DNA of 64,000 nucleotides from Naegleria gruberi (taxonomy: Eukaryota): the NCBI GenBank assembly GCA_000004985.1, contig GG738895.1; one strand, 5' to 3'. The position numbers and the translations under genes were made by a program. Below the pieces are notes generated by a model that had not been told where the DNA came from, ran no database searches, and worked only from the letters and a program-made list of their open reading frames with translations. This document shows, piece by piece, positions 1-64,000 of this stretch (positions are counted from its first letter, which is position 1; every line of letters begins with the position of its first letter).

Positions 1-251
1 GTAACTTGTTCATGTTCAATGTTGGTTATCACAATGAACATCACGATTTCCCAAAGATTCCAGGTTGCAATCTTCCAAAGTTGAAGGAAATTGCTCCTGA
101 ATATTATAACAATTTGAAGGTTACTGAATCTTGGACTTATGCTCTCTGGGAATATATTACAACTGATGGTTATACTCCATTCAACAGAGTTGCCAGAACC
201 CACGAAGATCACAAGAATGCTAGAAAGAATGACTCCAAGAAGGATCAATAA
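1..251 (+). CDS. Sphingolipid delta4-desaturase (dihydroceramide desaturase, DEGS/Des1 family), 3' fragment; the 5' end lies outside the window
   Basis: The frame is open from position 1. The translation ...NVGYHNEHHDFPKIPGCNLPKLKEIAPEYYNNL carries the third histidine box (HNEHHDFP) of DEGS-type fatty-acid desaturases. Stop codon at 249-251. Confidence 0.75.
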   Translation, partial: NLFMFNVGYHNEHHDFPKIPGCNLPKLKEIAPEYYNNLKVTESWTYALWEYITTDGYTPFNRVARTHEDHKNARKNDSKKDQ

Positions 252-390
252 TTTAATTCATCACACAGTTTTATTGTCACATTTTGAGAGGGTTGAATAA
301 AACTTGCAGCCAATTTACTTTTTAACCATATAGTACTTCTCGTTATCTTTAAATAAAGAAATAATGTACCTATTTTGATAACTCAAAAAA

Positions 391-2167
391 ATGCACAATA
401 GAAAACAAGGAGAATCACATGATATCTTTCATGACAATCTCTCATCCTCTTCACCACCAACAAATATTAGTAAATCTGCTCATCCCTCCGAAATATTAGA
501 GAATCAAGTAGACAATTCATCAGCTAAATTTAATTTACATGGCGAAACTGATTTGAATACAACAAGCAAAACAACTAGTTGCTGCTTTTGTTGTTCGTGT
601 TCTCCCTTCGGGATGAGAATGATTCGAGCGGCTTCATTGATGGGATTACTTTTACTAATAATTGCCTTCTTTGTGTGGGCTTTACCCTTGTTGCGATTGG
701 TTTATTGGAATTCGAAACACTTCTCTCAGACTGGATTGAGAATATTAGAGGCAAATTCAAAAATTAGTCCTCTGGAGGAACGAAATCTTGTAGAAAAAGT
801 GGAAAAGGAGAGTGGAATTCATTTAATTAATAGGAAAGGATTGGAATTATTTGGATTGGAATCATCTGAAATTCTGAAAGATTTCTCAGTATTGTATCAA
901 TTGAAAATTGTCATGCAAGAGAGAAGGATTGGGGATAAGCTATTTCCAATTATTGATGACATTATTGAGAATTTCTATAAAAAATTATTGATTAGACCAA
1001 GTACCATCACCAGATCCATTCATCAAACTTACAAGACAAAGGATTTAAATTTAATGCCAGAGCACTGGAAGGATTCTCCAGAAAGGTGGGTCCAATACAA
1101 AGACTTGTATGTCAATGATTATTTGGATGATAAGATTGATCCAGATTTGAGAAGGGAGGTTTCTGTTACATATAATTACAATTTATGGATTGATGAGGAG
1201 ATGGATCAATTTGTTCAATCAAGTGATTGGAAGTCAGTCTCAGAATTTAATGAGAATTATTATGACTCATTCTTTAAGAGCATTCCAATGAAAATTCAAA
1301 AGATTGATGCTATTAGATATTGTTGGCTTTCTAGAATTGGAGGTATATACAGTGATTTAGATGTTAGACCGATAAGGGATATTGAAGAGCTATTAAGATA
1401 TTTGGAACTCTACCATATCATTGAAGCATTCAAACAAAAGAATTCTAATCAAGTTTTAACATTGAAGGAAAAGTTCCACAAAATGGTTCAATACCTCAAA
1501 GATTCATTAGAAACAGGATCCAATGAATCAAAATTTGAGCCAGAATGGCAGAGTATTCAGATAGAGTTTCAGAGAATTGCAAAAATGAAACCAAAATTTT
1601 CAGCAGTAGTTCCAAAAACATATCCATTCGGAATTTCTAATGATTTTTTGATTGGGGCACGCAATTCTGAATTCTTCCAATTTGTGGTTCAGAGATCAGT
1701 GGCTGAGTTTTCTAGATGGAAGTTATTAAGCTACATTCCAATAGCTAGATATGCCTATGTTATGTTAACAGGAGGTCCACTTTTCCTCTCAGAATGTTAC
1801 AGACAGTTCACGTTAGAAAAGGCAAAGAAATGTAAGTATTGAAATGATTGCTGCAACCTCATATTTGAATAATTAAATAATAGATCAAAGAGACGGAATT
1901 GAGATAACTGGAAATGTTGCACTTATGGATTTATCAATTTATGGATCGCAACAATCATCATTTCTTGCCCATACTAAAGGCAATTCATGGCATACTTTTG
2001 AGGCACAATTTATTCTTGATTTTTGGCAGCAATTAAAGGGAACAAGCTATTCAAAATTGGGATTATATACATTAACATTAATTTTCTCAGTTATTGGACT
2101 CATTTTATTAATTAAATATATTTTCATGAGGGCAAGACAAATGAAGAGGAATGAGGAAAACGTTTGA
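391..2167 (+). CDS. Glycosyltransferase family 32 (Och1/Sur1/A4GALT-like, DXD-containing) with N- and C-terminal transmembrane anchors; 2 exons
   Basis: Proposed structure is join(391..1831,1884..2167). The first ORF ends inside a GTAAGT at 1832. A 52-nt intron (GTAAGT...AATAATAG) joins it in frame to ORF 1925..2167. The motif DAIRYCWLSRIGGIYSDLDV matches the GT32 signature DxxRxxxLxxxGGxYxDxD. There are hydrophobic anchors near residue 90 and at the C-terminus. Confidence 0.65.
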
Positions 2168-2454
2168 TTTATTTAATGGATGATAGTTATAGGTTTTCGT
2201 ATGAGGTCATAAGCTGTTGATGGTTTTAAGAACAACGTTCTCTTAATGAACAAGATCAAGGTTACAAATGATACACCCAAGCACAGCTCAATAATGAAAA
2301 ATTACAGAAAATACAATCCTTTAGATTCACCACTACCACTCAATTGATAAAATCCGATTTTAAGATCCTTAATTGAAATTAAACCAATAATAACGATCAG
2401 TAGAGTATGTTGAGGCATTACGCCCTATAACCATGATATTTCTCAAATTCAGAT

Positions 2455-2572
2455 GGCTACGGCCATATCACGATGAGTGCACCTCATCCCGTCCGATTTG
2501 AGAAGTTAAGCATCGTCGAGCCACATCAGTACTGAGGTTGGAGACAACTTGGGAACCTGTGGTGCTGTAGTC
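2455..2572 (+). rRNA. 5S ribosomal RNA gene, dispersed single copy
   Basis: GGCTACGGCCATATCACGATGAG...CCCGTCCGATTTGAGAAGTTAAGC...GGGAACCTGTGGTGCTGTAGTC matches the eukaryotic 5S consensus. The 5' and 3' ends pair as helix I. A TTTTT terminator follows immediately. Confidence 0.9.
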
Positions 2573-2577
2573 TTTTT
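2573..2577 (+). terminator. RNA polymerase III T-run terminator of the 5S gene
   Basis: TTTTT directly after the 3' end of the 5S helix I. Confidence 0.7.
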
Positions 2578-3448
2578 GTTTTAATTAGTTGTTCACGTAA
2601 TTTTCTATTACTAACATCGAGAAGTCATACCAGATGAGCAAGGCAATTTCCAGATTCAAATTGATTTCTTGATCACTGAATTGTCCTTCAAGGTAAGTTT
2701 GAAGAAAGCAAAGTGTGCAATTTCAAACAAATCTTAAAATATTTCTAGATGTATGGCTTTTGAAACCTGAATTATAATCGTTGTTTGTTTTTTTATGATA
2801 CAGTTGTACAGGAACCAAAACACAAATCGAAAAAAATGTTATATTTCAACTTTTAAATAATTCAGAATTGAAATAGATGAAGTTTCAATTTCGATTTGAT
2901 TAAGAAAATATCAAACCAAAATTTAGATCAAGCAATTCAACATGGCAAATGTTCAATAAATACGAGGTTGATCAACCGAATCAGTTTCTTCAAACAAAAC
3001 CTGAACCAACAAGATTCTGTCTTCGTTGCCTTCACTGTTCATACAGTCAAAGACTGTAGCGGGATTGTCGCCATATTCCTGGCAGGCTTCCCGTCTAATC
3101 TACCAATTGAAATATTACTTTGATTTGAACATCATTTCGTATGAAAAAATTATACAGACATTGATTAAGAAATAAAGTTAAAGTAAACTCACAATCAAAA
3201 CCCAATCTTTGCAATGAATCCTCGATCCATGGGAAGTCAGATTTTGTTCATTGGTGGGAGATTTGAAGAGGCAATTCAATATTGAACAATATTTTTAAGG
3301 AAAATGGGAGTGTCAAATCTTTGATTATTTTCTCGGTGGTTTTAAGATATGAAACTTTGAAAATTGCTATTTAGCTAGATTACATATCATTGCTCCAAGT
3401 GATGAAAAAAAGTAAAACTCAAATGTTGGAGATAGAGGCAAAATTAAT

Positions 3449-3519
3449 CTCGAGTGCCGGGAATTGAACCCGGGTCGCCAGAGTGACAGTCTGGAATGCT
3501 ACCACTATACCACACCCGA
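3449..3519 (-). tRNA. tRNA-Asp (anticodon GTC)
   Basis: Minus-strand sequence TCGGGTGTGGTATAGTGGTAGCATTCCAGACTGTCACTCTGGCGACCCGGGTTCAATTCCCGGCACTCGAG. The 7-bp acceptor stem pairs with one G-T wobble. The anticodon loop is CTGTCAC and the T-arm is GGTTCAATTCC. A T-run lies downstream on the minus strand (3440-3443). Confidence 0.85.
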
Positions 3520-3636
3520 TTACATTAGAAATCTTATGATCCCTTAACTCGCCTTAGTATAACGTCCTCACGGGCATTGGTTGATAAAGCATAACAATTA
3601 GATGTCAGGCAGAAAATTGTGGTTTATTCTAATGAG

Positions 3637-5322
3637 TTATTTCCAAGTCAATTTTTGATATTTAAGGGATAATTGTTCAATTCTCTGTTCTAACTGAGTG
3701 ATTTGTGACCAGTAGATGTATGGATTTGACTCTGGATTGTCAGTAATCCAATCTAACAAGCTTTGATACTCTAGCATACAAATGTCAAAAGCTGCTTTCT
3801 TATTTTCAGATTGTTCGATTAGAGATTCATGAGCTAACAACCATGCATATCTCAAATCTATATCAGAATTAGGTTCCTTAACATATGGTTCCATTCTTCT
3901 TATGGCCTCTTGTGCTTTTCCTGAGAGTCTTAGAGAATTGGCCATTACAATGATGCATTCCCTTAATTGGTATTCTGTCAAAACAAAGTTGACAGCCAAT
4001 AATTTTTCAATATTGAATAATGCAGTGCCATAATCTTCCAACAAGATGTGAACTTTTGCCTTATTGATCAAATTAACAATATTGTGTTGGGGAATTTTGC
4101 TGCCCTTTTCAGATAATTCTAAATATTTCTTCGATTCCTCAATGAATTCAACAAATTCGGAGCTCGAATTTCTAGTACTTTGAACAAGAGAAGCAGCATG
4201 CAACAACACACTACCTTTCAAAATAAAATAATCAGAAAAACAAAGTGGAAAGTTATCACTGTTCCTATTTCTCAGATTATCAAAAATTTCAGTAATTCTT
4301 TCGATATTCCTCTTGGTTTCCTCCATATTGTCGGGATACAAGTTATGGGTGCACTCTTTCAATATGAAACCTTTCGCATACACGTTGTTTTGGTCTAGCT
4401 CAATTGCCTTTTTGAGCAGAGTTTCGGCTTGTGTGTAATTACCTTCAACAATATCAATGACAGCCCTTACTAGTTCAATACATGAATTAATCTTGATATC
4501 CATTCCAGTCTCCAAATCAAACAGAGTATCATCCTTATTCAATAAACTCCATTCATTATGCTTTTGACAAATATTCTTCATGAGAATGGTCTCTTCCCTG
4601 CTTAATAGCTTCATTGCAAGTCCATAATTTGCAAAATAGAAAACTGATTCGAACAATTCTTTTTCCAAAGTCTCATCAACTGCATTATCAATTTCTTTCT
4701 TAAATTCAATAATTTCTAAATTCAATGAAACATATTCAGTCAAATATTTCTTTAACAAGTGACAAGAATAGAGATTGGAAGCATATTCTTTCAGAAGTGG
4801 ATTAGTTTTAAACGCATTAAATACATAATCAAACAACCATTCTTCATTATCTTTCAAAATATCACTTTTCAATTGTTTTTTAATCGTATCAATCAGGAAA
4901 CTTGGAATTCCATAAAAAATTCCCTCTTTTGTTTCCTTATTTTTAATTAATAATGATAAAAATTCATCTGTTGCATTGTTAGTTTGTTTTCCTTTCACAA
5001 TATTTTCAATTTCCAATTTGATTTGTTTTTTGTAATCTAATAAAGACTTGGTTGACTTGAACGGATTTTCATTTTGATTGAATTCTTGTCCAATTAAACC
5101 TCCATTAATTTGCTTGTCTTTGATATTTTCTAAACCACCCGAACAAATACGAAACCTATTTTCCAACTCCAACTTATTCGAATCTTCATTTCTATGAAAA
5201 AGTGCAATGTGAAATTGCTCATTGTAACATCCCAGTTTTGCCAATGCTACAAAATAGTTAACTCGTGTTGATTGCACTTTAAATAAGTTTCGTCTCTGAA
5301 GGAGCGTTCTTCTAATGAACAT
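3637..5322 (-). CDS. Hypothetical helical-repeat (TPR/PPR-like) protein with a mitochondrial-presequence-like N-terminus
   Basis: 561-aa uninterrupted ORF starting at ATG 5322 in an AAAAATG context. The N-terminus MFIRRTLLQRRNLFKVQSTR is basic and hydroxylated. The rest is rich in amphipathic helices. No family assigned. Confidence 0.55.
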   Translation of the reverse strand: MFIRRTLLQRRNLFKVQSTRVNYFVALAKLGCYNEQFHIALFHRNEDSNKLELENRFRICSGGLENIKDKQINGGLIGQEFNQNENPFKSTKSLLDYKKQIKLEIENIVKGKQTNNATDEFLSLLIKNKETKEGIFYGIPSFLIDTIKKQLKSDILKDNEEWLFDYVFNAFKTNPLLKEYASNLYSCHLLKKYLTEYVSLNLEIIEFKKEIDNAVDETLEKELFESVFYFANYGLAMKLLSREETILMKNICQKHNEWSLLNKDDTLFDLETGMDIKINSCIELVRAVIDIVEGNYTQAETLLKKAIELDQNNVYAKGFILKECTHNLYPDNMEETKRNIERITEIFDNLRNRNSDNFPLCFSDYFILKGSVLLHAASLVQSTRNSSSEFVEFIEESKKYLELSEKGSKIPQHNIVNLINKAKVHILLEDYGTALFNIEKLLAVNFVLTEYQLRECIIVMANSLRLSGKAQEAIRRMEPYVKEPNSDIDLRYAWLLAHESLIEQSENKKAAFDICMLEYQSLLDWITDNPESNPYIYWSQITQLEQRIEQLSLKYQKLTWK

Positions 5323-5732
5323 TTTTTTTTCTGTTTATTTTTCAATTCTCTAGTTCCACACAACTTCCAAACTTTCTTTACAAAAAATCAATCCACTATT
5401 AACCAACTAAATTTTTGTTAAAAATGGAAATTAGACCTATGCAGGCGTCTGAAGATTAACTTCACACATGATTTTAAGCAATTTGGAAACAACTTTTGTT
5501 TTAAAGTGAAACAATACAAGAATAAATCTTAAAACAAATCTTTTGATAATTTGGAAGCTGAAGATTAAGCCAACTTTGAAATCTTTTCAAATAACATCAA
5601 GTCTTTATTCAATAATTACCTGAGCCTTAAAATTTTCATCTCACCATCTATCAAACCAAACCCTAATTTCCATAATAGTCCAATCAACATGCCAAATTTC
5701 ATTTAAAAAAAAATACCCTGACAACCATTTTA

Positions 5733-7370
5733 ATGTCTTTGCTATCATCATATGAAACATCACCAAACATCACTACAGGTCAATCAATTTGTGATAAAAG
5801 ATTGCTAGAATTAGGTCAACTGAGCAGAGAAGGATACAATGCCACAATTACTAACAATATTTGTCCAGATAGTATTTTCACTCCGATATTTGCAAGTGGA
5901 ATTTTGATATTTTATATTGTTCTGGTTTGTTTTGGGGTGTTTGGAGTTTATTGGAAGAGAAATAGTGGACATGTCAAGGCACGTCATGCGACATTTATGA
6001 TTTTGACAATTGTTGCTAGTTTTATGTGTGTTTTGTTGACGTGTTTGAGATATATTGTGGGGAGGAAGGTGATGCCTTGTTTTTTGTATAGTATCTCTAT
6101 ATTTATTACGCCACCTGCCATTTGTCTGCCAACTGTTTTGAGATATGTCAGAACTTTCTTCTTGTATCGATTGAATTTGAAGAAAGCAGCAAATGTGAGA
6201 GCTAGCAAAGAGTTTTATATTCAAAAGAATACTGAACTAGAGAAGGAAGAAGTCAAAAGTCCAACTCGAGATGTCCAAGTTGATTTGACATTTAACAATG
6301 AAGAAAATAATAAGGAAAATAATGAATTGAATAAGGCTCAATCAGAACAAGAATTGAATATTACATCGAATAGTTCTGTGGAAAAGAGTGATATTGATTC
6401 GAATTCGGAAGGTTTAGACCAAGCTTACTTGGACTATTCTGAATCGGCCATGTTTTCCAAAAGTTTCAAAATTCTTAACTTTATTTTGAGTAACAAGTTT
6501 ATTGTACTGGTTTATATTCTCGCATTTGGATTTCATTTGGCTGTTTGGGCTATCTTTGGAGGTGTGGATGAGATTTTATGGAACACTTCAGGGAAACGAA
6601 TCTTCCTGTGGAGTGTGAGCATGTTTCAGTTTGATACTGGATGTGTAACAACTACGAATGGAGTAATTTTGATGGTTAGTGAGGCAGCTTTCTACATCAT
6701 TCTAGAGTTTGTCTTTTTTATTTTATTGTTTTTTGTGGATAGAGATACGTGGTCAATTAAGATTGAAGCAATTGTGATGATTATCATTCAGATTATATTG
6801 GCAGCTTCATTTCTTATAAGTGGACAAATTGAAGTGATTAGATTTTTCACAGATTACATAGTTCCATATGGATTTGCTGCATTATTGTATCCAATTTTGG
6901 AAATTTTAATTTCAGTCATTCTTCCAGTAATTTATGCCATCAGACAAGATAGAAAATCAATCACTCATGAAGGAAATCAAATGGAAATCCTCCTCAGAAA
7001 TAGAGAGACATTCTGGCTCATATTGGACTATGCAAGACGAAGTTATTGCCCCGAGAATATTCTTGCATATAAGGATATTGAGAATTTCAAAAAAATTTCA
7101 AAAAAGAATAGAAAGCAAGTTGCCCTCAAGATTATCAACACCTACTTGGTGCATGACTCTCCTCTGGAGCTTAACATTCCAAATGCCTCGACGAGATATC
7201 ATGAAATTAATACGTTTCTTACAGGACTAGTTGATGACAATGTGCCTTTAGATCTCTTTGATGATATCAAACTAGCTTGTCTGACAAATATGACAGACAT
7301 CTTTGAACGATTGAAATCTAGTAATTTGGAATTCAAACAAAAAGTTGAATCATTGAACAAAGGACAATAA
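5733..7370 (+). CDS. Seven-transmembrane protein with a C-terminal RGS (regulator of G-protein signalling) domain
   Basis: 545-aa ORF with multiple hydrophobic helices in the N-terminal 400 aa. The C-terminal segment ETFWLILDYARRSYCPENILAYKDIENFKK...INTYLVHDSPLELNIP fits the RGS-box pattern. Confidence 0.65.
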   Translation: MSLLSSYETSPNITTGQSICDKRLLELGQLSREGYNATITNNICPDSIFTPIFASGILIFYIVLVCFGVFGVYWKRNSGHVKARHATFMILTIVASFMCVLLTCLRYIVGRKVMPCFLYSISIFITPPAICLPTVLRYVRTFFLYRLNLKKAANVRASKEFYIQKNTELEKEEVKSPTRDVQVDLTFNNEENNKENNELNKAQSEQELNITSNSSVEKSDIDSNSEGLDQAYLDYSESAMFSKSFKILNFILSNKFIVLVYILAFGFHLAVWAIFGGVDEILWNTSGKRIFLWSVSMFQFDTGCVTTTNGVILMVSEAAFYIILEFVFFILLFFVDRDTWSIKIEAIVMIIIQIILAASFLISGQIEVIRFFTDYIVPYGFAALLYPILEILISVILPVIYAIRQDRKSITHEGNQMEILLRNRETFWLILDYARRSYCPENILAYKDIENFKKISKKNRKQVALKIINTYLVHDSPLELNIPNASTRYHEINTFLTGLVDDNVPLDLFDDIKLACLTNMTDIFERLKSSNLEFKQKVESLNKGQ

Positions 7371-8032
7371 TCCTTTTGTTTTAAAATTAGTTGAATAATC
7401 TTTCGATATGTCATTGAAACTTACATGGATATTAATTGATAATGCGATGAATTTCCCGATCTCAATAGATTATTCAAACAATAATTTTAAAAAGAAAAGT
7501 TGGTTATTATTTACATTACACAATCTTGAGATATCTATAAACAACTGTCACGGTTGAGAAAATACCCATTCCAATAACGGCAATTTCAAATGGAGTTAAA
7601 ATTTTCTTAATATTTCTCAAATTATTGCAAGCAATCAAAAAGAGAGCTCTAAAGCTTCCATCATCAACTAGTTTAGGCTTTCTCCTTTCCTTTCCCCATT
7701 GGGAGTTTGTTGTTTCCACTGGCAAATTGTCTGCCTTCTTTTTAAAGAAAAATGTTCGTTTCTGTGGTTGTTGAATTGTGTTGTGTCTTGTGGTTGCAGC
7801 CAACTTGGAACTGTTTCTACTCTTCAGAGGACTATGTAATACTCCATGTATGAATGATGGGTGGGTAAATTTATGGGTGATTAAGGAAGAAGTAACAGCA
7901 GTGCACATTGTGTTTGGTCGTTTGATCATTTTTTTGTGTTTGACTTGTGTGGTTTTTTACTAAGTTTCGGCGAATCATGCACAAACATCCTTATTTGGGC
8001 TGGAAACAAGTTGAAAAGTGGCATAATAATAT

Positions 8033-9536
8033 TTATTGAATCCAGACAGAAGCAAGATATTGGAGAATGTCTAAAAATTCCTTATCACAACTGATAATGA
8101 TTGAAAGTGCCTTATCACTGTGGATGTGAAGTCTGGAAGCCATTTTCATTGCTCGGACTTCAAGTTTTTCTCTTTGTTGCTCATCAAGTTTGATTCCGAC
8201 AATTTGAGTATTCTTCTTTAAAGCTTCAGTGTATTGGTTACTGATTTCTATTAATTGTGAATAAAGGAAAAGTAAATAGTCACGAAGTAAAGTGGCCACA
8301 TGTTTAGCATCCTTAGAGTTTGAATCAGTATCTTTCCATTGAATTGGAAGAATTCCAGAATTATTAGAATCCATCAAGTGTTTAGAAAGGATCAAGATCT
8401 AGTGTTGTGTTACTACATTTCACAAAGATGAAATAATACATACATGATTAGAAGCCAGTGAGGCCAATTTAGCAAGAGATCTATAACATTCTGCCTTGCT
8501 CTTTTCCAATAAAATTGTTGAGGTTTGAAGCATTTCACTCACCTCTGTTGTAGAAGCAAGAACATCTTCCAAATTATTGTAGGCATTCTTAGAAAGCTCC
8601 ACAGAACTATTTGTCATTTCTATAACTTCCTTTCCAACTGGAAGATTAGCAATATATTGATAACTTGATTTCTTTTCTTCAACTTCCTTTGTACTAAATT
8701 GGGTTGATTCTATCATAATTTCTCTCAATTCTCTTAAAATTTCTAATAAAATTATTTTGATACTGTTCTAAACATAATAAAAACATACTTTCAATCTTTT
8801 CACGTTCTTGGTCAGTTCTTTCTTCCATATATTTCTCTAATTCTTGATTACAATTCTTGGCAAGAGCAGCAATTTCTTGAAGATGTTTCAAACCTTCATA
8901 TTCAATAAATAATTCTTTAAAATTGACAAAAATGTGAATTCCATCATCAGACTACCAAATACATTAGAATATTAAAATCGCACAAAAACCCACCTCCTCA
9001 GCATCATATAAAATCTTGCTAGCCTCTTCCAAAGTGTTTAGCACAGTTTTTCCGAATTGAGTTGCCAAGCCTTTCACAAATTTTAATTCAACAGTCTCAT
9101 CAACCAATTGTGATGTTTCTGCATAGACTGTACTTGTCACCCCTGAAATTGTACTAAAGAATGATTTGATTGTGCTTTCGGCATTCTTGAAAGAAGTTTC
9201 AATGGTTTTTTCTGTTTGTTCAATGAGAGAGGAAGTATTAGCCTCACCTCCATTATCATTAATTTCACCATTTTCTTCTTCAACTTGTTTTTCTTCGGTT
9301 GTTGTAGGAGTTGTTGATTCATCACCTTCTTCTTCTTCTACGAGCTTTTGTAATTGTTGTCCAAATTGATTGGTCTGTTGATTCATCACTCTCACAACAT
9401 TTCCTATTGTTGAACTCCACGATCCCCACCATGAGCCTTGATCCGATGATGATGATGCTTCTTCTTGTTGATCAGCTTCGACGGTGTTATCAGCTACTTG
9501 TTGATCAGTTGATTCATTGTTTGGTTGTTGACTCAT
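8033..9536 (-). CDS. Hypothetical coiled-coil protein, 4 exons, 456 aa
   Basis: Proposed structure is join(9536..8994,8951..8789,8742..8444,8398..8033). Four ORFs in three frames are linked by introns GTGGGT..TGGTAG (42 nt), GTATGT..TTTTATTAG (46 nt) and GTATGT..TAGTAACACAACACTAG (45 nt). Exon lengths sum to 1371, which is 3 x 457. The N-terminus is acidic and Ser-rich; the rest is helical. Confidence 0.55.
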
Positions 9537-9665
9537 TTTTTCTTTATGGATTTTGTGAGCAGGTTTAAATTGAGTTTATTTGAGGTTGGTTTGGTAACTT
9601 TAATGGAAAAAAAGCCTTCCGATTAATTATATTATTGAAATATGATGATACGTTAATATTTACAT

Positions 9666-11233
9666 TTATTTTCTGTTTCGCAAAATTCTTGAGGCTTTTG
9701 GCATTTCTCTAAGATCTAATTGATTATTGATTGTATCTTGGAAAGAGGAATACTTTTCAAGAATTAAAGAAATGAATTTGGTAATGTTTGATTCATCAGA
9801 TTCAGAACACTTTTGTGCAATATCAATAATTGTAACAGCTGTATGCTTCTTACATTTCTCTGACATGTCTATGAAATCCAAGAATATTTGGAGAATATCT
9901 GACTTGACAGTAGCACTCAAATGAGAGTCATTATAGAGAGCATATAATGCCTTCAAGTTTTGTTGTTCCTTAGAAAGGAGTTCAATCATGCATGATTCAT
10001 TAATAAATGTTAAAATACAACTGACTGCTCTAGTAATCACTGGTAAAGTTCTATTGGATTCTGAGGCTTGCAATCCTTCATAAACAATTGATTCAATTAT
10101 TGCAGACAAAAAGTAAATATCAGCACCTTCGTTTGAATTAAGTGAATAATCTGGATTACCAGTCAAATAACGATAACATCTCATATATGGATGTTTGTAA
10201 AGATTATTGGCAGTAATTCTAAGATCTGGATCTGGTTCTACCATCTTTCTAATAAGATCCTTCAATGAAGAAAGTTTGATACGTTCAAACATTCCAGGAA
10301 TTTTGTCTCTTTCTCTCAAAACAGCTCTATAGAAAGCTTCATGTTGTTGTTGGCAAGTTAATTCAAAAACACACAAGCCCATACTATAAATATCACAACT
10401 GTAGGCATATGGTCTTTGAAGAGCAATTTCTGGAGCAACATAGAGTGGTGTTCCGCAAATTGTGTATGTTACAGCTCCCTTACTATTGAGCATTTTGGCA
10501 AGACCAAAATCACATAATCTCAATGTATCATCCTCTCCGAGAAGCATATTAGATGGCTATATTGTTATTATTATTATTGGGTGTGTAAATTATCATATTT
10601 ACATAATAGCAAACATACCTTAATATCTCTGTGAATAATACCTTCTTCATGACAATACATCAAAGCACTACAAAGTTGAGTGTACCACGAAAGAACTCTC
10701 CAAACATTAATATTAACATGTTGATCCTTTTCAATAATATCTCCAATAGTACCTTTTTGGCAGTATTCTGTTACTACACCAACACAACTCTTATCCATTT
10801 GATCTTTGAGAGGAAATTCCTCGATGAAAAGCATAATATTTGGATGTTTCAAGTTTTTAAGTATCTTAATTTCTCTATCGATAGCTTCTGCGGCTTCTCT
10901 ATCTGTAGTTTTTGGAAGCTCTAACACTTTCAATGCAAGATTATTGCTTCCCTTTTTAACAAGATAGACTTCACCATAACTACCCTTTCCGATTAAGTTC
11001 AAAATTTGATAGCCATGATATACACTATCTATCGATAACATTACACCCAAGTCCACAAATGGATCTCCAACCTTGGGACTTCTTTGTGGCTTTGTTATTG
11101 GTTGTTTTTGATTTGCTGTTGTTGTTGTTGTTGGAGCGCTATTATTTTGTGGACGTTCATAGGCATCATCATCTTCGTCTTCACGCAAGAGAAATTTAGT
11201 GATTGAATTTTCTGAACGGGAGGCATTACCCAT
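9666..11233 (-). CDS. Ser/Thr protein kinase (ULK/Fused-like catalytic domain) with an N-myristoylation-type start (MGNASRS) and a helical C-terminal region; 2 exons
   Basis: Proposed structure is join(11233..10619,10556..9666). A 62-nt intron GTATGT...AATAACAATATAG splits the catalytic loop as HRDIK|PSNMLL. Kinase motifs present: GKGSYGEV (GxGxxG), ALKV, HRDIKPSN, DFGLAK, GTPLYVAPE. Confidence 0.8.
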
Positions 11234-11746
11234 TTTCTTTGATGAATATGAATATTATTATTAATATAAAATTATTATAATTATCAATATTTGGAATTGA
11301 TGATGAATGTGTATTGATGATGAGAAAATATTTAATTATTCTCAGAATATTAATTCTCAGAGTACAAAATTGTTAAAATGTAATTTAACTCGTGTATTAT
11401 ATGTACAGCAGACTCTCTTTTTTACAATGTTATTTCCTTGTGTTTTCAAAAGACGATAACACGAAGAAGTGTTAGAAGGTTACAATAAAAGCGAAAATGC
11501 TAAAAATACAATGTTGAAAATTTTTTTGAGATTGATGATCATGATTTGTTGTGCTTTTTCAAATGTTCTCCATTCCGTGTGAATTTGATTTGTTTTGGAA
11601 GGCTGGAATGTGGGGTGGTCTTTGTCATCGTATTAAAATAAATTTCTTATTGGAAGGTAATGTGATGAGCTAGAGTTAGAATGGTTGTGTGGAATCTTGA
11701 AATATCTACCGTAGTTTTTTTTAATTCTCCAAAATATTTTATTGAT

Positions 11747-13986
11747 CTATTTCTTGACCTTAACGGAAGAACTTTGAGTGATGCTATCAAATGTTGGAAT
11801 GTTTCCTTGAAGACCAAACATTTGCAAAGGCAAACAACCCATATTTGCATCACTTGGAAGGTAAACAACTTGAGAAACACTCTTCATGGCTTGAATAACC
11901 ATGTCATGGTGTTTTGTCAAGAGAGCTTCTTGTTTACCAAATTCAGTGGAGCTCAAATATTCAGCTCTCTTCTTTTCAGCAAGGGCTTTAATTTCAATAG
12001 CTTTGGCTTCAGCTTCTGCTTCAATGGTGAGAGCTTCAGCTTTGGCTTTGGCAAGAGTCTTGATTTCAATAGCCTTGGTTTCAGCTAGAATGATAGTGGC
12101 ACTATTCTTGGCTTCAGTTTCAGTCTTTAATTTGAAAGCTTCGGCTGTAGCTTTGATAGAGTTGATGGAATTCAATCTTTCTTGACCAGCCAATTCAATT
12201 TCTCTTTGAGCCTCCAAGTTTGCAAGTTTAGTAGATGTTTCTGCGGTAATAATAGCTTGCTTGGAAATATTGTTGGCCAGCTCTTGATTCATAATTTGGA
12301 AGTCTTCAATACGAATATTATCAATCAAAATACCGTATTGCTTTTTGAATGAATCATGAATCTTGGAAAGAAATTCATCATGCAAGTTCTCAAAGAATTG
12401 AGGAGCAGAGGGAGGTCCATTTTCATTATGTGTTTGTTGTGTATCACCTTTGAGATCGCTTGCTGAAATAGTCTTGCTTTGAGCTAATTGATTCAATGCA
12501 GTGGATCTAACAATGGATTGGAGGGCAGCAATTGAGTTATCCTTGATAAGCTTAATTGTAGCACTTTCATTTCCGATAGTGAGCAAAGTTAACTTTGGAT
12601 CAGCAATTCTAAATGAAACAGCAGCTCTAATACCAACTTCAACAAAGTCACGGGTATCACATCTTAAGAATGGTTCCTTTGACTTGACATCTTCGATCAA
12701 TGGAATAGACATCAATTTAGTTGACATGTAGGACTCAAAAACTCTATCCAACTCATCAAAAACAAAGGTTCCAGGTCCAAGAATGTCCAGCTTACCTGCT
12801 TTGTAGGTTACACCAACTTCACCTTCATAGACAACAATACGCATTGTACTACCCAATACAATCAATTTGGTTTTGACAGGGACACATTTCTCAAAGTTAA
12901 AATCTATGCTATCAATTTCATAAACTCCTGGCTCTTGAATCAAGATTGGAGATTGTTTCCACCAACCTAATCCAATCTCACCAAGGTTAACTCTAAATCT
13001 TGTGATTGGTGGATGTGAAATCAAATTGTCAGTGGCAGATTTCAATCCAGAGAAGGTAACATTTTGATCATTGAATGTGTATAAACCTTCAGGCAAAAGA
13101 CATTGCTTGGTTCCAATAGAAGTAAGACCAATTTGACCCTTTCCTACTCTAATAATCTTAATGGTTTCATGTTGAATGAATGGTTCGTTCATTGCACACA
13201 ATCCAGAGTATGTGAACAAGGCAGAGTCAATGACATAATTACCAGGTGTCAAAAGCTTTGGAACGTTTGCTTCAATGACCTTAGCATAGTGACCTTGTGG
13301 AATTCTCAGAATGTTAATAGTTCCATGCTTGATATTTTCCTTATTCATTTCAATAGAACCACCATAATGGAATAATCTAGTATTTCTAACATGCAAGCCT
13401 TCAGCAAGAAGTAATGGTTTACCATTCAATGTAGCAAGTCCAAAATAACCTTTTTTAACTCTAATAATTTTAAGAGTTTCGTGTTCAATTTCATCACTAT
13501 TATAAATTTATAGTAAGAGAATGATAATTCAAATACTTACCTTGCAATATTATATGTAGTAGACCAGTGAGCACGAGGATTAATATTAAGATAACGACCT
13601 GGTCCAACAATTTCAACACAACCATTGTGCATAACCACTCTAATGTTACCTTGATCAATAACCTTATTACCAAGAGTTGATTTGATCACAGAAACACCCT
13701 TTTCATTAACCAAATTACAAATTTGATTAATAATCTCATCATTACTTGTTCCATTAACATTGGGTTTGACAAGTAAATTTTCCAATGATTCACAACCCAA
13801 CTCTAAACGGTTGGTAATTATGTTTCCATTTGCATGATCAAATTTGTATGGAGAAAGATCAATCTTTTCTCTGTACAAGCTTTTAGCAAGTTCATTCAAT
13901 GTTTCGTTTTTCGGATTTAGATTTACAATTGTTGCTTCTACGTTATTAACCAAATTATTATCACTGTTAGGAGAGTTTGGAATCAT
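11747..13986 (-). CDS. Major vault protein-like: vault repeats, SPFH/band-7 shoulder and E/A-rich cap helix; 2 exons, 731 aa
   Basis: Proposed structure is join(13986..13541,13496..11747), with a 44-nt intron GTAAGT...TATAATAG. About six roughly 40-aa repeats carry motifs like RIPQGHYAKV...LLTPGNYVI, IVGPGRYLNI and ILGPGTFVF, resembling MVP repeats (RIPPYHY..., GPGTYIP). These are followed by VEVGIRAAVSFRIADPKL (SPFH-like) and an AEAEAKAIEIKALAEKK coiled coil. A flotillin/vacuolin-like identity is not excluded. Confidence 0.55.
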
Positions 13987-14794
13987 CAAACAGGAGTGTA
14001 GGTGCTAACAAAGATGAGGCTTTTACGAGAGAGAAGGAAGGTGCTTTAGAGGCTTTTTGTTTTGATGAGCAAGATTGTTGGCTTGTCTCTTTATGGTATC
14101 GGATGGTACTGGCTTGGTAGAATGTTTAATAATAAAACTTTTGGTTCTATGAATGATCTTCTAATTGGGATTTACAATGTTGTGATGAATCAGTAAAGAG
14201 TGATTAAATGAACAATTTTGGTGATGGTAGTGGGAACTCGTAATTACATTTTTTTTAAAAAAATGTAATTTTAAAAGTAAAATTAGAATTTGCTATTATT
14301 AAGGAGACAAGCTCATTTAGAGTTTGTAGTAGATTCCTGATCAAATTGATTGATCAAAAATTAGTGGGGAAAGATTTTCTGACGATTGCTTGGTGCCATT
14401 TCTTGAAATATTGGAAAAACAAGAAAATGAATCTTTATGTTTGTACTCATCAACTCTCACGTTGGAGGAGGAGGATCTGAAATGGACTCTACAGCTGACG
14501 TCTTAATACTTATTATTAAACTTCAACTATTGGACAAGGAGTGACACAAAGGAACAATCACAAAAAATTGTTTTTATTTAAGGGAACAGGAGGTTCAATC
14601 CGAGGATCCTTAGCGGAATAATTAAGGAGTAGCAACAATTTCCACAACTTTCCGCTGCGCCTACTATAATTACAAGAATTAAAAAAACAACCTTAATAAA
14701 CCATTTATCAACTCAAAGAGAAACCGTTTGCATCAGAGGATGGAGGAAGGTCGTTTATTTTGTGCCAACTCTAAATGAGTGAGTATTCTTCAGA

Positions 14795-15796
14795 ATGTTT
14801 CTCGCTGTGATGATACTTCTCTCCATATCGATAGCCATTGAAGGAGACACTAGTGTTCACGATAATAAGGAAATTGTGTTCTATCCATTGAGAACCCATC
14901 AACAATTTGATATCCAGAATATTCCGACCTATTTTCTGGAATCTGCCTATTTTAAGGCCTATTTTGAACTCTATTATAGTGAGGATGATTTTGATTTAAT
15001 AGGAACTCATCAATTCCTTTCTGAACAAACACAAGTGAGTGAATATCCTTCCATTATTAAGAAAAACAAGCTGTTATTTCAATATGGTCTAACATGGGAT
15101 TTGACTAAGGCTCACATGAAACCAAACACTCAAAAGAATCAAACAGTTACTCTCAAATTCTATCCTCAATTCAAGTACAACATTGATCCTTACTCTGTTA
15201 GAGCCTTTTTGATAAAGCAAAGTGAAAATTTGGGAATTCAGACTCAATTCACTCCACTCTTTCCCGCTTCAGATGTTGAATCACCAACATTAGGTCCTTG
15301 GGAATGTACTTTATCTCTTCGAAATTATAACTTTGATTTGCCATTGCAATTGACAATATTTGCTTACTCAGCAGCGAGTATTGGTTATGTACCTGGAGAG
15401 GTTGTGCCAATTTACTATCCAAGGGGTGTTTCATTCTTCATGAAAGGTACATCAAATCTCAGATTAGATGTCATGTATGCTAATGCAACTGTGATAGATC
15501 CGTATGAAAGAGAGAGAGCTCCCACACTTAGTGTTAGTAGCTACAGAAAAACAGTTAACGCCCCAAGTGGTTATTTAGTGTTTACACAATTCTTTGTAAA
15601 GGAAGATTCGAATAATATCCTTGATATGGAAGAAACAAGATTATTTACCTTCAATTCAGCTCTATATGTTGGTAGTTTTACTATTGACCCCTTTTCTTTG
15701 AAGTGTGCATACGCAACCAAAGATTCAAACTTCCAAACTCTAGTTATTGATCCAACATCCTCTGTTACAATTGGCTGCCTATTCACTCACTTGTAA
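14795..15796 (+). CDS. Secreted protein, member A of a tandem paralogous family of unknown function (signal peptide; DPYS[VY]R motif)
   Basis: 333-aa ORF. The N-terminus MFLAVMILLSISIAIEG is signal-peptide-like. It shares the blocks NIDPYSVRAFL and YPRGV with the two downstream ORFs. Confidence 0.55.
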   Translation: MFLAVMILLSISIAIEGDTSVHDNKEIVFYPLRTHQQFDIQNIPTYFLESAYFKAYFELYYSEDDFDLIGTHQFLSEQTQVSEYPSIIKKNKLLFQYGLTWDLTKAHMKPNTQKNQTVTLKFYPQFKYNIDPYSVRAFLIKQSENLGIQTQFTPLFPASDVESPTLGPWECTLSLRNYNFDLPLQLTIFAYSAASIGYVPGEVVPIYYPRGVSFFMKGTSNLRLDVMYANATVIDPYERERAPTLSVSSYRKTVNAPSGYLVFTQFFVKEDSNNILDMEETRLFTFNSALYVGSFTIDPFSLKCAYATKDSNFQTLVIDPTSSVTIGCLFTHL

Positions 15797-16706
15797 TCAA
15801 GTAATACCAGATTCAGAATACGTTTTTGCACTTGTTGGTAGTGATGTGCCAAGAGATGAATGTCAGCTCTCTAGCTCATGTCCAATTCGTTCCTCCAGAA
15901 TTCAATCATATTCTGCATGGAAGATGCAATTACTTGTTTCCTTTGATAAAAACACCCAACTTCAAGGATCTATTTCAGTAAGCACTGGATCTTTAATAGA
16001 TTTCCCAGGCGCAACATTCTCTCCTACCAATCAGGGACCACTTACTCTTCTTGGTATTGTTTATTTCAATTTACAAAAAACAACCATCAAGAAACAACTA
16101 AATAATACAGACGAATTAAGGAATTCAATTATTGTAAGGGCTTTTACAAATCTAAGGGCACAACAAATGGAAGATGCCATGGTTCCTTATTCTCTTAGAT
16201 TATTCAAGTACAATTCGACCCAAAATTTGTTTGAATTAATTTCACAAGATGTTCCATTGGACTCTATTTCGAGTTTTTCTTTCGATTTGGAACAATTATT
16301 GGCCTCAAAAAGTCAGAAATTCACAATAGGATTGTGTACTTATAAGGGTACAAAAGGTGTAGTTGGAGATTTGGTTTATGCTCACTACCCGAGAATTGTT
16401 AATTTTTACCTTAACAACTTTGTAATCTTGTCAATTTACTTTAAAGCAGTTTTCACAACAGCAATCATGTACGAAAAGAGACCTTACTTTACAATTAATA
16501 ATTATGTTCCAAAAAATGTCAAGGGATTGAATGATTTTGTAATTTTACACAGTTTCATGCAACAAAATGGAAATGGATTGGAAACGATTGGATACGATGA
16601 TGGAAGAAAGTTTACCTTTCCAATAGATTCAATCTCAGGAGCATTTGTAGATACATCTGGTAGATCAGTAACTTTTAAATTTGAACATGTCAGATGTGTC
16701 TATTGA
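15747..16706 (+). CDS. Paralogous domain B of the same family; either a separate gene or a continuation of 14795..15796 after a frame disruption
   Basis: Frame +3 opens only 50 nt before the frame +2 stop of the upstream ORF. The track start is TTG, not ATG, and the first in-frame ATG is about 58 codons in. It contains VPYSLRLFKYN and YAHYPRIV, homologous to member A. Confidence 0.4.
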   Translation: MIQHPLLQLAAYSLTCNQVIPDSEYVFALVGSDVPRDECQLSSSCPIRSSRIQSYSAWKMQLLVSFDKNTQLQGSISVSTGSLIDFPGATFSPTNQGPLTLLGIVYFNLQKTTIKKQLNNTDELRNSIIVRAFTNLRAQQMEDAMVPYSLRLFKYNSTQNLFELISQDVPLDSISSFSFDLEQLLASKSQKFTIGLCTYKGTKGVVGDLVYAHYPRIVNFYLNNFVILSIYFKAVFTTAIMYEKRPYFTINNYVPKNVKGLNDFVILHSFMQQNGNGLETIGYDDGRKFTFPIDSISGAFVDTSGRSVTFKFEHVRCVY

Positions 16707-17341
16707 GCCTTGTCCGAAAACGCTTTTTTTTCGAATTTTTGAAAAAGTAAACACTCACGCTTCTTTTTCGCTTTCTCTCATCACATTTTGTTTTTTGTGT
16801 GAGCGCTGAAACAAGAGGGATTCTTTTTTGTGCGAAAGCGATTTGGATATTCTTGCCAAAACAATGGCGAGTGTTTCTTCCTTTCAACTGCAAGAAGTAA
16901 AATATTTTTATGAGAAGAGAATTTCTTTCTGGTTGGTTTCGAAAGCACTTTCGAAATTAAAAAGTCTCCATCTTAAACAAACTAGTTTTCAACAACCACA
17001 ATAACACTGATCCTAAAACTTTAGGATTAAGTAGAAGGATGTATAGAGGTTACATCCATGGAATATTTCTTCTCTGGTCTCATTATCCATCAAGTATTAA
17101 TATGTTTTCGATTTAAAATTACAATAACAATTTTCGAATTCACCTTTCTTTAACTCATAAACAACAAACAGGCCATAAATAAATGTGAGAGCTTGTTTAA
17201 CCACTTTAACTTGTTTGCGTTTCATCGTGAACATGTCCACTCACACTTGTCATTTCGATTTAAAAATTACACAACAAAAGGAGAAAAGAATCCCGGCACA
17301 AGTTTTCGAGGAGCGAAAGAAGAAAAGGCTTTTGTGAACGT

Positions 17342-18433
17342 GTGCGTTTGTTTTCGATTTTCGGGCTTTCTCACATTTTCGAAAAAAAACAGGGTTTCGA
17401 CAAGGCTCATTTATTCAAAGAAACAAACTTTGAAAAATTGGAAATTAGTCAAGGTATCACTACGCTTGACAAAAACCAATTTGTAATTGATTGCTTTGAG
17501 GATGTAAGAGATGAAACTTTTGTTTTCATGTTAATTGCCAAACCATTTATTGGAATAGTTCAAAATAATACCGCATTTGGTAATGAATATCCTGTGACAA
17601 GCACGAACACTGATTCATTCACAAGCAATATTCTCCCTTCAGATTCAATCAAGATATCTTTCAATCCGAATGGTAAATCAACAGGTAGTTATGTTTTCAA
17701 ATCAGATAAGAGAAAATATTCAGATTATCAACTTCCAACACTTCAACAGCAGCCACTCTCATTACTTGGTATGTTTATTCTAAATGGGACGAACGTAAAG
17801 CTTGGTGCCAATTATTTGGATCGCCAAGTTGACATTGTTTATGAGAAGAAGACAATGGAAAGAAACTTTGATCCATATTCGTATAGATTCTTCTCTGTTG
17901 ATGATGAAAATCAAGAATTTAAGTTATTGAATTGTGAAGATGTTCCCTCTCAAGATGAATGGAAATATTCGATTGATTTGAGCAAACAACAAAATAGACA
18001 AGTTAAATTTGCAGTATTTGGATTTAATAATATAATTGGTGAAATGAATCGTGAATATTCTATTCATTACAATAGAATGCTAAAGTTTGCTCTCTCTGAT
18101 TTGAATAGTGGACTGGAAATTTCATTTTCATCTGAATTATTTCCACAAATCAATAATGGAGTGAAATTCATTTTGAAAGAGAAACAAGATGCAACTCAAT
18201 TTAATAATTTCATGAATGTGATGAGATTTACAATTGTTCAAACAGTTAGATCAGATATATTGAGTGAAAGAAAATTCCAATACAATAACAAATTGAGTGA
18301 TATGGAAGGAAATAAGATTTCAAATTTAACAAGATTACAATGTGTTTACATTACCAACTCAGGAATAATTTATGGAACAAGTTTAGTTACCATTGAATCA
18401 AATAATCAATATACTTTACATGTAATGAAATAA
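17342..18433 (+). CDS. Paralog C of the family. It is possibly followed by a Pro-rich stalk and a transmembrane anchor encoded at 18455..18795 in another frame
   Basis: 363-aa ORF with NFDPYSYRFFS, YSIHYNRM and QCVYITNSG matching members A and B. Downstream, frame +1 encodes IVEPSPIIPPSPPQPEHSIKP...ILILGICLAIITLLAIGSLLVAIVQSMRLKGKFAVIL (stalk + TM + short tail). No clean intron joins them. Confidence 0.5.
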   Translation: MRLFSIFGLSHIFEKKQGFDKAHLFKETNFEKLEISQGITTLDKNQFVIDCFEDVRDETFVFMLIAKPFIGIVQNNTAFGNEYPVTSTNTDSFTSNILPSDSIKISFNPNGKSTGSYVFKSDKRKYSDYQLPTLQQQPLSLLGMFILNGTNVKLGANYLDRQVDIVYEKKTMERNFDPYSYRFFSVDDENQEFKLLNCEDVPSQDEWKYSIDLSKQQNRQVKFAVFGFNNIIGEMNREYSIHYNRMLKFALSDLNSGLEISFSSELFPQINNGVKFILKEKQDATQFNNFMNVMRFTIVQTVRSDILSERKFQYNNKLSDMEGNKISNLTRLQCVYITNSGIIYGTSLVTIESNNQYTLHVMK

Positions 18434-19049
18434 TATTACATGAAGAATATGATTTACAAATTGTTGAACCATCTCCAATCATTCCTCCTTCACCTCCTCA
18501 ACCAGAACACTCAATCAAACCAGATCACTCAATTAGTCCACAACCGAAACCACAACCATCACTTATTGATCCAAAACCACAAGAATCAATTAAATTGCAA
18601 CCTGTATCTTCTATAAAACCATCTCAAAGTTCAGGTATAACAAAGGATGATATTGGAAATGGATCAAAAAAAGATGAAGCAATACTCATTCTTGGTATTT
18701 GTCTTGCAATAATTACCTTATTAGCAATAGGTTCCTTACTTGTGGCCATTGTACAGTCAATGAGGTTGAAAGGCAAGTTTGCAGTCATCCTATAAATCAT
18801 CTAAAAATCAAGAAATGAAAGATCCAATGTTATGGAATATAAGTTGAATAAATTATATTAGTTGATAATGTCAATTCATCAACAGATTTTGTTTATCAAG
18901 ATTTTAAATGTTGAATTGAAAATTACAATGAAATATATTCACTATTAATAGTTGATAAATGGAGGTTCAAATAGTATTTGAAGATAATTCACAACCCAAT
19001 TTGTCCAAGTAATGGGATATGTTAGCAACACCGAAACTAGACGAAAAAA

Positions 19050-20699
19050 ATGTTAAAAAGTGGATTGTTACTTTTCACTTGTTTGTTTGTGGTTATCACT
19101 AGAGTTGAGCAAGTGTTAGCATCGACCAATGTTCAAATTGCCCACTCCCTGAACATTCCTTCAGTTTGGCAACAATTACCACTTTCCGATAATTTATCTG
19201 AAAGGGTTGTTTTAACATTTGCATTAAAAAATAGAAATGTTGAATGGTTGCAAAGAATATTCGAAAATGTGAATAATCCAATGCATAGAGATTATGAAAA
19301 ATACCTCACCATGAAACAAGTTTCCGATATAACTTCTCCTCAACAAACTAATCTCGTCATTGAATACTTGAACTCAATTCCTGACTGTTCTATATTGAAC
19401 ATTTCCAAACACGGCAATTTAATAACAGTGAAAATAAGTTTACAATCTGTAAATTTACATTTAAATGCCAAAATGAAACCATTCGTCCACAAGGAAACCA
19501 AAGAAATAATTTTCCGCTCCCTGAATGGTTTCTCTCTTCCATTGGAAATTAGTAAGATTGTGAAAACTGTTTTTGGAATTCATCATTTTCCACATGGAAA
19601 TGCAAAAAAGAAATTCACTGCTGCTCAATCTTCACATCCAATAACTCCGAAGGAAATTTGGAATAGATACAATGTCAGTTTACCAACAAGTATCAATGGA
19701 CAAAGTTCTCAGGCGATTGCTTCTCTTTTGGGACAGTTCTATAATTCAAATGATTTGAGTCAATTCCAACACATGTACAACTTGACACAAATGCAACCAA
19801 TTGTAAATGGAGATAATAATAATGGAAAACCAGGAATGGAAGCTTCTTTAGATATTCAATATATTATGGGAATTGCACAGGGAATTAATACTACAATTAA
19901 TAGTATTGCATCCAATAATATTGAAGATCCATTTGTGCAGTGGATTTCAGTAATTCAATCACAAGGAGATTCAAGTGCATGGATTCATTCAATTTCGTAT
20001 GGAGCTGTCGAGAAGGATATTCCAGCAGATGTAAAGGAAACTGTCGATCAGGAATTCCAAAAAATTGGATCAACAGGAAGAACTATATTTGTTAGTTCTG
20101 GAGATAATGGAGTCAGATGCAGTGATTATGGTGATAGATTTGAACCAGAATGGCCAACTAGTAGTCCTTTTGTTGTCTCTGTTGGAGCTACAGAATTTAA
20201 AATTAAGGGAGGAAAAATCTCAGAAATTGGAGCTGATTTCACGGGAGGTGGATTTTCAGATGCCTACAAAAGACCAAGTTATCAAGATGAAGCAGTTACT
20301 AATTATTTGAATCAAGAATCATTCCCAGATAGATCGTATTTCAATCAGAATGGTAGAATGTTTCCAGATATGACCTTAATTGGAAAAGGTTTTCAAGTAA
20401 TTCTTTCAGGAAAGGTTCAATCAGTTGATGGAACAAGTGCCAGTACACCAAGTGTAGCTGCTCTATTTTCTCTTCTCAATAATATTCGTTTCCTACAAAA
20501 TAAGAAACCAATCGGATTCCTTAATCCATGGCTCTATCAAATAGCTCCAAAAACACCAAATGCTTTCTATGATATCACAGAGGGTTATAATTCATTCGAT
20601 CCATGTCCTGGATTCTTTGCAACCAAATCATTTGATCCAGTGAGTGGTATTGGCGTACCAAACTTTGCAATTCTAAAGGATTTAATCTTGACAAAATAG
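19050..20699 (+). CDS. Secreted sedolisin / tripeptidyl-peptidase I-like serine peptidase (MEROPS S53)
   Basis: 549-aa ORF with an AAAAATG start. The N-terminus MLKSGLLLFTCLFVVITRVEQVLAS looks like a signal peptide, followed by a pro-domain. The catalytic region carries the catalytic serine motif SGTSASTPSVAALFSLLN and the residues D and E upstream. Confidence 0.8.
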   Translation: MLKSGLLLFTCLFVVITRVEQVLASTNVQIAHSLNIPSVWQQLPLSDNLSERVVLTFALKNRNVEWLQRIFENVNNPMHRDYEKYLTMKQVSDITSPQQTNLVIEYLNSIPDCSILNISKHGNLITVKISLQSVNLHLNAKMKPFVHKETKEIIFRSLNGFSLPLEISKIVKTVFGIHHFPHGNAKKKFTAAQSSHPITPKEIWNRYNVSLPTSINGQSSQAIASLLGQFYNSNDLSQFQHMYNLTQMQPIVNGDNNNGKPGMEASLDIQYIMGIAQGINTTINSIASNNIEDPFVQWISVIQSQGDSSAWIHSISYGAVEKDIPADVKETVDQEFQKIGSTGRTIFVSSGDNGVRCSDYGDRFEPEWPTSSPFVVSVGATEFKIKGGKISEIGADFTGGGFSDAYKRPSYQDEAVTNYLNQESFPDRSYFNQNGRMFPDMTLIGKGFQVILSGKVQSVDGTSASTPSVAALFSLLNNIRFLQNKKPIGFLNPWLYQIAPKTPNAFYDITEGYNSFDPCPGFFATKSFDPVSGIGVPNFAILKDLILTK

Positions 20700-21113
20700 A
20701 GAATTCCACTACTGTAGGGTCCTGAAGAAATAAAAAGAATTACACCAGCTCATCAACTGACATGGGAATTCCACATCAACACATTACCTGCAACATGCCC
20801 TAATATCTTTGGAAACATCCTCAGAAAATTGGAAGGGCTATGCATTAGGTCTGAATAATTTTGGTAGAAACCAACGTAATTCCAATAGATAGGTTGTATT
20901 TCCAAAGCAATAGCAACAATCTCTAAAAGAATGAATATTGAATTGTGGTTAAGAAAGTTTTAAATTTAATAACCAGCCAAGACCAAGTTTCAATCCTAGA
21001 AATGCTCTGTTCAAAAAAACCTCCATCATTTTAAGAACTAGGAATATGGCAAGATACTGAGAAAATATTTAGGTTTTGTATCAGTTTTTGGTTAGTCAAT
21101 AAACTGCATCCAT

Positions 21114-21665
21114 CTACAGCCAAGTTCTTTCACCCTTAGAAGTCAACAAATTCATTCTATTTCTGTAACCAGTCTCTGGTTTTGGAGGTTTATAAATTGG
21201 TTGAGGAATGCCATTATTGTAGTTGGCACAATTATTGAAAATATTTTTCTTCGTTTTAAATTCGTGGAGGGATTTCATTTGAGCTCTGTATAATTGTTTT
21301 TGAATGGAATTTGGAGAAGTATTCACAGAAGGAGCTTCAACAATCGAATAATTATTTTCCACTCTAATTTTAGGATAATTCATAGAGAAGTCCATTCTAT
21401 CGATCGGTAAATTATTTTCCACATTGTGCACATCCTTTTTCTTATTGAATTGACTTTTTCTTCTTAATCTCCCACATTTCTTCTTTTCTCTATTTTCTTG
21501 ATTCGGATAGATTCTCCAATCTAACCGAGAAAAATACATGGGTGGTTCATCTGGATCAGAATTTAATTTAATTTTAATTTTAATATCGGCGTAAGAAATA
21601 TTTGATGACGGAACAAAGGTGGTTTGTTGTCTAACCTTGCCAGCTCTACTAATGTTGGTTGCCAT
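21114..21665 (-). CDS. Hypothetical basic protein (183 aa)
   Basis: ATG-initiated ORF (21665). Lys/Arg/Asn-rich. No recognisable domain. Confidence 0.35.
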   Translation of the reverse strand: MATNISRAGKVRQQTTFVPSSNISYADIKIKIKLNSDPDEPPMYFSRLDWRIYPNQENREKKKCGRLRRKSQFNKKKDVHNVENNLPIDRMDFSMNYPKIRVENNYSIVEAPSVNTSPNSIQKQLYRAQMKSLHEFKTKKNIFNNCANYNNGIPQPIYKPPKPETGYRNRMNLLTSKGERTWL

Positions 21666-21719
21666 TTTTTTTTAAATTTGTTGTAAACTTATGTTTTGGT
21701 AAAAAGCATGGATATTGAA

Positions 21720-23576
21720 CTAGTGCATGCTAGAGGTGAATATAAAATGTCCATTGGCATGGTAGATGAAATTTGAGTGATTTTTCATTTCTTGGAACGA
21801 AACTTGTTGAGTTTGAATGAAATCTGAAGGGAGGAGTATTTTGGAGCATAGTTGAGGAAGAATTGGAGTGAAGAGAGTTTGAATTTGGTTTGGAGTGCGG
21901 AATTTGAAAGCAATCAAATCACAACAGCTAATTAAAATCAAGTCATCGTTCAAGATCTTGAAGGAATAGGTGTAATCCTTCACGTTGAGATATTCGTGGA
22001 CCAGTTGTCCATCATTGAGAGTCTGATGCATAAAGTTTTGAATCTTTAGATAAAGGTGCTGAGATGAGGTTGAATCTTGTTCATTCATCTTCAAGACACC
22101 AATATCTGAAGAGTTCCAATATGACGATCCAATCAAGTCTTTCGAATAATCAAAGAATAATTTTCTGTGCTCTTCAGATGAAAATTCCAATTTTTCAATT
22201 GTTGAGTGTTGAAGGGATTCTAAAGAAAGTGAGGAATCCAGATGAGTTTTGAGGAATATTGGTGGACAACAAGCTACTCTTTCTCTCTTCATATCTATGA
22301 GCATTGAGTTGCATTGTTGGTGAAATGAGCTCATCTCCTTTGAGATGTCAATTGTCTTGAAAATATTGTAAGTATTCTCAATAATTTCTACATTTAGATT
22401 GGTCAAGAGTTTGTTCGAAATCATGTCTCTGTATTCATTGAGAACTTTGAAACAGGTTTCCAGGTTAGAAAGCATATTTTCCATCTCTCTATACATTAAA
22501 GGTTGTGTTCGATTGTCCCTATCAACTACCATTCGTTTAGAATATAATTCTATATTCTCCAGTTGTGCATCTGTTTGCACCATTTGGAATGCAATAGATT
22601 TTACAATGTGGAGAAAATCTCCTTCCTCGCCTGCTGTTTTAAAATCTTGTTCAGAGTTGCTTGATTTCTTGTTTGTGGACCCTGCCTTGAAATGTGATTC
22701 GAACATGTTTTGAATTAATTGAGGTAAATCCACATTTCTTTGCTTTTTTCTAAGCATTTTGTAATTTTGCATTAAATTATCCCATTTAAGGTTTTTCACT
22801 TCAAACCATTTCCTGAATAGCTCCTCATTAAAGTCCTTCTCCAATAATTTCTTTTCTCTAAATTCTCTTTCCCATAAAATACATTGTTTACAAATTTTTG
22901 AATAATCAATTAGTTTCACACTTTCAACTCGTTTTCTAAAATCCAAAGATTTCAAATTTGATTTCATATCGTCATGATACAAATCAGTTAAATCCTCATC
23001 CATACACCCATGAACAATTCCAAAATTATCCAACAGCTCACTAACCAATTCATGATCCTCAACTCCCAAAAACTCAATCAACACAGCTCTTTGTCTAATC
23101 TTTGCCTTGTGAATTCTCATCACTCGTCCAACCATTGACAATATCTGTCTGACACCTCTCACCATCTTTAACACAATATTTCTCTGAACAAAATCCTTCA
23201 CAGGACACTCATATTTTTGTTCATGATATCCATACGTTAATTTAATTTGATTATTGATGGCATCAGCAGTTCCTTTAAAACAATCAATGACAATTCCCTT
23301 CTCACTATCAATGACTATTAAATTCCGATTCTCTTCCAATTTATTCTCCACACAGAAATCGAAACAAACTTTCTGTGAGGGAAGTTTTCTCTTGTAGGCT
23401 GGTGTTGTTTTATTGGTGGTGGTGATTGGAATCCAGTAGATTACATCTCTATCGATAGAATCAGTGGAGCCATGAACAACCCATGGAAGCTTTCTCAACT
23501 CTTCCAGTGTCCAATCATTGGTTGTGAGTGAATCTTCAACTACTGGTCCGATATCATTCAATTGATTTTCCATCAT
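21720..23576 (-). CDS. Hypothetical protein of about 618 aa with no recognised family
   Basis: The track ORF starts at TTG 23666. The first in-frame ATG is 23576 (MMENQLNDIG...). It contains WVVHGSTDSIDRDVIYWI, weakly reminiscent of a GS...D.D nucleotidyltransferase motif. The C-terminal two-thirds are helical. Confidence 0.5.
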   Translation of the reverse strand: MMENQLNDIGPVVEDSLTTNDWTLEELRKLPWVVHGSTDSIDRDVIYWIPITTTNKTTPAYKRKLPSQKVCFDFCVENKLEENRNLIVIDSEKGIVIDCFKGTADAINNQIKLTYGYHEQKYECPVKDFVQRNIVLKMVRGVRQILSMVGRVMRIHKAKIRQRAVLIEFLGVEDHELVSELLDNFGIVHGCMDEDLTDLYHDDMKSNLKSLDFRKRVESVKLIDYSKICKQCILWEREFREKKLLEKDFNEELFRKWFEVKNLKWDNLMQNYKMLRKKQRNVDLPQLIQNMFESHFKAGSTNKKSSNSEQDFKTAGEEGDFLHIVKSIAFQMVQTDAQLENIELYSKRMVVDRDNRTQPLMYREMENMLSNLETCFKVLNEYRDMISNKLLTNLNVEIIENTYNIFKTIDISKEMSSFHQQCNSMLIDMKRERVACCPPIFLKTHLDSSLSLESLQHSTIEKLEFSSEEHRKLFFDYSKDLIGSSYWNSSDIGVLKMNEQDSTSSQHLYLKIQNFMHQTLNDGQLVHEYLNVKDYTYSFKILNDDLILISCCDLIAFKFRTPNQIQTLFTPILPQLCSKILLPSDFIQTQQVSFQEMKNHSNFIYHANGHFIFTSSMH

Positions 23577-23902
23577 TTTGTTTACCAAAGTGTAATGTGA
23601 TGGTAATTTTTTGTGTTTGGTGAATTTATAAAATTGCACCCAAAGTTCATGCTGAATTTGTTTCAAATTTGCATTTACTTAACAATTTTACAATCAGCAT
23701 TTTGTTATTAAATTAATAATTATAAGAATATTACTCCGAATCATAAATTAATAATAATAGTAAATTTAATTATTAAAAAAAATCATCAAAAATCCCAAAG
23801 AACACATTTTCATCATCTGTTATAATCAAAATAATCAAATTGCAAATATATTAAATTAATAACTTAACGGAATACAAAGTAGTAGCAATATTAGATAAGA
23901 AA

Positions 23903-26818
23903 ATGGGAGCAAAAGTTAAAATTCAAGTAAAAAGCTGTAGAAATTTACCAATCATGGATAGGAGTAGTGGATTAACAGATGCCTATGTTGTTGTTAAATG
24001 TGGTAGTGAATATCAATTTAAAACACCTGTCTGTAGGAAAACTTTAAATCCATCATGGAATATTGACGCTTTTAGATTTGAAGTGCCGAATAATGATTAT
24101 TTACAGGAAAATGTAATTGAATTTAAAATTATTGATTATGATGTAGTTACACAGGATGATGTAATCGGAACAGTTATTGTTGATACTAATTTATTAGCCT
24201 TGAATCAGGTAAATCAATTTAGTGGTTGGTTGCCAATTTTTGACTCATTTAGAGGAGTTTGTGGAGAATTGAATATTCATATCAAGATTGATTTCATTCA
24301 AAATATTAATCCATACCGAGACAGTTGTCCAGAAGTTCAATTCTTTTCATGTCCAAGTATTTATCCACTCATGGAATATACTCAATATTCTATAAGAATT
24401 AGTGATTTTGTTGAGGAATTATTAATCGATGACGATCCAGAATATGATTCGTTCAAGGATTTATTGAGAAGCAGTCGAAGTTCAAACGATCAGAGACAAT
24501 TACTTCTCTATCAATTATCTGGTAGATTAAAAAGAAGAATGGGAAAGAAAGTCCAAGAAGCTAATGACAACATTATATTTGGATATGAGGAATGTTTTGA
24601 TTTGGAAAATGATATTATTATTGTGAGAGGTTTGGGAACTAGATGCAAATTATCAACAAAAAGACTAGTTGAAGAAATTCCACAAATAGCTCTACCAGGC
24701 ACACCTCCAATGAATATCATTCCACTCACTGATTTTGCATCTTCGCCACTGGCTGCTGCTTCTGTTGATTCTCCAACCAATACATTCAATGGACAAAGTG
24801 ATGTGAAATTAATTACCATCAAGACACTTGACTCACAACATATCAAATACATGGCAGGTATTGTTCAAGCAAGATCTGTCAAATTACTCTCACCAGATAT
24901 GAAACTAAGTGATATGCAAAAAGAAAGAGACGGATGGTGGAATGAATTAAGAGCAGAAATCAAGGAAAATGCCAGATCACTCGGTTGTACTCATGTGATT
25001 GGCTATTCTGAACAATATGAATTATTTTCCAAGGGATCAGTTTGTATCCTTTGTGCAGAAGGAACAGCAGCTGTGCTCAATCCTCAATTTGAGAATTACA
25101 ATATTAGAAACTTGTCTGATGATCAAGAAGAAAAGGAAGTTGACAAGCATATTGAAGATAGATACTGTAGAATGTTCCACCTTCCTAAGAATAGTCCATT
25201 CTTTAGAGCTGGTGCTTCTGTGTGTCCATTACGTGGTGATGGTTATGTTCCAAATATGTTTATTTCAACTTGTGAAATTCCAAACATTATAGAACAAAGA
25301 TTTTCATTACAACAAAAGCACTTTATTGAAGCCAGAATTTGTAGAACCAAGAAGAAGAAATTTGGAGAAAGCAATGCTTATAGTATTAGTAATGTTCTAC
25401 CTTTCGTGGTTCACGATCTTCACAAGCAATTTGTGCACAAAATGAATTTGTGTCACTGTAATGCTGCTTTCAGTGTTTCCTATAATCTTGCTATTAATGA
25501 CAATTTCATTATTTTAACATGTAGAGGAACTGGTCTGTGCATTGATGCCCTCCCAAGAAATGAAAAGATGAGCTTTATTCTCCCAGATGAGAAAGACAAT
25601 ACTGACCAAATAAGACTCTTGACAGATTATAGTGATTACTATGTAAGTTGAATATTATACCAGTGTATCTAATTTTCAAAGTCTATATTATTGGACAATT
25701 CTATTGAAGAAAGACATGAAGAAGCCGAAACTGAAGAAAATGTAGATTCTCCAAGAGGAAAGGATTTGAATGATAGTATATCTTCTGGTTCTGAAAATGA
25801 GGAACTTATTGAAAGTGGAAGTGCTGGATTTGCTCTTGAAATGGCAGATGAACAGGATGAAGATTTCATCAACTCACTTGTGGAACCTCTTTTACCTTGT
25901 GGAATTCATTTTACAACATTGAAACATATTTCAGAACTTGCATCCAAATCAATGTCTCATCTTCAGTACATCTTCTTAGAAAAGTCATTCCCTCTCAAGA
26001 CTGATAATGTTAAAAAGCAACAACAGTACATTGCTTCACTTTTCAGAGAGTTGTACATTACCCTGTCTTTCAAATTATTACTGCTTTCCAATGAAGAATT
26101 GAATCAAAGTGTTTATGTGATGGGTATTTCTGAAAAACTCAGATTGGAAGATTCAAACGATTTGATTATTACCTTGCAAGCTATGCCAGCTTTGGTCACT
26201 TCACACCAACTCAAAGCCAATCCACAACTTGAACAAATGAAGGCCAATCTACCACAACTCCTTCCACCACTACCACACCCACAGTCCATTACCACTAATA
26301 TTGATATTGGAAGTCCAAGAAAGAGAGACACTTCACCACTCAATAGAGGCACTTCACAAAATCTCACTTCAAGCTTTGAAACTCCTGAAATGCTTTTCAA
26401 TATGGATATTGACCAAAAATCAGAAACACCTTCGGTAATACCTGAAGAACGTGATATCGATAAGGAATGGATGGAAGAGCAGTATGTTGTCATTACACCA
26501 ATGTACTTTATTCCTGGAGCCAAAATTGAAAAGGTAGTCGGTGCTATTACACAACACCTTGTTAGAGAGTCCACCAATGTAGTCCAATTCAGTTCCTTCC
26601 AACAGGAATGCATCATGGAAGCAACTTCCATCATTAGAGCACACACTAAGGCCATCGACTGCAATGCCCTCATTAATTATTCTGTCAAATTCCATGCTGT
26701 GTTAGATAATCCATCTAAGAAGCAAGCTTACATCATGCTGACAATTTCTGGTGATGCTTGTAAGGTTTCCTACTCTTCCTCCTCAGGCCTTCAAAGATTA
26801 ACAGAATTATCCAAATAA
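23903..26818 (+). CDS. C2-domain protein (C2CD5-like size, about 958 aa); 2 exons
   Basis: Proposed structure is join(23903..25642,25682..26818). The ORF 23903..25651 ends in GTAAGT, and ORF 25691..26818 is in the same frame but lacks an ATG. A 39-nt intron GTAAGT...TTTTCAAAG fuses them. The N-terminal segment VKIQVKSCRNLPIMDRSSGLTDAYVVVKCG...TLNPSWN is a C2 domain. Confidence 0.6.
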
Positions 26819-26990
26819 TAATATTATCATAATACTGTATAGACCATTCCCACAAATTATCCAAAGTGTGCGCCTCAGAGAACTCTCCAAGAATATATAG
26901 AGATAGGTGCTGCACTGTGCAAAACACGGAACAATTTATTTGCCTCCACAACGTTCATGAAAAACAAATAAAAACGCACAAACACAATCA

Positions 26991-28058
26991 ATGAACAGTC
27001 ATCATCATCATAATCACCAACACAAACCATTTAATGGTGCAATATTAATCTTCTTCATCACCACATTGTTCAGCTTAATAGCATTCGGATACTGTTCAAC
27101 CTTAATAGAAAACTCAGCAAGGGATGTAAACATTGCCTCGGCAATATCCATTGATGTAAAGAAGGAAACACGGGACAAGTTATATGGAAAGAATCACATC
27201 CTCTACATTGCCTCATTCAATGTGAGTTCCAACAACAATGATCAGGTAACAGTGACTACATCCTTGATATCCACCAATGGAGACACTTCACTTCCGATCC
27301 AAATTGAAGTTTGGCAAATTGATGATACCTATGGCTACATTTCCAACATTACACTGGTGTCAACAATGAAGGAACAAATTCTGCTCGAATATAACGGAAA
27401 ATCAGTTCAGCAATATTATGTGAGAGTGAGATCGTTCTATGTGAAATCGACTTCCTTTGGAGAATTTTCAATCTCTTTCACAATGGAAAAGAAATTAGAT
27501 TATGGATTGATTTTTGGATTGGCAATTGGTATTCCATGTGGAATTTTATTACTTTTTATTGTGTTGGGAGCTGTTGGACATGTTAAAATTCAGAAAATGA
27601 GATTGGAAAATTATGATAGGGAACGTCAAGCTAGTGCACCAAAAAACGTAAAACTCAAACCAAATGTCAAAAGTAATTTTGAACAACCTGAATATGAAGT
27701 TGAACCTTTACCAATTTTATCAAATTTACCTCAATTTCCAAAAGTTAAAGAAGAACCACCAAAACATCAAACAATTTCCTCAGAGGATCTCATTAAATTT
27801 GAAGGACAATCCATGGTCGGAGATGAAGCAATTTCTGAAATTTCAGTGGTTGATGAAGAAGATGTCAGAGTTTCCATGCCTAGAGTTCCCCTTCCTAAAT
27901 ATATTGAACCACGAGATGCTGTTTCAGATAAGATTCCTCAAGTAGAACCAACTCCATCTTCCACTCCTCCACCTTGTGTCGAAAGTGAAATTCAACCAGT
28001 TCCTTCTGAAGACGAAGTGAATTTTGATATTTCAGTTCCACTTCCAGATAAAATTTAG
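26991..28058 (+). CDS. Hypothetical single-pass membrane protein (355 aa)
   Basis: ATG start. His-rich N-terminus followed by a hydrophobic segment. A second hydrophobic helix is LIFGLAIGIPCGILLLFIVLGAV. The C-terminal tail is Pro/Glu-rich. Confidence 0.45.
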   Translation: MNSHHHHNHQHKPFNGAILIFFITTLFSLIAFGYCSTLIENSARDVNIASAISIDVKKETRDKLYGKNHILYIASFNVSSNNNDQVTVTTSLISTNGDTSLPIQIEVWQIDDTYGYISNITLVSTMKEQILLEYNGKSVQQYYVRVRSFYVKSTSFGEFSISFTMEKKLDYGLIFGLAIGIPCGILLLFIVLGAVGHVKIQKMRLENYDRERQASAPKNVKLKPNVKSNFEQPEYEVEPLPILSNLPQFPKVKEEPPKHQTISSEDLIKFEGQSMVGDEAISEISVVDEEDVRVSMPRVPLPKYIEPRDAVSDKIPQVEPTPSSTPPPCVESEIQPVPSEDEVNFDISVPLPDKI

Positions 28059-28082
28059 TGAGATTTGTAAATTTAAATTGAG

Positions 28083-29908
28083 CTAATTGAGTTTCTTTAA
28101 TTTCAAATAAATATCCCTGCTTGGTTTCATTGTCACATCGGCTACTTCTCCAATTTCTCCCTCAGTTGCACATTCCAATTCAAAACTAGTGATTACTTGA
28201 TGTAAGATGCTTAATATTTCAATTTCTGCAAATCTCTTTCCAATGCATTGTCTCTTACCAGCAGAGAATGGACAAAAGATAAATTTGTTTTCCTTTAACA
28301 TGTCAATAACCTCTGGTCTGTCAAAACGTTCAGGAACAAATTCCATTGAATCATTTCCCCAATAATCTGGATCAGTTTGTGAAATGCAAAACTTCATTTC
28401 TATAGTGACTCCTTTTGGAACCATTTTACCAGCAATTTCAACTTTTTGCATGGAAAATCTGCTATTGGTTGGAGCAGGTCCTTTCAATCTCAAAGTTTCA
28501 GAGACAACATTTCTGGCATATGTCAACTTGTCCATATCCATATAAAGTGAAAAATCAATTCCTGATTCTCCAACTTGTTCTCTAAATTCATTTCTGAGTT
28601 TTTCTTGTCTTTCTTTATCCTTTGATAAAAGATAAAACATCCAAATTTGTACATTTTGTGACGTATCCCAACCTGCTAGCAAAAAGGCATGAGAATTGGC
28701 TAAATAATTCCATTAGAAAATTGACAATTTCCTCAATAACTTACCAACAATTTCATCCTTTGTGAATCCATATTTCGTATAAGTGTCATCAGTTTGTCTA
28801 TCATCCTCTCTCTTTGAAAGTAACATTTGTGAAATCAAATTGCTCTTGAAAATTTCACCGCTTTCACTTTCCAATTTAATTTCATTTTCTCTTTTCTCAA
28901 CAATGTTAAACAAGATATTTGGCCATTCCTTGAAAACCATCTTGTACTTTTCTGGGAAGAAGATTTTAGTGAATGCCTCAATGTGTTTCCTCTTGAATAA
29001 TAATCCAGCAGATAGTACTTGAAAGATTGTTTTTGTAATGAGTGGCATTCTTTCATTTTCATTTCCAATTGCATCCAAATCTGCCATTCCAAATCCAGCT
29101 CTTCCAATAACATCCTATTATCATTTCGAATATTTTTAAATAATGGTCAACTCTGTTTTTCATTGTAAACTTGAAAACTTACAATGGCGACTCTATTAAT
29201 CCAATTATTAATAATGATAGTATCACTTTTATCCCTATTCTCCCACATCTTCTCAACCAATCTCTTGGCAATATATGAAATATGATCTCTCAATACAAGT
29301 GACAGAACTTCATCAGAGAAACTTGGCTTGGTCAATTGACGATGTCTCTTCCATCCATCTCCATAATCAGTAAATAAATTCTTTACATGATGAGGAATAT
29401 TCATATTATTAAACAATGGATGTTTACGGAAATATTTATCTTTTGTAACCAAAATCTCTTTATAATTATCAGGATGACTATTCTCAAACGAAAATTATCA
29501 AATTTTGTGCAAAATTGTAAAATATATGAAATTATTTTCCTCCTTGACTCATTCCACAATCAAAAACACTTACACTGCAAAACAAACAGTATTAGTTCCA
29601 ATAGTAATTCTCCAAATATTTTCCTTTCCAAACTTTTTAGCATTCCTAGCTTGTAAACGAGGTGAAAATAAAAAGTCCTGCTCTGGATTGAATAATCGGA
29701 GGGTAAAGTAAGAGTAGAATGAATAGCCAGGGATGTGTTTTACTCGTTGAATTTCTTTAAAGTGTTGGTAATAGGCATAGAGATGATAGATCACAAATAA
29801 TATTAAAAGTACATAAATAAAATTCCATAACCACGCATGAGATGAAGCAGTAGTGTGGTTGATGTTAGACAGTAAACCATCAATTGTGTTGTGCTGGCTT
29901 ATGGACAT
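28083..29908 (-). CDS. Cytochrome P450 monooxygenase, 4 exons, 538 aa
   Basis: Proposed structure is join(29908..29574,29477..29183,29114..28745,28699..28083). Introns are GTAAGT..GAGAATAG (96 nt), GTAAGT..GATAATAG (68 nt) and GTAAGT..TTATTTAG (39 nt). Exon lengths sum to 1617, which is 3 x 539. Motifs present: an N-terminal TM anchor, GWKRHRQLTKPSF, the I-helix LLAGWDTS, ETLR and the heme loop FCPFSAGKRQCIGKRFA. Confidence 0.85.
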
Positions 29909-30134
29909 TTTTTATGACTGTTTGAATTTAAAGGTCGGTGGCATTGGAAACATGCAAGTTTAATAAAGAAAATAATTGATTGTCCTATAGAAAAACATGT
30001 CCCCTCTCCTCTGATTGCCCTCTTTCAAGCCACTTTCCAACAAAATTCTTCACCAATAAATAATTCTTCACAAGTGCAAAATCAATTTTTCTTCAAAAAT
30101 TCGTTTTCAAAATTAAAAATAAAATTGAAAAAAA

Positions 30135-32117
30135 ATGTTGAACAATAATAATGGAGAGGGTGATAGTTCCATGCCTAATGTAACATCATCATCATCGGAT
30201 TCGAGAGCTGATATGATGATGACACAGGAGGATGAAGGTGTTGATATTGGAGAAATTGCAAAGAAATTTAATCCAGCACAGGATGGTGATGTAGAAATGG
30301 GAGAAGCCTCTTCGTCATCTTCCGATGGTGATGAAGTTGTAAAGAGATTTGAAGTTTATTTATCACATAAATTGTCTGATAAACTTTACTTGCTACAATA
30401 TCCACTTCGTCCAAAGAATAATAATTATAATTTTCAACAATTGAAGGAAGTTAGATTTAAACCGAATCACAACAAGATGGAAATGGATTTTGAAGTGAAT
30501 ACAAGAAGCGAACATTATAATACAGATTCTGGTCAAGAATATTCTACATTTTCCCTTTCATCAACTAGTGTTCCTGTCAAGGCAAATTATGCTGTTGGTA
30601 TTCTTAGAGGAAATCAATTGCATCTTACTCCTTTGTGGAACATGTTACAATTACGTCCTGGTTTCCAACATATTAATGATGGTTATTCAACTGGAAAGAG
30701 TAAAGTTGTAAGAAAAAAGAAGGGAGAAGAAGGAGAGGAAAATGGTGATAAAAAGAATGAAGCTGTACCAAATGCTTCTCAAGGAGGTGGTATGAACTTT
30801 AGATTACAATCGGATAGAAAGGCATTGGAAAGATCATATCAATTTATGAAGGATCAAGAAAATAATGAAAAATCCATTAACTTGGCTCTCTATTCACCTC
30901 AAGACTCTAGACAACATATTGAATCACTCTTTGAACAAAGAGATGATCCTGTTAGATTTAATGTACCACCAACTGCCTATCTTAAACAATTGGTTCAATA
31001 TAGAGAAGAAGATCAATCAGCTATGGCTCAAGGTTCTTTGGGAGCAATCAAGAAAATCAAATTGGGAGAAAGACAAGTTTACTATGCCTTGTATCTTGCT
31101 AAAATTCTTCCATTCTCAAAGATTAGAGAGCTTTCAACACGTATAAAGAGTGATGAAGAAATGCTCAATGCTCTCCAGCGATATGGTGTATTTGTGGATG
31201 GTAGATGGGTTCTCAAATCAGAATTCAATGAAAAGATTATCAAATTGAAAGACTTGGATAAGAATCCTTGGACTTGTCTTAAATATCCAAAAACAGCAGC
31301 CTTTAGAGAATATTTACTTTACCTCTTCCAAACAGAAAAGAAAGTTATCAGAAAAAAGTTTGTTGAAAAGACTGGCATTGAAGCTGATAGGGCCAAACAA
31401 TTACTCGAAGAAGTTGCTGTATTAAAGAAGGTATCTCAAGACGCAGATGAAGATGATGAATTGGCTGCCTACTGGGTTCTTAAATATGACGTGGATCAAG
31501 AATTCATTGACGAGTTTAGATCATTTGCTGGTTTGACAGTCAAGCAAATGTGGACAAAGAGAGAATTGGAAATTAATAACTTGACTAATTCTAACTTTAG
31601 AGATTTATCAATTCTCTTACATGATGTTCCAAAATCAAATGCAAGAGGTGTGGGAGGTGCTACACCAAACAGATTTGTTGCTTCTGTGGAAAGTGAATTG
31701 AAATTGTTCATTACCAATACCCTTCTTGAAAATGGTGTCTGTAGTGATGTCTTACTCAAGAAGAAGAAGAATGAAAACCCATCTAAGTACATTAATAATG
31801 CTAAGGAAGAAGATTTCTTAAAAATTTTGGATGAAGTTTCTATTGAATTTAATAATGCTAGAATTATGAAGTACAGATCTGATTACTCAGAGAAGGAAAA
31901 CAAATATAGAGAGGCCATTGTAAAGGCATTTAAAGAGAACAAATATTGTCTTTCAAAGCCAAACGTTAAGGAGGTCATTAAGAATGCTTTCAATGAAGAT
32001 ATTCCACAAAACAGTTTTGTAAGAATCATGGTTGAATTGGCCATAAACGATGCAACTAACAAATGGCACGCAAAAACAGGTACTGAAGCTCTCAAACCTT
32101 CCAATACTACTGTATAA
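30135..32117 (+). CDS. DNA-directed RNA polymerase III subunit RPC5 (C37/Sin-like) homolog
   Basis: 660-aa ORF with an AAAAAATG start. The N-terminal block VKRFEVYLSHKLSDKLYLLQYPLRP is typical of the RPC5/Sin family. The centre is acidic and Lys-rich. Confidence 0.6.
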   Translation: MLNNNNGEGDSSMPNVTSSSSDSRADMMMTQEDEGVDIGEIAKKFNPAQDGDVEMGEASSSSSDGDEVVKRFEVYLSHKLSDKLYLLQYPLRPKNNNYNFQQLKEVRFKPNHNKMEMDFEVNTRSEHYNTDSGQEYSTFSLSSTSVPVKANYAVGILRGNQLHLTPLWNMLQLRPGFQHINDGYSTGKSKVVRKKKGEEGEENGDKKNEAVPNASQGGGMNFRLQSDRKALERSYQFMKDQENNEKSINLALYSPQDSRQHIESLFEQRDDPVRFNVPPTAYLKQLVQYREEDQSAMAQGSLGAIKKIKLGERQVYYALYLAKILPFSKIRELSTRIKSDEEMLNALQRYGVFVDGRWVLKSEFNEKIIKLKDLDKNPWTCLKYPKTAAFREYLLYLFQTEKKVIRKKFVEKTGIEADRAKQLLEEVAVLKKVSQDADEDDELAAYWVLKYDVDQEFIDEFRSFAGLTVKQMWTKRELEINNLTNSNFRDLSILLHDVPKSNARGVGGATPNRFVASVESELKLFITNTLLENGVCSDVLLKKKKNENPSKYINNAKEEDFLKILDEVSIEFNNARIMKYRSDYSEKENKYREAIVKAFKENKYCLSKPNVKEVIKNAFNEDIPQNSFVRIMVELAINDATNKWHAKTGTEALKPSNTTV

Positions 32118-32275
32118 ATCAAAATATTACACTCAACTAATTGTAGAACCAACTCATATAAACTTTAATTTATTTTCCTACCAAGAAGACAGAAAATCTT
32201 TGCTCAACCATCAAGAAGAAAATTATCACATCAACATCATACAAAAATCAAATAATTAATTAAAATAAATAAAAA

Positions 32276-32680
32276 ATGACTACTGCCCAAGCACCAATCA
32301 AGACTTTGTCAGAAGACGAAGAAATGTATGTCGAAGCTGAAGGAAAACTCTTCGAATTATACAAACACAGATCAACAAATATTGCTCAATCCCAAGCTTT
32401 GGAAAGAGAAAAGAGAATGGCTACTCTTACCTTTGTAGAACTTGATAAACTTCCTTCCGATACAATCACATACAAGGCTGTAGGAAGATCCTTCATCACC
32501 AGAAAACAAGATGTTTTAAAGGGAGATATTCGTAATAATATTGAATATTGTGATGTGGAACTTAAAAAGCTTCAAGAAACGAGAATTTCTATTCAAAAGA
32601 GAATTGAAGCTGAAGAGGAATCATTTAAGACTATTATTCAAAAGATTCAACTTTCAAAACAACAACCTAAATCAAATTAA
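32276..32680 (+). CDS. Prefoldin subunit 1 (beta-type)
   Basis: 134 aa. Coiled coil, beta-hairpin (TYKAVGRSFITRKQD, compared with the PFDN1 motif YEGVGRMFIL), coiled coil. Confidence 0.65.
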   Translation: MTTAQAPIKTLSEDEEMYVEAEGKLFELYKHRSTNIAQSQALEREKRMATLTFVELDKLPSDTITYKAVGRSFITRKQDVLKGDIRNNIEYCDVELKKLQETRISIQKRIEAEEESFKTIIQKIQLSKQQPKSN

Positions 32681-32744
32681 TCATAAATTATTATTTTATT
32701 AGATATATAGTACACATTTAGCAACAACAACAATAACAAACATA

Positions 32745-33533
32745 TTATTGGAGAACTTTGTGGAATTGATTGTAAGCTTGTTCCACATCATAGTATAATT
32801 GTCTAGCTTGGTCATCATCAAGATTTTCGTGGGCTTTCATCTGGTTAAATGTTACAATCCAATCCTTTATCCTTAACTTTCCTTCAAATTCTTTAATTTG
32901 TAATTTGTTCAAAGAGTCCATTAAATCTAAAAGCATTGGAGCTAATTGATCTTTAGCAACCAATCCCAATTTGATAGAATCCATGAGTGTGATAAAGTAT
33001 TGAGTAGTTTGAGCAATTTGTTTAGCTGTTGATTCTCCACTGGTGTCTTTTCCACCATGTTCAACTGTTGCAGGAACACCAACTTTCAAAAGTCTATTAG
33101 TTGCTGCTGGACAGTCCAATTTATATTCTCTCATGAATTTTTCAATATCAGGTACATCTGCGGAAACAATTGGTGTGATCGTTTTGAATTTTGCAATTAA
33201 TTTTGAACAAGCCTTTGTATATTCATCGGCTTTTATAGAATCTTTAACGTAGGCCTTTTCCAATCTCTCTACAGAATAAATTAATGAATATAATTCAGAC
33301 ATATTTTCAAACTTTTCTCTGTCCTTTCTAGTTTCAAATAATTTTACCTTTTCTTGTGATACTTTTTGTGTTGGAGATGAAGAAGAAATTGGTGATGTTC
33401 GTGTTGGTGTTGTTGTTGATGATGATTGAACAGGAGATGGACTCGATGACATTGTCGATGATGATGTTGCCATGTTGATATTGCTTGGGGGAGCAGAGTA
33501 AACATTTCCCGAGTAGCTGTAAGTTCTTTGCAT
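32745..33533 (-). CDS. VPS28: ESCRT-I subunit Vps28
   Basis: 262 aa with ATG start at 33533. KLFETRKDREKFENMSELYSLIYSVERLEKAYVKDSI...EYTKACSKLIAKFK matches the Vps28 N-domain ([29 protein letters not shown]). The C-terminal four-helix bundle ends ...QLYYDVEQAYNQFHKVL. Confidence 0.85.
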   Translation of the reverse strand: MQRTYSYSGNVYSAPPSNINMATSSSTMSSSPSPVQSSSTTTPTRTSPISSSSPTQKVSQEKVKLFETRKDREKFENMSELYSLIYSVERLEKAYVKDSIKADEYTKACSKLIAKFKTITPIVSADVPDIEKFMREYKLDCPAATNRLLKVGVPATVEHGGKDTSGESTAKQIAQTTQYFITLMDSIKLGLVAKDQLAPMLLDLMDSLNKLQIKEFEGKLRIKDWIVTFNQMKAHENLDDDQARQLYYDVEQAYNQFHKVLQ

Positions 33534-33736
33534 TTTTTTAAAAATAGAAAAGGAAATGGAAACAAAGCGGACACAAGTTTAAAAACCTTAGATCTGATTA
33601 TTATTAAAGAATTTTGATTAATAATTATTATTTCATGAGCTTGATCCTAATAATGATTGAGATTGAATTTAATATCGATATTACATTTGATGAAGCTTTC
33701 GCGCCTTTTTCAAATGTTTTAAATTTTAAAAAAAAT

Positions 33737-34003
33737 ATGAAAATTAAAATTAAGAGATCGCTATTGGTTGCTAGTTGGACATGGAAGAGTCCGGATGAGG
33801 TTTGTGGTATTTGCCATTGGCCACTTGATGGTTTATCACCAGACGGAGCTTCTAAATTTCAGCAACCGGGAGATGATTGTCCTGTTGTATGGGGAAAATG
33901 TAAACATGCTTTCCATTTGACTTGTATTGCTAAATGGTTGGAAACTAAAACAACAGATGCACAAACTTGTCCAATGTGTAGAGTACACTGGGAATTCCTC
34001 TAA
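33737..34003 (+). CDS. APC11: Anaphase-promoting complex subunit 11 (RING-H2)
   Basis: MKIKIKRSLLVASWTWKSPDEVCGICHWPLDG...GDDCPVVWGKCKHAFHLTCIAKWL...CPMCRVHWEF matches the APC11 Cys/His spacing. The longer track ORF (from 33614) starts at a non-ATG. I chose ATG 33737. Confidence 0.85.
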   Translation: MKIKIKRSLLVASWTWKSPDEVCGICHWPLDGLSPDGASKFQQPGDDCPVVWGKCKHAFHLTCIAKWLETKTTDAQTCPMCRVHWEFL

Positions 34004-34214
34004 ATTATTATTAGGAATTTATTTGATGGTTTTTAAACCATTAATTGCTTGGAAAAAGAAAATTGCTTCCGATATCATGATTGAAGAATGAAGCATCAAA
34101 GATTAAGATTGAATAATATGTAATACTCGAATTCATAAGAATCTAGAAAAATTAGTTTGTTGAAATAAATAATTTGATAAAATCAAAAGTTATTATAATC
34201 TTTTAAAATCACAT

Positions 34215-34529
34215 ATGAAAAAAATGGATATTTCTAGATTTATTGATGGACAAAAGACTTCGTCTGTTACGTCATTTAGTCACATCAATGATTCATCAAA
34301 TACTTTTCTAAAAACCCCATCCCTTGATGTTGTTGACTCAATACTTGCCAACCAAAATCCACAACTTTCCAATGCCAGCGAATATTTTAAAGTTTCTAAT
34401 ACTAAACTGGTTTCATACGGAGATGATAATCAAAAAACTGGACCATTGATGATTCTCAATCAAAATATTTCTAATTATCATGAAAAGAAAACGGAAACAT
34501 TGTTTAAATTTAAATTGTGGCAAGAATAA
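34215..34529 (+). CDS. Hypothetical small Ser/Asn-rich protein (104 aa)
   Basis: ATG-initiated ORF in the gap between APC11 and the katanin 3' end. No domain. It may be UTR-derived. Confidence 0.25.
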   Translation: MKKMDISRFIDGQKTSSVTSFSHINDSSNTFLKTPSLDVVDSILANQNPQLSNASEYFKVSNTKLVSYGDDNQKTGPLMILNQNISNYHEKKTETLFKFKLWQE

Positions 34530-34541
34530 TACATAATATAT

Positions 34542-36406
34542 TTATTTAATTGATTTGACAACTCTCCTTGATAGTAATGCCAAATCTGTTAATTGAGAAA
34601 AGTCAGCTGATCTTCCAATAATTATCCTCTTAACTTCTCCAAAGTATTTCTTACAGGATTGGCATTTAGAAATTCTTGCCTCCAAATTAATATCAATTTG
34701 AGCATTACTGTTTGCAAGTTGAAGATTATCTTCAATTAATTGAGCAAAACAATTGTGGAGTAAATGAGTTATTTTCAGTGCTGTCGAAATATGTTCTTCA
34801 TAATTTTCCTGAACGAGCTCGATAATTATTGGAAGTAAATATACACACATATCAAGAGATATATTCTTCTTGGCTTCTGGACGAAGTAACTCGTTTAACA
34901 TATCTGAAGCTAATGGAAGATCTTTCATCTTGGCCATAGCTTTAATGGCTTCCTTTGGATCACCTTGATCAATCCACGTTCTTCTCACAATCTTGAGATT
35001 ATTTAATCTATTTGTCATTGCAACAGCCATCTTTTGATGCGACTTCATAATGCCATTAATGATATCCTCGTCACTAATCTCTGTAATTACTTCTCCTTTC
35101 TAATGAAATGTTATTGAAACTCAAATACAAAGATACTTACTGGAAGGAAGTTATCAATATCTAAATTTGCTGGCTCCTTTCTCTTTGCAGAGACAATTGC
35201 AACCTCAGGTGTTTGTCCTCCTAATTGAGGAGTTCTCCTTCCTTCGCCTGATACTTTTGTTACCGTAAATACTTCTCCATTATTTGTTGTAGTTGTAGAT
35301 ATACTAACAGGCTTTCTATTTCTAATTTCATTCAGTACATCCTCAGTTGAACTATTGAGGTTTTCATTGAAACTCTCCTGAGTAATCTGAGGTGAAAGAA
35401 TTACCTTCTTATTATCATCTCCACTACCAGTATACCAAGGCTTTACAGAATCGACTGGAATAACCCAAACACCAACATATCCATTGATATTAGGATTATT
35501 TGCAACAGTAAATACTTGATTCAATCCTTGATGTAAATATACATCTCCAACATCACTCCATCTAGCATCTACATTGTCAATACAACGCATATTCTCACTC
35601 TTCCAACTGTGAACTTTCAGTCCTTCATTGCAAATTGATAAGATAACAGATCCCTCATTTGGACTAAATTGCACAGACTTGATTGCAGAAGGGAAAATAT
35701 CAGAACGAGAAACCATATCAACTCCTCCATCAATATTGAAAACTGAAACAGTTCTATCTAAACTGCCTGTAGCAACCAAGAAATCAGATGGGTGAAAGTC
35801 CATACAAGTCAAAGCATTTCTGTGAGCTTGTGTTTGGTAGAATAATTTTCCAGCAATAACATCATAAACTCTGAGAAAACCATCCTCACAACCTGTTACA
35901 ATCCATTTTCCATCAGGAGTGAATTTTACTACGGTAACAGCCTCCTTTTCTACTTGACCTTTGTATGTTTGAACAGCTTTCCTCTCCTTAACATCCCAAA
36001 CTTTTAAATTTGTATCAAGAGAACCTGTTGCGAAATAATTAGCAAAAGGATGGTAGTCAATACAAGTAACACTTGCACGATGTCCATTTACATAAATTGC
36101 ACTGGAGTGATTTAATTGTTGTCCAGAATTTAAATCCCATGATCTGATTGAACCGGATTCAGCAGCAGCAATAAGTAAATCTTCTGTATTATTAAAAGCG
36201 AGACAAGTAATTGGACTTTTATGACCAATCAGAGACATTAAGGGCTCATCATTGGCAGCATGCCATACTTTTACTATAGCATCTTCACTTCCGGTTGCAA
36301 ATATTTGACCAGATTTTCTACCAATCCTCGAACACAACACTTGTTTTTTGTGTGCTGCAAAGTTTCTCAAATTAATTGCTCGTCCTCTCAAATCATCGAT
36401 TAGCAT
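34542..36406 (-). CDS. Katanin p80 WD40 regulatory subunit (KATNB1-like); 2 exons, 607 aa
   Basis: Proposed structure is join(36406..35141,35099..34542), with a 41-nt intron GTAAGT...CAATAACATTTCATTAG. The N-terminal WD40 blades (GHKSPITCLAFN, SIRSWDL, TGSLDTNLKVWDV, KFTPDGKWIVTG) align block-by-block with human KATNB1. The C-terminal exon encodes the con80 domain (RLNNLKIVRRTWIDQGDPKEAI...LLPIIIELV...KCQSCKKYF). Confidence 0.85.
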
Positions 36407-36576
36407 TTTTTATTTTAAGAATTTCTGTACGTAAAAAAGGCGCCATTTTGGTTTTAAAAACAATAAACGTCAAACTCCCTTGATTGTTATTGCGAGTTGT
36501 ATAATTTGTCATACAATTTACAAGTACTCAAATGAGGAATTGTAATAAATAAATCTTTTTGAGTCTTATTAAAAAT

Positions 36577-37776
36577 TTAGAATTGAGAAGTAAGTGATTT
36601 TGGTTTGATATCCAAATCTTCAAAAGTCATAACTGTCTTCTTATAGGATGGTTCACCAAGTCTATCCAAAACTCCTTGAAGTGTCAAATCACCACCATGT
36701 TGTCTCAAAATATTGAATTGGTCACGAGTGACAGTTGGATTTGGTAACATTTGCGTACATCCAAGAATAAAATCAAAGACTGGATATGGAGTTGGTATAG
36801 CTGGTCTACTGAAAGTCTTTGAAATAATTTGACCAAAGGTCATTACTTCTGGACCTGCCAAATACAAATTCTTTCCTTTAGTTTCTTCAACCTTGGAGAA
36901 AATTGTCTTTTCGAGAGCTTCAACAACATCTTCAACAAAAACTGGTTGAAGTTTAGCACCTGAGAATGGTGTTGGTATAACTGGGAAGAATTTCAATGGA
37001 GTTCTTCTGATTCTGTTAATATAAGCACCTGATGAGTAGTTACCCTTTCTATCGAACATAATACTTGGCTTTACATTGGTTGAATTTGGGAAATTACCAT
37101 AGACAATATCCTCAGATCTGAAATTGGTATCAGACCACCATGAAGGTGAATCAAGTTCCGAGTTAAGGAAAGTAACATTAATCATTTGGTCAGCACCATT
37201 TGTGTGTGCACTATGAGAAATATTGCTTGGTCCATCAATATAAATTTCAACAAAAGTGTTATCACTTTCATAAAGGATTCCTGTAAGATTGATAACAACA
37301 TCACTTCCGTAAATAGCTCTATCAACAGAGTCCTTATCAGTGACGTCAGAATAAACAACAGTAATGTTATCTAAATAGTTCCAATTAACATTAAATTATC
37401 ATTATCAAAATTATCAAGGTTGTTTGTGTTAAACATTTTCAAGCCATAAGAGATTTGTTACATACCACCAATTCTCTTAGCTACTGGTTCAAATTCATTA
37501 TTTCCTCTACAAGCAACAATAACTCTATCGCATTGTGGAGCGATACGCTTCACGACTTCTTGTCCAAGGAAACCATTACCACCAAAGATAGTCACTGTTG
37601 GTTTAACATGTCTAACAGAGGTTGTAGCAGTGGAATAAAACTAGTTAATATCCAAAATTAAATAATTTAATATAACAAGAGATTTAAATAATAATATTTA
37701 CTTTTTGTTGGGAGGTAAGTAAATTTTTGGAGAGGAGAGATTTGTTTCCGCTGACGAGTCTCTTAAAGCTTTGCAT
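36577..37776 (-). CDS. NADH dehydrogenase (complex I) 39-kDa subunit NDUFA9-like (NmrA/SDR fold), mitochondrial; 3 exons, 347 aa
   Basis: Proposed structure is join(37776..37702,37640..37466,37370..36577). Exon 1 encodes only a presequence MQSFKRLVSGNKSLLSKNLLTSQQK. Introns are GTAAAT..AACTAG (61 nt) and GTATGT..ATTTAG (89 nt). VTIFGGNGFLGQEVV is the Rossmann motif. DVTDKDSVDRAIYGSDVVINLTG matches the NDUFA9 block [23 protein letters not shown]. Confidence 0.75.
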
Positions 37777-38009
37777 TTTTTATTTTTTACCGAATGATGG
37801 CTTGCTTTTGCGATAATTTTCTTGCCAAACAATAATTTTTTAAATTATTAACAATCCGTGATGATGAAGGATGAGAAGAAAATATTAATTACATATTTAA
37901 ATACTTTCAAGGGTAAATAATGCAGAGCATTGATCAAAACACTTGTCAGTTGCGAGGAGAATTGAAAACTTGTCATTGCAGGAATAAATGTTTGTAAATT
38001 AAAAAAAAA

Positions 38010-40016
38010 ATGTTCTCAAGAGCCTCATCTTCCGCTCGCTCGCTCTTCCAAAGATCAAGCTTGTTTTTCAAAGAAAACAATGCTGGTAAGAATTTCGAAA
38101 AAGTGACAAAGAGATTCAAGTCAAGTGGTGAAAGAGAGAAATATTTCAACGAATATGGTACCAGACCAGAATATTTACAAAACAAGAGAAAGACTTCATT
38201 CATGCCTCTCTTCTTCCTTGCCGGATTCGTGCCATTGGTTTTAACGCCTATGGTTATCGATTGGTGGATTAGAAGTGATCGTCAAAATGGTGATGAAAAC
38301 TTGAAGGAATATTTGCAACAAAAGGCTGTGAAGGAAGAAATTAAAAAGGACAAAACCAATCATCATGAGGACGTTACTGTTGCTTCAGCAAAGAAGCCAG
38401 AAGTTAGTAAATACAGTATGTAGAGAAACAACATAAACAAGGTTAGGGATAACCAAGGAACTTATAAATTTTGAAATTTAATTGAATTTTCTATAATAAT
38501 AATAATAATAGAATATGTATTAATTGGTGGTGGAACAGCATCATATGCTGGTAAGTTTAGTTTTAAATTACAATAGATTTATTAACAATTAAAAGCTTTG
38601 AAGGCTATCAGAAAGAACGACCCATCAGCCAACGTTCTTATTGTTACAGTTGAGGAATATGCTCCTTATGAACGTCCACCTCTCTCAAAGGAACTCTGGG
38701 ATTCACCAAAGAGTGAGGAATTAAAGTTTGTTAATTGGCTCGGTCAAGAAACCTCAGTTGAATATGAACCTGTTTCTGCTTATGAGAAGGACGAAAATAT
38801 TACCCTCCTTACCAAGACTAAAGTAGTTCAATTGGATACTCATAACCAAACTATTTTGGCCTCTAACGGAAAGCATTATACTTATGAAAAGTGTCTCATT
38901 GCTACAGGAGGTACTCCAAGGTATGTAATTATTTCCTAAATTTCAATAATTAATTTTCATTAGAGAATTGCCAGGTAGTGACCAATTCCCAGACAAGGTA
39001 ACCACTTTCAGAACCATTTCTGACTATAAGAAGTTGGCTGAAGTAGCCAATAAGGATAATGCTCATGTAAGTTGTTGTTTCATTTTTTTTGTTGAAATTT
39101 TTGGAAACCATGTAGATTCTCATCGGTAAGTTAATTAGTAAGGATTTATTTAAATGATAACAATCATCTAGTCGGTGGTAGTTTCTTGGGTACTGAATTG
39201 AGTTATGCTGTTGCTAACAAGGTTAACAAGAAGAAGGGTTCAAAGGTCACCCAAGTTTATCTTGAACCTGATGTTTTGGCTCGTTGGCTTCCAAGATACC
39301 TCAGTGAACGTGTTAGACAAACACTCATCTCTGCTGGTGTCAATTTGAAGCCAAATACCAATGTTGTCAGTGTTGAACCAAGTAAGGGATCTGATAGAGT
39401 CATTGTTTCTTTGGATAATGGTGAAAAATTGGAAGCTGACTTTGTTGTAACTACTACTGGTATCTATCCAAATACCTATGTTGCCGAAGAAGCTGGTTTG
39501 GAAATTGATCCACAAAACAGTGGTATTGTTACCAACTCTCAATTGGAAGCTGTTCAAAACGTCTTTGTTGCTGGTGATGTATTGAGCTACTATGATGTTG
39601 TTTTGGGTAGAAGAAGATCTGAACACCACGAACATGCTGAAGCAACTGGTAGACATGCTGGTACTAACATGTCTACTAGTGCCAAGAAGCCATTCCACTA
39701 CATTAGTATGTTCTGGAGTGATGTTGGTAATGTCCACTTCCAAGCTGTTGGTGAAGTTAACTCATCTCTCGACACTTATGCTGTTTGGAATGATGTTGTT
39801 ATCAAGCAAAATGGTAGCTCATGGACTACTTCTGCTTCTCCAGTTGTTGCCTCAAACTTTGGTAGTGGTGCTGTTTACTATGTCAGAGACAAGAAGGTTG
39901 TTGGTATCTTGTTGTGGAATCTTCCAGATAAATTGGGTCACGCTCGTAAGGTTATTTTGGAAAAGAAGCAATATACCTCATTGGAAGAATTGAAGGATAA
40001 GATTAAGCTTAATTAA
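38010..40016 (+). CDS. Apoptosis-inducing factor (AIFM1-type FAD/NAD oxidoreductase), 6 exons including a 10-nt micro-exon, 575 aa
   Basis: Proposed structure is join(38010..38415,38512..38550,38596..38920,38964..39066,39116..39125,39172..40016). Introns are 96, 45, 43, 49 and 46 nt (GTATGT or GTAAGT donors). Lengths sum to 1728, which is 3 x 576. The protein aligns along its whole length with human AIFM1. Shared blocks: YVLIGGGTASYAALKAIRKNDP, ERPPLSKELW, YEKCLIATGGTPR, ILIVGGSFLGTEL and LGRRRSEHHEHAEATGRHAG. Confidence 0.85.
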
Positions 40017-40111
40017 TTATTTGGGTTGATTAATTTCCCTTATTGTATATACAAAACTATTTTTATAACCGTTATGAAAAGCGCTGCATATTCTTTTTCT
40101 CACCTTAAAAA

Positions 40112-42852
40112 ATGACTTCACCGTTTAGGGGTTCTCCTTTCCTCTCTTATAACAATAAGCAGAGGGGTGGTTTATCTCCAAACTCTGTGAATATCAACAA
40201 GAAAAACCCATCATCCTCTCCGATCTCATTAAAATCCTTCTACAATATAAAGCTTAAAAAACAACAAGAACCTTTTTCGCCAACAACAACAGCATCAAGT
40301 GATGAGGAGGAATATGATAGTCCAGAAAAGAAGAGAGAAATGGCCCAGGATTTATTACGAAGATCTCACCTTCGTCAAAAGAAAAAGATTAAGGAAAAAT
40401 TGGAAATCTACGTTGACAAGGATATTAGGCTATTGAGGGAAGAATCTGAGAAGCTTTCGGAAGAACGGTTCAAAGCTGTTTCCAACCAAGAACAGGATCA
40501 TGTTGACTTTGTGAAGAAAATGTTTGGTGATTTGGAAAAGGTTTATTATGAGAGGAGTCAGCGAAAAATGAGATTACTGAACCGATTAGTCTATTTGAAA
40601 GGTAAGAAATCTTTGCAATACTTGAAAATTTAATTCTTTAAGCCAAACAAATGATTAATAAGATTGCATTTGAAAGTAATATTGAGGAGAATATCATTTC
40701 AACTGATGAAATTACAGATATTGCCCATCAAAAAACAAGAGCATGGATGACAAATATTGTAGAGGATAATATTCAATCTCTGAAGGGGGATTTTATCTAT
40801 AAGTTCGAGGAATTTACAAGAATCACTCCTGAGGAGGAAATCAAGGAATTGAAGGAATCAATCTTTAAATACGTATCTCCAGTGGTAGAGAAGAAAAAGA
40901 GAGATAGTAGCATTGCAAGAAAAACACACTACCAATCTATTAAGGCATGCAAAGAAAGAGTTCTTAATGCTTTTACTAGAAATATTAAGAATAAGTTTGA
41001 GAAGAATTTTGAAGACAAGTACAATGAAAAAGTTCAGCAAATTAGTCTAGGAAAGGAAGCAGTGCAGTTAACACCTGATGAAATTATCGAATTTTTGGAA
41101 GCTGATGTTGAAGATTATGAAACTGATATTGGTGTAATTGATGCTGAAATAGATAGAATCAACAATGAAATTACTGAATGGAGGGAAAAGATTGAAATGA
41201 AGAGGGAGTATCACGAAAAACAAAAAGCTGCAATTCAAAGTCAAATTGATTATGTTTCCCAATCAAATCAAGATCTACTCAATAGTATCACAAAGCTGAA
41301 GAAACAACAACAAGCTGTTAAACTGGCAGATACAAAGTTTGTCGAATCAGTTGGTGGAACATTGTTATCAGAATTAATTGAAAAGACACATAGAATTCTC
41401 AAAAGCGATGTACCTAGACTTAAGAACATGTCATCAACCATTGAAGATGAAATTTTATCTTTGGAAAGAGTAATCATAGAAAAAGAAAACGAGGCCAATT
41501 CACTTTCTGAAAAGATGAAGTCTGAAGAAGAGTCAATGAATAATCTCTCCAAGAGACTCAGCATTCTGGGAGTTAGATTGTACCAACATGAGAAAAATAT
41601 CAAGGTACTGGAAGAGAATAAGATTAGTGCCCAAAACGAATGTGAAAAGATTAGATCCCAATTAGAAACTCTAAGAAAAACGGCTCCCAATAGACAACTT
41701 CGTTCGATGGCAAGTAATCATGCATATGAAGAAATGGCTAAATCAATAGAAACCAATTGTACAATATTTTCTCAGGACTTGACAAAACACAAGGAAAATA
41801 ATGAAATGATTATTGAATTTTTGAAAGAGAGAAGAACCAGACTCCAAGAATTGTGTGAATATAACCAACAAAAGATAAGGAAATTGATCAAATATTCTGG
41901 TTCCTTACATAGTATTTGCTCTCCTCATGTAACTCTTGAGCATTCAATTGTAACCATTTACCAAGAGGAACTCGAAAAAGCGTTCAATAACTACAAGAGT
42001 ACAATACAGTCTATCGCAAAGGAATCTGTGAGAAATGCAAACGTGGCAAAATATTTTAATGAAAGAGCCAAGGGAGGATGTGTTGTTTACAAATTCTCGA
42101 ATTACATGTTTGAAAACGACTTGTTAAGGTATGAAATGGGTGTTGATAACCCTAAAATTGAAAAATCAGAAATTGAGGCCTCAATTCAAAAGCAGTTTGT
42201 AAAAGATTCAAGATTGGTTTTATTACTAAACTTTTTACTTGAAATAACAGGTCTCAGCCAAGAATACATTATTCCAGACGGTCTAACTCCAAGTTATTCT
42301 TCACTGTTAGATATGATCCGTAACAAGAATTTCCATGATCATAATGGTATTTCAGTATGTGATTCAGCCAAATCAAAGAATGAGACCTCATTCCTGGATA
42401 ACAAAATATATGGAGAAATTAACACTATCTTCATTAACGCAATTGAAAATCAAACAGTTGTTGATAAGCATGATATAATGAACAGAATTGACCAATTACA
42501 AGAATTAGTATGTAAAAAAGAAGGTGTAAATATGGATGAATTGGAGCAGAAACTTCAAAAGAAACTTGTATTGGTTCAGAGGGAAAAAGAGAGGGCAGCT
42601 GGATTGCAGAAAGAGCTTGAAAGGATTGAAAAGAAAAACCTGGAAACATCCAATACTACTGAAAGGGAAGTAAGAATCAGAGTGAACAGTTTACCTTTGC
42701 CATCTACAGATACCGTGATATATTTTGATGAGGAAACCAATAAGATAGTGGCTGAAGAAAGACAAACTAGAAAGAGAAATTCCTCCTTTTCCCCACGTAG
42801 TTTGATTTCTAAAATTGAAAGTGCCAAGTCAAACTCTCAAAATCAAAATTAG
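40112..42852 (+). CDS. Hypothetical long coiled-coil protein (about 899 aa); 2 exons
   Basis: Proposed structure is join(40112..40601,40643..42852). ORF 40112..40633 ends 9 codons after a GTAAGA donor. A 41-nt intron (..TTCTTTAAG) joins it in frame to ORF 40651..42852. Heptad-rich Glu/Lys/Leu sequence throughout. Confidence 0.55.
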
Positions 42853-43562
42853 TCTTCAGCTTCTCTGTCCTTTTCAGGTACAAATCTTGTCACCTTCATG
42901 GTGGAAAGTGTAATATTACATTTCAAAATATCTGTAACATTCTTTGAAATATCTAGATCCCCAATTATTTTGTATTGACAAATAATTAAATCCTTTTTAA
43001 CATTAACCGAAATTCTACAATGATGTTGTAGTTCTTTCCATGACATTGATTGTAAATTATTTGCTGAAATAATGCTGACACCATACTGAGCGTGCTCATA
43101 TTCTGGATTTTCTTTGTATAAAACAAAATCACAACCATATTTTGATCCAGATCTTGTTATCCATCCTCTACTTCTAAAATAATGATAAATTGCATATCTA
43201 GAAACAAAGAATTCACCTCCCTCAATTTCACAAAATATTTTGAAACAATCCTGAATTGTTTTAATTTCTCCTTTAACACTTATCCTAATACATCCAATGG
43301 CATAATATAAATAAAAAGCTTCTTGAAGTGATAAAACAGTATGTTCCTTTGGTTCTGCTTGACATGAAAAATCTTCATTTCCCGTAAATATTTCTGATGA
43401 AGTTGATGCAATAATGGAATCATACCAAGTTTTAAATAAAGGTTTGGATCTTGATAATTCTCCCTTTCCGAAAATTCCAAGGTCATACAATGATGCATTT
43501 TCTACAATGACATGATTTCCGATTAGTTTCCCAATAAATGGTTCAATACTAGTTGTTTGCAT
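42849..43562 (-). CDS. tRNA-splicing endonuclease subunit Sen2-like
   Basis: The track start 43571 is TTG. The first ATG is 43562 (MQTTSIEPF...). GIFGKGELSRSKP matches TSEN2 GFFGKGILSRSRP. The catalytic C-domain YAIYHYFRSRGWITRSGSKYGCDFVLYKENPEYEHAQYGVSII matches the tRNA-intron endonuclease fold. Its stop overlaps the stop of the convergent gene by 2-3 nt. Confidence 0.7.
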   Translation of the reverse strand: MQTTSIEPFIGKLIGNHVIVENASLYDLGIFGKGELSRSKPLFKTWYDSIIASTSSEIFTGNEDFSCQAEPKEHTVLSLQEAFYLYYAIGCIRISVKGEIKTIQDCFKIFCEIEGGEFFVSRYAIYHYFRSRGWITRSGSKYGCDFVLYKENPEYEHAQYGVSIISANNLQSMSWKELQHHCRISVNVKKDLIICQYKIIGDLDISKNVTDILKCNITLSTMKVTRFVPEKDREAED

Positions 43563-43606
43563 TTTTTTCAATTATTTAAATATTAAATTATTTATTAAAT
43601 TTACAC

Positions 43607-44502
43607 CTAGTAATCCTTTTCTCCAATAATTGTTTCAGGATTGAATAAATTAGTTTCTTTTTTGTCAGATTTGTTCGATGTAACCTGCAAAACACGTTCA
43701 AGAATAGTGTTAGTTGGGTTGACTGATTTCTTGTGTTCTCGGATTTGATTGAAAACTTTTTCTTGAAGGTTGTTCGAATCTCTGTTTAGCTGTTTTAGTT
43801 GTTCACCTAGCATTCCAAATTGGAGTACACCTACTGTGGCTCTCTGTATCGATTCATCTAGTGATTTAGTCAAATCTGATGCAACTTCTACTACAGGCTT
43901 AATATCTATTTCAGTATTGAGTTCATCAGTTTGAAGTTTAGAAAGATTATTAAGCATATGTTGATCATTTTCAAGATTTACAGAAATGTTCTTCCAAAAC
44001 ATGGATTCCTTTTCAAGTTGTGAAATTAATGTTGTATATGTTTTTTCTTTCATTCTATTCATTTCATTTTGAAAATTTGGTAGAATAACTTCTTGAGAAT
44101 ATTTCTCTATCAGTGTTGAAAGAAACTTCATATATTCTTCTCTAATTTCCGAAACTATAATTTGCATTAACATAAACTGCCAAAATGAAACTTACCAGTT
44201 TCCTCAACAATTGGGGCTTTACAGTAATTATTTTGTACATGATCAAATATTATTTCATTGAGAGAAATTAGTCTTTTAGCATCCTCCAAATCTTCTGGTA
44301 TGCCTACACAGAATTTTTCTCCAGCTTTCCTTTTATCCTTCACTTTCCTTCTCTTCTTTTTTCTCTCTGTTCTATCCCTTGATGGTTCCACCGTCGATTG
44401 TGTTGTTTCTTGATCTTTTTTCCTCTTCTTTTCTATTCCAATCGGTGATTTATATGAATCCTCTCGTGATGAAGAAGCAACAGCTTGTTTACTTGTCGAC
44501 AT
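43607..44502 (-). CDS. Hypothetical protein with a basic N-terminus and a helical C-terminal half; 2 exons, 284 aa
   Basis: Proposed structure is join(44502..44196,44154..43607), with a 41-nt intron GTAAGT..AAATTATAG that joins the two track ORFs in frame (..IVEET|VSEIREEYMKF..). Confidence 0.5.
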
Positions 44503-44710
44503 TTTTTTTAACGTTAAAATTAATATTTTTTGGTTTAAAACAAATTTATATTGGCGGGAAATTTAATCTAAACCGAAAATGAAACTCTTAATCAGTAAAG
44601 AAAAAAGATTGATTTAATTAATAATATTCTTTTAAAAGTTTAATATCTTTAATATTTAATGATTCATTCGGGCAATATTGTTGTATTACAATTTAATTAT
44701 TAAATAAAAA

Positions 44711-45983
44711 ATGCCATCATCAGATCAATCACTATCTTTATTTCCATCTTCATCTGTTTTACTTTCCAAAGCCTTCTCGATTACAAATTCTATTCGGAAT
44801 GGAATGACGATCCAAGCAGAGGAACCAAAGAGTTTGAATTTGTATGGATTTTTCTCTGCTGCTGTTGGTTTATCAAAAAGTGCCAAGGCTGCTGCCATGC
44901 AAGAAATATTTACAAAACAATCTGTTTATCCTAATATTGCTCATAGTGATCAAGTTTTTGAAAAAAGTGCAGGAGAAGATTCATATTTCCAAACATCACT
45001 TGCTTTTGGTGTAGGTTTTTATTTTGATTTAAACTTGAATTGATTTTTAGGTTGGTGACGGAGTTGGTATGTAATTTTGGATGTCATTTAAATTATATCT
45101 ATTGTATTTAGGTGGTTGGGTTAAATATAATGTTGATCCTTCCTTAATTAGTAGATCTATAACTACAGATTTATTGAAATATTTCCAAGAAAAGGAAAAA
45201 TCAATTATTGATGTTTTGAAAAATAGTAATAATGAAACTACTAATGAATCATCAGGTTGGTCTTCTTGGTGGGGAAAATCAGCTAGTACTTTTGTAATTA
45301 AGGAATCACCAGTTGAAATTCTTAGTAGAGCATATTATGGAATTAAAGCTAGTGGACAAATTAGAGCAGGTAGTACAACATTCTCAATGGTTATGCTTTC
45401 AGATATGGACAAAGGTATTGCTAAATCACTGAATATTGGTGATAGTGGCTTTGTAATTATTAGAAATGGAGGTATCATCTACAGATCTAAGCCTCAGCAA
45501 CATAGATTTAACGCTCCATATCAACTTACCATATGTCCTCCAGAAAGAAATGGAACCTGTATTCAAAATGAACCAAAAGATGGTGACTTGGTTGAACATC
45601 AATTAGCAGATGGTGATATTATTGTAATGGGAACTGATGGATTGTTTGACAATTTATTTGATTGGCAAATTCTTCAAATAATTAATCAAGGACAAGCAGG
45701 TATTGAACCATTTTCTGAAATTTTGAAAAAGGCAGCAACAGGTGATAAGGAAAGTATATTACGTGTAAATCAACAACTTCATAACAGAGCTCGAGAGATT
45801 GCCAAACTTGCCAGAATTGTTTCTATATCAGATAGTAACTTTACCTTTACTCCATTCTCCAAAGCTTACACTGAGGAAACTGGACGACACATTTCTGGAG
45901 GTAAGAAAGATGACATTACAGTCATTGTAGCAGCCTTGTTGAAGAGAAAGATTTTCGTTGATTCATTCAGTAAAAATCAATAA
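44711..45983 (+). CDS. PP2C-type protein phosphatase, PPTC7-like; 3 exons including a 16-nt micro-exon, 395 aa
   Basis: Proposed structure is join(44711..45010,45051..45066,45112..45983). Introns are 40 nt (GTAGGT..TTTTTAG) and 45 nt (GTATGT..TATTTAG). The micro-exon GTTGGTGACGGAGTTG restores the PP2C motif 1 as ..AFGVGDGVGGWVKY. Downstream motifs LNIGDSGFVIIRNGG, QQHRFNAPYQL and DGDIIVMGTDGLFDNL are PPTC7-like. Lengths sum to 1188, which is 3 x 396. Confidence 0.75.
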
Positions 45984-46054
45984 GTCTTGTAAACACAATA
46001 ATCTAAATGGTTTTATATCTAAATTTACAATAATAATATCATACATATTTACAA

Positions 46055-46798
46055 TTATTTTTCTGCAATATTTAAAGTGATTTGCTTTTCAGCCAAGTTT
46101 GCTAGAGTCAGTGTCATACTAGCATGTTCCTCAATTGAAAATCTTCTGGCAGGGAAAGTTGTCACAATTACATAATTTTCCATATCCATATCCTTAGTGA
46201 CTTCTAAATAATCAAAAATATCACCAATGGTATCAGAATATCTAAATCTTCTCGTTAATCTTGTTGAATCAGGTAATCTTATTAAAACTTTAGCAATAGA
46301 TGATTCAGTTTCACCTGGTTCTTGTTTCAAATTGGATGCTTTTTGTCTTCTTAATCTTAATTTTTCTTCCTCTCTTCGTTGTCTTTCCTCCTCCTCTCTT
46401 TGTCTTTGTCTTTCCTCTTCACGTTGTCGTTGTCTTTCCAATTCCTCTTGTCGTTGTCTTTCTTGGTCCAATCTGAGAGATCGATTATAAGCTTCATCCT
46501 GCTCATCTCTCAATGAAGTAACAACTGGAGAATTTCCTCCCAAGTCAACCATTGTTCCTCCAGTACGTGTTGATGTGTTTCTACTAGCAGCAGTCGAGGA
46601 TGACAAATTTCTGAGTGATGCCTCATATTCTTGTCGTTGTAGCAACTGAGCAAACTCCTCATCAGTCATTCCATCATGTGCCAATTCGTGATTCTCCTGC
46701 ATAGATGTCATATCCTCATCACCAGGACTTTGTCTAGCATTAAAATCATTAGCTGCTAATCCGTGATGTTCCATCTCTTCATCAGATTCTACCATCAT
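46055..46798 (-). CDS. UBX-domain protein with a central Arg/Glu-rich coiled coil (UBXN1/FAF-like)
   Basis: The track ORF starts at GTG 46855. The first in-frame ATG is 46798 (MMVESDEE...). Features: an ERQRQREEERQRQREEEERQRREEE coiled coil, and a C-terminal UBX fold (IRLPDSTRLTRRFRYSDTIGDIFDYL...FPARRF). An upstream 5' exon is possible. Confidence 0.65.
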   Translation of the reverse strand: MMVESDEEMEHHGLAANDFNARQSPGDEDMTSMQENHELAHDGMTDEEFAQLLQRQEYEASLRNLSSSTAASRNTSTRTGGTMVDLGGNSPVVTSLRDEQDEAYNRSLRLDQERQRQEELERQRQREEERQRQREEEERQRREEEKLRLRRQKASNLKQEPGETESSIAKVLIRLPDSTRLTRRFRYSDTIGDIFDYLEVTKDMDMENYVIVTTFPARRFSIEEHASMTLTLANLAEKQITLNIAEK

Positions 46799-47114
46799 TG
46801 TATGATTATTGCCATCACTACTTGTGTTATGATTTTTCCAAATCGCTTTCCTCACTAAACTTCCGAAGATGATATCAATTTTGTATAATATTTAATCGAT
46901 TATATCCAATTTAATTCAATTAGCACAAATTGTTATTATAATGATAGATTAATTGTATTGTTGGTTATTTAAATATCAATCATTCATCACGTTCAACTGT
47001 TATTAATCACTAACCTTCATCAAAACATCCAAAAGCGTTGAATAGACAGGAAAACATTTTTTATAATTAGAAAATAGAAAATAATTGGATGATGTCTTGA
47101 CAAGAAGAGATTGT

Positions 47115-47881
47115 TTACTTTTTCGTTTGCTTTTGTTTTGCAATCATTTGTTTGAATTTAGATTGACTGTTACTGCTAGCAGCAGCATTGCCACCACTTG
47201 TTGGTTTGGTTGTGTTTGAAGTAGATGTGGTTGTTGAATTACCTAATATGGATGACATTTCTTTTTCAATATCTTTTAATTCGTCTGCTGATTCAATGTC
47301 CTTATTGGTAGTTAATTTTTCTTAATGTGTGGTTAGAATTTTCATTATTAAATTGTTTACAAACCTTCAACCATGTTCTTGATGACATTATTCATATCTT
47401 GTCCATATTTCTTTTCCAAATCTCTTTTCATTTTCTCAACATTCATATCCTTCTTAATATCTCTAACATTCTCATTCATTTTAGTATATATTTCAGCAAA
47501 TTGTTTGTCAACATCTTTTTTCATTTGTTTTTGATCTCGAATAGTCTTGATGAAATTTCAATTTAAAATTCAAATAATCAATCTTACCTCCAATAATGTA
47601 TTTGCAACAAGTCTTGTATAATTTTCCTTCATTTCTTCTTCCACTTGTTTCATTTTCCTTCCAGCCTTTAAAGTGTTTACAAATTCCATAATATTTCCCC
47701 ACATTGTTCTCTTCTTTTCCTCCATCGAAAATCTATTTACTGAAAAATCTCTTTTTGAAGATTGTGAGAGGCAATTCAATGTATTCCGACTAGTGATTCT
47801 ACCACAAGAACGATGAAGAAGAGCACACTGGTGATTCATTGTCAGAGATGATGAAAATTGTTTGATGATTTGTCTATTCAT
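47115..47881 (-). CDS. Hypothetical protein, probably mitochondrially targeted; 3 exons, 226 aa
   Basis: Proposed structure is join(47881..47588,47545..47365,47320..47115). Introns are GTAAGA..CATCAAG (42 nt) and GTTTGT..CATTAAG (38 nt). The N-terminus MNRQIIKQFSSSLTMNHQCALLHRSCGR is presequence-like, followed by Lys/Glu-rich helices. Confidence 0.5.
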
Positions 47882-48091
47882 TTTTTAAAATTTATTTTAT
47901 TTTAATTATCAACAGAGAGCCGGTACGGAGCATCAACTTCTTGTTTAACATCAACTTCCTTTCCTTTACCAAATGCTCATCCAATTAATTAATCAACAAA
48001 CGCTAATACCACCAATAACAATTTGCAAGTCCTAATGTGAGAATTTTCATTGAGTGTTGTAAACAGCCTAAAAAAATTGCACTTATAAAAA

Positions 48092-50116
48092 ATGCTTCGA
48101 AACGTAAACTTTGCGCCTGTATTGCGCTCTGCCATCGCATCATCAAGAAGCAATCGTTTAGTAGTCCCTGCAACAAAACTTCAAACAAAATCATACAGCA
48201 AGGATTCTAATGATTCATTCGACCCTAGTCAACATTACGAAGTGGAGGAAGCAATGCCTTTCGTTGCTAAGAATGTAAATTTGAAAAAGACTAGAAGTTT
48301 AGTGGATTTGTTTGTTACTAAACTTGAGAAGGAAGGCGAAAAGGAAAACAAGGAGGAACAATTTTCTGAATTTGAGGCTCTTCAAAAGTCTGACAAAGCA
48401 AAGACTGTTAAAGCCCAATTTTCAAAGAAGAAAGTTAGAGAAGCTAACGATAACATCTATCAAAGAGATAGTGAGGAAGCTAAAAAATTACAACAACTCG
48501 AGAAAATTTACAATCAATCAAAGAGTGAAACCAGCAAGATACATAGACAAGATGTTATTGATATGGAAAGTAAGGAAAGAGACTCACAAACAAAAGCTGG
48601 TGATACTCTTTTGTCTTTCATGTATGAATCAAAGTCTCCACACAGAGTTGTTGAATCATGGGAACTTGAACAACAAGAAAAGGAACAAATTGCTGAGGAT
48701 TTCAAACAACACAAGAGAGATTATAAGAAACTCATCAAGAAGGACGGTTTAACTACCGAACAAGCCAACAGAAGTGAATATAACAAGCAATATGATACTG
48801 TTAGTCTCCAAAATGAAATGTTGGAAGGAATGAAGGCTATCAGCGACTACTCTTTATCTATTGATATGGACAGAATGAGTGCTTCACCAACTTCTCTCAC
48901 CGGTGATAAACTTATTCAAGTTAACAATTCTAGAAACGATCTTAAATCACCATTCTGGAATGTTCTTTCAAACCATGAAAAACGTTACTTCTTAAAGGAT
49001 GAATATCTTGAAGATATTTCAAAGAATGTTGAAAAATACGTTAACATGACTCCTGAAGAAATTGAACAACAAGCTCCATGGCTGTTGAATGATCCAAGAT
49101 GGGAAACAATAGAAGAATTGAGAAAACAAAACATTCAAGATATGTCCGAAACGACTTCTGAAGATAGAAGTAAATATGTCAGAGGTAGAATCTTTGATGA
49201 TGAAGCTCTCCGAAATCTCTATGAATCCCTCGGTTCAAAGCAATTTGATAATGTTCAAGAATTCTATGAAAATATTAAGGAAGCTACTGATGAAGAAGGT
49301 TTGCTGAGGAAATTAGAAACTGTTTTCCCAAATATTTCTAAAGATAAGCTCAAGTCAATCTTGGACAAGGTTGTTAAAACTATTCAACCAAAGTATGAAA
49401 AGTATGCTACACCAGTTCAAAGAACTATTCAACTCATCACAGACGAAATTACTGAAACTGCTAAGCCAACCATTTACACAATGGCTGATTTGGCCTCTAA
49501 ACCAAAGCCAAAGATGCAAACTGTTTTGTGGTCAATAAGACAAATTGCTACTAAGAAAGCTAAGGAAAGAGAAGTTGAATTGGTACATGAAAGAGCAAAG
49601 ACATTGAAACGTGAAGATTATACTTCTCCAATTGATCATATTTATGAAGTTTTGCGACCAATCCACGACGAATCCATGAAGGCTGGTGATGAAAAGAGTG
49701 GTGTTTCTGAATTCCATCCTGCTATCTATGGTGGTTATGTTGTTGCAACTGGTAAGAGAAAGTCTTCTATTGCCAATGTCAAGTTGTCACCAGGTACTGG
49801 TATTTTCTTGATTAACAACAAGTCATATCTTGACTATTTCAATCTTTCTCGTCATCATTACAAGTTGATGCTTCCATTGAAGTTTACTGATACATTAAAT
49901 CAATTTGATGTTGAATGCAGAGTTCACGGAGGTGGTCAAACTGGTCAATGTGACGCCATTTTCTTGGGATTAGCTAAGGCTCTTGCTAAGTTTGTTCCAG
50001 AATACGGTCCAACTTTGGAAGCCACTGGATTCCTTTTCAGAGATCCACGTTCTGTCGAAAGAAAGAAATTCGGTCAACCAAAGGCCAGAAAACAATTTAC
50101 TTTTGTCAAGCGTTAA
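48092..50116 (+). CDS. Mitochondrial ribosomal protein uS9m with an N-terminal extension of about 540 aa
   Basis: 674 aa with an AAAAAATG start and MLRNVNFAPVLRSAIASSRSNRL presequence. The C-terminal 130 aa (GGYVVATGKRKSSIANVKL...RVHGGGQTGQCDAIFLGLAKAL...KKFGQPKARKQFTFVKR) is the universal uS9 domain. Confidence 0.8.
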   Translation: MLRNVNFAPVLRSAIASSRSNRLVVPATKLQTKSYSKDSNDSFDPSQHYEVEEAMPFVAKNVNLKKTRSLVDLFVTKLEKEGEKENKEEQFSEFEALQKSDKAKTVKAQFSKKKVREANDNIYQRDSEEAKKLQQLEKIYNQSKSETSKIHRQDVIDMESKERDSQTKAGDTLLSFMYESKSPHRVVESWELEQQEKEQIAEDFKQHKRDYKKLIKKDGLTTEQANRSEYNKQYDTVSLQNEMLEGMKAISDYSLSIDMDRMSASPTSLTGDKLIQVNNSRNDLKSPFWNVLSNHEKRYFLKDEYLEDISKNVEKYVNMTPEEIEQQAPWLLNDPRWETIEELRKQNIQDMSETTSEDRSKYVRGRIFDDEALRNLYESLGSKQFDNVQEFYENIKEATDEEGLLRKLETVFPNISKDKLKSILDKVVKTIQPKYEKYATPVQRTIQLITDEITETAKPTIYTMADLASKPKPKMQTVLWSIRQIATKKAKEREVELVHERAKTLKREDYTSPIDHIYEVLRPIHDESMKAGDEKSGVSEFHPAIYGGYVVATGKRKSSIANVKLSPGTGIFLINNKSYLDYFNLSRHHYKLMLPLKFTDTLNQFDVECRVHGGGQTGQCDAIFLGLAKALAKFVPEYGPTLEATGFLFRDPRSVERKKFGQPKARKQFTFVKR

Positions 50117-50565
50117 ACTACTTATTTTTGTCATACTTTTTTATTTGGTAATAAAAGAAATTTTAATATATAATCTTAATAAGGAGGTGGTGGTATTGTA
50201 AAATGAAAGAGAGTGCTCGGTTAGATGAAAATCTTTGAATATTAGGAAAATAAAACTTATTTTGCCTCTTTTAAAACACTGAATAAATTGTATTTCTTCA
50301 ATAACAATTATTAATTAATTATTTAAACATAATCGCTCTAAGAATTGTTCCATGACAATGACACAAATCCCCATCATCGTTACCCAAACAACAAAACAAC
50401 AATCAACAAGAGAGATGAAAAGAGTTGAAGTGGCTCTAAAAAAACTCGGATGGCAATAAGTTTATTGAATTAAAAATTCGAAGTGAAAAAAAAATATTGC
50501 GTTTTTATCGCTACAACAGACAACCTAATATTTTGCTTCAACAAAAAAATTTATAAAACATAAAA

Positions 50566-51609
50566 ATGGCTTTCGAAGGTGGAAGAGGTGGTGGTAGAGG
50601 CGGTGGCCGTGGTGGATTTGGTGGTGGCAGAGGAGGTTCTCGTGGAGGATTCGGTGGTGGTGATAGAGGTGGCCGTGGTGGTGGTTTCGGTGGTGGCCGT
50701 GGAGGCGGTAGAGGTGGATTTGGTGGCGATAGAGGAGGATTTGGTGGTGATAGAGGTGGAAGAGGTGGTGGCCGTGGTGGTGGTCGTGGTGGTGCCAGAG
50801 GTGGTGGTAGAGGTGGAGCAAGAGGTGGCGGTAGAGGTGGTGGCCGTGGAGGATTCGGTGGTGCTGCAGGTGCTGCTGGTAAGAAGGTCATTGTCGAACC
50901 ACATCGTTTTGAAGGAGTTTATGTCGTCAAGGGTAGAGATGAATCAATTGCCACATTGAATATGGTCCCAGGTGAATCTGTTTATGATGAAAAGAGAGTT
51001 ACTGTCGAAAAGGGATTCGGTGATAGCGTCCAAAAAGTTGAATACAGAATTTGGAATCCATTCCGTTCCAAGTTGGGAGCTGGTATCATTGGTGGTGTTG
51101 AAAACATTTATATCAAGCCAGGTACTAAATTATTGTATTTGGGTGCTGCTTCTGGTACAACAGTTTCTCACTGTTCTGACTTGGTTGGTCCAGAAGGTAT
51201 GGTTTATGGTGTTGAATTATCCGAAAGATGTGGACGTGATTTAATTGAAATGTCAAAGAAGAGACCTAACATTGTTCCAATCATAGAAGATGCTCGTCAT
51301 CCTTTGAGATACAGAATGTTGGTTGGTTCTGTTGATACTGTCTTTGCTGACGTTGCCCAACCTGATCAAGCTCGTATTGTTGCTTTGAATGCTAAGTATT
51401 TCTTAAAGCCAGGTGGCAAATTCGTCATTTCCATCAAGGCTAATTGTATAGATTCAACAGTTGAAGCTGAAGTTGTCTTTGCTAGAGAAGTTGAACAATT
51501 GCAACAATTCGGTTTTACTTGTGAAGAACAATTGGACTTGGAACCTTTCGAACGTGATCACTGTTTGGTAGTTGGTACCTTGAATAATGGTGATTGCATA
51601 CAATTTTAA
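50566..51609 (+). CDS. Fibrillarin (rRNA 2'-O-methyltransferase Nop1) with an N-terminal GAR (RGG-repeat) domain
   Basis: [24 protein letters not shown]... followed by [19 protein letters not shown]...[20 protein letters not shown]...[16 protein letters not shown]...[11 protein letters not shown]...[13 protein letters not shown]. It aligns with Nop1/FBL over the whole methyltransferase domain. Strongly biased yeast-type optimal codons. Confidence 0.95.
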
Positions 51610-51794
51610 TTCCACTCATTACTAAATTTTATAAAAACACAATATTCTAAATATCTAATTATCAATTTACTAAGGTGTAGAAATGTTGCATTCCGAATAG
51701 AAATGTTTATGAGTGGCAAGTTCAGCTGCTGGTTATTCTATCATGTTTGTGAATCTCTTGTTGTGTCACGTTTCACAAATCAGAATTCAAAAAA

Positions 51795-52553
51795 ATGAAA
51801 CAACGCATTGTCAAGCCAACATTTCAAACCAATTCCTTTCTCATAGAGGATGATCAAGAAGAAGATAACCTCACTACCAGTCCATCATCACCAAATCCAC
51901 CAATAGAGAATACATCTCAAGGATCAGACCCAGCAGAAAATCCAGAAAATAGTGACTTTAGTGATTGGAAGAAAAAAGAAAAGAAGAAAATGAGTAGAGC
52001 TGCACAATTCGCAAATGCCAAAGCTTCAGGTGTTTTACTATTCAGAACATTCAACAATTGTCCAGACTCTTTAGAATTTCTCTTGGGGAAACACTCCAAA
52101 ACAAACTCGTGGGAAAATTTTGCAGGTAAAGTTAATATGGGAGAAACAGTGGAAGAAGCAGCTCTACGAGAATTGCAAGAAGAAACTCTAAACCAATTCA
52201 GTGAAGAGCATGTGAAAATGGTGGCATCTCAATTGAACATTGAAAGAGCTTTTTTCATTAAAGTTAATCAATCAAATCAAGCAATGTTTCTTGTTCATTT
52301 GAATGATTTTGAACCAGATTTAGAAGAATGGAAGAGAAAAGCTGAAAGATTGAAAAGTGAAAATAGAAAGGTTGAACTTTCTGAATTTAATTTTTTCAAG
52401 GAATTTCCACTCCAAGAATTGAGAGTTCCACACCTTCAAGAATTCATCCCAAAAAAGAGAAACGACATTATGAAAATGGCTCTAGAAATAATTAAGTGCC
52501 CAACAAGGGAAACATCATCAACTAAGCACAATGTTACAAAGAGAAATAGATAA
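51795..52553 (+). CDS. Nudix hydrolase
   Basis: 252 aa. The Nudix box is GKVNMGETVEEAALRELQEETL, matching Gx5Ex7REUxEExGU. Confidence 0.65.
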   Translation: MKQRIVKPTFQTNSFLIEDDQEEDNLTTSPSSPNPPIENTSQGSDPAENPENSDFSDWKKKEKKKMSRAAQFANAKASGVLLFRTFNNCPDSLEFLLGKHSKTNSWENFAGKVNMGETVEEAALRELQEETLNQFSEEHVKMVASQLNIERAFFIKVNQSNQAMFLVHLNDFEPDLEEWKRKAERLKSENRKVELSEFNFFKEFPLQELRVPHLQEFIPKKRNDIMKMALEIIKCPTRETSSTKHNVTKRNR

Positions 52554-52632
52554 CTTTCTAATCAAGTAAAATAAAAAATAAATAAAAAATTAAAATTATT
52601 AATAGTTATTAAATTTATTTATTTTCATTAGT

Positions 52633-53385
52633 CTACTGATTCGAATGAGTAAATAATGAACGATACAAGTTATCTTTCTCTTCCATATTTGGTAATACTA
52701 AATTGTTATTGGATTTATCAAAATATTGCTTCAGTGTATTTTCATATGATAACTCTCTTGTTTTCTTTAGTTTTAATTTATATAACATTATTTTGGAAAA
52801 TGTTGTAAAAGTTAGTAATGGTTGATATCGATCCAAAAAAATTGCCATATGATTAAATGGTTCTAATAAATTAAATAATTGATCAGTGACTAGTAATTCT
52901 CTCAATACTTGATAGATTGGACAGGTTTTCAGCTTTTTAGCTGATAATTCAATAAAATTCTCATATTTAAATTCTTTAGCAGTAAATTTCTTAAAATATT
53001 CAAAAGTTGATTTCCATATTTGTGCATGAACCGTTCCAACAAGTATCATTACATTATTCTTTTCTTTACAATCTTGTGTTAACTGTAAATGCATTACACT
53101 ACAATATTCTTCAATAAACTTGTTAATATTTAAATAACTTTCGAATATATCCGCTAATTCGTTTAAATCAAACTGAAATGATTTCGGATACAAGGTAAAA
53201 AACACTCGTTTTGGATCTTTACTCAATTGTCTCATCAAACTATCAAAACAATCATTCCAATAATGATTACTTTCATTAATTATTTGATTCCATTCATGAC
53301 AAACAAGCATACAATTAATTAAATTACTTCCGATTGGAACGTAACAAAAACAATTTAATAAACAATCTGTATCTAGAAAGGTCAT
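52633..53385 (-). CDS. Hypothetical protein with an F-box-like N-terminus
   Basis: The track start 53427 is GTG. The first ATG is 53385 (MTFLDTDCLLNCFCYVPIGSNLINCMLVCHEWNQII..), an F-box-like Leu/Cys pattern. Confidence 0.4.
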   Translation of the reverse strand: MTFLDTDCLLNCFCYVPIGSNLINCMLVCHEWNQIINESNHYWNDCFDSLMRQLSKDPKRVFFTLYPKSFQFDLNELADIFESYLNINKFIEEYCSVMHLQLTQDCKEKNNVMILVGTVHAQIWKSTFEYFKKFTAKEFKYENFIELSAKKLKTCPIYQVLRELLVTDQLFNLLEPFNHMAIFLDRYQPLLTFTTFSKIMLYKLKLKKTRELSYENTLKQYFDKSNNNLVLPNMEEKDNLYRSLFTHSNQ

Positions 53386-53463
53386 TTTTCTGATATTTTT
53401 TTTAAAAGGTTTCGAATAAAAGTTCACAACACAATGAAATGTGAAATAGAGGTTATAAAGTAA

Positions 53464-55230
53464 TTATCTGATTTGTTTCGTTTCGTGCATATTATAATAT
53501 TTTGCAAGGACATATAAATCCAACATTGAATAAACCTTTCCTTTAAATGAAATCTCATAACTCAAATGTTTTGACACTAAATTCAAAAGATCATCGTGAA
53601 TTAATGAAGAATATGCTTTCGAAAGTTCTATCTTGTCTAATTCTAGACTATTTTCATTAATTAAATAGTGTGCAGTGAGATTCGAATACATTTTTTCAAA
53701 ATCAAATTTCAGGAATACTTCTCGATTATACTGCATGACAATTATAATGCTCTTTTCCAAATGAGAAAGGAATTTTGAAATATTGCATCTGTAAAGAGTC
53801 CTATCTATTCTGATAAAGAGTGGAAAATCTTTTGAACTTGCTTCAGTTGACCTAACAACTATTGCTATTATTGAATCTTTACCTTCTCCACCTCCAATGA
53901 TCGAAGCATCAGGAATTATATTCTTATTACAATCCCATATTTTACTCGAATTGGAATACTGGAATTGAAATGATCTTCCAATTCCAGTTTGTTTCCACTT
54001 TCTGATTCTTATTGGTGCAATAGTTGTATCCTTTTCAATCTCTGAATCAAACTTTTCCATATCACTAATCCTAAACCAAATTGGTTTCTTCCAAAAAATT
54101 GAATTGAAATAACAAAGAGAAGGAGGAATAGGGGTTGAATTGTGTTGTGTGTAAATGTTGGGAAGTTGACCTTCCAGTTTCTCCACCAGATTGCAAACTT
54201 CCTCACTTAGAGGCATCTCAACGGTATTCAGTTCTAGTTTCAATTCTAGCTGATAAACATGTTTCTGATCGAATGAGAATAGTTTTTTACAATGCTTATC
54301 AAAGTAATACGAATTGAATGGTTGAGGCGGATTCAGATATCCAAGAATTGATTTTGAAATACTTGGAGATGACCCATCAATGATATGTAACATTCCCTTC
54401 TTACCAATCAGGAAATTAAAATATGGAGTTTGCATATCGAAAATCATTCCACTTAAATCATCCACCGAATCAATCATCATCATTTCTTGACATATACTGT
54501 ACTCATCCCCATAGAGTTTCACAAGGGTATTGAGCCCATCATCTGCATGATTGTGTATGTAATCATAAATTCTAACATTATTTCCTGTCAGAATTATTAA
54601 TTCATTCGTATATTCATTAAGGGAAAGACAAACTGCTCTTTTTGTAAACTCATTTTCAATTTCGTATTTCAATTGCATAGATAAGCCATCTAATACAGAT
54701 ATTTTACCATCAGAAACATCCAAAACATATAATTCCTTTTTATCTTTACGATAGGTCAATTCACATTTTGCATTTAACAATCCCAAATCCGATTCTACAA
54801 TTTCAATTTCTTCCTGCGAAAGAATAAACTTTAACACATTATATCCAAATTCATGATGCATTGTTGCAAAAATCACATCTGTTTCTTCCTCCTGATTCCC
54901 TTCCACTAAACACATTCTAATAACTGCATTCTCCGATTCCAAATGAAAAGATTGCTCTCCACTCTCCAAATCATAACCATCAATTCCCATCGAATGACCA
55001 ACAAGTAATAACTTTCTCCTCTGATAGAATTTAATATCAGTGATGAGAAAATTGCTAGGAACTGGAGTTAAATGGAAAGTTTTTAATAAATTCATTGAAT
55101 AATCTCCGAGACATAAAACTGTCTTTTCAGTGGTGAATTTATTTCTTAACAGGGATTGAGTGTAGTGTTTTTCTAATGGATCAAGGAAAACCAAACGAGT
55201 GAGTGATTCCTCTTGATGATGTGGTTGCAT
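53464..55230 (-). CDS. Hypothetical protein (588 aa), predicted beta-rich, with no family assigned
   Basis: ATG start at 55230. Uninterrupted ORF with good codon bias. No recognisable motif. Confidence 0.5.
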   Translation of the reverse strand: MQPHHQEESLTRLVFLDPLEKHYTQSLLRNKFTTEKTVLCLGDYSMNLLKTFHLTPVPSNFLITDIKFYQRRKLLLVGHSMGIDGYDLESGEQSFHLESENAVIRMCLVEGNQEEETDVIFATMHHEFGYNVLKFILSQEEIEIVESDLGLLNAKCELTYRKDKKELYVLDVSDGKISVLDGLSMQLKYEIENEFTKRAVCLSLNEYTNELIILTGNNVRIYDYIHNHADDGLNTLVKLYGDEYSICQEMMMIDSVDDLSGMIFDMQTPYFNFLIGKKGMLHIIDGSSPSISKSILGYLNPPQPFNSYYFDKHCKKLFSFDQKHVYQLELKLELNTVEMPLSEEVCNLVEKLEGQLPNIYTQHNSTPIPPSLCYFNSIFWKKPIWFRISDMEKFDSEIEKDTTIAPIRIRKWKQTGIGRSFQFQYSNSSKIWDCNKNIIPDASIIGGGEGKDSIIAIVVRSTEASSKDFPLFIRIDRTLYRCNISKFLSHLEKSIIIVMQYNREVFLKFDFEKMYSNLTAHYLINENSLELDKIELSKAYSSLIHDDLLNLVSKHLSYEISFKGKVYSMLDLYVLAKYYNMHETKQIR

Positions 55231-55548
55231 TTTTTTTTCAAATGATCTGCAGAAAAGCTAAAATTAGTGCAATTTTGAAATGTTTGTAAAGTAACTGAGA
55301 ATGTGGATTTTATAAATACAAGGAAACCAATTAAGGAGAAAGAAAATATTTGAGTAAGGCTCAGTATAGTACAATATTCTTTGGGTCTTCTAATTGAGTG
55401 TTGGTAATATCTAAATGAATTTCACCATAATTTTCGAAAGCAAACTGATCTGCTTGTTCATTTGATATTCATTTCGTTTCATTCACATCTTTCTTTGTTG
55501 TAATGCGATTGTAAATTATTTTTTTGTATAATAAACTAAAATTGAATC

Positions 55549-55620
55549 CTCCCGTGCCGGGAATTGAACCCGGATCTCCTGGGTGAGAGCCAGGTATCTT
55601 AGCCATTGGACCACACGGGA
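55549..55620 (-). tRNA. tRNA-Glu (anticodon CTC)
   Basis: Minus-strand sequence TCCCGTGTGGTCCAATGGCTAAGATACCTGGCTCTCACCCAGGAGATCCGGGTTCAATTCCCGGCACGGGAG. Perfect 7-bp acceptor stem. Anticodon loop CTCTCAC. T-arm GGTTCAATTCC. TTTT lies downstream. Confidence 0.85.
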
Positions 55621-55700
55621 TTCTTGTATAAATATTGAAAATATAACTCACTATAATAAATAATCATTAAGCTGTTAAGGTGAAATCGTACGATTTCCAT

Positions 55701-55710
55701 AAAAAGGAAA
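55701..55710 (-). terminator. RNA polymerase III T-run terminator of tRNA-Pro
   Basis: The minus-strand sequence TTTCCTTTTT immediately follows the discriminator base. Confidence 0.6.
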
Positions 55711-55782
55711 GGGGACCAGTGGGAATCGAACCCACGCCCTCTCGCACCCAAAGCGAGAATCATACCACTAGACCATGGTCCC
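55711..55782 (-). tRNA. tRNA-Pro (anticodon TGG)
   Basis: Minus-strand sequence GGGACCATGGTCTAGTGGTATGATTCTCGCTTTGGGTGCGAGAGGGCGTGGGTTCGATTCCCACTGGTCCC. Its D- and anticodon arms are identical to the canonical eukaryotic tRNA-Pro(UGG). A TTTCCTTTTT terminator lies downstream. Confidence 0.9.
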
Positions 55783-56736
55783 TTACATTACAAATCAAGA
55801 AAGAACATTCAAATTGACGCTAAGTAATTAAACTGTAGAATTACTAGCATTAATAACATTTTGGACATGTTCTTCATTTCAAGAAGAATGTAAAATCATT
55901 GAATACATTTCTAAAATTTATTTCTTGGTGGCATTCTTGGTAGCAACTGGTTGCTTCTTAACACTTCTGCCAACTTTTCTGGTTCCCTTGGTGGCTCTTC
56001 TAGTAATAGTCTTTGGGGCTCTTCTGGTGGATCTAATCTTTGGGTAGTGCTTCTAGTGGCAGATGGTACTTCTGGTGGAAGATCTAGTCTTCTTTCCAGA
56101 CTAATGTTTATGATTTTATTGCATTTGATGAAAATAAAAGCAATAATATTGAATTAAAAATAATTCTCAATGCTAACTGAATAACTTACAGCAGCCATAC
56201 CGAAGGAAGCAAAGCACAAAACAGCGATCAAAAGGACAGCAATAATAATTTTGGCGTTCATATTGAATGTTAACTTGTTTTTTTGTTTAATGTTCTTTGT
56301 GGGAGGTTGTGTCTTAACTCTCTGCATTCTTAATGAACATTTAAGGGTATGTGATGCTCAATTTTGTAGAAAAGAGTTGTATTGTATTAAGGGCACTGTA
56401 GTTAAATCGAAGAAACTCAAGGAAGACACAAAACAAAGCCATTCATGTGTCCACTTAGACAATGCACTTTCTCTGCAACATCTGGGAAGAAAATTATCTG
56501 CATCACACTAACAAAGTGAACATTCATAATAGGTCTTTCCACTTGCCTTCCATTGAAATTCAGTTTCCAAAGTGAGTTTATCATTCCCCATTCAGAAAAC
56601 AAGCTTTTCGCACAGATTTCCTCAGTGTAGCATCTACAATGGAAAACATCAGACACGCACCTTTAACAATCCTCTTATTTTTCATACAGTTTAATAAACA
56701 TTCAAAGTGTTACTCCTCAAGTTGCATGACATGAGA

Positions 56737-58272
56737 TTATTGTCCCTTGATACGATTGTAACATAGATGAGAATATCCACAACATTCCAACACAAAATCA
56801 ACATCATCCCAATATGTATCTCTAATTAATCCAAGAACTTGATGATTTCTCTCAATACACTTTTTCATAATATCTTTCTTTGATTTCATTGATTTTGGAA
56901 GATGTTGATATACCATTGCGTTCGCAGCCATACATTCACTAATGAATTTTACATCGCCTTTGATGCTTGGATCAATGTGAGGAAATACAGTTGGATTAAC
57001 CTTAATGGCATTCAAGAGGAGTGATCGATCTTTGATTGTGGAAATGTACTTTGGAAATTCACTCAAATAGCTCAATGACTTGCTTAGTAGAGCTTGAATA
57101 ATTTCTGTATCATCTTGGAATTCTTTGTATTTGTAAAACAAATGGTGTGATTTTGAAATTATTGTTAGAATTATTTCTCTATCCTTCTGGAATTGAGTTG
57201 GAAAAGAGAAATATGCATTTGGACACATTTCTGCAAGTTTCAAGTGGAATTGTCTACTATGCTTTAGTTTTGCACTAATTAATGGATATACACTCAAAGG
57301 ATCTGACATTATGGCTTCAAGATAAAGCTCTTCATCCTGGTCAAACAAGCAATATTGAAGAGCTCTGGGATTGGCTTTAACCATTTCTCTCATTAGATAT
57401 CCATCATTTTTTCTTTCAAAATCTAAATAGTTCAATATATTAGGTTGTACCTTTACAACACTCAATAGAAAATCTCTGTCATAGTATAATTGACTATCAA
57501 TATCAAGTAATTTTTCTGGAAATGCCTTTAAGTAATTCATAACAATCTCTTTGTCAGATTGTAATCTCTGATCTACATATACTAAATAAGTAAATATTTG
57601 AGAATGCAATTGAACTGCTTCTAAAATAATTTCTCTCCATTTCACAACATCTTTACATTGAGATATAAGCACAGGATTATTGCTCAACACTTTTAAAATT
57701 GCTTTTTTATCCATTTCCAAATCATAACAATCCAAACTATTGATTGAAGAAACTAAATATTTTACAATTTCAATATCATTTGTAATGAGTGCCTTATCAG
57801 TCACATAATCCACAACTTTACAATTATTCCTCACAGCTTCCAACACTAATTCTCGATCAGCTCTCAATTTCACATCAGCATATTTCAACAACCATCCATC
57901 AATCTTGACTAATTTCATGAATAATTGCTTATTACTCTGTAGTGATTTGTCCATGAAGGAAATTGCTGTTTTTTCATTACAAATTGCTTCATAGACAAGA
58001 GAAGCATCTCTCCGAATATTTTCATCAGCATATTTCAAAGCAATTCCCTTCTTTTTCACAACTTTGAACATCCAATCCCGATCGGAGGAGATGGCCTTCA
58101 CAAGTGTTTGCAATCCACCACGACAGTTTATCAAATTTTCAAAGAGGATGGTTTTGTAAATTTCCAATCTTCTATAATCTATGGAGAGGTACTTTTTTCG
58201 TAGCCAAAAGGACCCGAGAGGTGCATCAGAGAGAAGAATTTTCACTGGAATTTCTTCATCAAATTGTTGCAT
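56737..58272 (-). CDS. DUF4116-repeat protein (511 aa)
   Basis: The track start 58305 is TTG. The first ATG is 58272 (MQQFDEEIPVKILLSDAPLG..). It carries at least 8 tandem repeats of about 45-50 aa of the type ALKYADENIRRDASLVYEAICNEKTAISFMDKSL / LLKYADVKLRADRELVLEAVRNNCKVVDYV, characteristic of DUF4116. Confidence 0.6.
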   Translation of the reverse strand: MQQFDEEIPVKILLSDAPLGSFWLRKKYLSIDYRRLEIYKTILFENLINCRGGLQTLVKAISSDRDWMFKVVKKKGIALKYADENIRRDASLVYEAICNEKTAISFMDKSLQSNKQLFMKLVKIDGWLLKYADVKLRADRELVLEAVRNNCKVVDYVTDKALITNDIEIVKYLVSSINSLDCYDLEMDKKAILKVLSNNPVLISQCKDVVKWREIILEAVQLHSQIFTYLVYVDQRLQSDKEIVMNYLKAFPEKLLDIDSQLYYDRDFLLSVVKVQPNILNYLDFERKNDGYLMREMVKANPRALQYCLFDQDEELYLEAIMSDPLSVYPLISAKLKHSRQFHLKLAEMCPNAYFSFPTQFQKDREIILTIISKSHHLFYKYKEFQDDTEIIQALLSKSLSYLSEFPKYISTIKDRSLLLNAIKVNPTVFPHIDPSIKGDVKFISECMAANAMVYQHLPKSMKSKKDIMKKCIERNHQVLGLIRDTYWDDVDFVLECCGYSHLCYNRIKGQ

Positions 58273-58368
58273 TTTTTCTAAAATTGGAAAGAAAAAATTG
58301 TACAAAATATTTACAAATTTATTTAATAATTTAAATTACACTCGCTTCTAACTATATACTATTAATAA

Positions 58369-59445
58369 TTATTTTCTCAAATTTCTGGAATAGGCCTTGC
58401 TAACTTGTTCCATTGAAGGTGCACAATAATTGAGTGAACCAAACGCAAATGCATCACCTGCACCAGCTCCTGTAGTATTAACACAATTACTAGCAGTAGT
58501 AAACATGAAGGGGTTACACTCGGACAAGTTTTGGCAGTTCAATAATTGCTTAGTATTTGAAGAGGTAAATGCAAAAGCTTGAACTTGAGCAATATTGAGA
58601 TTGGATGTCATTTTGTGAACTTCAGAAAGTAATTCTTCTGTTTTCATATTCTTGACAGCTTCTTCACCTAATTCCTTAATCTTAGCAGCAACAACTGTAT
58701 CCATGGCATCATCTTCAATACATCCATTGATAATTAAATTTGGAATCTTATTAGCATCTGTCAATAATAAACATTTACCATCAGTTTTTGTTGCCAAATA
58801 ATCCATAAATAATGTTAATTGTTGATCTTCTTTTGCTCTTTCACAAATAATATTGTAAAAGACTACATTCTTTTCTTGAAGTTCAGTACCAATTTTAACC
58901 CAATCAATCTTTTGGCCTTGTTCATCCAAGCAACCATTTGGGTAGCTATCACCACTTGCATTCATTCCATGTGGAGGAGCATCAGCAACCCAAACAACAA
59001 TCTTCTTACCCTTCTTATTGAATGGCATTTCATTGACAACTTTGAGTGCAGATGCCAAAGCTTCCGGATAGTCACCTCCACCTTGAGCTGACATGGTATT
59101 AATATATTCTTTGGCATTGTTAATATCCTTAGTGAAAGGGAATTCCTTAACGGCATAATCATCAGTGTGATCTCTATAACTGACAGCTGTAAATCTCAAA
59201 TCAGTTTTAAAATGTTCATGAAGTGTTGTGATAATTGTAGCGACTGTGTTCTTTGCTACATTAATTTCACCAGACATTGAACCAGTACAATCCATAACAA
59301 TAACTAAATCAACAATCTTGTCACTGTGATCTATTAATTCTTGATCATAACCATCTTGTTGTTTATGATCGGCACGAATCAATTTTCCCATTTGGGGTAT
59401 TATTTGGGGTATTGTGGAATGAGGATAAGAGAAAGAGAATGACAT
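58369..59445 (-). CDS. von Willebrand factor type A (vWA) domain protein (358 aa)
   Basis: ATG start at 59445. The MIDAS motif DLVIVMDCTGSMSGEI, then ..VSYRDH..GGGDYPEALASAL..IVVWVADAPPHG, is a canonical vWA fold. It resembles the vWA modules N-terminal to alpha-kinases or copine-like proteins, but no second domain is present. Confidence 0.65.
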   Translation of the reverse strand: MSFSFSYPHSTIPQIIPQMGKLIRADHKQQDGYDQELIDHSDKIVDLVIVMDCTGSMSGEINVAKNTVATIITTLHEHFKTDLRFTAVSYRDHTDDYAVKEFPFTKDINNAKEYINTMSAQGGGDYPEALASALKVVNEMPFNKKGKKIVVWVADAPPHGMNASGDSYPNGCLDEQGQKIDWVKIGTELQEKNVVFYNIICERAKEDQQLTLFMDYLATKTDGKCLLLTDANKIPNLIINGCIEDDAMDTVVAAKIKELGEEAVKNMKTEELLSEVHKMTSNLNIAQVQAFAFTSSNTKQLLNCQNLSECNPFMFTTASNCVNTTGAGAGDAFAFGSLNYCAPSMEQVSKAYSRNLRK

Positions 59446-59917
59446 CTTGGTTTTATGTATTGCTATTTTTTTTTGGTTTTGTTTTATATATACGTGTTAT
59501 TACTGCAAAGAAGTTCCATGTTCAGCAATTCTATGTTTGTGAATTCCTTTGCACTGTGAGTCAATGACTCACCTAATCACTGATTGACCAATAAATTATG
59601 CTGAACCAATTACTTTTCATTCAATAATTATGTCTCTAGTGAGACTTGCAATTCTCAATTCCATTAAATGAATTACTTGAATATTCGTCAGCCTTTAACT
59701 TGTTCTTTGTTTGAGAGAATGATGGCTTATTGCTCCTTTGCCGTTTTTAAAAAAGCTTATTATCAATTGCAATCTCAATTCTCTCTCATTTGAAACTTTT
59801 CCCGCCAAAGTACTTTAATGATGGCGGGAAATGTTTACTTAACTAAAAAAATAATGCAAAAAACTCTCATCTAAATTACATCAATTTTCATATCATCATT
59901 AAACCTTAGTGGATATA

Positions 59918-62900
59918 ATGTCATCATCTAGAGCAAATACTCCCTCTAAAAAGGTGCAAATGACTAACGAAGTTTATCATTCCCCTGGAGGGACTATGCA
60001 ACAATTAGTATCTATCAGTGATTTATCTGAGAAGGATCTTGCAAAAGTGTATTCTTGTTGTTTCCCTAAAGGATCAAAATTTTCGGTGGCCAGATGTGGA
60101 TGCGGATACTTGCATCCATTCATTTCCATTCCTTCTTGTTCTCTACAACAAATCTTATCCAATTCTTTGGACCACAGCTTTGAAAAAACAACAATTAATG
60201 AACATCCTCAAAAGATAATCATTAGACGTACGCCACAAAAAGAAGTCTCTGTGTTTTTTGATGCAGAAGCTGCAGATAAAAACAAAACTCTAATGCACAA
60301 TATTGATGAAGGAATAATTTATCAAAGAAATGAAAGGAAATTTAATACCAATAATCTAACAGCTAATTTGGCTTCATTGCTCGGATCAGATGATTTTCCT
60401 TTAAATCAAAACAATAATACAACACTCCCTAACCAAGTTCAGCTTCATGATCGTTCGAAAATTACCTCAGGAATGGAAAACTTAATTCAAGAATTTGAAA
60501 ATCAAATTAAATCTCTGAGGGAACAATTGGATCATATTACTTCGGAAAAGAAACTAATTGAGGTTACTACACACACAATAAGCGAAAAGGCTTCCAAACA
60601 ATCGGAAGAAATAGAAAAGTTACTTGATGAGAAAAACCAACAGAGAGAAAGAATTCACCAACTCAGAAAACTGTTAGCAAAATATGAAGAATTGAGCCAA
60701 AAGAGAGATACTGAGAAGAATGAAATGCAGAACGAACTAAAGAAACTAAAGAGTAAATTCGAAAGTGAGTCTGCACTATCTAATGACAAATTGAAAAACA
60801 CCATTCAAGAAAGAGAATTAGAGATTGAAAAATTAAGAGGTCAGATCTCAATTATCAATACTGTAGCAAACCAAGCTGCTGATACGAAACAGGAACTTGA
60901 AAAAAGAGAGAACGAGTTACAAATTCTCCAACAAGATCTCCACAATGCGCAAATGGATCTGATAGGGAAAGAAAAGGCGTTTTCTTTAATATCTATAAAG
61001 CTTGAAAATGAACAAGACTTGCACACTAGGTCAAAACGAGATGTACAAACACTTTCCAATACTATTCAAAAGAAAGAAAAAGAAAATGATCTTCTAAATC
61101 AAAATCTTGAAAAAGAGAGAGGAAATTATTCATTACTTATAGAGAAATACCAAAATTTGGAGGCAAAATTTATGCAAGACCAGAAACATCTAGCAAGATT
61201 AGAGCAAGATTTTACTCACAATGAATCTGCAATGGAGGCGCTTAAAAAGAAGTATGATAAGGTTATAGAGTTAAAGGAAGATTTAGAAAAGCAGATAAAA
61301 GCAAAGTCTCTAGAATTAACTTGTCGGGAGGAGGAATTTGTGCGGGAACTTGAGAAAAGGAAAACAGACTATGAAACTAAATTGAAGAATATTACTTCTC
61401 AGATCGAAAAGTTGAAATCTGAAAACACAGTATTAATCTCAAAAGAAGAGCAACTTTCTAGTCTTCAAAAAGAAGCTGAATCCAAGCTACAAGAGTACAG
61501 GGATAAAATAGATGATTTAGACCTGCAAATTCAAATGTTAAAGGCGAAAAATCAACAAAAAGAAAACGAATTACTGGAGACAAAACTAATTTTGGAAAAG
61601 ACGGAGATGGAAACTAGAGAACACGAACAAAAAATGATTGAGCAACAAGAAGTGCTTTTAAAGAATATTTGTGATTTAGAAAATGAAAATTCAAAACTAG
61701 TGCCAGAACTAGATCAATGGAAATCAAGTTGTCTTGGTTTTGAGGAAAGAATCAAACATCTTGAGGAGGAATTGAAGACAGCAAAGAGGAATTATACCGA
61801 AGCCTTAGAAGAAGTAAATTCAGTACAAAAGAAATTTAATGACATGAGAGAATATTCTGATGATCTGGAAAAAAAGCTTTCCGACCAAAAAGAAAACATG
61901 GAAACCCAGCTAGTGGAACTGCATAAGGAAAATAAGGCCTTGGGTGAGATGAACTCTAATTCAAAAGTCATAGCTGACCAATTAAAACAGGAGATCAAAA
62001 ATAAGATAGATACTTTAGACTCCATCACTGAATTGGTTAAACAAAAGGAAAATTCAGTCGAAAATCTATTTACTGAAATAACCAATCTAAAGAAATTAAT
62101 TGAAGAAAAAGAAAACCAATTCAGTTCAAAAGAAGAAAAGTTACAAAGTAAGGTTAAAGAGCTCAATGATGTAATTGATTCTAAAACGAAGGAAATTAAT
62201 GTTAGTGAATCCGATATGAGAGAGATGAAATCAGAACGAAATGTTTTAATTGTTAAATACCAAGAAATATCTAGATCATTAGATCAAGCGTTGGAAAAAA
62301 ATAAGGTCCAGAATGAAACAATTCGGGATTTGACTGAAAAGATAAGCACGATCGAAAAAGATATGTCTAAGAAGCAATCCTCTATCGACAATCAAGAAAT
62401 AGAGATTAAGCTTTTGAGGCAAGAAATATTTGAGAAAGATGCCCAATATCATTCTCTCAGAACCATTGCTCTGGGTGATTTGGAGCACAAACTAAAGAAA
62501 AAGAGTGAAGAGCTAGAAAATCAAAAAAAGAACTATGAACAAGATATCTATCTTTTAAAGTCTCATTTGGAAGAAAGCAAAACACTTTTCGAGAGCAAGG
62601 TTGAATTGATAAATGAGCTTGAGGATGAAATAACCTCTTTGAAAAATGATGCCAAAGAAAAAGAAAAGGAAATTACTAGCTGGCTGAAAACTTTTGACAA
62701 CGCAAAGGACAATTATCAGAAAGAAGTTGAAGAGCTTAGTTGTAGGATTAATACACTTCAGGAAGAGTTGATGATTAAAGAAAAGACATTAACTGATCTG
62801 GAGAAAGATAAACTAATTCTTGGAACAGAACTCAGCAACATGGAGGCTTCACTTAAGGTAAAGAACCAAGAATTGGAAGAATTAGGAAGCTCTATGGATA

Positions 62901-64000
62901 TTATTGACTCGTTACAACAAGAAAACGAAAGGTTAAAACTCAGCCAACTAGAACAAGCAGAAGAAGTGGAGAGATTATCATCAGATTTGTTATCAAAAGA
63001 AAATGATATCATAAAATTGCAAGAAGAAAAAACTAAACTGGATAACGAGTTGGGTGTGCTTTCCAAACGACTAGAAGAGCTTGAAGAAGTAAATGAAGAA
63101 AAGAACAATTCTATATCTTTCTTTGTAGAACAGCACGAGTTAATATCCAACGAAATTAAGGATAAAACAAAGAATATTGAGGTTTTATTGGCAAGAGTGG
63201 ATGAATTAAAAGATTCCAAAGCTTCTTTAGAAGAAACCATTAAAGAAGTTAAACAAGATCTTGCACGTAGAATTGATTTAGTTAGCACACTAGAGAAGAA
63301 CCTCTCAGAAAAGGAATCCGAAATCCAACAATTAAAGGAAGAAAGCTTAAAGGAAATGAACTCCTTGGAAAAGAAGATAATTGATAAACAAGAAGAAATA
63401 GAAAGAATATCAATACAAGCTGAAAAACAAAAGAAGAACTTGTCTTCAACAATCCAAGATTTAGAAGAATCTTTAGCAGAAAAGGAGAAAAAGGAGAAGA
63501 AGTTGATTGGATCTTATTCAGAGACGAATATTAAAATGTCAGAACTATCAACCAAGTTAGAGGCCCTTGAGATAGAAAAGAGCAAGAATGAAAATGAAAT
63601 TGAAAGATTGATGTCTGAGTTAAGCTTAAGGGATTCAGAAATTAATCAAATGAACGAGAAGAATAAGGCCCTTGTTCAAGAGTTAGAAACCTTCTCTGAA
63701 AAATTAGATACACTGGAAAAAGCGAAAAAAAAAAGCGAAACAACTTGCTCACATCTTGAGGAACAAAAAGTGCACGACGATCAAAAACTCAAAATTCTTG
63801 GAAACGAAAGGCTGGAGTTGAAACAACAGTTAGCAAGCTTTGAAAATGAGATTACTCTCTTGAAACACAAATTAAGTCTTTTTGAAAAGAATAATTCTGA
63901 TATGAAACAAGATTTAATGAACAGTTTGGAGAATGCAGATCTGATTGAACAAGAATTAAAGCTACTCAGAATGAATTTTAAGAAAGAGAAAGAGTTATTA
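59918..64000 (+). CDS. Giant coiled-coil protein, 5' part (more than 1360 aa), running off the window end
   Basis: ATG at 59918. Frame +2 stays open to position 64000. The ORF track shows no long ORF here because no stop is reached; only short antisense ORFs are listed. A Cys-rich N-terminal 150 aa is followed by a continuous Glu/Lys/Leu heptad-rich sequence of SMC, golgin or centrosomal type. Confidence 0.55.
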   Translation, partial: MSSSRANTPSKKVQMTNEVYHSPGGTMQQLVSISDLSEKDLAKVYSCCFPKGSKFSVARCGCGYLHPFISIPSCSLQQILSNSLDHSFEKTTINEHPQKIIIRRTPQKEVSVFFDAEAADKNKTLMHNIDEGIIYQRNERKFNTNNLTANLASLLGSDDFPLNQNNNTTLPNQVQLHDRSKITSGMENLIQEFENQIKSLREQLDHITSEKKLIEVTTHTISEKASKQSEEIEKLLDEKNQQRERIHQLRKLLAKYEELSQKRDTEKNEMQNELKKLKSKFESESALSNDKLKNTIQERELEIEKLRGQISIINTVANQAADTKQELEKRENELQILQQDLHNAQMDLIGKEKAFSLISIKLENEQDLHTRSKRDVQTLSNTIQKKEKENDLLNQNLEKERGNYSLLIEKYQNLEAKFMQDQKHLARLEQDFTHNESAMEALKKKYDKVIELKEDLEKQIKAKSLELTCREEEFVRELEKRKTDYETKLKNITSQIEKLKSENTVLISKEEQLSSLQKEAESKLQEYRDKIDDLDLQIQMLKAKNQQKENELLETKLILEKTEMETREHEQKMIEQQEVLLKNICDLENENSKLVPELDQWKSSCLGFEERIKHLEEELKTAKRNYTEALEEVNSVQKKFNDMREYSDDLEKKLSDQKENMETQLVELHKENKALGEMNSNSKVIADQLKQEIKNKIDTLDSITELVKQKENSVENLFTEITNLKKLIEEKENQFSSKEEKLQSKVKELNDVIDSKTKEINVSESDMREMKSERNVLIVKYQEISRSLDQALEKNKVQNETIRDLTEKISTIEKDMSKKQSSIDNQEIEIKLLRQEIFEKDAQYHSLRTIALGDLEHKLKKKSEELENQKKNYEQDIYLLKSHLEESKTLFESKVELINELEDEITSLKNDAKEKEKEITSWLKTFDNAKDNYQKEVEELSCRINTLQEELMIKEKTLTDLEKDKLILGTELSNMEASLKVKNQELEELGSSMDIIDSLQQENERLKLSQLEQAEEVERLSSDLLSKENDIIKLQEEKTKLDNELGVLSKRLEELEEVNEEKNNSISFFVEQHELISNEIKDKTKNIEVLLARVDELKDSKASLEETIKEVKQDLARRIDLVSTLEKNLSEKESEIQQLKEESLKEMNSLEKKIIDKQEEIERISIQAEKQKKNLSSTIQDLEESLAEKEKKEKKLIGSYSETNIKMSELSTKLEALEIEKSKNENEIERLMSELSLRDSEINQMNEKNKALVQELETFSEKLDTLEKAKKKSETTCSHLEEQKVHDDQKLKILGNERLELKQQLASFENEITLLKHKLSLFEKNNSDMKQDLMNSLENADLIEQELKLLRMNFKKEKELL

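Follow-up and report, generated by a model that had tools for sequence, protein, structure and literature searches.

Yeast-like codon usage and splice signals in a gene-dense segment of the Naegleria gruberi NEG-M nuclear genome

The 64,000-nucleotide stretch of DNA analysed here (the window) combines yeast-like codon usage and intron signals with gene content foreign to yeasts. It is almost certainly normal, gene-dense nuclear DNA of Naegleria gruberi strain NEG-M, in which the yeast-like features reflect convergence rather than kinship. Of 25 window proteins looked up, 15 were residue-for-residue identical, over their full length, to annotated NEG-M proteins in RefSeq/GenBank, including 6 multi-exon models spliced by hand with 13 introns in total. 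All 15 exact matches fall on one NEG-M nuclear scaffold of 333,733 bp, which carries EFC40015–EFC40028 and EFC40080–EFC40092 (RefSeq GCF_000004985.1). Gene order along the window follows the UniProt accession order from D2VT35 to D2VT63, and the GenBank order likewise, while GC content is even, at 0.31–0.37 over the whole window. On the basis of the protein identities and composition, we assigned positions 1–64,000 to a segment of this scaffold. The organism, its genes and the sequence are already known and have been public since 2010, so that the identification itself carries little biological weight.

Yeast-like codon preference is mostly compositional

Codon usage in the window closely resembles that of Saccharomyces cerevisiae: RSCU values correlate at r = 0.92 and 17 of 18 amino acids have the same top codon in both, figures that are based on a yeast table which, like the human one, was entered by hand. 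A composition-only null reached r = 0.83 with window RSCU and r = 0.81 with yeast RSCU, and removing composition left a partial r of 0.75 between window and yeast. As the fit of the null to the window indicates, the yeast-type preference is mostly a consequence of a 33% GC genome. A GC content of about 33% would drive synonymous sites to A/T-ending codons (AGA, GGT, CCA, GCT, TCT, GAA and CAA), to which translational selection in well-expressed genes may add TTG, AAG, TTC and GTC. S. cerevisiae is also AT-rich, at roughly 38% GC, and has the same codon pattern.

The gene for fibrillarin (50566–51609, plus strand; Pfam Fibrillarin), a protein with an N-terminal GAR region, has a strong codon bias. 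Its Fop, calculated with the S. cerevisiae codon set, is 0.70 versus a mean of 0.52 over 27 window ORFs, where uniform synonymous usage gives a baseline of 0.38–0.43. An earlier note on this DNA, made from the sequence alone, had described fibrillarin as using the optimal codons of budding yeast. We found this to be so for AGA (share of 0.61), TTG (0.76), GGT (0.68), CCA (0.64), GCT (0.75), TCT (0.46), AAG (0.80) and TTC (0.56), but not for GTC, which accounts for only 0.34 of valine codons and gives way to GTT as the main one (0.62). Fop increases from 0.34–0.50 in lineage-specific ORFs to 0.64–0.75 in the genes for AIF, fibrillarin, uS9m, NDUFA9 and D2VT39.

The codon similarity left after composition fits translational selection, and we infer that convergence under mutation bias and selection accounts for the residual partial correlation. 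For Naegleria, there is a report of translational selection acting on codon usage (PMC11702301); in a 1988 alpha-tubulin paper, codon usage appears as a term in the reference list only. Alternatively, the likeness to yeast could be both shared and specific, reflecting for example a similar tRNA gene repertoire kept from an early eukaryotic ancestor. The sizeable partial r of 0.75 and the agreement in top codon at 17 of 18 amino acids (against the hand-entered yeast table) point in this direction. We nevertheless regard a retained repertoire as quite unlikely: much of the similarity is compositional, as the correlation of 0.83 with the null indicates. Furthermore, many AT-rich eukaryotes subject to translational selection (for example, Dictyostelium) prefer C in two-fold pyrimidine-ending codons, and GGT, CCA, AGA, AAG and TTG are likewise favoured in such organisms.

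Short introns carry general eukaryotic splice signals

An automatic intron finder, which linked open frames through GT[A/T][A/T]GT donors, returned 230 mostly spurious candidates, and hand curation was used instead. This gave 18 introns (median, 46 nt), of which 13 were validated by spliced products equal to the annotated proteins. The donor is GTAAGT in 11 of the 18, GTATGT in 6 and GTAAAT in 1, while the acceptor is TAG in 16 and AAG in 2. The earlier note had reported GTATGT or GTAAGT donors together with a TAAC branch-like box just upstream of the acceptor. The donors hold for 17 of 18 introns, whereas TAAC at −15 to −10 is confined to 5, which is nonetheless an enrichment over the shuffle mean of 0.67 (P = 0.0002). 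The more relaxed TAA[C/T] is commoner, being found at −20 to −10 in 15 of 18 introns versus a shuffle mean of 5.4. Testing YTRAY as the branch motif over the last 35 nt revealed no enrichment (9 of 18 introns versus 8.3 expected), so that significance was limited to the tests of TAAC and TAAY at defined positions.

GTAAGT and GTATGT donors, combined with a TAAY box 10–20 nt upstream of the acceptor, correspond to general eukaryotic signals complementary to U1 and U2. The very short introns make these signals stand out more here. As the splice signals are general eukaryotic ones and the codon bias is mostly compositional, the yeast-like appearance of the window presents no paradox. Because codon preference and splice consensus are set mostly by base composition and the universal spliceosome, they are a weak guide to organism group. 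This is a caution for sequence-only reading, the better clue here being gene content.

Gene content of the window

The window contains about 30 protein-coding genes, one 5S rRNA gene (2455–2573, plus strand; Rfam RF00001, 103 bits) and three tRNA genes, identified with ARAGORN and Rfam and all on the minus strand: tRNA-Asp(GTC) at 3449–3519 and, within 55549–55782, tRNA-Glu(CTC) at 55549–55620 and tRNA-Pro(TGG) at 55711–55782.

Domain matches were found for each of four families, katanin p80, S53 sedolisin, 7TM-RGS and DUF4116, which the earlier note had singled out as un-yeast-like. In katanin p80 (XP_002672830, D2VT51; 34542–36406, minus strand), whose spliced product equals the annotated protein, an N-terminal WD40 propeller (E = 1e-43) and a C-terminal Katanin_con80 domain (E = 5e-32) belong to one protein, their coding parts being joined across a validated 41-nt intron (35100–35140). 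The sedolisin-type peptidase (XP_002672763, D2VT43; 19050–20699, plus strand) is an exact match in which Pfam identified Pro-kuma_activ (E = 3e-22) followed by Peptidase_S8 (E = 8e-9); its serine motif is GTSAS, read as 'DGTSASTP' in the translation. The 7TM-RGS protein (XP_002672759, D2VT35; 5733–7370, plus strand), also an exact match to its annotation, has seven predicted Kyte–Doolittle hydrophobic segments between residues 52 and 400 and then an RGS domain at residues 418–521 (E = 4.5e-8). Finally, XP_002672836 (D2VT63; 56737–58272, minus strand; exact match) carries five tandem DUF4116 repeats (PF13475, E = 2.9e-55, in five stretches).

The 39-kDa complex I subunit resembling NDUFA9 (XP_002672831, D2VT52; 36577–37776, minus strand) is encoded by 3 exons and has a putative mitochondrial presequence, as judged by eye. 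A phmmer search of PDB placed Euglena NDUEG4 (1.4e-28) and mammalian NDUFA9 (8e-24) first, then Yarrowia NUEM and plant 39-kDa subunits. Next to it lies an AIFM1-like apoptosis-inducing factor (XP_002672767, D2VT53; 38010–40016, plus strand) with Pyr_redox_2 and AIF_C domains, assembled from 6 exons, one of only 10 nt and another of 39 nt; for both genes, splicing yields exactly the annotated protein. The mitochondrial ribosomal protein uS9m (XP_002672770, D2VT59; 48092–50116, plus strand; exact match, Ribosomal_S9) carries a mitochondrial/bacterial-type S9 domain behind a 550-aa N-terminal extension, and its best matches are uS9m of solved mitoribosomes (8.8e-31 and 2.3e-30), followed by bacterial S9. 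The identification of uS9m and NDUFA9 bears out the view, taken from the sequence earlier, that the mitochondrion respires and has ribosomes of its own.

Pfam matches likewise upheld the earlier naming of AIF, fibrillarin and the ESCRT-I protein Vps28 (32745–33533, minus strand; Pfam VPS28, E = 4e-70). The remaining genes include a glycosyltransferase with a DXD motif (391–1842, plus strand; Pfam Gly_transf_sug, E = 2.9e-10), which runs on beyond a hand-curated candidate 52-nt GTAAGT intron (1832–1883), and the RNA polymerase III subunit RPC5 (XP_002672765; 30135–32117, plus strand; exact match, Pfam RPC5, E = 1e-94). On the minus strand are a Nek-like Ser/Thr kinase of two exons (XP_002672824; 9666–11233, intron 10557–10618) and a cytochrome P450-like gene of 4 exons (XP_002672828; 28083–29908), both with spliced products equal to the annotated proteins. 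Such a gene content would be expected for a free-living, cilium-building, aerobically respiring amoeba able to grow flagella.

Source of the window

The genome of N. gruberi NEG-M, which serves as a laboratory model, was described in 2010 (Fritz-Laylin et al., Cell 140:631, as cited in PMC3595041 and PMC3971589), and the published values are 35% GC, 40.9 Mb and 15,711 genes (PMC6125883). For 10 of the 25 look-ups, fibrillarin and Vps28 among them, the plain ORF had no exact sequence match in the protein collection; the likeliest explanation is that the annotated models deviate from these ORFs in start codon or introns. The missing matches could also indicate a different, very close isolate of the N. 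gruberi group rather than NEG-M, and near relatives are present in public data, namely two short ENA 'metagenome' contigs (ERZ929261) with DNA identities to the window of 98.8% and 99.7%. However, with DNA divergence of 0.3–1.2%, 15 proteins would be unlikely to match perfectly across about 7,000 residues, and differences in gene models explain the missing matches more simply. We therefore give very little credence to another isolate and retain NEG-M as the source.

An under-sampled lineage, proposed in the earlier note with a zoosporic or early-diverging fungus and an amoebozoan-like protist as examples, would account for un-yeast-like gene content with cilium-related and protist-typical families, and 7TM-RGS proteins do occur within fungi, in chytrids only (PMC3971589), but this proposal is as good as refuted by the 15 exact NEG-M matches, the placement of N. 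gruberi in Discoba; Heterolobosea (NCBI taxonomy) and a genome published and annotated since 2010. The exact matches and taxonomy rule out a yeast, an early-diverging fungus and an amoebozoan alike. What stood of the proposal is that the organism is not a yeast and is a protist with an amoeboid form. Best matches of the conserved proteins did not fall inside a yeast genus, the exact ones being to N. gruberi and the next best for D2VT39 to Naegleria fowleri.

An SPFH-repeat protein with an MVP-like predicted fold

The gene for D2VT39 (XP_002672825; 11747–13989, minus strand; intron 13497–13540) encodes a protein of 731 aa, its spliced product being identical to the annotated 'Band_7_stomatin_like domain-containing protein'. 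Four beta repeats of 52 aa are followed by an SPFH domain and a long helix, and no transmembrane segment was found. The gene had been called major-vault-protein-like, which its sequence does not support: at E ≤ 1, Pfam returned Band_7/SPFH only, with neither the Vault repeat (PF01505) nor MVP_shoulder (PF11978), and a phmmer search against PDB chains at E ≤ 10 returned no MVP. The likeness is confined to the predicted fold, in which the beta-repeat array, SPFH domain and helix appear to follow an MVP-like layout. Daly et al. 2012 named six MVP candidates in N. gruberi, and D2VT39 is not one of them. Published work points to a loss of MVP in fungi (PMC3762200).

In a search with this one gene, the best non-identical homologue was from N. 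fowleri (66% identity), and relatives are conserved in N. fowleri, Physarum, Hexamita and Amoebophrya. It is conceivable, although unlikely, that the predicted architecture marks an undescribed group of soluble SPFH proteins with N-terminal MVP-like beta repeats, which would assemble into a shell resembling a vault or a cage. If true, the family could stand between SPFH cages and the vault in evolution. D2VT39 is the sole item in the window worth a short follow-up, for its MVP-like predicted architecture.

Comparison with known systems

The window agrees with the NEG-M genome in its 15 full-length identical proteins and gene order, and also in GC content, gene density and the shortness of its introns; apart from the 10 plain ORFs without an exact match, we found no difference. 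D2VT39 departs from MVP in repeat number, with about 4–5 repeats of 52 aa against the 9 of MVP. In a comparison with cage-forming SPFH proteins (stomatin, HflK/C, prohibitin, erlin and flotillin), no transmembrane segment was found in D2VT39, whereas all of these but flotillin are known as proteins anchored in the membrane.

The window shares with S. cerevisiae the preferred codon for 17 of 18 amino acids, an RSCU correlation of 0.92 (hand-entered yeast table), the occurrence of GTATGT donors and, in some branch boxes, a TAAC core. In contrast to yeast, the donor used most often is GTAAGT (11 of 18), no complete TACTAAC box occurs and TAAC is in position in only 5 of 18 introns. Introns are present in about a third of the window's genes, at up to 5 per gene and with a median of 46 nt, again unlike S. 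cerevisiae, as is the presence of katanin p80, 7TM-RGS, DUF4116 and sedolisin genes, in keeping with an unrelated organism from Discoba.

Protein identity places the stretch in Naegleria gruberi NEG-M

Using exact-sequence look-up, we found that the open reading frames (ORFs) for a sedolisin (19050-20696) and mitochondrial uS9 (48092-50113) encode proteins identical to XP_002672763 and XP_002672770, respectively, both from a 333,733-bp contig of N. gruberi NEG-M. Multi-exon models were spliced by hand, and their products were looked up together with further plain ORFs. Exact matches to annotated proteins were obtained for spliced katanin p80 (2 exons), AIF (6 exons; XP_002672767), an NDUFA9-like protein (3 exons), a Nek-like kinase (2 exons), a P450 (4 exons) and a 284-aa protein (2 exons), and for single ORFs encoding a 7TM-RGS protein, RPC5, a prefoldin subunit, a NUDIX protein, a DUF4116 protein and one secreted-type paralogue. 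For the SPFH gene, P0023, an ORF identical to the second exon, returned the annotated 731-aa protein XP_002672825 (D2VT39), equal in length to our two-exon model. All told, 25 proteins were looked up and 15 gave exact matches. The other ten ORFs, fibrillarin and Vps28 among them, did not, most likely because their start codons or introns differ from those of the annotated models. UniProt accessions D2VT35 to D2VT63 rise in step with gene order along the window. As close relatives differ measurably in DNA, the complete identity of some 7,000 residues points to strain NEG-M itself as the source.

The earlier note had read yeast-like codons and introns, alongside gene families said to be missing from yeasts, as the mark of an under-sampled lineage, for example a fungal or amoebozoan-like one. 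The exact matches to NEG-M uphold its view that the DNA does not come from a yeast, and its suggestion of an amoeboid protist was correct. Those 15 matches, with the placement of N. gruberi in Discoba, Heterolobosea (NCBI taxonomy), rule out an under-sampled, fungal or amoebozoan lineage. The window is an already known, ordinary genome stretch, with uniform GC (0.31-0.37), long ORFs densely packed on both strands, three tRNA genes and one 5S rRNA gene; the N. gruberi genome has about 35% GC, 40.9 Mb and 15,711 genes (PMC6125883).

Two short ENA 'metagenome' contigs (ERZ929261, PRJEB11402), L001 (1-2102) and L002 (1-2295), align to window positions 18958-21052 and 47943-50239 with 98.8% and 99.7% DNA identity, and encode sedolisin and uS9m proteins identical to those of the window. 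An N. gruberi-group amoeba was thus present in the ERZ929261 sample.

Gene content is that of a respiring, flagellate protist

Most of the families named earlier as absent from yeasts were recovered by Pfam: katanin p80 carries WD40 and con80, the S53 sedolisin Pro-kuma_activ and an S8 fold, and the DUF4116 protein five DUF4116 repeats. N. gruberi builds basal bodies and flagella, and the presence of katanin p80 fits this biology. The putative receptor has an RGS domain (residues 418-521) preceded by seven hydrophobic segments, so the 7TM-RGS layout holds. G-protein signalling has undergone lineage-specific expansion in N. gruberi, and chytrids are the only fungi reported to have 7TM-RGS proteins (PMC3971589); fungi have lost families such as MVP (PMC3762200). 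Pfam also confirmed VPS28, fibrillarin, Ribosomal_S9 and AIF (Pyr_redox_2 plus AIF_C).

The closest matches of the window S9 protein are mitoribosomal uS9m. Among solved complex I subunits, the NDUFA9-like protein (36577-37776, -) best matches Euglena NDUEG4 (8iuf_E4; 1.4e-28), followed by mammalian NDUFA9 (8e-24) and Euglena NDUFA9 (8iuf_A9; 6e-16), and its orthology within Discoba may deserve a check. Together these matches bear out a respiratory mitochondrion with its own ribosomes, in agreement with published physiology (PMC6205838).

Yeast-like codon and intron signals

Fibrillarin had been said to use the classic budding-yeast optimal codons. It favours AGA, TTG, GGT, CCA, GCT, TCT, AAG and TTC (shares within their amino acids of 0.61, 0.76, 0.68, 0.64, 0.75, 0.46, 0.80 and 0.56, respectively), but not GTC (0.34, versus 0.62 for GTT). 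Codons optimal in S. cerevisiae account for a fraction of 0.70 in fibrillarin, 0.75 in the last AIF exon and 0.64-0.66 in uS9m, NDUFA9 and D2VT39, while most lineage-specific ORFs lie at 0.34-0.50. Averaged over the window the fraction is 0.52, against 0.38-0.43 expected from uniform synonymous usage. Over 12,643 codons, relative synonymous usage correlated with that of yeast at r = 0.92 and with that of human at r = -0.08, and window and yeast share the top codon for 17 of 18 amino acids, values that, like the other yeast comparisons here, are indicative only. A null built from non-coding base frequencies alone correlated with the window at r = 0.83 and with yeast at r = 0.81, so most of the codon resemblance is compositional. 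With composition held, the window-yeast partial correlation was 0.75. This residual likeness is in line with translational selection, as reported earlier for Naegleria (PMC11702301).

We curated 18 introns (median 46 nt, GC about 0.22), 13 of which are validated by exact protein matches. Donors were GTAAGT (11), GTATGT (6) and GTAAAT (1), supporting the proposed GTATGT/GTAAGT consensus in 17 of 18; acceptors were TAG (16) and AAG (2). The TAAC box described upstream of the acceptor is present as TAAY: of the 18 introns, 15 have TAA[C/T] starting between -20 and -10, where shuffled sequences average 5.4 (P < 0.0002). TAAC itself was overstated: 5 introns have it starting between -15 and -10, against a shuffle average of 0.67 (P = 0.0002), and the complete TACTAAC of yeast was not found in the curated set. 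Such donors and a TAAY box are general eukaryotic signals, complementary to U1 and U2. Yeast-like signals beside non-yeast genes are no paradox.

AIF contains internal exons of 39 nt (38512-38550, +) and 10 nt (39116-39125, +) between introns of 45-96 nt, a model validated by the identity of its spliced product to XP_002672767. A putative two-exon gene (23903-26818, +) encodes a C2 domain and, after it, several YbjQ-like domains, a C2CD5-type architecture; its intron is 39 nt long and has an AAG acceptor.

Other features of the window

A full-length 5S rRNA gene (2455-2573, +; Rfam 103 bits) stands alone among protein-coding genes, some 900 nt away from a tRNA-Asp gene (3449-3519, -), which makes it a dispersed gene of the nuclear genome, unlike the Naegleria large rRNA genes, which are carried by an extrachromosomal circle (PMC5805870). 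Three tandem ORFs (14795-15796, 15747-16706 and 17342-18433, +) are divergent paralogues (about 24% identity; BLASTP E = 1e-4 to 1e-9); at least the first, D2VT40 (annotated 'predicted protein'), has a hydrophobic, signal-like N-terminus. At the left edge, an ORF represented by its C-terminal 82 codons (3-251, +) includes 'NVGYHNEHHDFP', which by eye resembles the last histidine box of a sphingolipid delta-4 desaturase. At the other edge, an ORF rich in coiled coil and without a Pfam match (59915-64000, +) spans at least 1,361 aa and continues beyond the right end; the minus-strand ORFs opposite are its antisense shadows.

D2VT39 combines an SPFH domain with a predicted vault-like architecture

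The sole loose thread of note in the window is the uncharacterised SPFH-repeat family of D2VT39 (11747-13989, -), which had been called major-vault-protein-like. Pfam detected only Band_7/SPFH and no Vault domain even at E <= 1, and a phmmer search of PDB chains at E <= 10 recovered no MVP. The annotated name is 'Band_7_stomatin_like domain-containing protein', and homologues in N. fowleri (66% identity), Physarum (50%), Hexamita (46%) and Amoebophrya (36%) are all Band-7 proteins. Daly et al. do not include D2VT39 among their six N. gruberi MVP candidates (PMC3595041). Judged by sequence, then, D2VT39 is not an MVP.

In the full-length protein (731 aa), four in-register 52-aa repeats precede the SPFH domain and a long helix follows; no transmembrane segment is predicted. 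AlphaFold2 modelled the second-exon product (mean pLDDT 75; >90 over most of residues 41-310) as a row of ~52-residue beta modules, an SPFH domain and an 84-residue helix. With this model, the best Foldseek matches in the PDB were major vault proteins (E = 1e-11 to 1e-9; 550-665 aligned columns), followed by stomatin, HflK/C, erlin, prohibitin and flotillin (about 280-350 columns). 'MVP-like' therefore fails as a sequence family and is fair for the predicted architecture: compared with MVP, the Vault repeat is undetectable by sequence in D2VT39, while the layout of its predicted fold may be similar.

What the first reader, a model, noticed from the sequence alone, without database searches (positions are those of the whole stretch)
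14795..18795. Tandem array of three paralogous secreted/membrane domains of unknown function, with a frame disruption
The ORFs 14795..15796, 15747..16706 and 17342..18433 share conserved blocks (DPYS[VY]R[AF]F, YxHYPR, C-terminal CxY). The first has a signal peptide. The second opens in another frame 50 nt before the first one's stop and has no ATG for about 58 codons. This could be a two-domain protein with a frameshift or sequencing error, or a pseudogenised copy. The third lacks a signal peptide at its track start. It is followed in a different frame by a Pro-rich stalk, a strong TM helix and a short basic tail (18455..18795) with no clean intron connecting them. I recognise no known domain, so this looks like a lineage-specific surface-protein family that is expanding by local duplication.
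Basis: seen in the sequence. Interest (0 to 1): 0.65.

Follow-up and report, generated by a model that had tools for sequence, protein, structure and literature searches.

The report
Transposon-broken surface-protein pseudogene in Naegleria
The three "paralogous ORFs" are the three internal repeats of one Naegleria gruberi membrane-protein gene, now broken by a small transposon and two tiny frameshifts. It is a decaying copy of an orphan surface-protein family, not an expanding gene array.

Summary
In detail: ORFs 14795-15796, 15747-16706 and 17342-18433 are weak but real paralogues, with two frame breaks and a Pro-rich stalk, TM helix and tail.

The window is Naegleria gruberi. GenBank annotates the ORFs as three separate predicted proteins (NAEGRDRAFT_72164, 72165, 72166).

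They are one gene. Three small repairs give a 1,098-aa type I membrane protein: signal peptide, three ~300-aa units, Pro-rich stalk, TM helix and short tail. It aligns in a single HSP (E 7e-52) with the intact N. gruberi paralogue NAEGRDRAFT_69472.

The lesions:
- **Junction 1:** a 2-nt deletion at about 15768. An independent contig from a related strain carries the two bases.
- **Junction 2:** a 704-bp element at 16705-17408, with 44-nt terminal inverted repeats and a 3-bp ATT duplication. Precise removal restores the frame.
- **Junction 3:** a 1-nt frameshift at about 18407-18414.

The related strain shares the element but has its own TGG>TGA nonsense codon. pN/pS is 0.40, against 0 nonsynonymous and 10 synonymous changes in the neighbouring gene. 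This is a pseudogene.

The parts
14795..14845 (+). Start codon and predicted signal peptide (MFLAVMILLSISIAIEG)
   Evidence: ATG ORF start. Hydrophobic N-terminus, KD about 1.7-1.8 over residues 1-21.
14846..15768 (+). Repeat unit 1 (frame 2), up to the 2-nt deletion site
   Evidence: Homologous to units 2 and 3 and to unit 1 of NAEGRDRAFT_69472. Identical to annotated protein NAEGRDRAFT_72164.
15765..15770 (+). Lesion 1: 2-nt deletion. The window has TTACAATT; the related strain has TTACACAATT. This shifts unit 1 out of frame with unit 2.
   Evidence: Alignment of independent contig L002 with the window shows 2 extra bases here. L002's called gene 3..632 reads straight through this point. No GT..AG intron restores the frame without deleting conserved codons.
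15769..16704 (+). Repeat unit 2 (frame 0), ending in ...FEHVRCVY; the last base is the first base of the split Leu codon
   Evidence: Best match is unit 2 of the paralogue, 104 bits, E 2e-30. The annotated NAEGRDRAFT_72165 is only its C-terminal 179 aa, starting at an internal ATG.
16702..16704 (.). Left copy of the 3-bp target-site duplication, ATT
   Evidence: Read directly from the sequence. The same ATT is present in L002.
16705..17408 (.). Lesion 2: 704-bp non-coding insertion with terminal inverted repeats (16705-16747 and 17366-17408). It supplies the TGA that ends ORF2. Probably a non-autonomous DNA transposon.
   Evidence: - 44-nt TIR, 77% complementary, by far the longest inverted repeat in the region.
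- In L002 the outermost 15 nt are perfectly complementary.
- It holds 13 of the window's 51 TTTCGA motifs, against 0.42 expected (p 1e-15).
- Its ends pair when folded, z -3.5.
- No Rfam hit.
- Removing 16705-17411 fuses the frames and restores ...RCVYLFKETNF..., homologous to ...KCAYATKDSNF... of unit 1 and ...SCVYVLKSENS... of the paralogue.
17409..17411 (.). Right copy of the 3-bp target-site duplication, ATT
17412..18409 (+). C-terminal tail of unit 2 (LFKETNFEKLEISQGITTLDKNQ) followed by repeat unit 3 (frame 2)
   Evidence: Best match is unit 3 of the paralogue, 69 bits. The annotated NAEGRDRAFT_72166 starts at internal ATG 17528.
18407..18414 (+). Lesion 3: inferred 1-nt frameshift (frame 2 to frame 1) between ...ESNNQ and YFTCNEIILHEEYDLQIV...
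   Evidence: Frame 1 is open from 18406. It reads the conserved unit-start motif with its cysteine, as in YSLTCNQVIPDSEYVFALV, FVIDCFEDVRDETFVFMLI and LTCSKYVGGDYTMYIV in P0014. The repair gives a Cys-Cys spacing of 27, against 30 and 30 at the other two junctions. L002 does not cover this site, so it is inferred only.
18412..18465 (+). Terminal inter-unit segment (YFTCNEIILHEEYDLQIV), frame 1
18466..18633 (+). Pro/Ser/Gln-rich stalk
   Evidence: Translation. Aligns with the Pro-rich stalk of the paralogue.
18679..18753 (+). Single transmembrane helix (AILILGICLAIITLLAIGSLLVAIV)
   Evidence: Kyte-Doolittle 19-residue windows up to 2.94.
18754..18795 (+). Short basic cytoplasmic tail (QSMRLKGKFAVIL) and TAA stop

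Best explanation
Window 14795-18795 is a single gene of Naegleria gruberi, now a pseudogene.

**Ancestral protein.** It encoded a type I membrane protein of about 1,100 aa: signal peptide, three divergent ~300-aa all-beta repeat units, a Pro-rich stalk, one TM helix and a 13-residue basic tail. It belongs to a tiny orphan family whose intact N. gruberi member is NAEGRDRAFT_69472.

**How it broke.** A 704-bp non-autonomous TIR element inserted into the end of unit 2. It duplicated ATT and introduced a TGA stop. The insertion predates the split of two N. gruberi strains. After that the copy drifted. The sequenced strain gained a 2-nt deletion between units 1 and 2 and a 1-nt frameshift between unit 3 and the stalk. 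The related strain gained a TGG>TGA nonsense codon instead.

**Effect on annotation.** Gene predictors consequently called three fragments as separate genes.

**What is shown:** the single-gene architecture, the insertion, the 2-nt deletion, the independent nonsense mutation and the relaxed constraint.

**What is inferred:**
- that the element is a transposon (copy number not measurable here);
- the exact nature of lesion 3;
- the ancestral function, probably a cell-surface adhesion or receptor glycoprotein, judged from topology and beta-sandwich-like modules only.
For: - **Organism.** A neighbouring ORF is 100% identical to an N. gruberi predicted protein.
- **Annotation.** The three ORFs equal NAEGRDRAFT_72164, 72165 and 72166, with consecutive accessions on one 333,733-bp scaffold.
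- **One gene.** Three minimal repairs give one 1,098-aa ORF. The earlier 1,091-aa repair is collinear with NAEGRDRAFT_69472 in one HSP of 964 columns, E 7e-52, crossing all three junctions.
- **Positional orthology of units**.
- **Junction cysteines.** Pairs are spaced 30, 30 and 27 residues after repair.
- **Element.** TIR and TSD; TTTCGA motif enrichment.
- **Independent contig L002** (97% identical). It carries the same element at the same site, two extra bases at junction 1, and a private nonsense codon. The element interior differs by several indels and a 62-bp inversion, while the coding parts differ only by substitutions.
- **Relaxed constraint.** 12 nonsynonymous changes plus 1 stop against 8 synonymous in the target; 0 against 10 in the adjacent sedolisin gene. 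Fisher p = 0.0016.
- **Introns do not explain the breaks.** The two clear spliceosomal introns inspected in the window have GTATGT/GTAAGT donors and are about 40-62 nt. No such intron spans the breaks without deleting conserved residues.
Against: - pN/pS of 0.40 is below 1 (binomial p = 0.044 against strict neutrality). Inactivation may be recent, or some constraint may persist.
- No empty-site allele and no second copy of the element were found in the window or in JGI metagenomes. Mobility of the element is therefore inferred from its structure only.
- Lesion 3 has no independent sequence support and could be a sequencing error.
- No transcript data could be consulted.
- In-frame GT..AG combinations exist around each break, so rescue by cryptic splicing cannot be formally excluded.
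Confidence: 0.8

Rival explanations
1. Three independent, functional genes, as in the public annotation (NAEGRDRAFT_72164, 72165, 72166): a local tandem array of paralogues.
For: The annotation exists. Each fragment is an open frame of 300 aa or more. Pairwise identity between units is low, about 24%, as could be expected of old tandem duplicates.
Against: - ORF2 has no ATG for 59 codons, and ORF2 and ORF3 have no signal peptide.
- Only ORF1 has a signal peptide, and only the far 3' end has the TM anchor.
- The N-terminus of ORF3 is translated TIR.
- The junction sequences are homologous to the intra-protein unit junctions of the intact 1,183-aa paralogue.
- In the related strain, units 1 and 2 are in one frame.
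Confidence: 0.04
2. A still-functional single gene. The 704-bp element is removed from the mRNA as an intron derived from the transposon (like an introner), and the two small frameshifts are sequencing errors or are bypassed by cryptic splicing.
For: - In-frame GT..AG pairs exist, e.g. GTAACT(16668)...CAG(17392), 725 nt, and GTCTAT(16698)...AAG(17404), 707 nt. Others exist at junctions 1 and 3.
- pN/pS of 0.40 is below 1.
- Lesion 3 is unconfirmed.
Against: - The element's own ends are GAGCC...GGCTC, not GT...AG.
- Every in-frame GT..AG option deletes conserved residues, including the CxY motif or the unit-start Cys.
- The donors differ from the GTAAGT/GTATGT seen in the two inspected introns of this window, and those introns are only about 40-62 nt.
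- The related strain carries a private nonsense codon in unit 2, which no splicing of the element would cure.
- The 2-nt difference at junction 1 is in non-repetitive sequence.
Confidence: 0.1
3. Assembly or sequencing artefact: the gene is intact in the organism and the breaks are errors of this assembly.
For: The 2-nt and 1-nt lesions are small. The first is absent from an independent contig.
Against: The largest lesion, the 704-bp element with its in-frame TGA, is reproduced at the same site in an independent metagenome assembly of a related strain. That strain also has its own nonsense mutation. Elevated nonsynonymous divergence relative to the neighbouring gene is not an assembly artefact.
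Confidence: 0.05

Closest known systems
NAEGRDRAFT_69472 (XP_002675378.1 / D2VKQ1), uncharacterised 1,183-aa predicted protein of Naegleria gruberi
   Same: Same architecture and order: N-terminal hydrophobic signal, three ~300-aa units with the DP[YF]S.R, YPR and C.[YF] motifs, Cys-containing inter-unit segments, Pro-rich stalk, single TM helix and cytoplasmic tail. Collinear over 964 columns, 25% identity, E 7e-52. Units are positionally orthologous.
   Different: The paralogue is an uninterrupted ORF. It has an extra ~100-aa beta-rich module between stalk and TM, and a longer tail. The window copy lacks that module and carries three disabling lesions.
P0014, 524-aa protein from metagenome contig ENA ERZ27315067 (locus L003), unknown organism
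   Same: Signal peptide, one copy of the same unit (E 1e-23 to the profile; 50-81 bits to the window units), the LTC...DY.MYIV post-unit segment, Ser/Pro stalk, TM helix and tail.
   Different: It has one unit rather than three. It has the extra membrane-proximal module seen in NAEGRDRAFT_69472. By eye its DNA looks more G+C-rich than the window's (not computed), so it is probably from another species.
MITEs: non-autonomous cut-and-paste DNA transposons (e.g. Tourist/PIF-Harbinger-type elements with 3-bp duplications)
   Same: Small size (704 bp), no coding capacity, imperfect terminal inverted repeats, a 3-bp direct duplication of the target, reiterated short subterminal and internal motifs (TTTCGA), and insertion into a gene with exact restoration of the frame on conceptual excision.
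   Different: The duplication is ATT, not the TWA typical of PIF/Harbinger (from general knowledge of that superfamily). No transposase partner and no other copy could be examined, so the superfamily is unassigned and copy number unknown.
ZU5 / GAIN subdomain B / FIIND beta-sandwich domains (ankyrin 3f59, CD97 9mqr, UNC5B 3g5b, CARD8 7jkq)

Membership tests
Orphan Naegleria three-repeat type I membrane protein family (NAEGRDRAFT_69472-like; unnamed) | ~300-aa unit with the conserved DP[YF]S.R.F, Y[PN][RKQ] and C.[YF] blocks, detectable by profile | tested here: met
   Profile of the three window units hits NAEGRDRAFT_69472 (E 2.6e-35, 4 stretches) and P0014 (E 1.1e-23).
Orphan Naegleria three-repeat type I membrane protein family (NAEGRDRAFT_69472-like; unnamed) | Signal peptide, then repeats, Pro-rich stalk, single TM and short tail, collinear with the intact member | tested here: met
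   Single HSP of 964 columns, E 7e-52, after three minimal repairs. Hydropathy.
Unitary/duplicated pseudogene | Disabling lesions relative to an intact homologue | tested here: met
   A 2-nt deletion, a 704-bp insertion with an in-frame stop, and a 1-nt frameshift.
Unitary/duplicated pseudogene | Independent lesions in a related lineage and relaxed selective constraint | tested here: met
   L002 has a private TGG>TGA and lacks the 2-nt deletion. pN/pS is 0.40, against 0N:10S in the neighbouring gene, Fisher p 0.0016. Strict neutrality is not reached (p 0.044).
Unitary/duplicated pseudogene | No functional transcript or protein | not testable with these tools
   No RNA-seq or proteome data for N. 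gruberi were accessible.
Non-autonomous TIR DNA transposon (MITE-like) | Terminal inverted repeats at both ends | tested here: met
   44 nt, 77% complementary in the window. The outer 15 nt are perfect in L002.
Non-autonomous TIR DNA transposon (MITE-like) | Target-site duplication flanking the TIRs; excision restores the target | tested here: met
   ATT at 16702-04 and 17409-11. Removing 16705-17411 restores a frame and a junction homologous to the other units and the paralogue.
Non-autonomous TIR DNA transposon (MITE-like) | Multiple dispersed copies in the genome, and/or an autonomous partner with matching TIRs | not testable with these tools
   Only one copy in the 64-kb window. No match in JGI metagenome contigs. 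The N. gruberi assembly itself could not be searched.
PIF/Harbinger superfamily | 3-bp TSD of the form TWA (TTA/TAA) | tested here: not met
   The TSD is ATT. The feature definition comes from general knowledge of the superfamily.
Spliceosomal intron / introner | GT...AG boundaries that remove the insert and leave the conserved coding sequence intact | tested here: not met
   The element ends are GAGCC...GGCTC. All in-frame GT..AG pairs delete conserved codons and have donors unlike GTAAGT/GTATGT.
Any Pfam-A family / any PDB sequence family | Significant HMM match | tested here: not met
   0 Pfam families for the three ORFs at E up to 0.01 and for the paralogue at E up to 1. P0014 gave only a sub-threshold match, PF12191, E 0.0098, 16.7 bits against a 24.9-bit cut-off. 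0 PDB sequences at E up to 10 with the 7-unit profile.
ZU5 / GAIN-like beta-sandwich fold | Structural superposition with a significant score on a confident model | tested here: inconclusive

The most novel reading that the evidence does not exclude
Two readings are not excluded.

(a) The 704-bp TIR/TSD element may belong to an undescribed DNA-transposon family of Naegleria. It could still be removed from the transcript through cryptic GT..AG sites, as intron-forming transposons ('introners') are. The locus would then capture a transposon turning into an intron in a heterolobosean.

(b) The ~300-aa unit may be a new extracellular module distantly related to the ZU5/GAIN autoproteolytic beta-sandwich fold. 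That would place such a fold in a free-living excavate's surface proteins.
Probability: 0.08. Interest if true: 0.55.

Novelty: new member of a known kind. Interest (0 to 1): 0.27.

Why it matters
- **Annotation.** Three GenBank/UniProt 'predicted proteins' (NAEGRDRAFT_72164, 72165, 72166; D2VT40, D2VT41, D2VT42) are fragments of one dead gene. They should not be counted as a gene-family expansion or used as independent orphan proteins.
- **Transposon biology.** The locus gives a dated example of a small TIR element disrupting a gene in Naegleria. The insertion is shared by two strains and was followed by strain-specific decay. The element's sequence can be used to look for the rest of its family.
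- **Protein family.** It defines a very narrowly distributed three-repeat surface-protein family. Its intact member, NAEGRDRAFT_69472, is the one worth studying for amoeba surface biology.

None of this challenges current understanding.

Tried and rejected
1. **Lesion 3 as a 20-nt insertion.** I first read it as a 20-nt insertion flanked by a 7-nt direct repeat (TTACATG at 18416-22 and 18436-42). I rejected this. Frame 1 is open from 18406 and encodes the conserved unit-start motif with its Cys (YFTCNEIILHEEYDLQIV). The 20-nt repair would delete that motif, so a 1-nt frameshift is more parsimonious.

2. **Lesion 1 as a 1-nt insertion at 15776.** I used this for the first reconstruction. The independent contig shows instead a 2-nt (AC) deletion at about 15768.

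3. **Short introns or ciliate-type eliminated sequences at the breaks.** I rejected these. The organism is Naegleria, and the two clear introns inspected have canonical GTAAGT/GTATGT...AG boundaries. The GT..AG enumeration found no clean solution.

4. **The search for homologous proteins.** The 1,090-aa reconstruction returned nothing, and the 7-unit profile returned only P0012. This is a limit of the word index, not absence: the exhaustive HMMER search found the annotated fragments and two homologues.

5. **AF2 with a 3-sequence alignment** failed (pLDDT 31).

6. **Metagenome DNA scans** for the TIR and for the insertion-site flank found nothing.

7. **Exact-protein look-ups** for the N. gruberi genome locus and the paralogue locus were not on record.

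8. **afdb50 fold library** was unavailable.

9. **Rfam** gave no hit in 14500-19000.

10. **Literature.** No paper mentions these locus tags, and none found describes Naegleria MITEs or introners.

Full report
**1. What is in the sequence**

The three ORFs exist as described: 14795-15796, 15747-16706 and 17342-18433. They are weak but genuine paralogues:
- BLASTP E 4e-5, 4e-10 and 5e-3 at about 24-26% identity.
- Shared blocks DPYSxRxF, [YH]Y[PN]R and CxY.

ORF2's frame opens 50 nt before ORF1's stop, and its first ATG is at 15924. A different frame, open 18406-18795, encodes a Pro-rich stretch, one strong hydrophobic helix and a short basic tail. None of the ORFs matches a Pfam family.

**2. 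Organism and existing annotation**

The window is eukaryotic:
- 33% G+C and dense long ORFs on both strands.
- RGS, C2CD5, kinase, RPC5, DUF4116 and sedolisin domains.
- Canonical short introns: GTATGT...TATAG of 62 nt in a kinase gene, and GTAAGT...CAAAG of about 40 nt.

The RPC5 ORF (30135-32114) is 100% identical to a 'predicted protein [Naegleria gruberi]' on a 333,733-bp scaffold.

An exhaustive profile search and the cluster look-up show that the public annotation treats the region as three genes:

| Locus tag | Length | Corresponds to |
|---|---|---|
| NAEGRDRAFT_72164 | 333 aa | ORF1 |
| NAEGRDRAFT_72165 | 179 aa | ORF2 from an internal ATG |
| NAEGRDRAFT_72166 | 301 aa | ORF3 from ATG 17528 |

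**3. It is one gene**

*Junction 2: the inserted element.* Between ORF2 and ORF3 lies a discrete 704-bp element, 16705-17408.
- It has 44-nt imperfect terminal inverted repeats (16704-16747 and 17366-17409, 77% complementary). These are by far the longest inverted repeat in the region.
- It is flanked by a 3-bp direct repeat, ATT (16702-04 and 17409-11).
- Its first bases complete the TGA that ends ORF2.
- Deleting the element plus one ATT (707 nt) joins ORF2 to ORF3 in frame.
- The restored junction...RCVYLFKETNFEKLEI..., is homologous to unit 1's ...KCAYATKDSNFQTLVI....
- The first ~23 codons of 'ORF3' are therefore translated element, not protein.

*Junction 1: the 2-nt deletion.* An independent 2,739-bp contig (L002) is 97% identical to window 15291-18022. 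It comes from metagenome ERZ929261 and evidently from a related N. gruberi strain. It has two extra bases here (TTACACAATT against TTACAATT), which put units 1 and 2 in one frame (...SSVTQLAAYSLTC...). Its called gene reads straight through the site.

*Junction 3: the 1-nt frameshift.* Frame 1 is open from 18406 and reads YFTCNEIILHEEYDLQIV. This matches the conserved Cys-containing unit-start motif: YSLTCNQVIPDSEYVFALV, FVIDCFEDVRDETFVFMLI, and LTCSKYVGGDYTMYIV in a homologue. A 1-nt frameshift within about 18407-18414 is therefore the most economical repair.

*The repaired protein.* With these three repairs the locus encodes a 1,098-aa protein with:
- a hydrophobic N-terminus;
- three units;
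- Cys pairs at the three unit junctions spaced 30, 30 and 27 residues;
- a stalk, one TM helix and a 13-residue tail.

**4. Comparison with the intact paralogue**

The profile search of 1.84 billion representative proteins returned only five hits. Three are the fragments above. The other two are:
- NAEGRDRAFT_69472, 1,183 aa, E 2.6e-35, four matched stretches.
- A 524-aa metagenomic protein, P0014, E 1.1e-23.

The first reconstruction (1,091 aa, with the AC repair at junction 1) aligns with NAEGRDRAFT_69472 in a single HSP of 964 columns (E 7e-52). That HSP runs through all three junctions and into the Pro-rich stalk.

Units match position for position: W2 with P13_2 at 104 bits, W3 with P13_3 at 69 bits, and P13_1's best partner is W1. 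The three-unit layout is therefore older than the duplication that produced the two N. gruberi genes. It is not a recent local expansion at this locus.

**5. It is a pseudogene**

The related strain's contig carries the same element at the same site with the same ATT duplication. In that strain the right end has one extra G, which makes the outer 15 nt of the inverted repeat perfect.

The same contig lacks the 2-nt deletion and has its own TGG>TGA nonsense codon in unit 2 (window 15918-15920). So the insertion predates the strain split, and each strain then acquired different disabling mutations.

Divergence between the two strains:

| Region | Differences |
|---|---|
| Element interior | Several indels (aligner-dependent: 6, 12 and two 1-nt gaps outside the inversion in the blastn alignment; 43 gap columns in the global alignment) and a 62-bp inversion |
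| Coding parts of the target | Substitutions only: 12 nonsynonymous + 1 nonsense, 8 synonymous; pN/pS 0.40 |
| Adjacent sedolisin gene | 0 nonsynonymous, 10 synonymous |

The target differs from the sedolisin gene at Fisher p = 0.0016. Constraint is clearly relaxed. The ratio is still somewhat below neutrality (binomial p 0.044), which fits recent inactivation.

**6. Nature of the insert**

Features that fit a non-autonomous cut-and-paste DNA transposon (MITE-like):
- No coding capacity and no Rfam match.
- Its ends pair when folded (z -3.5).
- It holds 13 of the window's 51 TTTCGA motifs, against 0.42 expected (p about 1e-15). Such reiterated motifs are typical of transposase-binding repeats, which is an inference.
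- TIRs, a 3-bp duplication and exact restoration of the host frame.

The ATT duplication does not fit the TWA rule of PIF/Harbinger, so I leave the superfamily open.

I could not measure copy number. There is no second copy in the window and none in JGI metagenome contigs.

**7. Could the breaks be introns?**

I enumerated every GT..AG pair that restores an ORF at each junction. In-frame options exist, for example 16668 GTAACT...17392 (725 nt). But:
- All of them delete conserved residues, either the CxY motif or the unit-start Cys segment.
- Their donors are unlike the GTAAGT/GTATGT of the two inspected introns in this window.
- For the element they would be more than ten times longer than those two introns.

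The private nonsense codon in the related strain also cannot be cured by splicing. Rescue by splicing is therefore unlikely. It can be settled only with transcript data.

**8. What the protein family is**

No Pfam family matched the three ORFs or the paralogue. P0014 gave only a sub-threshold match (PF12191, E 0.0098, 16.7 bits against a 24.9-bit cut-off). A 7-unit profile found no PDB sequence at E up to 10.

AlphaFold2 failed with three sequences (pLDDT 31). With the 7-unit alignment it gave an all-beta model of unit 2 (pLDDT 69.7, pTM 0.62).

- Various carbohydrate-binding beta-sandwiches.

Foldseek against PDB found nothing at E below 1e-3.

The topology is signal peptide, large repeated beta-rich ectodomain with 7 N-glycosylation sequons, Pro-rich stalk, single TM helix and short tail. 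This points to a cell-surface adhesion or receptor glycoprotein. That is inference from architecture only. The ZU5/GAIN resemblance is a lead, not a membership call.

**9. Verdict**

It is wrong about a tandem array expanding by local duplication.

The locus is a single, transposon-disrupted and decaying copy of a small Naegleria-restricted membrane-protein family, currently mis-annotated as three genes. This is an ordinary kind of object, a new member of a known kind. It has modest value for annotation and for finding the transposon family.

Noticed in passing
window 16884-16945 vs L002 1603-1664: Inside the inserted element, a 62-bp segment is inverted between the sequenced strain and the related metagenomic strain (98% identical in reverse orientation). 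L002 has about 13 extra bases next to it. Several indels also lie in the element interior (43 gap columns in the global alignment).
   Followed up: partly
window 19050-20699 (+), L001: The adjacent sedolisin/kumamolisin-type serine peptidase gene (Pro-kuma_activ + Peptidase_S8) has a signal peptide. Its protein is identical in the related strain despite 10 synonymous differences. I used it as the purifying-selection control.
   Followed up: yes
window 52197-52394 (+), inside ORF 51795-52553: Weak tblastn match (29% over 72 aa, E 0.004) between unit 3 of the reconstructed protein and this unrelated-looking ORF. Probably compositional.
   Followed up: no
window 3449-3519 (-), 55549-55620 (-), 55711-55782 (-): Three nuclear tRNA genes: Asp-GTC, Glu-CTC and Pro-TGG. 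The last two lie 90 nt apart.
   Followed up: no
window 56737-58305 (-): A 522-aa ORF made of at least five DUF4116 repeats (E 3e-55).
   Followed up: no
window 48092-50116 (+): A 674-aa ORF whose only recognisable domain is a C-terminal ribosomal protein S9/S16 (residues 554-674). The ~550-aa N-terminal extension has no Pfam match.
   Followed up: no
method note (vs 47): The word-indexed protein search missed NAEGRDRAFT_72164, NAEGRDRAFT_72166 and NAEGRDRAFT_69472. The exhaustive HMMER search found all of them. A 'no hits' result from the indexed search should not be read as absence for queries like this one; why it missed them was not tested.
   Followed up: yes
L003 (ENA ERZ27315067, 2,166 bp), gene 302-1876: A single-unit member of the same family from an unidentified organism; its DNA looks more G+C-rich by eye (not computed). 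It has a ~100-aa membrane-proximal beta module that NAEGRDRAFT_69472 shares and the window copy lacks.
   Followed up: partly

What the first reader, a model, noticed from the sequence alone, without database searches (positions are those of the whole stretch)
38010..40016. AIF gene needs a 10-nt internal micro-exon (39116..39125)
Joining exon 4 (ends 39066, phase 0) directly to the last exon (39172) gives an immediate stop. Inserting ATTCTCATCG, flanked by a CATGTAG acceptor and a GTAAGT donor, restores the frame. It supplies the residues I-L-I, which align to ITII in front of the second GGxFLG Rossmann motif of AIFM1. A 10-nt exon is at the lower limit of what spliceosomes are known to handle.
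Basis: seen in the sequence. Interest (0 to 1): 0.6.

Follow-up and report, generated by a model that had tools for sequence, protein, structure and literature searches.

The report
Conserved 10-base exon in Naegleria AIF gene
The amoeba Naegleria gruberi's gene for the mitochondrial flavoprotein AIF really does contain a 10-base exon, but that exon is already in the public gene model, is shared by other Naegleria species, and is well above the smallest exon sizes known, so it is a correct but ordinary finding.

Summary
With exons 38010-38415, 38512-38550, 38596-38920, 38964-39066, 39116-39125 and 39172-40016, the gene reads as one clean 575-aa ORF. Skipping ATTCTCATCG shifts the frame and gives a stop nine codons later (TGA 39199-39201).

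The 575-aa product is identical, residue for residue, to RefSeq XP_002672767.1 / EFC40023.1 (Naegleria gruberi "programmed cell death 8 isoform 1-like protein"). The window is therefore N. gruberi, and the public model already uses this exon.

An exon of exactly 10 nt, in phase 0/1, sits at the same codon in N. lovaniensis (ATTGTGATTG), N. fowleri (ATTGTTATTG) and a metagenomic Naegleria (ATTGTTGTTG). The differences are codon-like, and the flanking introns do not align between N. gruberi and the others. Willaertia, another heterolobosean, a sponge and the rabbit have no intron at either position.

All 31 aligned orthologues have four residues before GG[SG]FLG, as the micro-exon model predicts. 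The one ORF-preserving rival that keeps the GGSFLG motif and lengthens no intron-derived coding sequence is a cryptic donor 4 nt downstream. It deletes two residues and uses non-consensus donors.

I found no transcript sequence. Ten nucleotides is not near the known limit, since exons of 1-6 nt are documented. Verdict: real, already annotated, low interest.

The parts
38010..38415 (+). Exon 1 of the N. gruberi AIFM1 orthologue. It holds the ATG, an N-terminal presequence and the hydrophobic segment FMPLFFLAGFVPLVLTPMVIDWW.
   Evidence: Gene model. The splice mapper reproduces the RefSeq protein.
38416..38511 (+). Intron 1: 96 nt, GTATGT...TAATAG, phase 1. It is the only intron position shared with Willaertia magna.
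38512..38550 (+). Exon 2: 39 nt. It encodes the FAD-binding GxGxxG motif (YVLIGGGTASYA).
38551..38595 (+). Intron 2: 45 nt, GTAAGT...TAAAAG, phase 1. Shared by N. gruberi, N. lovaniensis and N. fowleri.
38596..38920 (+). Exon 3.
38921..38963 (+). Intron 3: 43 nt, GTATGT...CATTAG, phase 2. Present in N. gruberi and the metagenomic Naegleria L007, absent in N. lovaniensis and N. fowleri.
38964..39066 (+). Exon 4: 103 nt. It ends ...GAT AAT GCT CAT in phase 0.
39067..39115 (+). Intron 4: 49 nt, GTAAGT...ATGTAG, 26% G+C. GGAAAC at 39103-39108 is a possible branch site, with the branch A at 39107 (inferred).
   Evidence: The branch site is inferred from the recurring nnnAC 7-17 nt upstream of the 3' splice sites.
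39116..39125 (+). The 10-nt micro-exon ATTCTCATCG. It encodes Ile-Leu-Ile plus the first base of Val. This is the beta-strand just before the NADH-binding GGSFLG glycine loop.
   Evidence: Orthologous 10-nt exons are seen.
39126..39171 (+). Intron 5: 46 nt, GTAAGT...ATCTAG, phase 1, 22% G+C. GATAAC at 39156-39161 is a possible branch site, with the branch A at 39160 (inferred).
39172..40016 (+). Last exon: 845 nt including the stop TAA at 40014-40016. It encodes the NADH-binding domain from (V)GGSFLG onward and the AIF_C domain.
39199..39201 (+). Premature TGA that would be read if the micro-exon were skipped (39066 joined to 39172).
39071..39076 (+). Cryptic donor GTTGTT of the rival single-intron model (39071-39171), which would give H-VI-GGSFLG.

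Best explanation
Positions 39116-39125 are a genuine, constitutively included 10-nt coding exon of the Naegleria gruberi orthologue of AIFM1. AIFM1 is the mitochondrial FAD/NADH oxidoreductase known as apoptosis-inducing factor. The exon supplies Ile-Leu-Ile and the first base of the next Val codon. These residues form the hydrophobic beta-strand that leads into the GGSFLG glycine loop of the NADH-binding Rossmann domain.

The exon lies between two short, AT-rich, consensus introns of 49 and 46 nt (GTAAGT...YAG). It exists because two introns sit 10 nt apart in sequence that is uninterrupted coding DNA in the outgroups. That arrangement was already present in the common ancestor of the sampled Naegleria species.

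Shown here:
- the exon is required for the reading frame;
- the product is identical to the public protein;
- the exon is conserved in length and phase in four Naegleria genomes, with codon-like substitutions.

Inferred from established knowledge of splice-site recognition: each short intron is recognised as a unit (intron definition). An exon of 10 nt is too small to hold a 3'-splice-site complex and a U1 snRNP side by side, so the two introns are probably removed one after the other. The first splicing event fuses the micro-exon to a normal-sized neighbouring exon. Either order would work, because neither splice site is created or destroyed by the other event.
For: - **Frame.** Only inclusion of 39116-39125 gives a stop-free 575-aa ORF with consensus splice sites.
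- **Match to the public model.** That protein is an exact full-length match to XP_002672767.1 / EFC40023.1 / UniRef100_D2VT53 of N. gruberi. An exhaustive GT/GC-AG splice mapper found no way to encode it from this DNA without both flanking introns.
- **Orthologous loci.** Gene order WD40 / NmrA-like / AIF is the same at these loci. All carry a 10-nt exon at the same codon and in the same phases:
  - N. lovaniensis, L001 4170-4179, ATTGTGATTG;
  - N. fowleri, L003 2706-2715, ATTGTTATTG;
  - metagenomic Naegleria, L007 3800-3809, ATTGTTGTTG.
- **Substitution pattern.** Differences fall at first and third codon positions only. The second-position T is invariant, so residues stay I/L/V. The flanking introns differ in length (49/46, 55/69, 77/75 and 46/53 nt) and do not align between N. 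gruberi and the others.
- **Protein alignment.** All 31 aligned AIF orthologues have exactly four residues of pattern [IV]-x-[IV]-[IV] before GG[SG]FLG, with no gap. Human AIFM1 in the PDB aligns gaplessly.
- **Splice sites.** All 20 mapped introns of the four heterolobosean genes are GTA[A/T/G]GT. The donor after the micro-exon fits this in every species.
- **Annotation method.** The N. lovaniensis and N. fowleri models that contain the exon came from BRAKER1 with RNA-seq hints (PMC6125883, PMC6831594).
- **Precedent.** Sequential removal of the introns around very small exons is the model proposed for the 1-nt Arabidopsis exon, and it was reported for the 9-nt potato invertase exon (PMC4674806).
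Against: I could not obtain any transcript sequence for N. gruberi or any other Naegleria.

- Two scans of metagenome and metatranscriptome contigs for the spliced junction found nothing.
- No RNA-derived protein spanning the junction is in the protein clusters.

Inclusion in mature mRNA is therefore inferred, not observed. An ORF-preserving alternative exists in all four species: the cryptic donor 4 nt downstream, giving H-VI-GG. The Pfam score difference between the two products is small (PF00070 39.5 vs 36.3 bits). The order and mechanism of splicing are inference only.
Confidence: 0.93

Rival explanations
1. There is a single 101-nt intron that uses a cryptic donor 4 nt downstream of the consensus one (39071-39171, GTAA|GTTGTT...CTAG). 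The product would be ...DNAH-VI-GGSFLG... (574 aa), and ATTCTCATCG would be ordinary intron sequence.
For: This is the one ORF-preserving single-intron solution that keeps the GGSFLG motif without adding intron-derived residues. It is formally available in all four Naegleria genomes, because each has GTAAGT after a phase-0 exon end and a phase-1 downstream exon. The Pfam domain scores drop only slightly.
Against: - It removes two residues from a strand that shows no length variation in 31 orthologues. PF00070 then loses its first two profile positions.
- The cryptic donors are GTTGTT, GTACTA, GTATAT and GTGCAT. None fits the GTA[ATG]GT seen in 20 of 20 mapped introns, and each sits 4 nt from a perfect GTAAGT.
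- It does not explain why AG|ATTNTNRTYG|GTANGT is kept at exactly 10 nt, with an invariant second-position T, inside introns that otherwise do not align.
- All three public annotations chose the micro-exon.
Confidence: 0.03
2. A different small internal exon restores the frame. The candidates are 39116-39137 (22 nt, giving ILIGKLII) and 39131-39137 (7 nt, giving LII), both using the donor GTAAGG at 39138.
For: Both are frame-restoring AG...GT segments without stop codons.
Against: - The downstream intron would be 34 nt, shorter than any of the 20 mapped introns (minimum 43 nt).
- The donor GTAAGG lacks the +6 T found in 20 of 20 introns.
- The products carry a 4-residue insertion or a 1-residue deletion relative to all orthologues.
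- The public N. gruberi protein, and the orthologous 10-nt exons in the other Naegleria genomes, match the 39116-39125 model instead.
Confidence: 0.01
3. The frame problem is an artefact. Either a sequencing or assembly indel lies in 39060-39180, or the gene is a decaying pseudogene, and the apparent micro-exon is coincidence.
For: Nothing specific. A 1-nt indel would also reconcile the two frames.
Against: - The same two-intron, 10-nt-exon architecture occurs in four independently sequenced Naegleria genomes.
- The rest of the gene is an intact ORF, 82% identical to the N. lovaniensis protein and syntenic with it.
- Chance simulation gives 0.01% for an all-aliphatic 10-nt exon with a consensus donor.
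Confidence: 0.01
4. The micro-exon is real but alternatively skipped. Skipping yields the premature stop at 39199-39201 and an unstable or truncated product, so inclusion acts as a regulated valve on AIF expression. This reading is compatible with the best explanation rather than exclusive of it.
For: Skipping joins two consensus splice sites over 105 nt, within the observed intron size range of 43-131 nt. Very small exons are prone to skipping in other systems (PMC4674806 discussion).
Against: No data here bear on isoform ratios. The strand encoded by the exon is needed in every orthologue, and no conserved regulatory element was seen beyond the splice signals.
Confidence: 0.1

Closest known systems
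Annotated N. gruberi gene model XP_002672767.1 / EFC40023.1 ('programmed cell death 8 isoform 1-like protein', UniRef100_D2VT53)
   Same: The 575-aa product is identical from first to last residue. It can be encoded from this DNA only by including 39116-39125.
   Different: Nothing differs. This is the same gene, and the micro-exon is already implicit in the public CDS. I found no paper that comments on it.
Orthologous AIF genes of N. lovaniensis (C9374_005404) and N. fowleri (FDP41_012966)
   Same: They share the 10-nt exon at the same codon, the same phases (0 and 1), consensus splice sites, the same local gene order, and products 82% identical or closely related.
   Different: The exon sequence is ATTGTGATTG or ATTGTTATTG (IVI rather than ILI), and the flanking introns are longer (55/69 and 77/75 nt). 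They lack N. gruberi intron 3 and have an extra intron after TELSY.
Constitutive plant micro-exons, for example the 1-nt exon of Arabidopsis APC11, the 9-nt potato invertase exon, and the conserved plant micro-exons of 15 nt or less (PMC4674806, PMC8831610)
   Same: These are tiny constitutive coding exons, often not a multiple of 3, that are needed for the frame. They are flanked by canonical splice sites and conserved across species, while some relatives carry the same codons in an uninterrupted exon. Sequential intron removal is the proposed mechanism.
   Different: The lineage differs (Heterolobosea, Discoba), and the flanking introns are much shorter (46-77 nt here). Splicing has not been shown experimentally here.
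Neuronal alternative micro-exons of animals (3-27 nt; PRP-40/PRPF40A-dependent; PMC8378409, PMC11648925)
   Same: The exon is very small, which poses the same steric problem for recognising both flanking splice sites at once.
   Different: The animal exons are mostly multiples of 3, are alternatively included, lie between long introns and are regulated by tissue-specific factors. The Naegleria exon is 10 nt and frame-essential, so presumably constitutive, and lies between minimal introns.
Human and mouse AIFM1 (PDB 5fs9, 4bur, 1gv4 and others)
   Same: The domain order is the same (Pyr_redox_2 with FAD and NADH Rossmann motifs, then AIF_C). Identity is 37-40% and E is about 1e-99. The micro-exon residues align to ITII before GGGFLG.
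   Different: In rabbit and sponge this strand lies inside an ordinary exon of about 105-117 nt, with no intron at either Naegleria position.

Membership tests
Spliceosomal micro-exon (internal exon of 30 nt or less; 'small' class of 15 nt or less) | An internal segment of 15 nt or less, bounded by a 3' splice site AG upstream and a 5' splice site GT downstream | tested here: met
   The sequence is TAG|ATTCTCATCG|GTAAGT at 39113-39131. The donor fits the GTA[ATG]GT consensus of 20 of 20 mapped introns.
Spliceosomal micro-exon (internal exon of 30 nt or less; 'small' class of 15 nt or less) | Inclusion is required to keep the reading frame and to reproduce the conserved protein sequence | tested here: met
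   Skipping gives a stop at 39199-39201, while inclusion gives a 575-aa ORF. The alignment to 31 orthologues and to PDB AIFM1 is gapless.
Spliceosomal micro-exon (internal exon of 30 nt or less; 'small' class of 15 nt or less) | Conservation of the exon (position, length, phase, coding-type substitutions) in related species | tested here: met
   Four Naegleria genomes carry it, always at 10 nt and in phases 0 and 1, with an invariant second-position T. The flanking introns do not align.
Spliceosomal micro-exon (internal exon of 30 nt or less; 'small' class of 15 nt or less) | Presence of both exon-exon junctions in mature mRNA | not testable with these tools
   No Naegleria transcript sequence was reachable, and the junction scans of metagenome contigs were empty. 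The only support is indirect: the N. lovaniensis and N. fowleri models were built with RNA-seq hints (PMC6125883, PMC6831594).
AIFM1 / apoptosis-inducing factor family | A pyridine-nucleotide-disulphide oxidoreductase fold with two dinucleotide-binding glycine motifs (FAD and NADH) | tested here: met
   PF07992 matches at 175 bits over residues 135-454, and PF00070 at 39 bits from residue 291. The motifs are GGGTAS and GGSFLG.
AIFM1 / apoptosis-inducing factor family | The AIF-specific C-terminal domain | tested here: met
   PF14721 AIF_C scores 72.5 bits against a cut-off of 25.9.
AIFM1 / apoptosis-inducing factor family | Closer to AIFM1 than to the sister families (MDAR, ferredoxin reductases, AIFM2/FSP1) | tested here: met
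   PDB AIFM1 chains match at E about 1e-99. MDAR matches at 1e-29, ferredoxin reductases at 1e-23 and AIFM2 at 1e-10. The named database hits are AIFM1.
AIFM1 / apoptosis-inducing factor family | Mitochondrial localisation, NADH oxidoreductase activity and a role in cell death | not testable with these tools
   Only an N-terminal extension with a hydrophobic segment is visible. No experiment was possible.
Stwintron / nested (twin) spliceosomal intron | One intron interrupts a splice signal of another, so a fixed excision order is obligatory and no sequence between them stays in the mRNA | tested here: not met
   Both introns have complete signals of their own. The 10 nt between them is conserved coding sequence that must remain in the mRNA.
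Recursive splice site (zero-length exon / ratchet point) | Juxtaposed AG|GT with no retained nucleotides | tested here: not met
   Ten nucleotides are retained and are needed for the frame.

The most novel reading that the evidence does not exclude
The two introns were inserted only 10 nt apart on the Naegleria stem, after the split from Willaertia. The resulting micro-exon would not be merely tolerated but used: regulated skipping (stop at 39199-39201, followed by decay) would tune AIF levels during amoeba, flagellate or cyst transitions. Its splicing would follow an obligatory order. That would make it a tractable model of micro-exon recognition in a deep-branching eukaryote that relies on intron definition.
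Probability: 0.06. Interest if true: 0.4.

Novelty: already known. Interest (0 to 1): 0.12.

Why it matters
The practical value is small.

- **Annotation check.** The public N. gruberi, N. lovaniensis and N. fowleri AIF models are right at this point.
- **Test case for gene finders.** This is a clean example for pipelines working on protists with short introns. Such pipelines can mis-model exons this small.
- **Intron evolution.** The gene shows fast intron turnover. Only one of ten distinct intron positions is shared between Naegleria and Willaertia. Yet the intron pair that creates the micro-exon has survived in every Naegleria lineage sampled.

It does not challenge what is known about the spliceosome, because constitutive exons of 1-9 nt are already documented.

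Tried and rejected
- **Junction scans.** I scanned JGI metagenome and metatranscriptome contigs twice for the spliced junction. One pattern was the exact N. gruberi 26-mer and the other was degenerate for the whole genus. Both found nothing, so there is no direct RNA evidence.
- **Cluster members.** I inspected the members of the N. gruberi and N. fowleri protein clusters for RNA-derived fragments across the junction. All ENA and Logan members are ORFs called prokaryote-style on genomic contigs, and they stop at introns.
- **Single-intron alternatives.** I enumerated all 54 ORF-preserving single-intron models in 38990-39260. Forty-five delete all or part of the GGSFLG glycine loop. Five more keep it but add 7-10 residues translated from intron sequence. 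Four stay within two residues of the orthologue length, and three of these put V-I, V-S-F or V-S-C-F in place of I-L-I-V using donors GTTGTT or GTTTCA. I took the +4 donor model as the serious rival and rejected it on donor quality, the orthologue alignment and conservation.
- **DNA alignment of the region.** MAFFT on the three species' genomic segments misplaced the N. gruberi micro-exon. This shows only that the introns do not align. Positional homology was established through the protein-guided splice maps instead.
- **First splice mapper.** It timed out and was rewritten with a two-codon look-ahead.
- **Literature.** Searches for Naegleria micro-exons found nothing relevant. The N. gruberi genome paper is not in the library. 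The pangenome paper has no exon-size statistics.
- **P0127 as an annotation failure.** I considered whether N. fowleri P0127 (304 aa) shows a pipeline failing at the micro-exon. It is simply a copy cut off by the end of its contig.
- **Other architectures.** Stwintron and recursive-splice-site readings were rejected, because the 10 nt are retained coding sequence.
Full report
**What is there**

The window is AT-rich eukaryotic DNA, about 33% G+C. Between 38010 and 40016 on the + strand, three reading frames carry pieces of one protein. The pieces are separated by short AT-rich stretches that begin GTAAGT or GTATGT and end YAG.

Joining 38010-38415, 38512-38550, 38596-38920, 38964-39066, 39116-39125 and 39172-40016 gives a 1,728-nt CDS and a stop-free 575-aa protein. 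The five introns are 96, 45, 43, 49 and 46 nt long and have 16-27% G+C, against 36-41% for the exons.

Exon 4 ends at 39066 in phase 0, and the last exon begins at 39172 in phase 1. The 105 nt between them is a multiple of three, so joining them directly shifts the frame. The read is then HSVVVSWVLN followed by TGA at 39199-39201. That stop is nine codons downstream, not strictly immediate.

**Is the 10-nt exon the right solution?**

I enumerated every GT/GC-AG single intron in 38990-39260 that keeps the ORF open and found 54.
- Forty-five delete all or part of the GGSFLG glycine loop.
- Five more keep the loop but add 7-10 residues translated from intron sequence.
- Four stay within two residues of the orthologue length. 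Three of these use donors GTTGTT or GTTTCA and place V-I, V-S-F or V-S-C-F where orthologues have I-L-I-V.
- The serious rival among these is a cryptic donor 4 nt downstream of the consensus one (39071-39171), giving H-VI-GGSFLG.

Within the 105-nt spacer only three AG...GT segments restore the frame.
- 39116-39125 has a GTAAGT donor and leaves introns of 49 and 46 nt.
- The other two use GTAAGG and leave a 34-nt intron.

In 20,000 shuffles of the spacer, a frame-restoring segment of some kind was common (24%). One with a GTANGT donor was rare (0.6%), and a 10-nt all-aliphatic one was very rare (0.01%).

**Identity of the gene and organism**

The protein matches Pfam Pyr_redox_2 (175 bits), Pyr_redox and AIF_C (72.5 bits). 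Its best solved relatives are human and mouse AIFM1 at E about 1e-99, far ahead of monodehydroascorbate reductase at 1e-29. In that alignment, 'nahilivggsflgtel' pairs with 'vksitiigggflgsel' without a gap.

The closest database proteins are from Naegleria lovaniensis (82% identity) and Willaertia magna (65%).

An exact-sequence look-up then showed that my 575-aa product is identical, first to last residue, to EFC40023.1 / XP_002672767.1 / UniRef100_D2VT53. This is 'programmed cell death 8 isoform 1-like protein' of Naegleria gruberi. An exhaustive splice mapper found that every way of encoding that protein from the window uses both introns 39067-39115 and 39126-39171.

The window is therefore N. 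gruberi, and the public gene model already contains the micro-exon.

**Comparative evidence**

I fetched the orthologous loci. They share the local gene order WD40 protein, NmrA-like protein, then AIF. Each Naegleria genome has a 10-nt exon at the same codon, with phase 0 upstream and phase 1 downstream.

| Genome | Locus and position | Exon sequence | Upstream / downstream intron (nt) |
|---|---|---|---|
| N. gruberi | window 39116-39125 | ATTCTCATCG | 49 / 46 |
| N. lovaniensis | L001 4170-4179 | ATTGTGATTG | 55 / 69 |
| N. fowleri | L003 2706-2715 | ATTGTTATTG | 77 / 75 |
| Naegleria sp., ENA metagenome | L007 3800-3809 | ATTGTTGTTG | 46 / 53 |

- The four exons differ only at first and third codon positions. 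The second-position T never changes, so the residues stay Ile, Leu or Val.
- The flanking introns differ in length and do not align between N. gruberi and the others.
- The shared pattern AGATTNTNATYGGTRNGT occurs once in the 64-kb window, with none expected.
- All 20 introns mapped in the N. gruberi, N. lovaniensis, N. fowleri and Willaertia genes read GTA[A/T/G]GT, including every donor after the micro-exon.
- The rival cryptic donors read GTTGTT, GTACTA, GTATAT and GTGCAT.
- In an alignment of 31 AIF orthologues from Heterolobosea, jakobids, fungi, amoebozoans and animals, the stretch before GG[SG]FLG never varies in length. The micro-exon model fits it exactly, and the rival would be a unique two-residue deletion.
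- The Pfam Pyr_redox match then starts at profile position 3 instead of 1 and loses 3 bits.

**Origin**

- Willaertia magna has the codons as uninterrupted sequence, ggtcacgttgtcattgttggaggt.
- A second heterolobosean metagenome contig carries an intron-free gene.
- In a sponge and in the rabbit the strand lies inside an ordinary exon of about 105-117 nt.

Mapped on a common alignment, only the first intron is shared between Naegleria and Willaertia. The two micro-exon introns are shared by all Naegleria. The remaining positions are lineage-specific. The metagenomic Naegleria carries both the intron otherwise seen only in N. gruberi and the one otherwise seen only in N. lovaniensis and N. fowleri.

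The simplest reading is inference. Two introns came to lie 10 nt apart on the Naegleria stem, and both have been kept since then, while other introns of the gene were lost.

**How it probably works**

This section is inference from established knowledge. With introns of 43-131 nt, Naegleria should recognise introns as units.

A 10-nt exon cannot hold the 3'-splice-site and branch-site complex of the upstream intron and a U1 snRNP on the downstream donor at the same time. The two introns are therefore most likely removed in succession. The first event turns the micro-exon into the end of a normal-sized exon.

This is the model proposed for the 1-nt exon of Arabidopsis APC11, and it was reported for the 9-nt potato invertase exon (PMC4674806). 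Candidate branch sites of the form nnnAC lie 8 and 11 nt upstream of the two acceptors, with the branch A at 39107 and at 39160.

**What is missing**

I could not obtain transcript sequence.
- Two junction scans of metagenome contigs were empty.
- All non-annotated cluster members are genomic ORF fragments.

Indirect support does exist: the N. lovaniensis and N. fowleri models were built by BRAKER1 with RNA-seq hints (PMC6125883, PMC6831594).

**Comparison with what is known, and verdict**

The exon meets every sequence-level criterion for a conserved constitutive micro-exon. Its presence in mRNA could not be tested here.

It is not at the limit of spliceosome capability.
- A constitutive 1-nt exon has been demonstrated (PMC4674806).
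- Thousands of plant exons of 15 nt or less are catalogued (PMC8831610).
- A constitutive 4-nt human exon is described (PMC9929638).

No paper appears to discuss micro-exons in Naegleria, but the exon is already part of the RefSeq model. The finding is correct, already annotated and of low interest.

Noticed in passing
window 38512-38550: Exon 2 of the same gene is only 39 nt. It encodes the FAD-binding GxGxxG motif (YVLIGGGTASYA). Both dinucleotide-binding glycine loops of this protein therefore sit at or next to unusually small exons. Exon 2 is conserved in N. lovaniensis and N. fowleri.
   Followed up: partly
window 35114-37625 (- strand) and 40100-42800 (+ strand): The gene order WD40-repeat protein, NmrA-like/3-beta-HSD-type protein, AIF, then two further genes is conserved with N. 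lovaniensis. The upstream pair is also conserved in N. fowleri, Willaertia magna and the metagenomic Naegleria contig.
   Followed up: partly
L008 1501-2787 (N. fowleri VFQX01000018.1, contig end): N. fowleri FDP41_013352 (P0127, 304 aa) is a second copy of the AIF gene cut off by the end of a 41.8-kb contig. Its model reads through the intron-4 donor (...DNAH|VSISALSLIF) even though the micro-exon ATTGTTATTG is present in the DNA. It looks like an assembly overlap or haplotig artefact.
   Followed up: partly
window 39226-39236: An ENA metagenome contig nearly identical to N. gruberi encodes KKKK where the window has KKK, in a run of AAG codons (P0122). This is probably a strain-level codon-repeat indel.
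   Followed up: no
window 38010-40016 compared with L001, L003, L007, L002: Intron turnover in this gene is high. Only the first intron position is shared between Naegleria and Willaertia. The metagenomic Naegleria L007 carries both the intron otherwise specific to N. gruberi (GGTPR|E) and the one otherwise specific to N. lovaniensis and N. fowleri (TELSY|A). This implies differential intron loss within the genus while the micro-exon pair was kept.
   Followed up: partly
window 39155-39171; L001 about 4232-4248; L003 about 2772-2790: The last 15 nt or so of the intron downstream of the micro-exon keeps a similar ACAA[AT]NATCAT motif in N. gruberi, N. lovaniensis and N. fowleri, although the rest of the intron does not align. 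It may be the branch-site region.
   Followed up: no
one search hit list: The homology search did not list the N. gruberi protein's own cluster, although the exact look-up shows it is in the collection. The cluster representative is a 277-aa ENA fragment. A missing self-hit in that tool should not be taken to mean the protein is unannotated.
   Followed up: yes

What the first reader, a model, noticed from the sequence alone, without database searches (positions are those of the whole stretch)
44711..45983. PPTC7-like phosphatase gene has a 16-nt micro-exon (45051..45066) that encodes its catalytic motif
The micro-exon GTTGGTGACGGAGTTG lies between a 40-nt and a 45-nt intron. It encodes V-G-D-G-V, which is the core of the PP2C motif 1 GxxDGxGG, here reconstructed as AFGVGDGVGGW. 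Without it, neither flanking exon carries the metal-binding aspartate. This is a second micro-exon in the same window, so tiny exons may be a genome-wide trait in this organism.
Basis: seen in the sequence. Interest (0 to 1): 0.6.

Follow-up and report, generated by a model that had tools for sequence, protein, structure and literature searches.

The report
Conserved 16-nt exon in Naegleria phosphatase
A Naegleria gruberi gene for a PPTC7/PTC7-type PP2C phosphatase really does carry a 16-base exon that supplies a catalytic aspartate and keeps the reading frame, a conserved but ordinary micro-exon that the reference protein set seems to lack.

Summary
The window is Naegleria gruberi NEG-M.

**Gene model**
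- Exon 1: 44711-45010.
- Intron: 40 nt, GT..AG.
- Micro-exon: 45051-45066, GTTGGTGACGGAGTTG.
- Intron: 45 nt, GT..AG.
- Exon 3: 45112-45983.
- The spliced product is a clean 395-aa PTC7/PPTC7-like PP2C phosphatase.

**Evidence for the micro-exon**
- It encodes VGDGV of ...AFGVGDGVGGW... Read-through or exact skipping gives stop codons.
- Of 97 frame-preserving GT..AG models here, this one scores best against a profile of distant homologues (251.6 vs 235.4 bits).
- The same 16-nt exon, at the same phases, is present in N. lovaniensis, where GenBank already annotates it, and in two other Naegleria-like contigs.
- Across those loci the intron lengths differ (35-70 nt) and the intron sequences have diverged (about 56% identity, against 93% for the exon).
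- Willaertia has only the downstream intron, so an upstream intron gain or loss defines the tiny exon.

**Context and limits**
- A second micro-exon (10 nt, AIF-like gene, 39116-39125) lies in the window and is already in the reference annotation.
- No transcript data could be checked.
- The N. gruberi protein was not found in the protein collection, so it appears unannotated.

**Verdict:** real, a new member of a known kind, modest interest.

The parts
44711..45010 (+). Exon 1 (300 nt, 100 codons, ends in phase 0). It holds the N-terminal region and the first PPM motif (..SAGEDSYF..), and ends ..SLAFG.
   Evidence: Aligns without gaps to N. lovaniensis and Willaertia proteins.
45011..45050 (+). 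Intron 1, 40 nt, GTAGGT...TTTTAG, phase 0. Present in four Naegleria-clade loci (35-70 nt) and absent in Willaertia.
   Evidence: Its length is typical of the ORF-bridging short introns in this window, which are mostly 39-68 nt.
45051..45066 (+). Micro-exon, 16 nt, GTTGGTGACGGAGTTG. It encodes V101 G102 D103 G104 V105 plus the first base of G106. D103 is the aspartate of the DGxGG metal-binding motif.
   Evidence: Mean identity among the four Naegleria loci is 93%. D103 and G104 are nearly invariant in 45 homologues.
45067..45111 (+). Intron 2, 45 nt, GTATGT...ATTTAG, phase 1 (it splits a Gly codon as G|GT). The position is shared with Willaertia, where the intron is 187 nt.
45112..45983 (+). 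Exon 3 (872 nt including the TAA stop). It holds the rest of the PP2C domain: ..GGWVKYNVDPS.., GDSG, TDGLFDN, KKDDITV.

Best explanation
The window comes from Naegleria gruberi. Positions 44711-45983 (+) hold a three-exon gene for a PTC7/PPTC7-type PP2C (PPM) protein phosphatase. Its middle exon is an obligatory 16-nt coding micro-exon.

Shown:
- The exon supplies VGDGV of the DGxGG motif, including D103. Because 16 is not a multiple of 3, it also carries the reading frame from exon 1 (phase 0) into exon 3 (phase 1).
- Leaving it out by exact skipping gives a stop codon 11 codons later. Leaving the introns in also gives stops.
- The exon and both of its boundaries are conserved in three other Naegleria-clade genomes, while the flanking introns vary in length and sequence.
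- The downstream intron is shared with Willaertia and the upstream one is not. The tiny exon was therefore created, or is kept, by an intron gain or loss 16 nt upstream of an older intron.

Inferred:
- Both flanking introns belong to the ordinary short-intron class of this genome (about 40-70 nt, with GTAAGT, GTATGT or GTAGGT donors). Each is probably recognised as a unit across the intron (intron definition) and the two are removed one after the other, so exon length is not limiting.
- Mis-splicing that skips the exon would give a frameshifted, prematurely terminated and non-functional message.
- The protein is probably an active Mn/Mg-dependent Ser/Thr phosphatase, possibly mitochondrial like PTC7/PPTC7.
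For: - **Sequence and frames:**
- **Organism:** 7 of 9 window ORFs match N. gruberi NEG-M proteins exactly.
- **Chance:** the micro-exon pattern is unique in the window, with 0 matches in 100 shuffles.
- **Model ranking:** there are 11 single-intron and 85 double-intron frame-preserving models, plus one ORF. A profile built only from distant homologues, with no Naegleria or Willaertia sequences, ranks the proposed model first at 251.6 bits. The next best scores 235.4 bits and lacks GDGV.
- **Orthologues:** N. lovaniensis (60% identity) and Willaertia (52%) have the ungapped motif.
- **N. lovaniensis model:** the GenBank protein equals L001 exons 3001-3471, 3536-3551 and 3610-4505, so it includes the orthologous 16-nt exon.
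- **Other loci:** L003 and L004 give clean 402-aa and 478-aa ORFs with the same structure. Intron pairs are 40/45, 64/58, 35/37 and 70/66 nt. Mean identity is 93% for the micro-exon, 72-74% for flanking exon sequence and 56-57% for the introns.
- **Skipping:** exact skipping gives a stop 11 codons downstream in all four species.
- **Window introns:** other probable introns are 39-68 nt (one of 96 nt), with donors GTAAGT, GTATGT, GTAGGT, GTGAGT or GTGGGT.
- **Precedent in the same genome:** a 10-nt exon in the same window is part of the reference N. gruberi AIF-like protein EFC40023.1.
- **Family:** a profile of the homologues hits the PP2C structure 6ae9 at 5.6e-65 and many other PPM structures. 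Of 45 homologues, 37 match Pfam SpoIIE and 33 match Pfam PP2C.
- **Catalytic role:** the D and G of DGHGG are conserved catalytic-core residues (PMC10925823). Human PPTC7 D78A is catalytically dead (PMC11239977).
Against: - No transcript, EST or junction read could be examined, so splicing itself is inferred from frames, homology and conservation.
- The exact 395-aa protein and four alternative models are absent from the 15-billion-protein collection. No N. gruberi protein appears among the homologue hits. There is therefore no independent N. gruberi model to compare with.
- The single protein falls just below Pfam's curated cut-offs: SpoIIE 21.6 vs 25 bits, and PP2C_2 18.3 vs 24 bits.
- Two in-frame alternatives that skip the exon exist: donors at 45009 (GTGTAG) and 45015 (GTTTTT), both joining to acceptor 45111.
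- The donor of intron 1 (GTAGGT) is a minority type in the window.
- The splicing order and the intron-definition mechanism are general knowledge, not tested here.
- The mapping of human D78 onto this motif rests on my memory of the human sequence.
Confidence: 0.88

Rival explanations
1. The gene has a single longer intron (45015-45111, 97 nt, or 45009-45111, 103 nt) that removes the 16 nt together with both short introns. The frame stays open, and the product is an aspartate-less pseudo-phosphatase (...SLAFGVGGWVKY... or ...SLAFGGWVKY...).
For: Both models are frame-preserving and stop-free. They still score 235.4 and 224.9 bits against the family profile.
Against: - Their donors (GTTTTT, GTGTAG) match none of the roughly 17 probable window introns.
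- They score 16-27 bits below the micro-exon model.
- They delete D103 and G104, which are at least 90% conserved in 45 homologues.
- The 16 nt they would discard are 93% conserved across four species, while the rest of the 'intron' is about 56% conserved.
- Equivalent in-frame skipping donors are not positionally conserved in the orthologues.
- The deposited N. lovaniensis model uses the micro-exon.
Confidence: 0.03
2. The micro-exon is real but alternatively included. Skipping it acts as an off-switch, giving a frameshifted message with a premature stop that is degraded by NMD. That would let the cell tune phosphatase levels, for example during amoeba-flagellate differentiation.
For: Exact skipping gives a premature stop 11 codons downstream in all four species. 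Exon skipping and intron retention have both been detected in N. gruberi transcriptomes (PMC6142364).
Against: Nothing here points to regulation.
- Both introns look like ordinary short introns.
- There is no significant RNA structure around the exon (z = -1.16).
- Most small micro-exons in plants are reported as conserved rather than regulated switches (PMC8831610).

This rival cannot be tested without expression data.
Confidence: 0.07
3. The locus is a decaying or unexpressed pseudogene, or the short 'introns' are assembly artefacts. That would explain why no N. gruberi protein for it is found.
For: No N. gruberi protein for this locus is in the collection.
Against: - The spliced ORF is intact over 395 codons and keeps every conserved catalytic motif.
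- The same structure is found in three independent assemblies of related species.
- Coding sequence is conserved well above intron sequence.
- Micro-exon genes are commonly missed by annotation pipelines (PMC8831610).
Confidence: 0.02

Closest known systems
Constitutive coding micro-exons that gene annotation often misses (plants: Yu et al. 2022, PMC8831610)
   Same: - A tiny internal coding exon flanked by canonical GT-AG introns.
- Its length is not a multiple of 3, so omission causes a frameshift.
- It is conserved across species.
- It appears to be missed in one reference annotation (N. gruberi) although it is essential for a correct protein.
   Different: - The organism is a heterolobosean protist whose introns are very short (35-70 nt), not a plant.
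- At 16 nt it is just above that paper's <=15-nt class.
- The orthologue in N. lovaniensis is correctly annotated.
- No RNA-seq support was checked here.
The 10-nt micro-exon of the N. gruberi AIF-like gene (EFC40023.1) in the same window, 39116-39125
   Same: - Same genome.
- The flanking introns are of the same class (49 and 46 nt, GTAAGT donors).
- Its length is also not a multiple of 3.
- It also lies at a strand plus Gly-rich-loop motif (ILIV|GGSFLG).
   Different: It is already in the reference annotation. The gene family and motif differ (Rossmann GxGxxG rather than PP2C DGxGG).
Animal neuronal micro-exons (nSR100/SRRM4, RBFOX or PRP-40 dependent)
   Same: Very short exons that challenge simultaneous assembly of the splicing machinery at both splice sites (PMC8378409, PMC8831610).
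   Different: The animal exons are mostly multiples of 3 and alternatively spliced. They are regulated in a tissue-specific way, lie within long introns and depend on exon-definition enhancers. Here the exon shifts the frame, so it is presumably constitutive, and it lies between very short introns.
PTC7/PPTC7 subfamily of PP2C (PPM) phosphatases (yeast Ptc7, human PPTC7, plant PP2C55 and the solved PP2C 6ae9)
   Same: - The domain order and motifs match: GED, GVxDGVGGW, GDSG, TDGLFDN, GGKxDDIT.
- The best named hits are PTC7 proteins.
- The family profile hits 6ae9 at 5.6e-65.
   Different: - There is a Naegleria-specific N-terminal extension and an insertion (residues about 130-165).
- The single sequence is below Pfam's gathering cut-offs.
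- Localisation and substrates are unknown.
- In Trichoplax the motif lies in one exon, and the Ipomoea gene is intronless.

Membership tests
Coding micro-exon | Internal exon of at most about 30 nt bounded by canonical AG and GT splice sites | tested here: met
   The exon is 16 nt (45051-45066), preceded by TTTTAG and followed by GTATGT.
Coding micro-exon | Inclusion is required for an open reading frame and a correct protein | tested here: met
   Read-through and exact skipping both give stops. Of 97 frame-preserving models, only this one restores the ungapped motif, and it scores best.
Coding micro-exon | The exon and its boundaries are conserved in related species while the introns diverge | tested here: met
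   The exon is present in N. lovaniensis (L001), L003 and L004 at the same phases. Identity is 93% for the exon against about 56% for the introns. The deposited N. lovaniensis model uses it.
Coding micro-exon | Transcript evidence (junction reads or cDNA) for both splice junctions | not testable with these tools
   The exact spliced protein is not in the collection and no close relatives were found in JGI metagenome contigs. N. gruberi RNA-seq exists (PRJEB23822, cited in PMC6142364) but cannot be read here.
PP2C/PPM phosphatase, PTC7/PPTC7 subfamily | The four catalytic-core motifs are present: RxxxxD (ED), DGxGG, DGLxD and DN/DD | tested here: met
   The protein has GED (88-90), D103-G104-V-G-G, D281-G282-L-F-D285-N286 and D372-D373. 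These columns are invariant or at least 90% conserved in 45 homologues. The motif list comes from PMC10925823.
PP2C/PPM phosphatase, PTC7/PPTC7 subfamily | Pfam PP2C, PP2C_2 or SpoIIE score above the curated gathering cut-off | tested here: not met
   SpoIIE scores 21.6 bits against a cut-off of 25, and PP2C_2 scores 18.3 against 24. However, 37, 33 and 28 of 45 homologues match SpoIIE, PP2C and PP2C_2 at E <= 0.001.
PP2C/PPM phosphatase, PTC7/PPTC7 subfamily | Significant homology to solved PP2C structures across the whole domain | tested here: met
   The single sequence hits 6ae9 at E = 2.5e-22. The family profile hits 6ae9 at 5.6e-65 over positions 32-294, plus PPM1H, bacterial PP2Cs, PPM1A and others.
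PP2C/PPM phosphatase, PTC7/PPTC7 subfamily | Closest named relatives are PTC7/PPTC7 rather than other PP2C clades | tested here: met
   Named hits are 'protein phosphatase PTC7' (JGI) and plant 'PP2C 55'. No tree was built.
PP2C/PPM phosphatase, PTC7/PPTC7 subfamily | Metal-dependent Ser/Thr phosphatase activity and mitochondrial localisation | not testable with these tools
   This needs biochemistry and cell biology.

The most novel reading that the evidence does not exclude
Naegleria genomes may carry an unusually high density of obligatory, frame-shifting micro-exons of 16 nt or less. These would arise when a new short intron is gained a few bases from an older one, preferentially at GGT-rich codons of Gly-rich metal- or cofactor-binding loops (DGxGG, GxGxxG). 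They would be spliced purely by intron definition. If so, a systematic class of essential genes is missing or mis-modelled in heterolobosean annotations, and Naegleria would be a simple model for how a spliceosome handles exons shorter than its own footprint.
Probability: 0.15. Interest if true: 0.45.

Novelty: new member of a known kind. Interest (0 to 1): 0.2.

Why it matters
**Practical value.** The result adds what looks like a missing essential-type gene, a PTC7/PPTC7 phosphatase, to the N. gruberi gene set. It also shows concretely how a 16-nt exon can defeat a gene caller.
- Prokaryote-style gene calls on the related contigs also lose the catalytic motif.
- On L003 and L004 those calls start after the micro-exon.

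**Conceptual value.** This is a clean example of a tiny exon that has been stable through Naegleria divergence, and it is apparently bounded by introns of different age. Together with the 10-nt exon 6 kb upstream, it suggests that a genome-wide micro-exon census in Heterolobosea would be worthwhile.

It does not reveal a new kind of element or mechanism.

Tried and rejected
- **Reference gene models at the locus.** Three neighbouring N. gruberi proteins were looked up with the look-up of encoding contigs. Only short ENA contigs or nothing came back, so the N. gruberi NCBI scaffold is not in that index. Whether a reference model exists at 44711-45983 could only be inferred indirectly.
- **Exact look-up of alternative models.** Four were tried: 391 aa, 389 aa, the 300-aa ORF from ATG 45081, and the 110-aa exon-1 ORF. 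None is in the collection.
- **Scan of JGI metagenome contigs.** It was run to find more Naegleria loci or spliced metatranscripts. It returned only distant relatives, with no full-length match above 36% identity.
- **Structure prediction.** It was not pursued with the orthologue because the profile-to-PDB hit was already decisive.
- **RNA folding around the exon.** No significant structure was found, z = -1.16.
- **Literature.** Searches for Naegleria with microexon or micro-exon found nothing relevant. The 2010 N. gruberi genome paper is not held. The Naegleria pangenome paper gives no intron or exon size statistics.
- **First heuristic micro-exon scan.** It proposed 12-nt exons at 38539-38550 and 39055-39066. 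Both are artefacts of acceptor choice. The real exons there are 39 nt (38512-38550) and 103 nt (38964-39066), as the exact match to EFC40023.1 shows.
- **Ancient intron positions.** They were considered and rejected on limited sampling. In Trichoplax the motif lies in one exon, and the Ipomoea gene is intronless.

Full report
**What is in the sequence**

The + strand has an ATG at 44711. An open frame of 100 codons follows and ends ...S L A F G at 45010. If read on, it stops after 10 more codons (AFGVGFYFDLNLN*).

A second long open frame, in another phase, begins inside 45081-45112 and runs to TAA at 45981-45983. Between them lies GTAGGT...TTTTAG (45011-45050, 40 nt). Next comes GTTGGTGACGGAGTTG (45051-45066), and then GTATGT...ATTTAG (45067-45111, 45 nt).

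Joining 44711-45010, 45051-45066 and 45112-45983 gives 1188 nt, which is 395 codons plus a stop with no internal stop. The junction reads ...SLAFG|VGDGV|GGWVKYNVDPS... Skipping the 16 nt exactly gives ...AFGVVGLNIMLILP*.

**Is it more than chance?**

The degenerate pattern for V-G-D-G-V-G (GTNGGNGAYGGNGTNG) occurs once on the two strands of the window, at 45051. None of 100 dinucleotide-preserving shuffles contains it.

I enumerated every GT..AG combination between 44950 and 45200 with introns of at least 18 nt. Eleven one-intron and 85 two-intron models keep the frame open. I then built an HMM only from distant homologues, excluding the query and the Naegleria and Willaertia sequences to avoid circularity.

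- The proposed model ranks first of 97 at 251.6 bits.
- The runner-up scores 235.4 bits. It is one intron, 45015-45111, with donor GTTTTT, and it lacks GDGV.

**Organism and neighbours**

Seven of nine long ORFs of the window are exact matches to Naegleria gruberi NEG-M proteins on a 333,733-bp scaffold. Probable introns elsewhere in the window were found as short GT..AG segments that bridge long open frames.

- These introns are 39-68 nt, apart from one of 96 nt.
- Their donors are GTAAGT (most), GTATGT, GTAGGT, GTGAGT or GTGGGT.

The 40-nt and 45-nt introns are therefore ordinary for this genome.

**What the gene encodes**

The best hits are a Naegleria lovaniensis protein (60% identity, 98% coverage) and a Willaertia magna protein (52%). 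Below them come many proteins named protein phosphatase PTC7 or plant PP2C 55.

- The single sequence hits the solved PP2C 6ae9 at 2.5e-22. That alignment covers the motif: query ..sagedsyfqt...slafgvgdgvggwvkynvdpslisr.. against chain ..tggedaffvngddggvfavadgvsgwaekdvnpalfsr...
- A profile of 45 homologues hits 6ae9 at 5.6e-65 over the whole domain, and also dozens of other PPM structures.
- Against Pfam, the single protein is just under the curated cut-offs: SpoIIE 21.6 vs 25 bits and PP2C_2 18.3 vs 24.
- However, 37, 33 and 28 of the 45 homologues match SpoIIE, PP2C and PP2C_2.

In the alignment, D103 and G104 (both encoded by the micro-exon) are conserved in at least 90% of sequences. So are D216, D281, G282, D285, N286, D372 and D373.

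[quoted passage not shown] The micro-exon therefore carries the D, the G and the next residue of the second motif. Exon 1 carries the first motif (GED), and exon 3 carries the other two.

Human PPTC7 D78A is used as the catalytically dead mutant (PMC11239977). That D78 is the D of GVADGVGGW rests on my recollection of the human sequence and was not tested here.

**Comparative evidence for the exon**

I fetched the genomic loci of the four closest proteins. The 16-nt segment is found in all of them.

| Locus | Micro-exon | Intron 1 (nt) | Intron 2 (nt) |
|---|---|---|---|
| N. gruberi (window) | GTTGGTGACGGAGTTG | 40 | 45 |
| N. lovaniensis (L001) | GTTGGTGACGGTGTTG | 64 | 58 |
| L003 (ENA metagenome contig) | GTTGGTGATGGAGTTG | 35 | 37 |
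| L004 (Logan assembly) | GTTGGTGACGGTGTTG | 70 | 66 |

- Splicing the three L001 exons reproduces the deposited N. lovaniensis GenBank protein exactly. The orthologous micro-exon is thus already in a public annotation.
- The L004 product is 82% identical to the N. lovaniensis protein.
- L003 and L004 give clean 402-aa and 478-aa ORFs with the same structure.
- Mean pairwise identity among the four loci is 93% for the micro-exon. It is 72-74% for the adjacent 60 nt of each flanking exon and 56-57% for the introns.
- Exact skipping gives a stop 11 codons downstream in all four. The in-frame skipping alternatives that exist by chance are not positionally conserved.
- In Willaertia (L002), exon 1 runs straight through ...GGA GTT GGA GAT GGT GTT G and is followed by one 187-nt intron at the same phase-1 position. 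The downstream intron therefore predates the Naegleria-Willaertia split. The upstream intron was either gained in the Naegleria lineage or lost in Willaertia.
- In Trichoplax the motif lies within one exon, and the Ipomoea homologue is intronless. On this thin sampling, neither intron position looks ancient.

**How it most likely works**

It is shown that the exon is needed for both the frame and the catalytic motif, and that selection has held it and its boundaries fixed.

It is inferred that each of the two short introns is recognised across the intron (intron definition), so the length of the exon between them does not matter. The two introns are probably removed sequentially, because a 16-nt exon is too short for the machinery to sit on both of its splice sites at once. 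That constraint, and delayed splicing of micro-exon-flanking introns, are described for plants in PMC8831610.

No special RNA structure surrounds the exon (z = -1.16). Skipped products would be frameshifted and presumably degraded.

**The second micro-exon and the 'genome-wide trait'**

A strict scan required both donors to be GTA[ATG]GT, introns of 30-100 nt, an exon of at most 30 nt and flanks of at least 25 open codons. It finds exactly two sites in the window: this one, and a 10-nt exon ATTCTCATCG at 39116-39125.

The second site belongs to an AIF-like gene at 38010-40016, with exons of 406, 39, 325, 103, 10 and 845 nt. Its spliced 575-aa product is an exact match to N. gruberi EFC40023.1. 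The reference annotation therefore already contains exons this small.

All three tiny exons in the window encode a strand or Gly-rich loop motif: the two micro-exons plus the 39-nt exon that encodes KYVLIGGGTASYA. That is an anecdote, not a statistic. The genome-wide claim remains untested.

**Annotation status**

The exact 395-aa protein and four plausible alternative models are absent from the 15-billion-protein collection, which does hold the neighbouring N. gruberi proteins. No N. gruberi sequence appears among the homologue hits either.

I infer that the gene is missing or badly mis-modelled in the reference proteome. I could not view the GenBank feature table, so this is an inference.

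**Verdict**

The observation and the interpretation hold. Constitutive, frame-shifting, conserved micro-exons that gene callers miss are a known kind, already described in plants, and micro-exons are also known in animals. The same genome already has an annotated 10-nt exon, and the orthologous exon is annotated in N. lovaniensis.

The finding is a real, well-supported new member of a known kind. It is useful for annotation and as a lead for a micro-exon census in Heterolobosea, but it is not surprising to a specialist. Transcript confirmation is still outstanding.

Noticed in passing
window 38010-40016 (+); micro-exon 39116-39125; 39-nt exon 38512-38550: An AIF-like ('programmed cell death 8-like') gene has six exons of 406, 39, 325, 103, 10 and 845 nt. 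The 10-nt exon ATTCTCATCG lies between 49-nt and 46-nt introns. The 39-nt exon encodes the FAD-binding KYVLIGGGTASYA. The spliced 575-aa product matches N. gruberi EFC40023.1 / D2VT53 exactly.
   Followed up: yes
window 44711-45983: The PTC7-like protein appears to be absent from the N. gruberi reference proteome. The exact protein, four alternative models and any N. gruberi homologue are all missing from the collection, which does hold the neighbouring genes. Accession order suggests EFC40025 may be the + strand model nearest this locus, but this could not be checked.
   Followed up: partly
window 45051-45066, 39116-39125, 38512-38550: All three very small exons in the window encode a beta-strand or Gly-rich loop of a metal- or nucleotide-binding motif: DGxGG once and GxGxxG twice. 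The GGT-rich codons there may favour splice-site creation. With only three cases this may be coincidence.
   Followed up: no
L002 3325-3527 (Willaertia magna) compared with window 45011-45111: Willaertia lacks the upstream intron but keeps the downstream one at the same phase, at 187 nt instead of 45. The micro-exon is therefore bounded by one older intron and one that is Naegleria-specific or was lost in Willaertia.
   Followed up: partly
window 45009-45111 and 45015-45111: Two cryptic in-frame alternatives (donors GTGTAG and GTTTTT) would skip the micro-exon and give an aspartate-less protein. A gene predictor could choose them.
   Followed up: yes
L003 1750-2160 and 2209-3030; L004 554-997 and 1200-1973: Prokaryote-style gene calls on the related Naegleria contigs split the gene into two ORFs and start the second one after the micro-exon. 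Database fragments P0003 and P0004 therefore lack the catalytic DGxGG motif.
   Followed up: yes
L005, L006 (ENA ERZ929261, PRJEB11402 metagenome): Contigs from an environmental metagenome encode proteins identical to N. gruberi NEG-M proteins of this window. N. gruberi, or a near-identical strain, is present in that sample.
   Followed up: no
window 45984-46855 compared with L001, L003, L004: In the three related loci a thiolase gene follows the phosphatase gene and precedes a UBX-domain gene. In the N. gruberi window the apparent UBX-like gene (46055-46855, minus strand) follows directly, with no thiolase between them. This is a local synteny difference. The UBX assignment of the window gene was made by eye.
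   Followed up: no
window 40651-42852 (+): The translation of this 733-aa ATG ORF (coiled-coil-like) is not an exact match to any protein in the collection, unlike most neighbouring ORFs. The reference presumably models it differently, either split or with introns.
   Followed up: no
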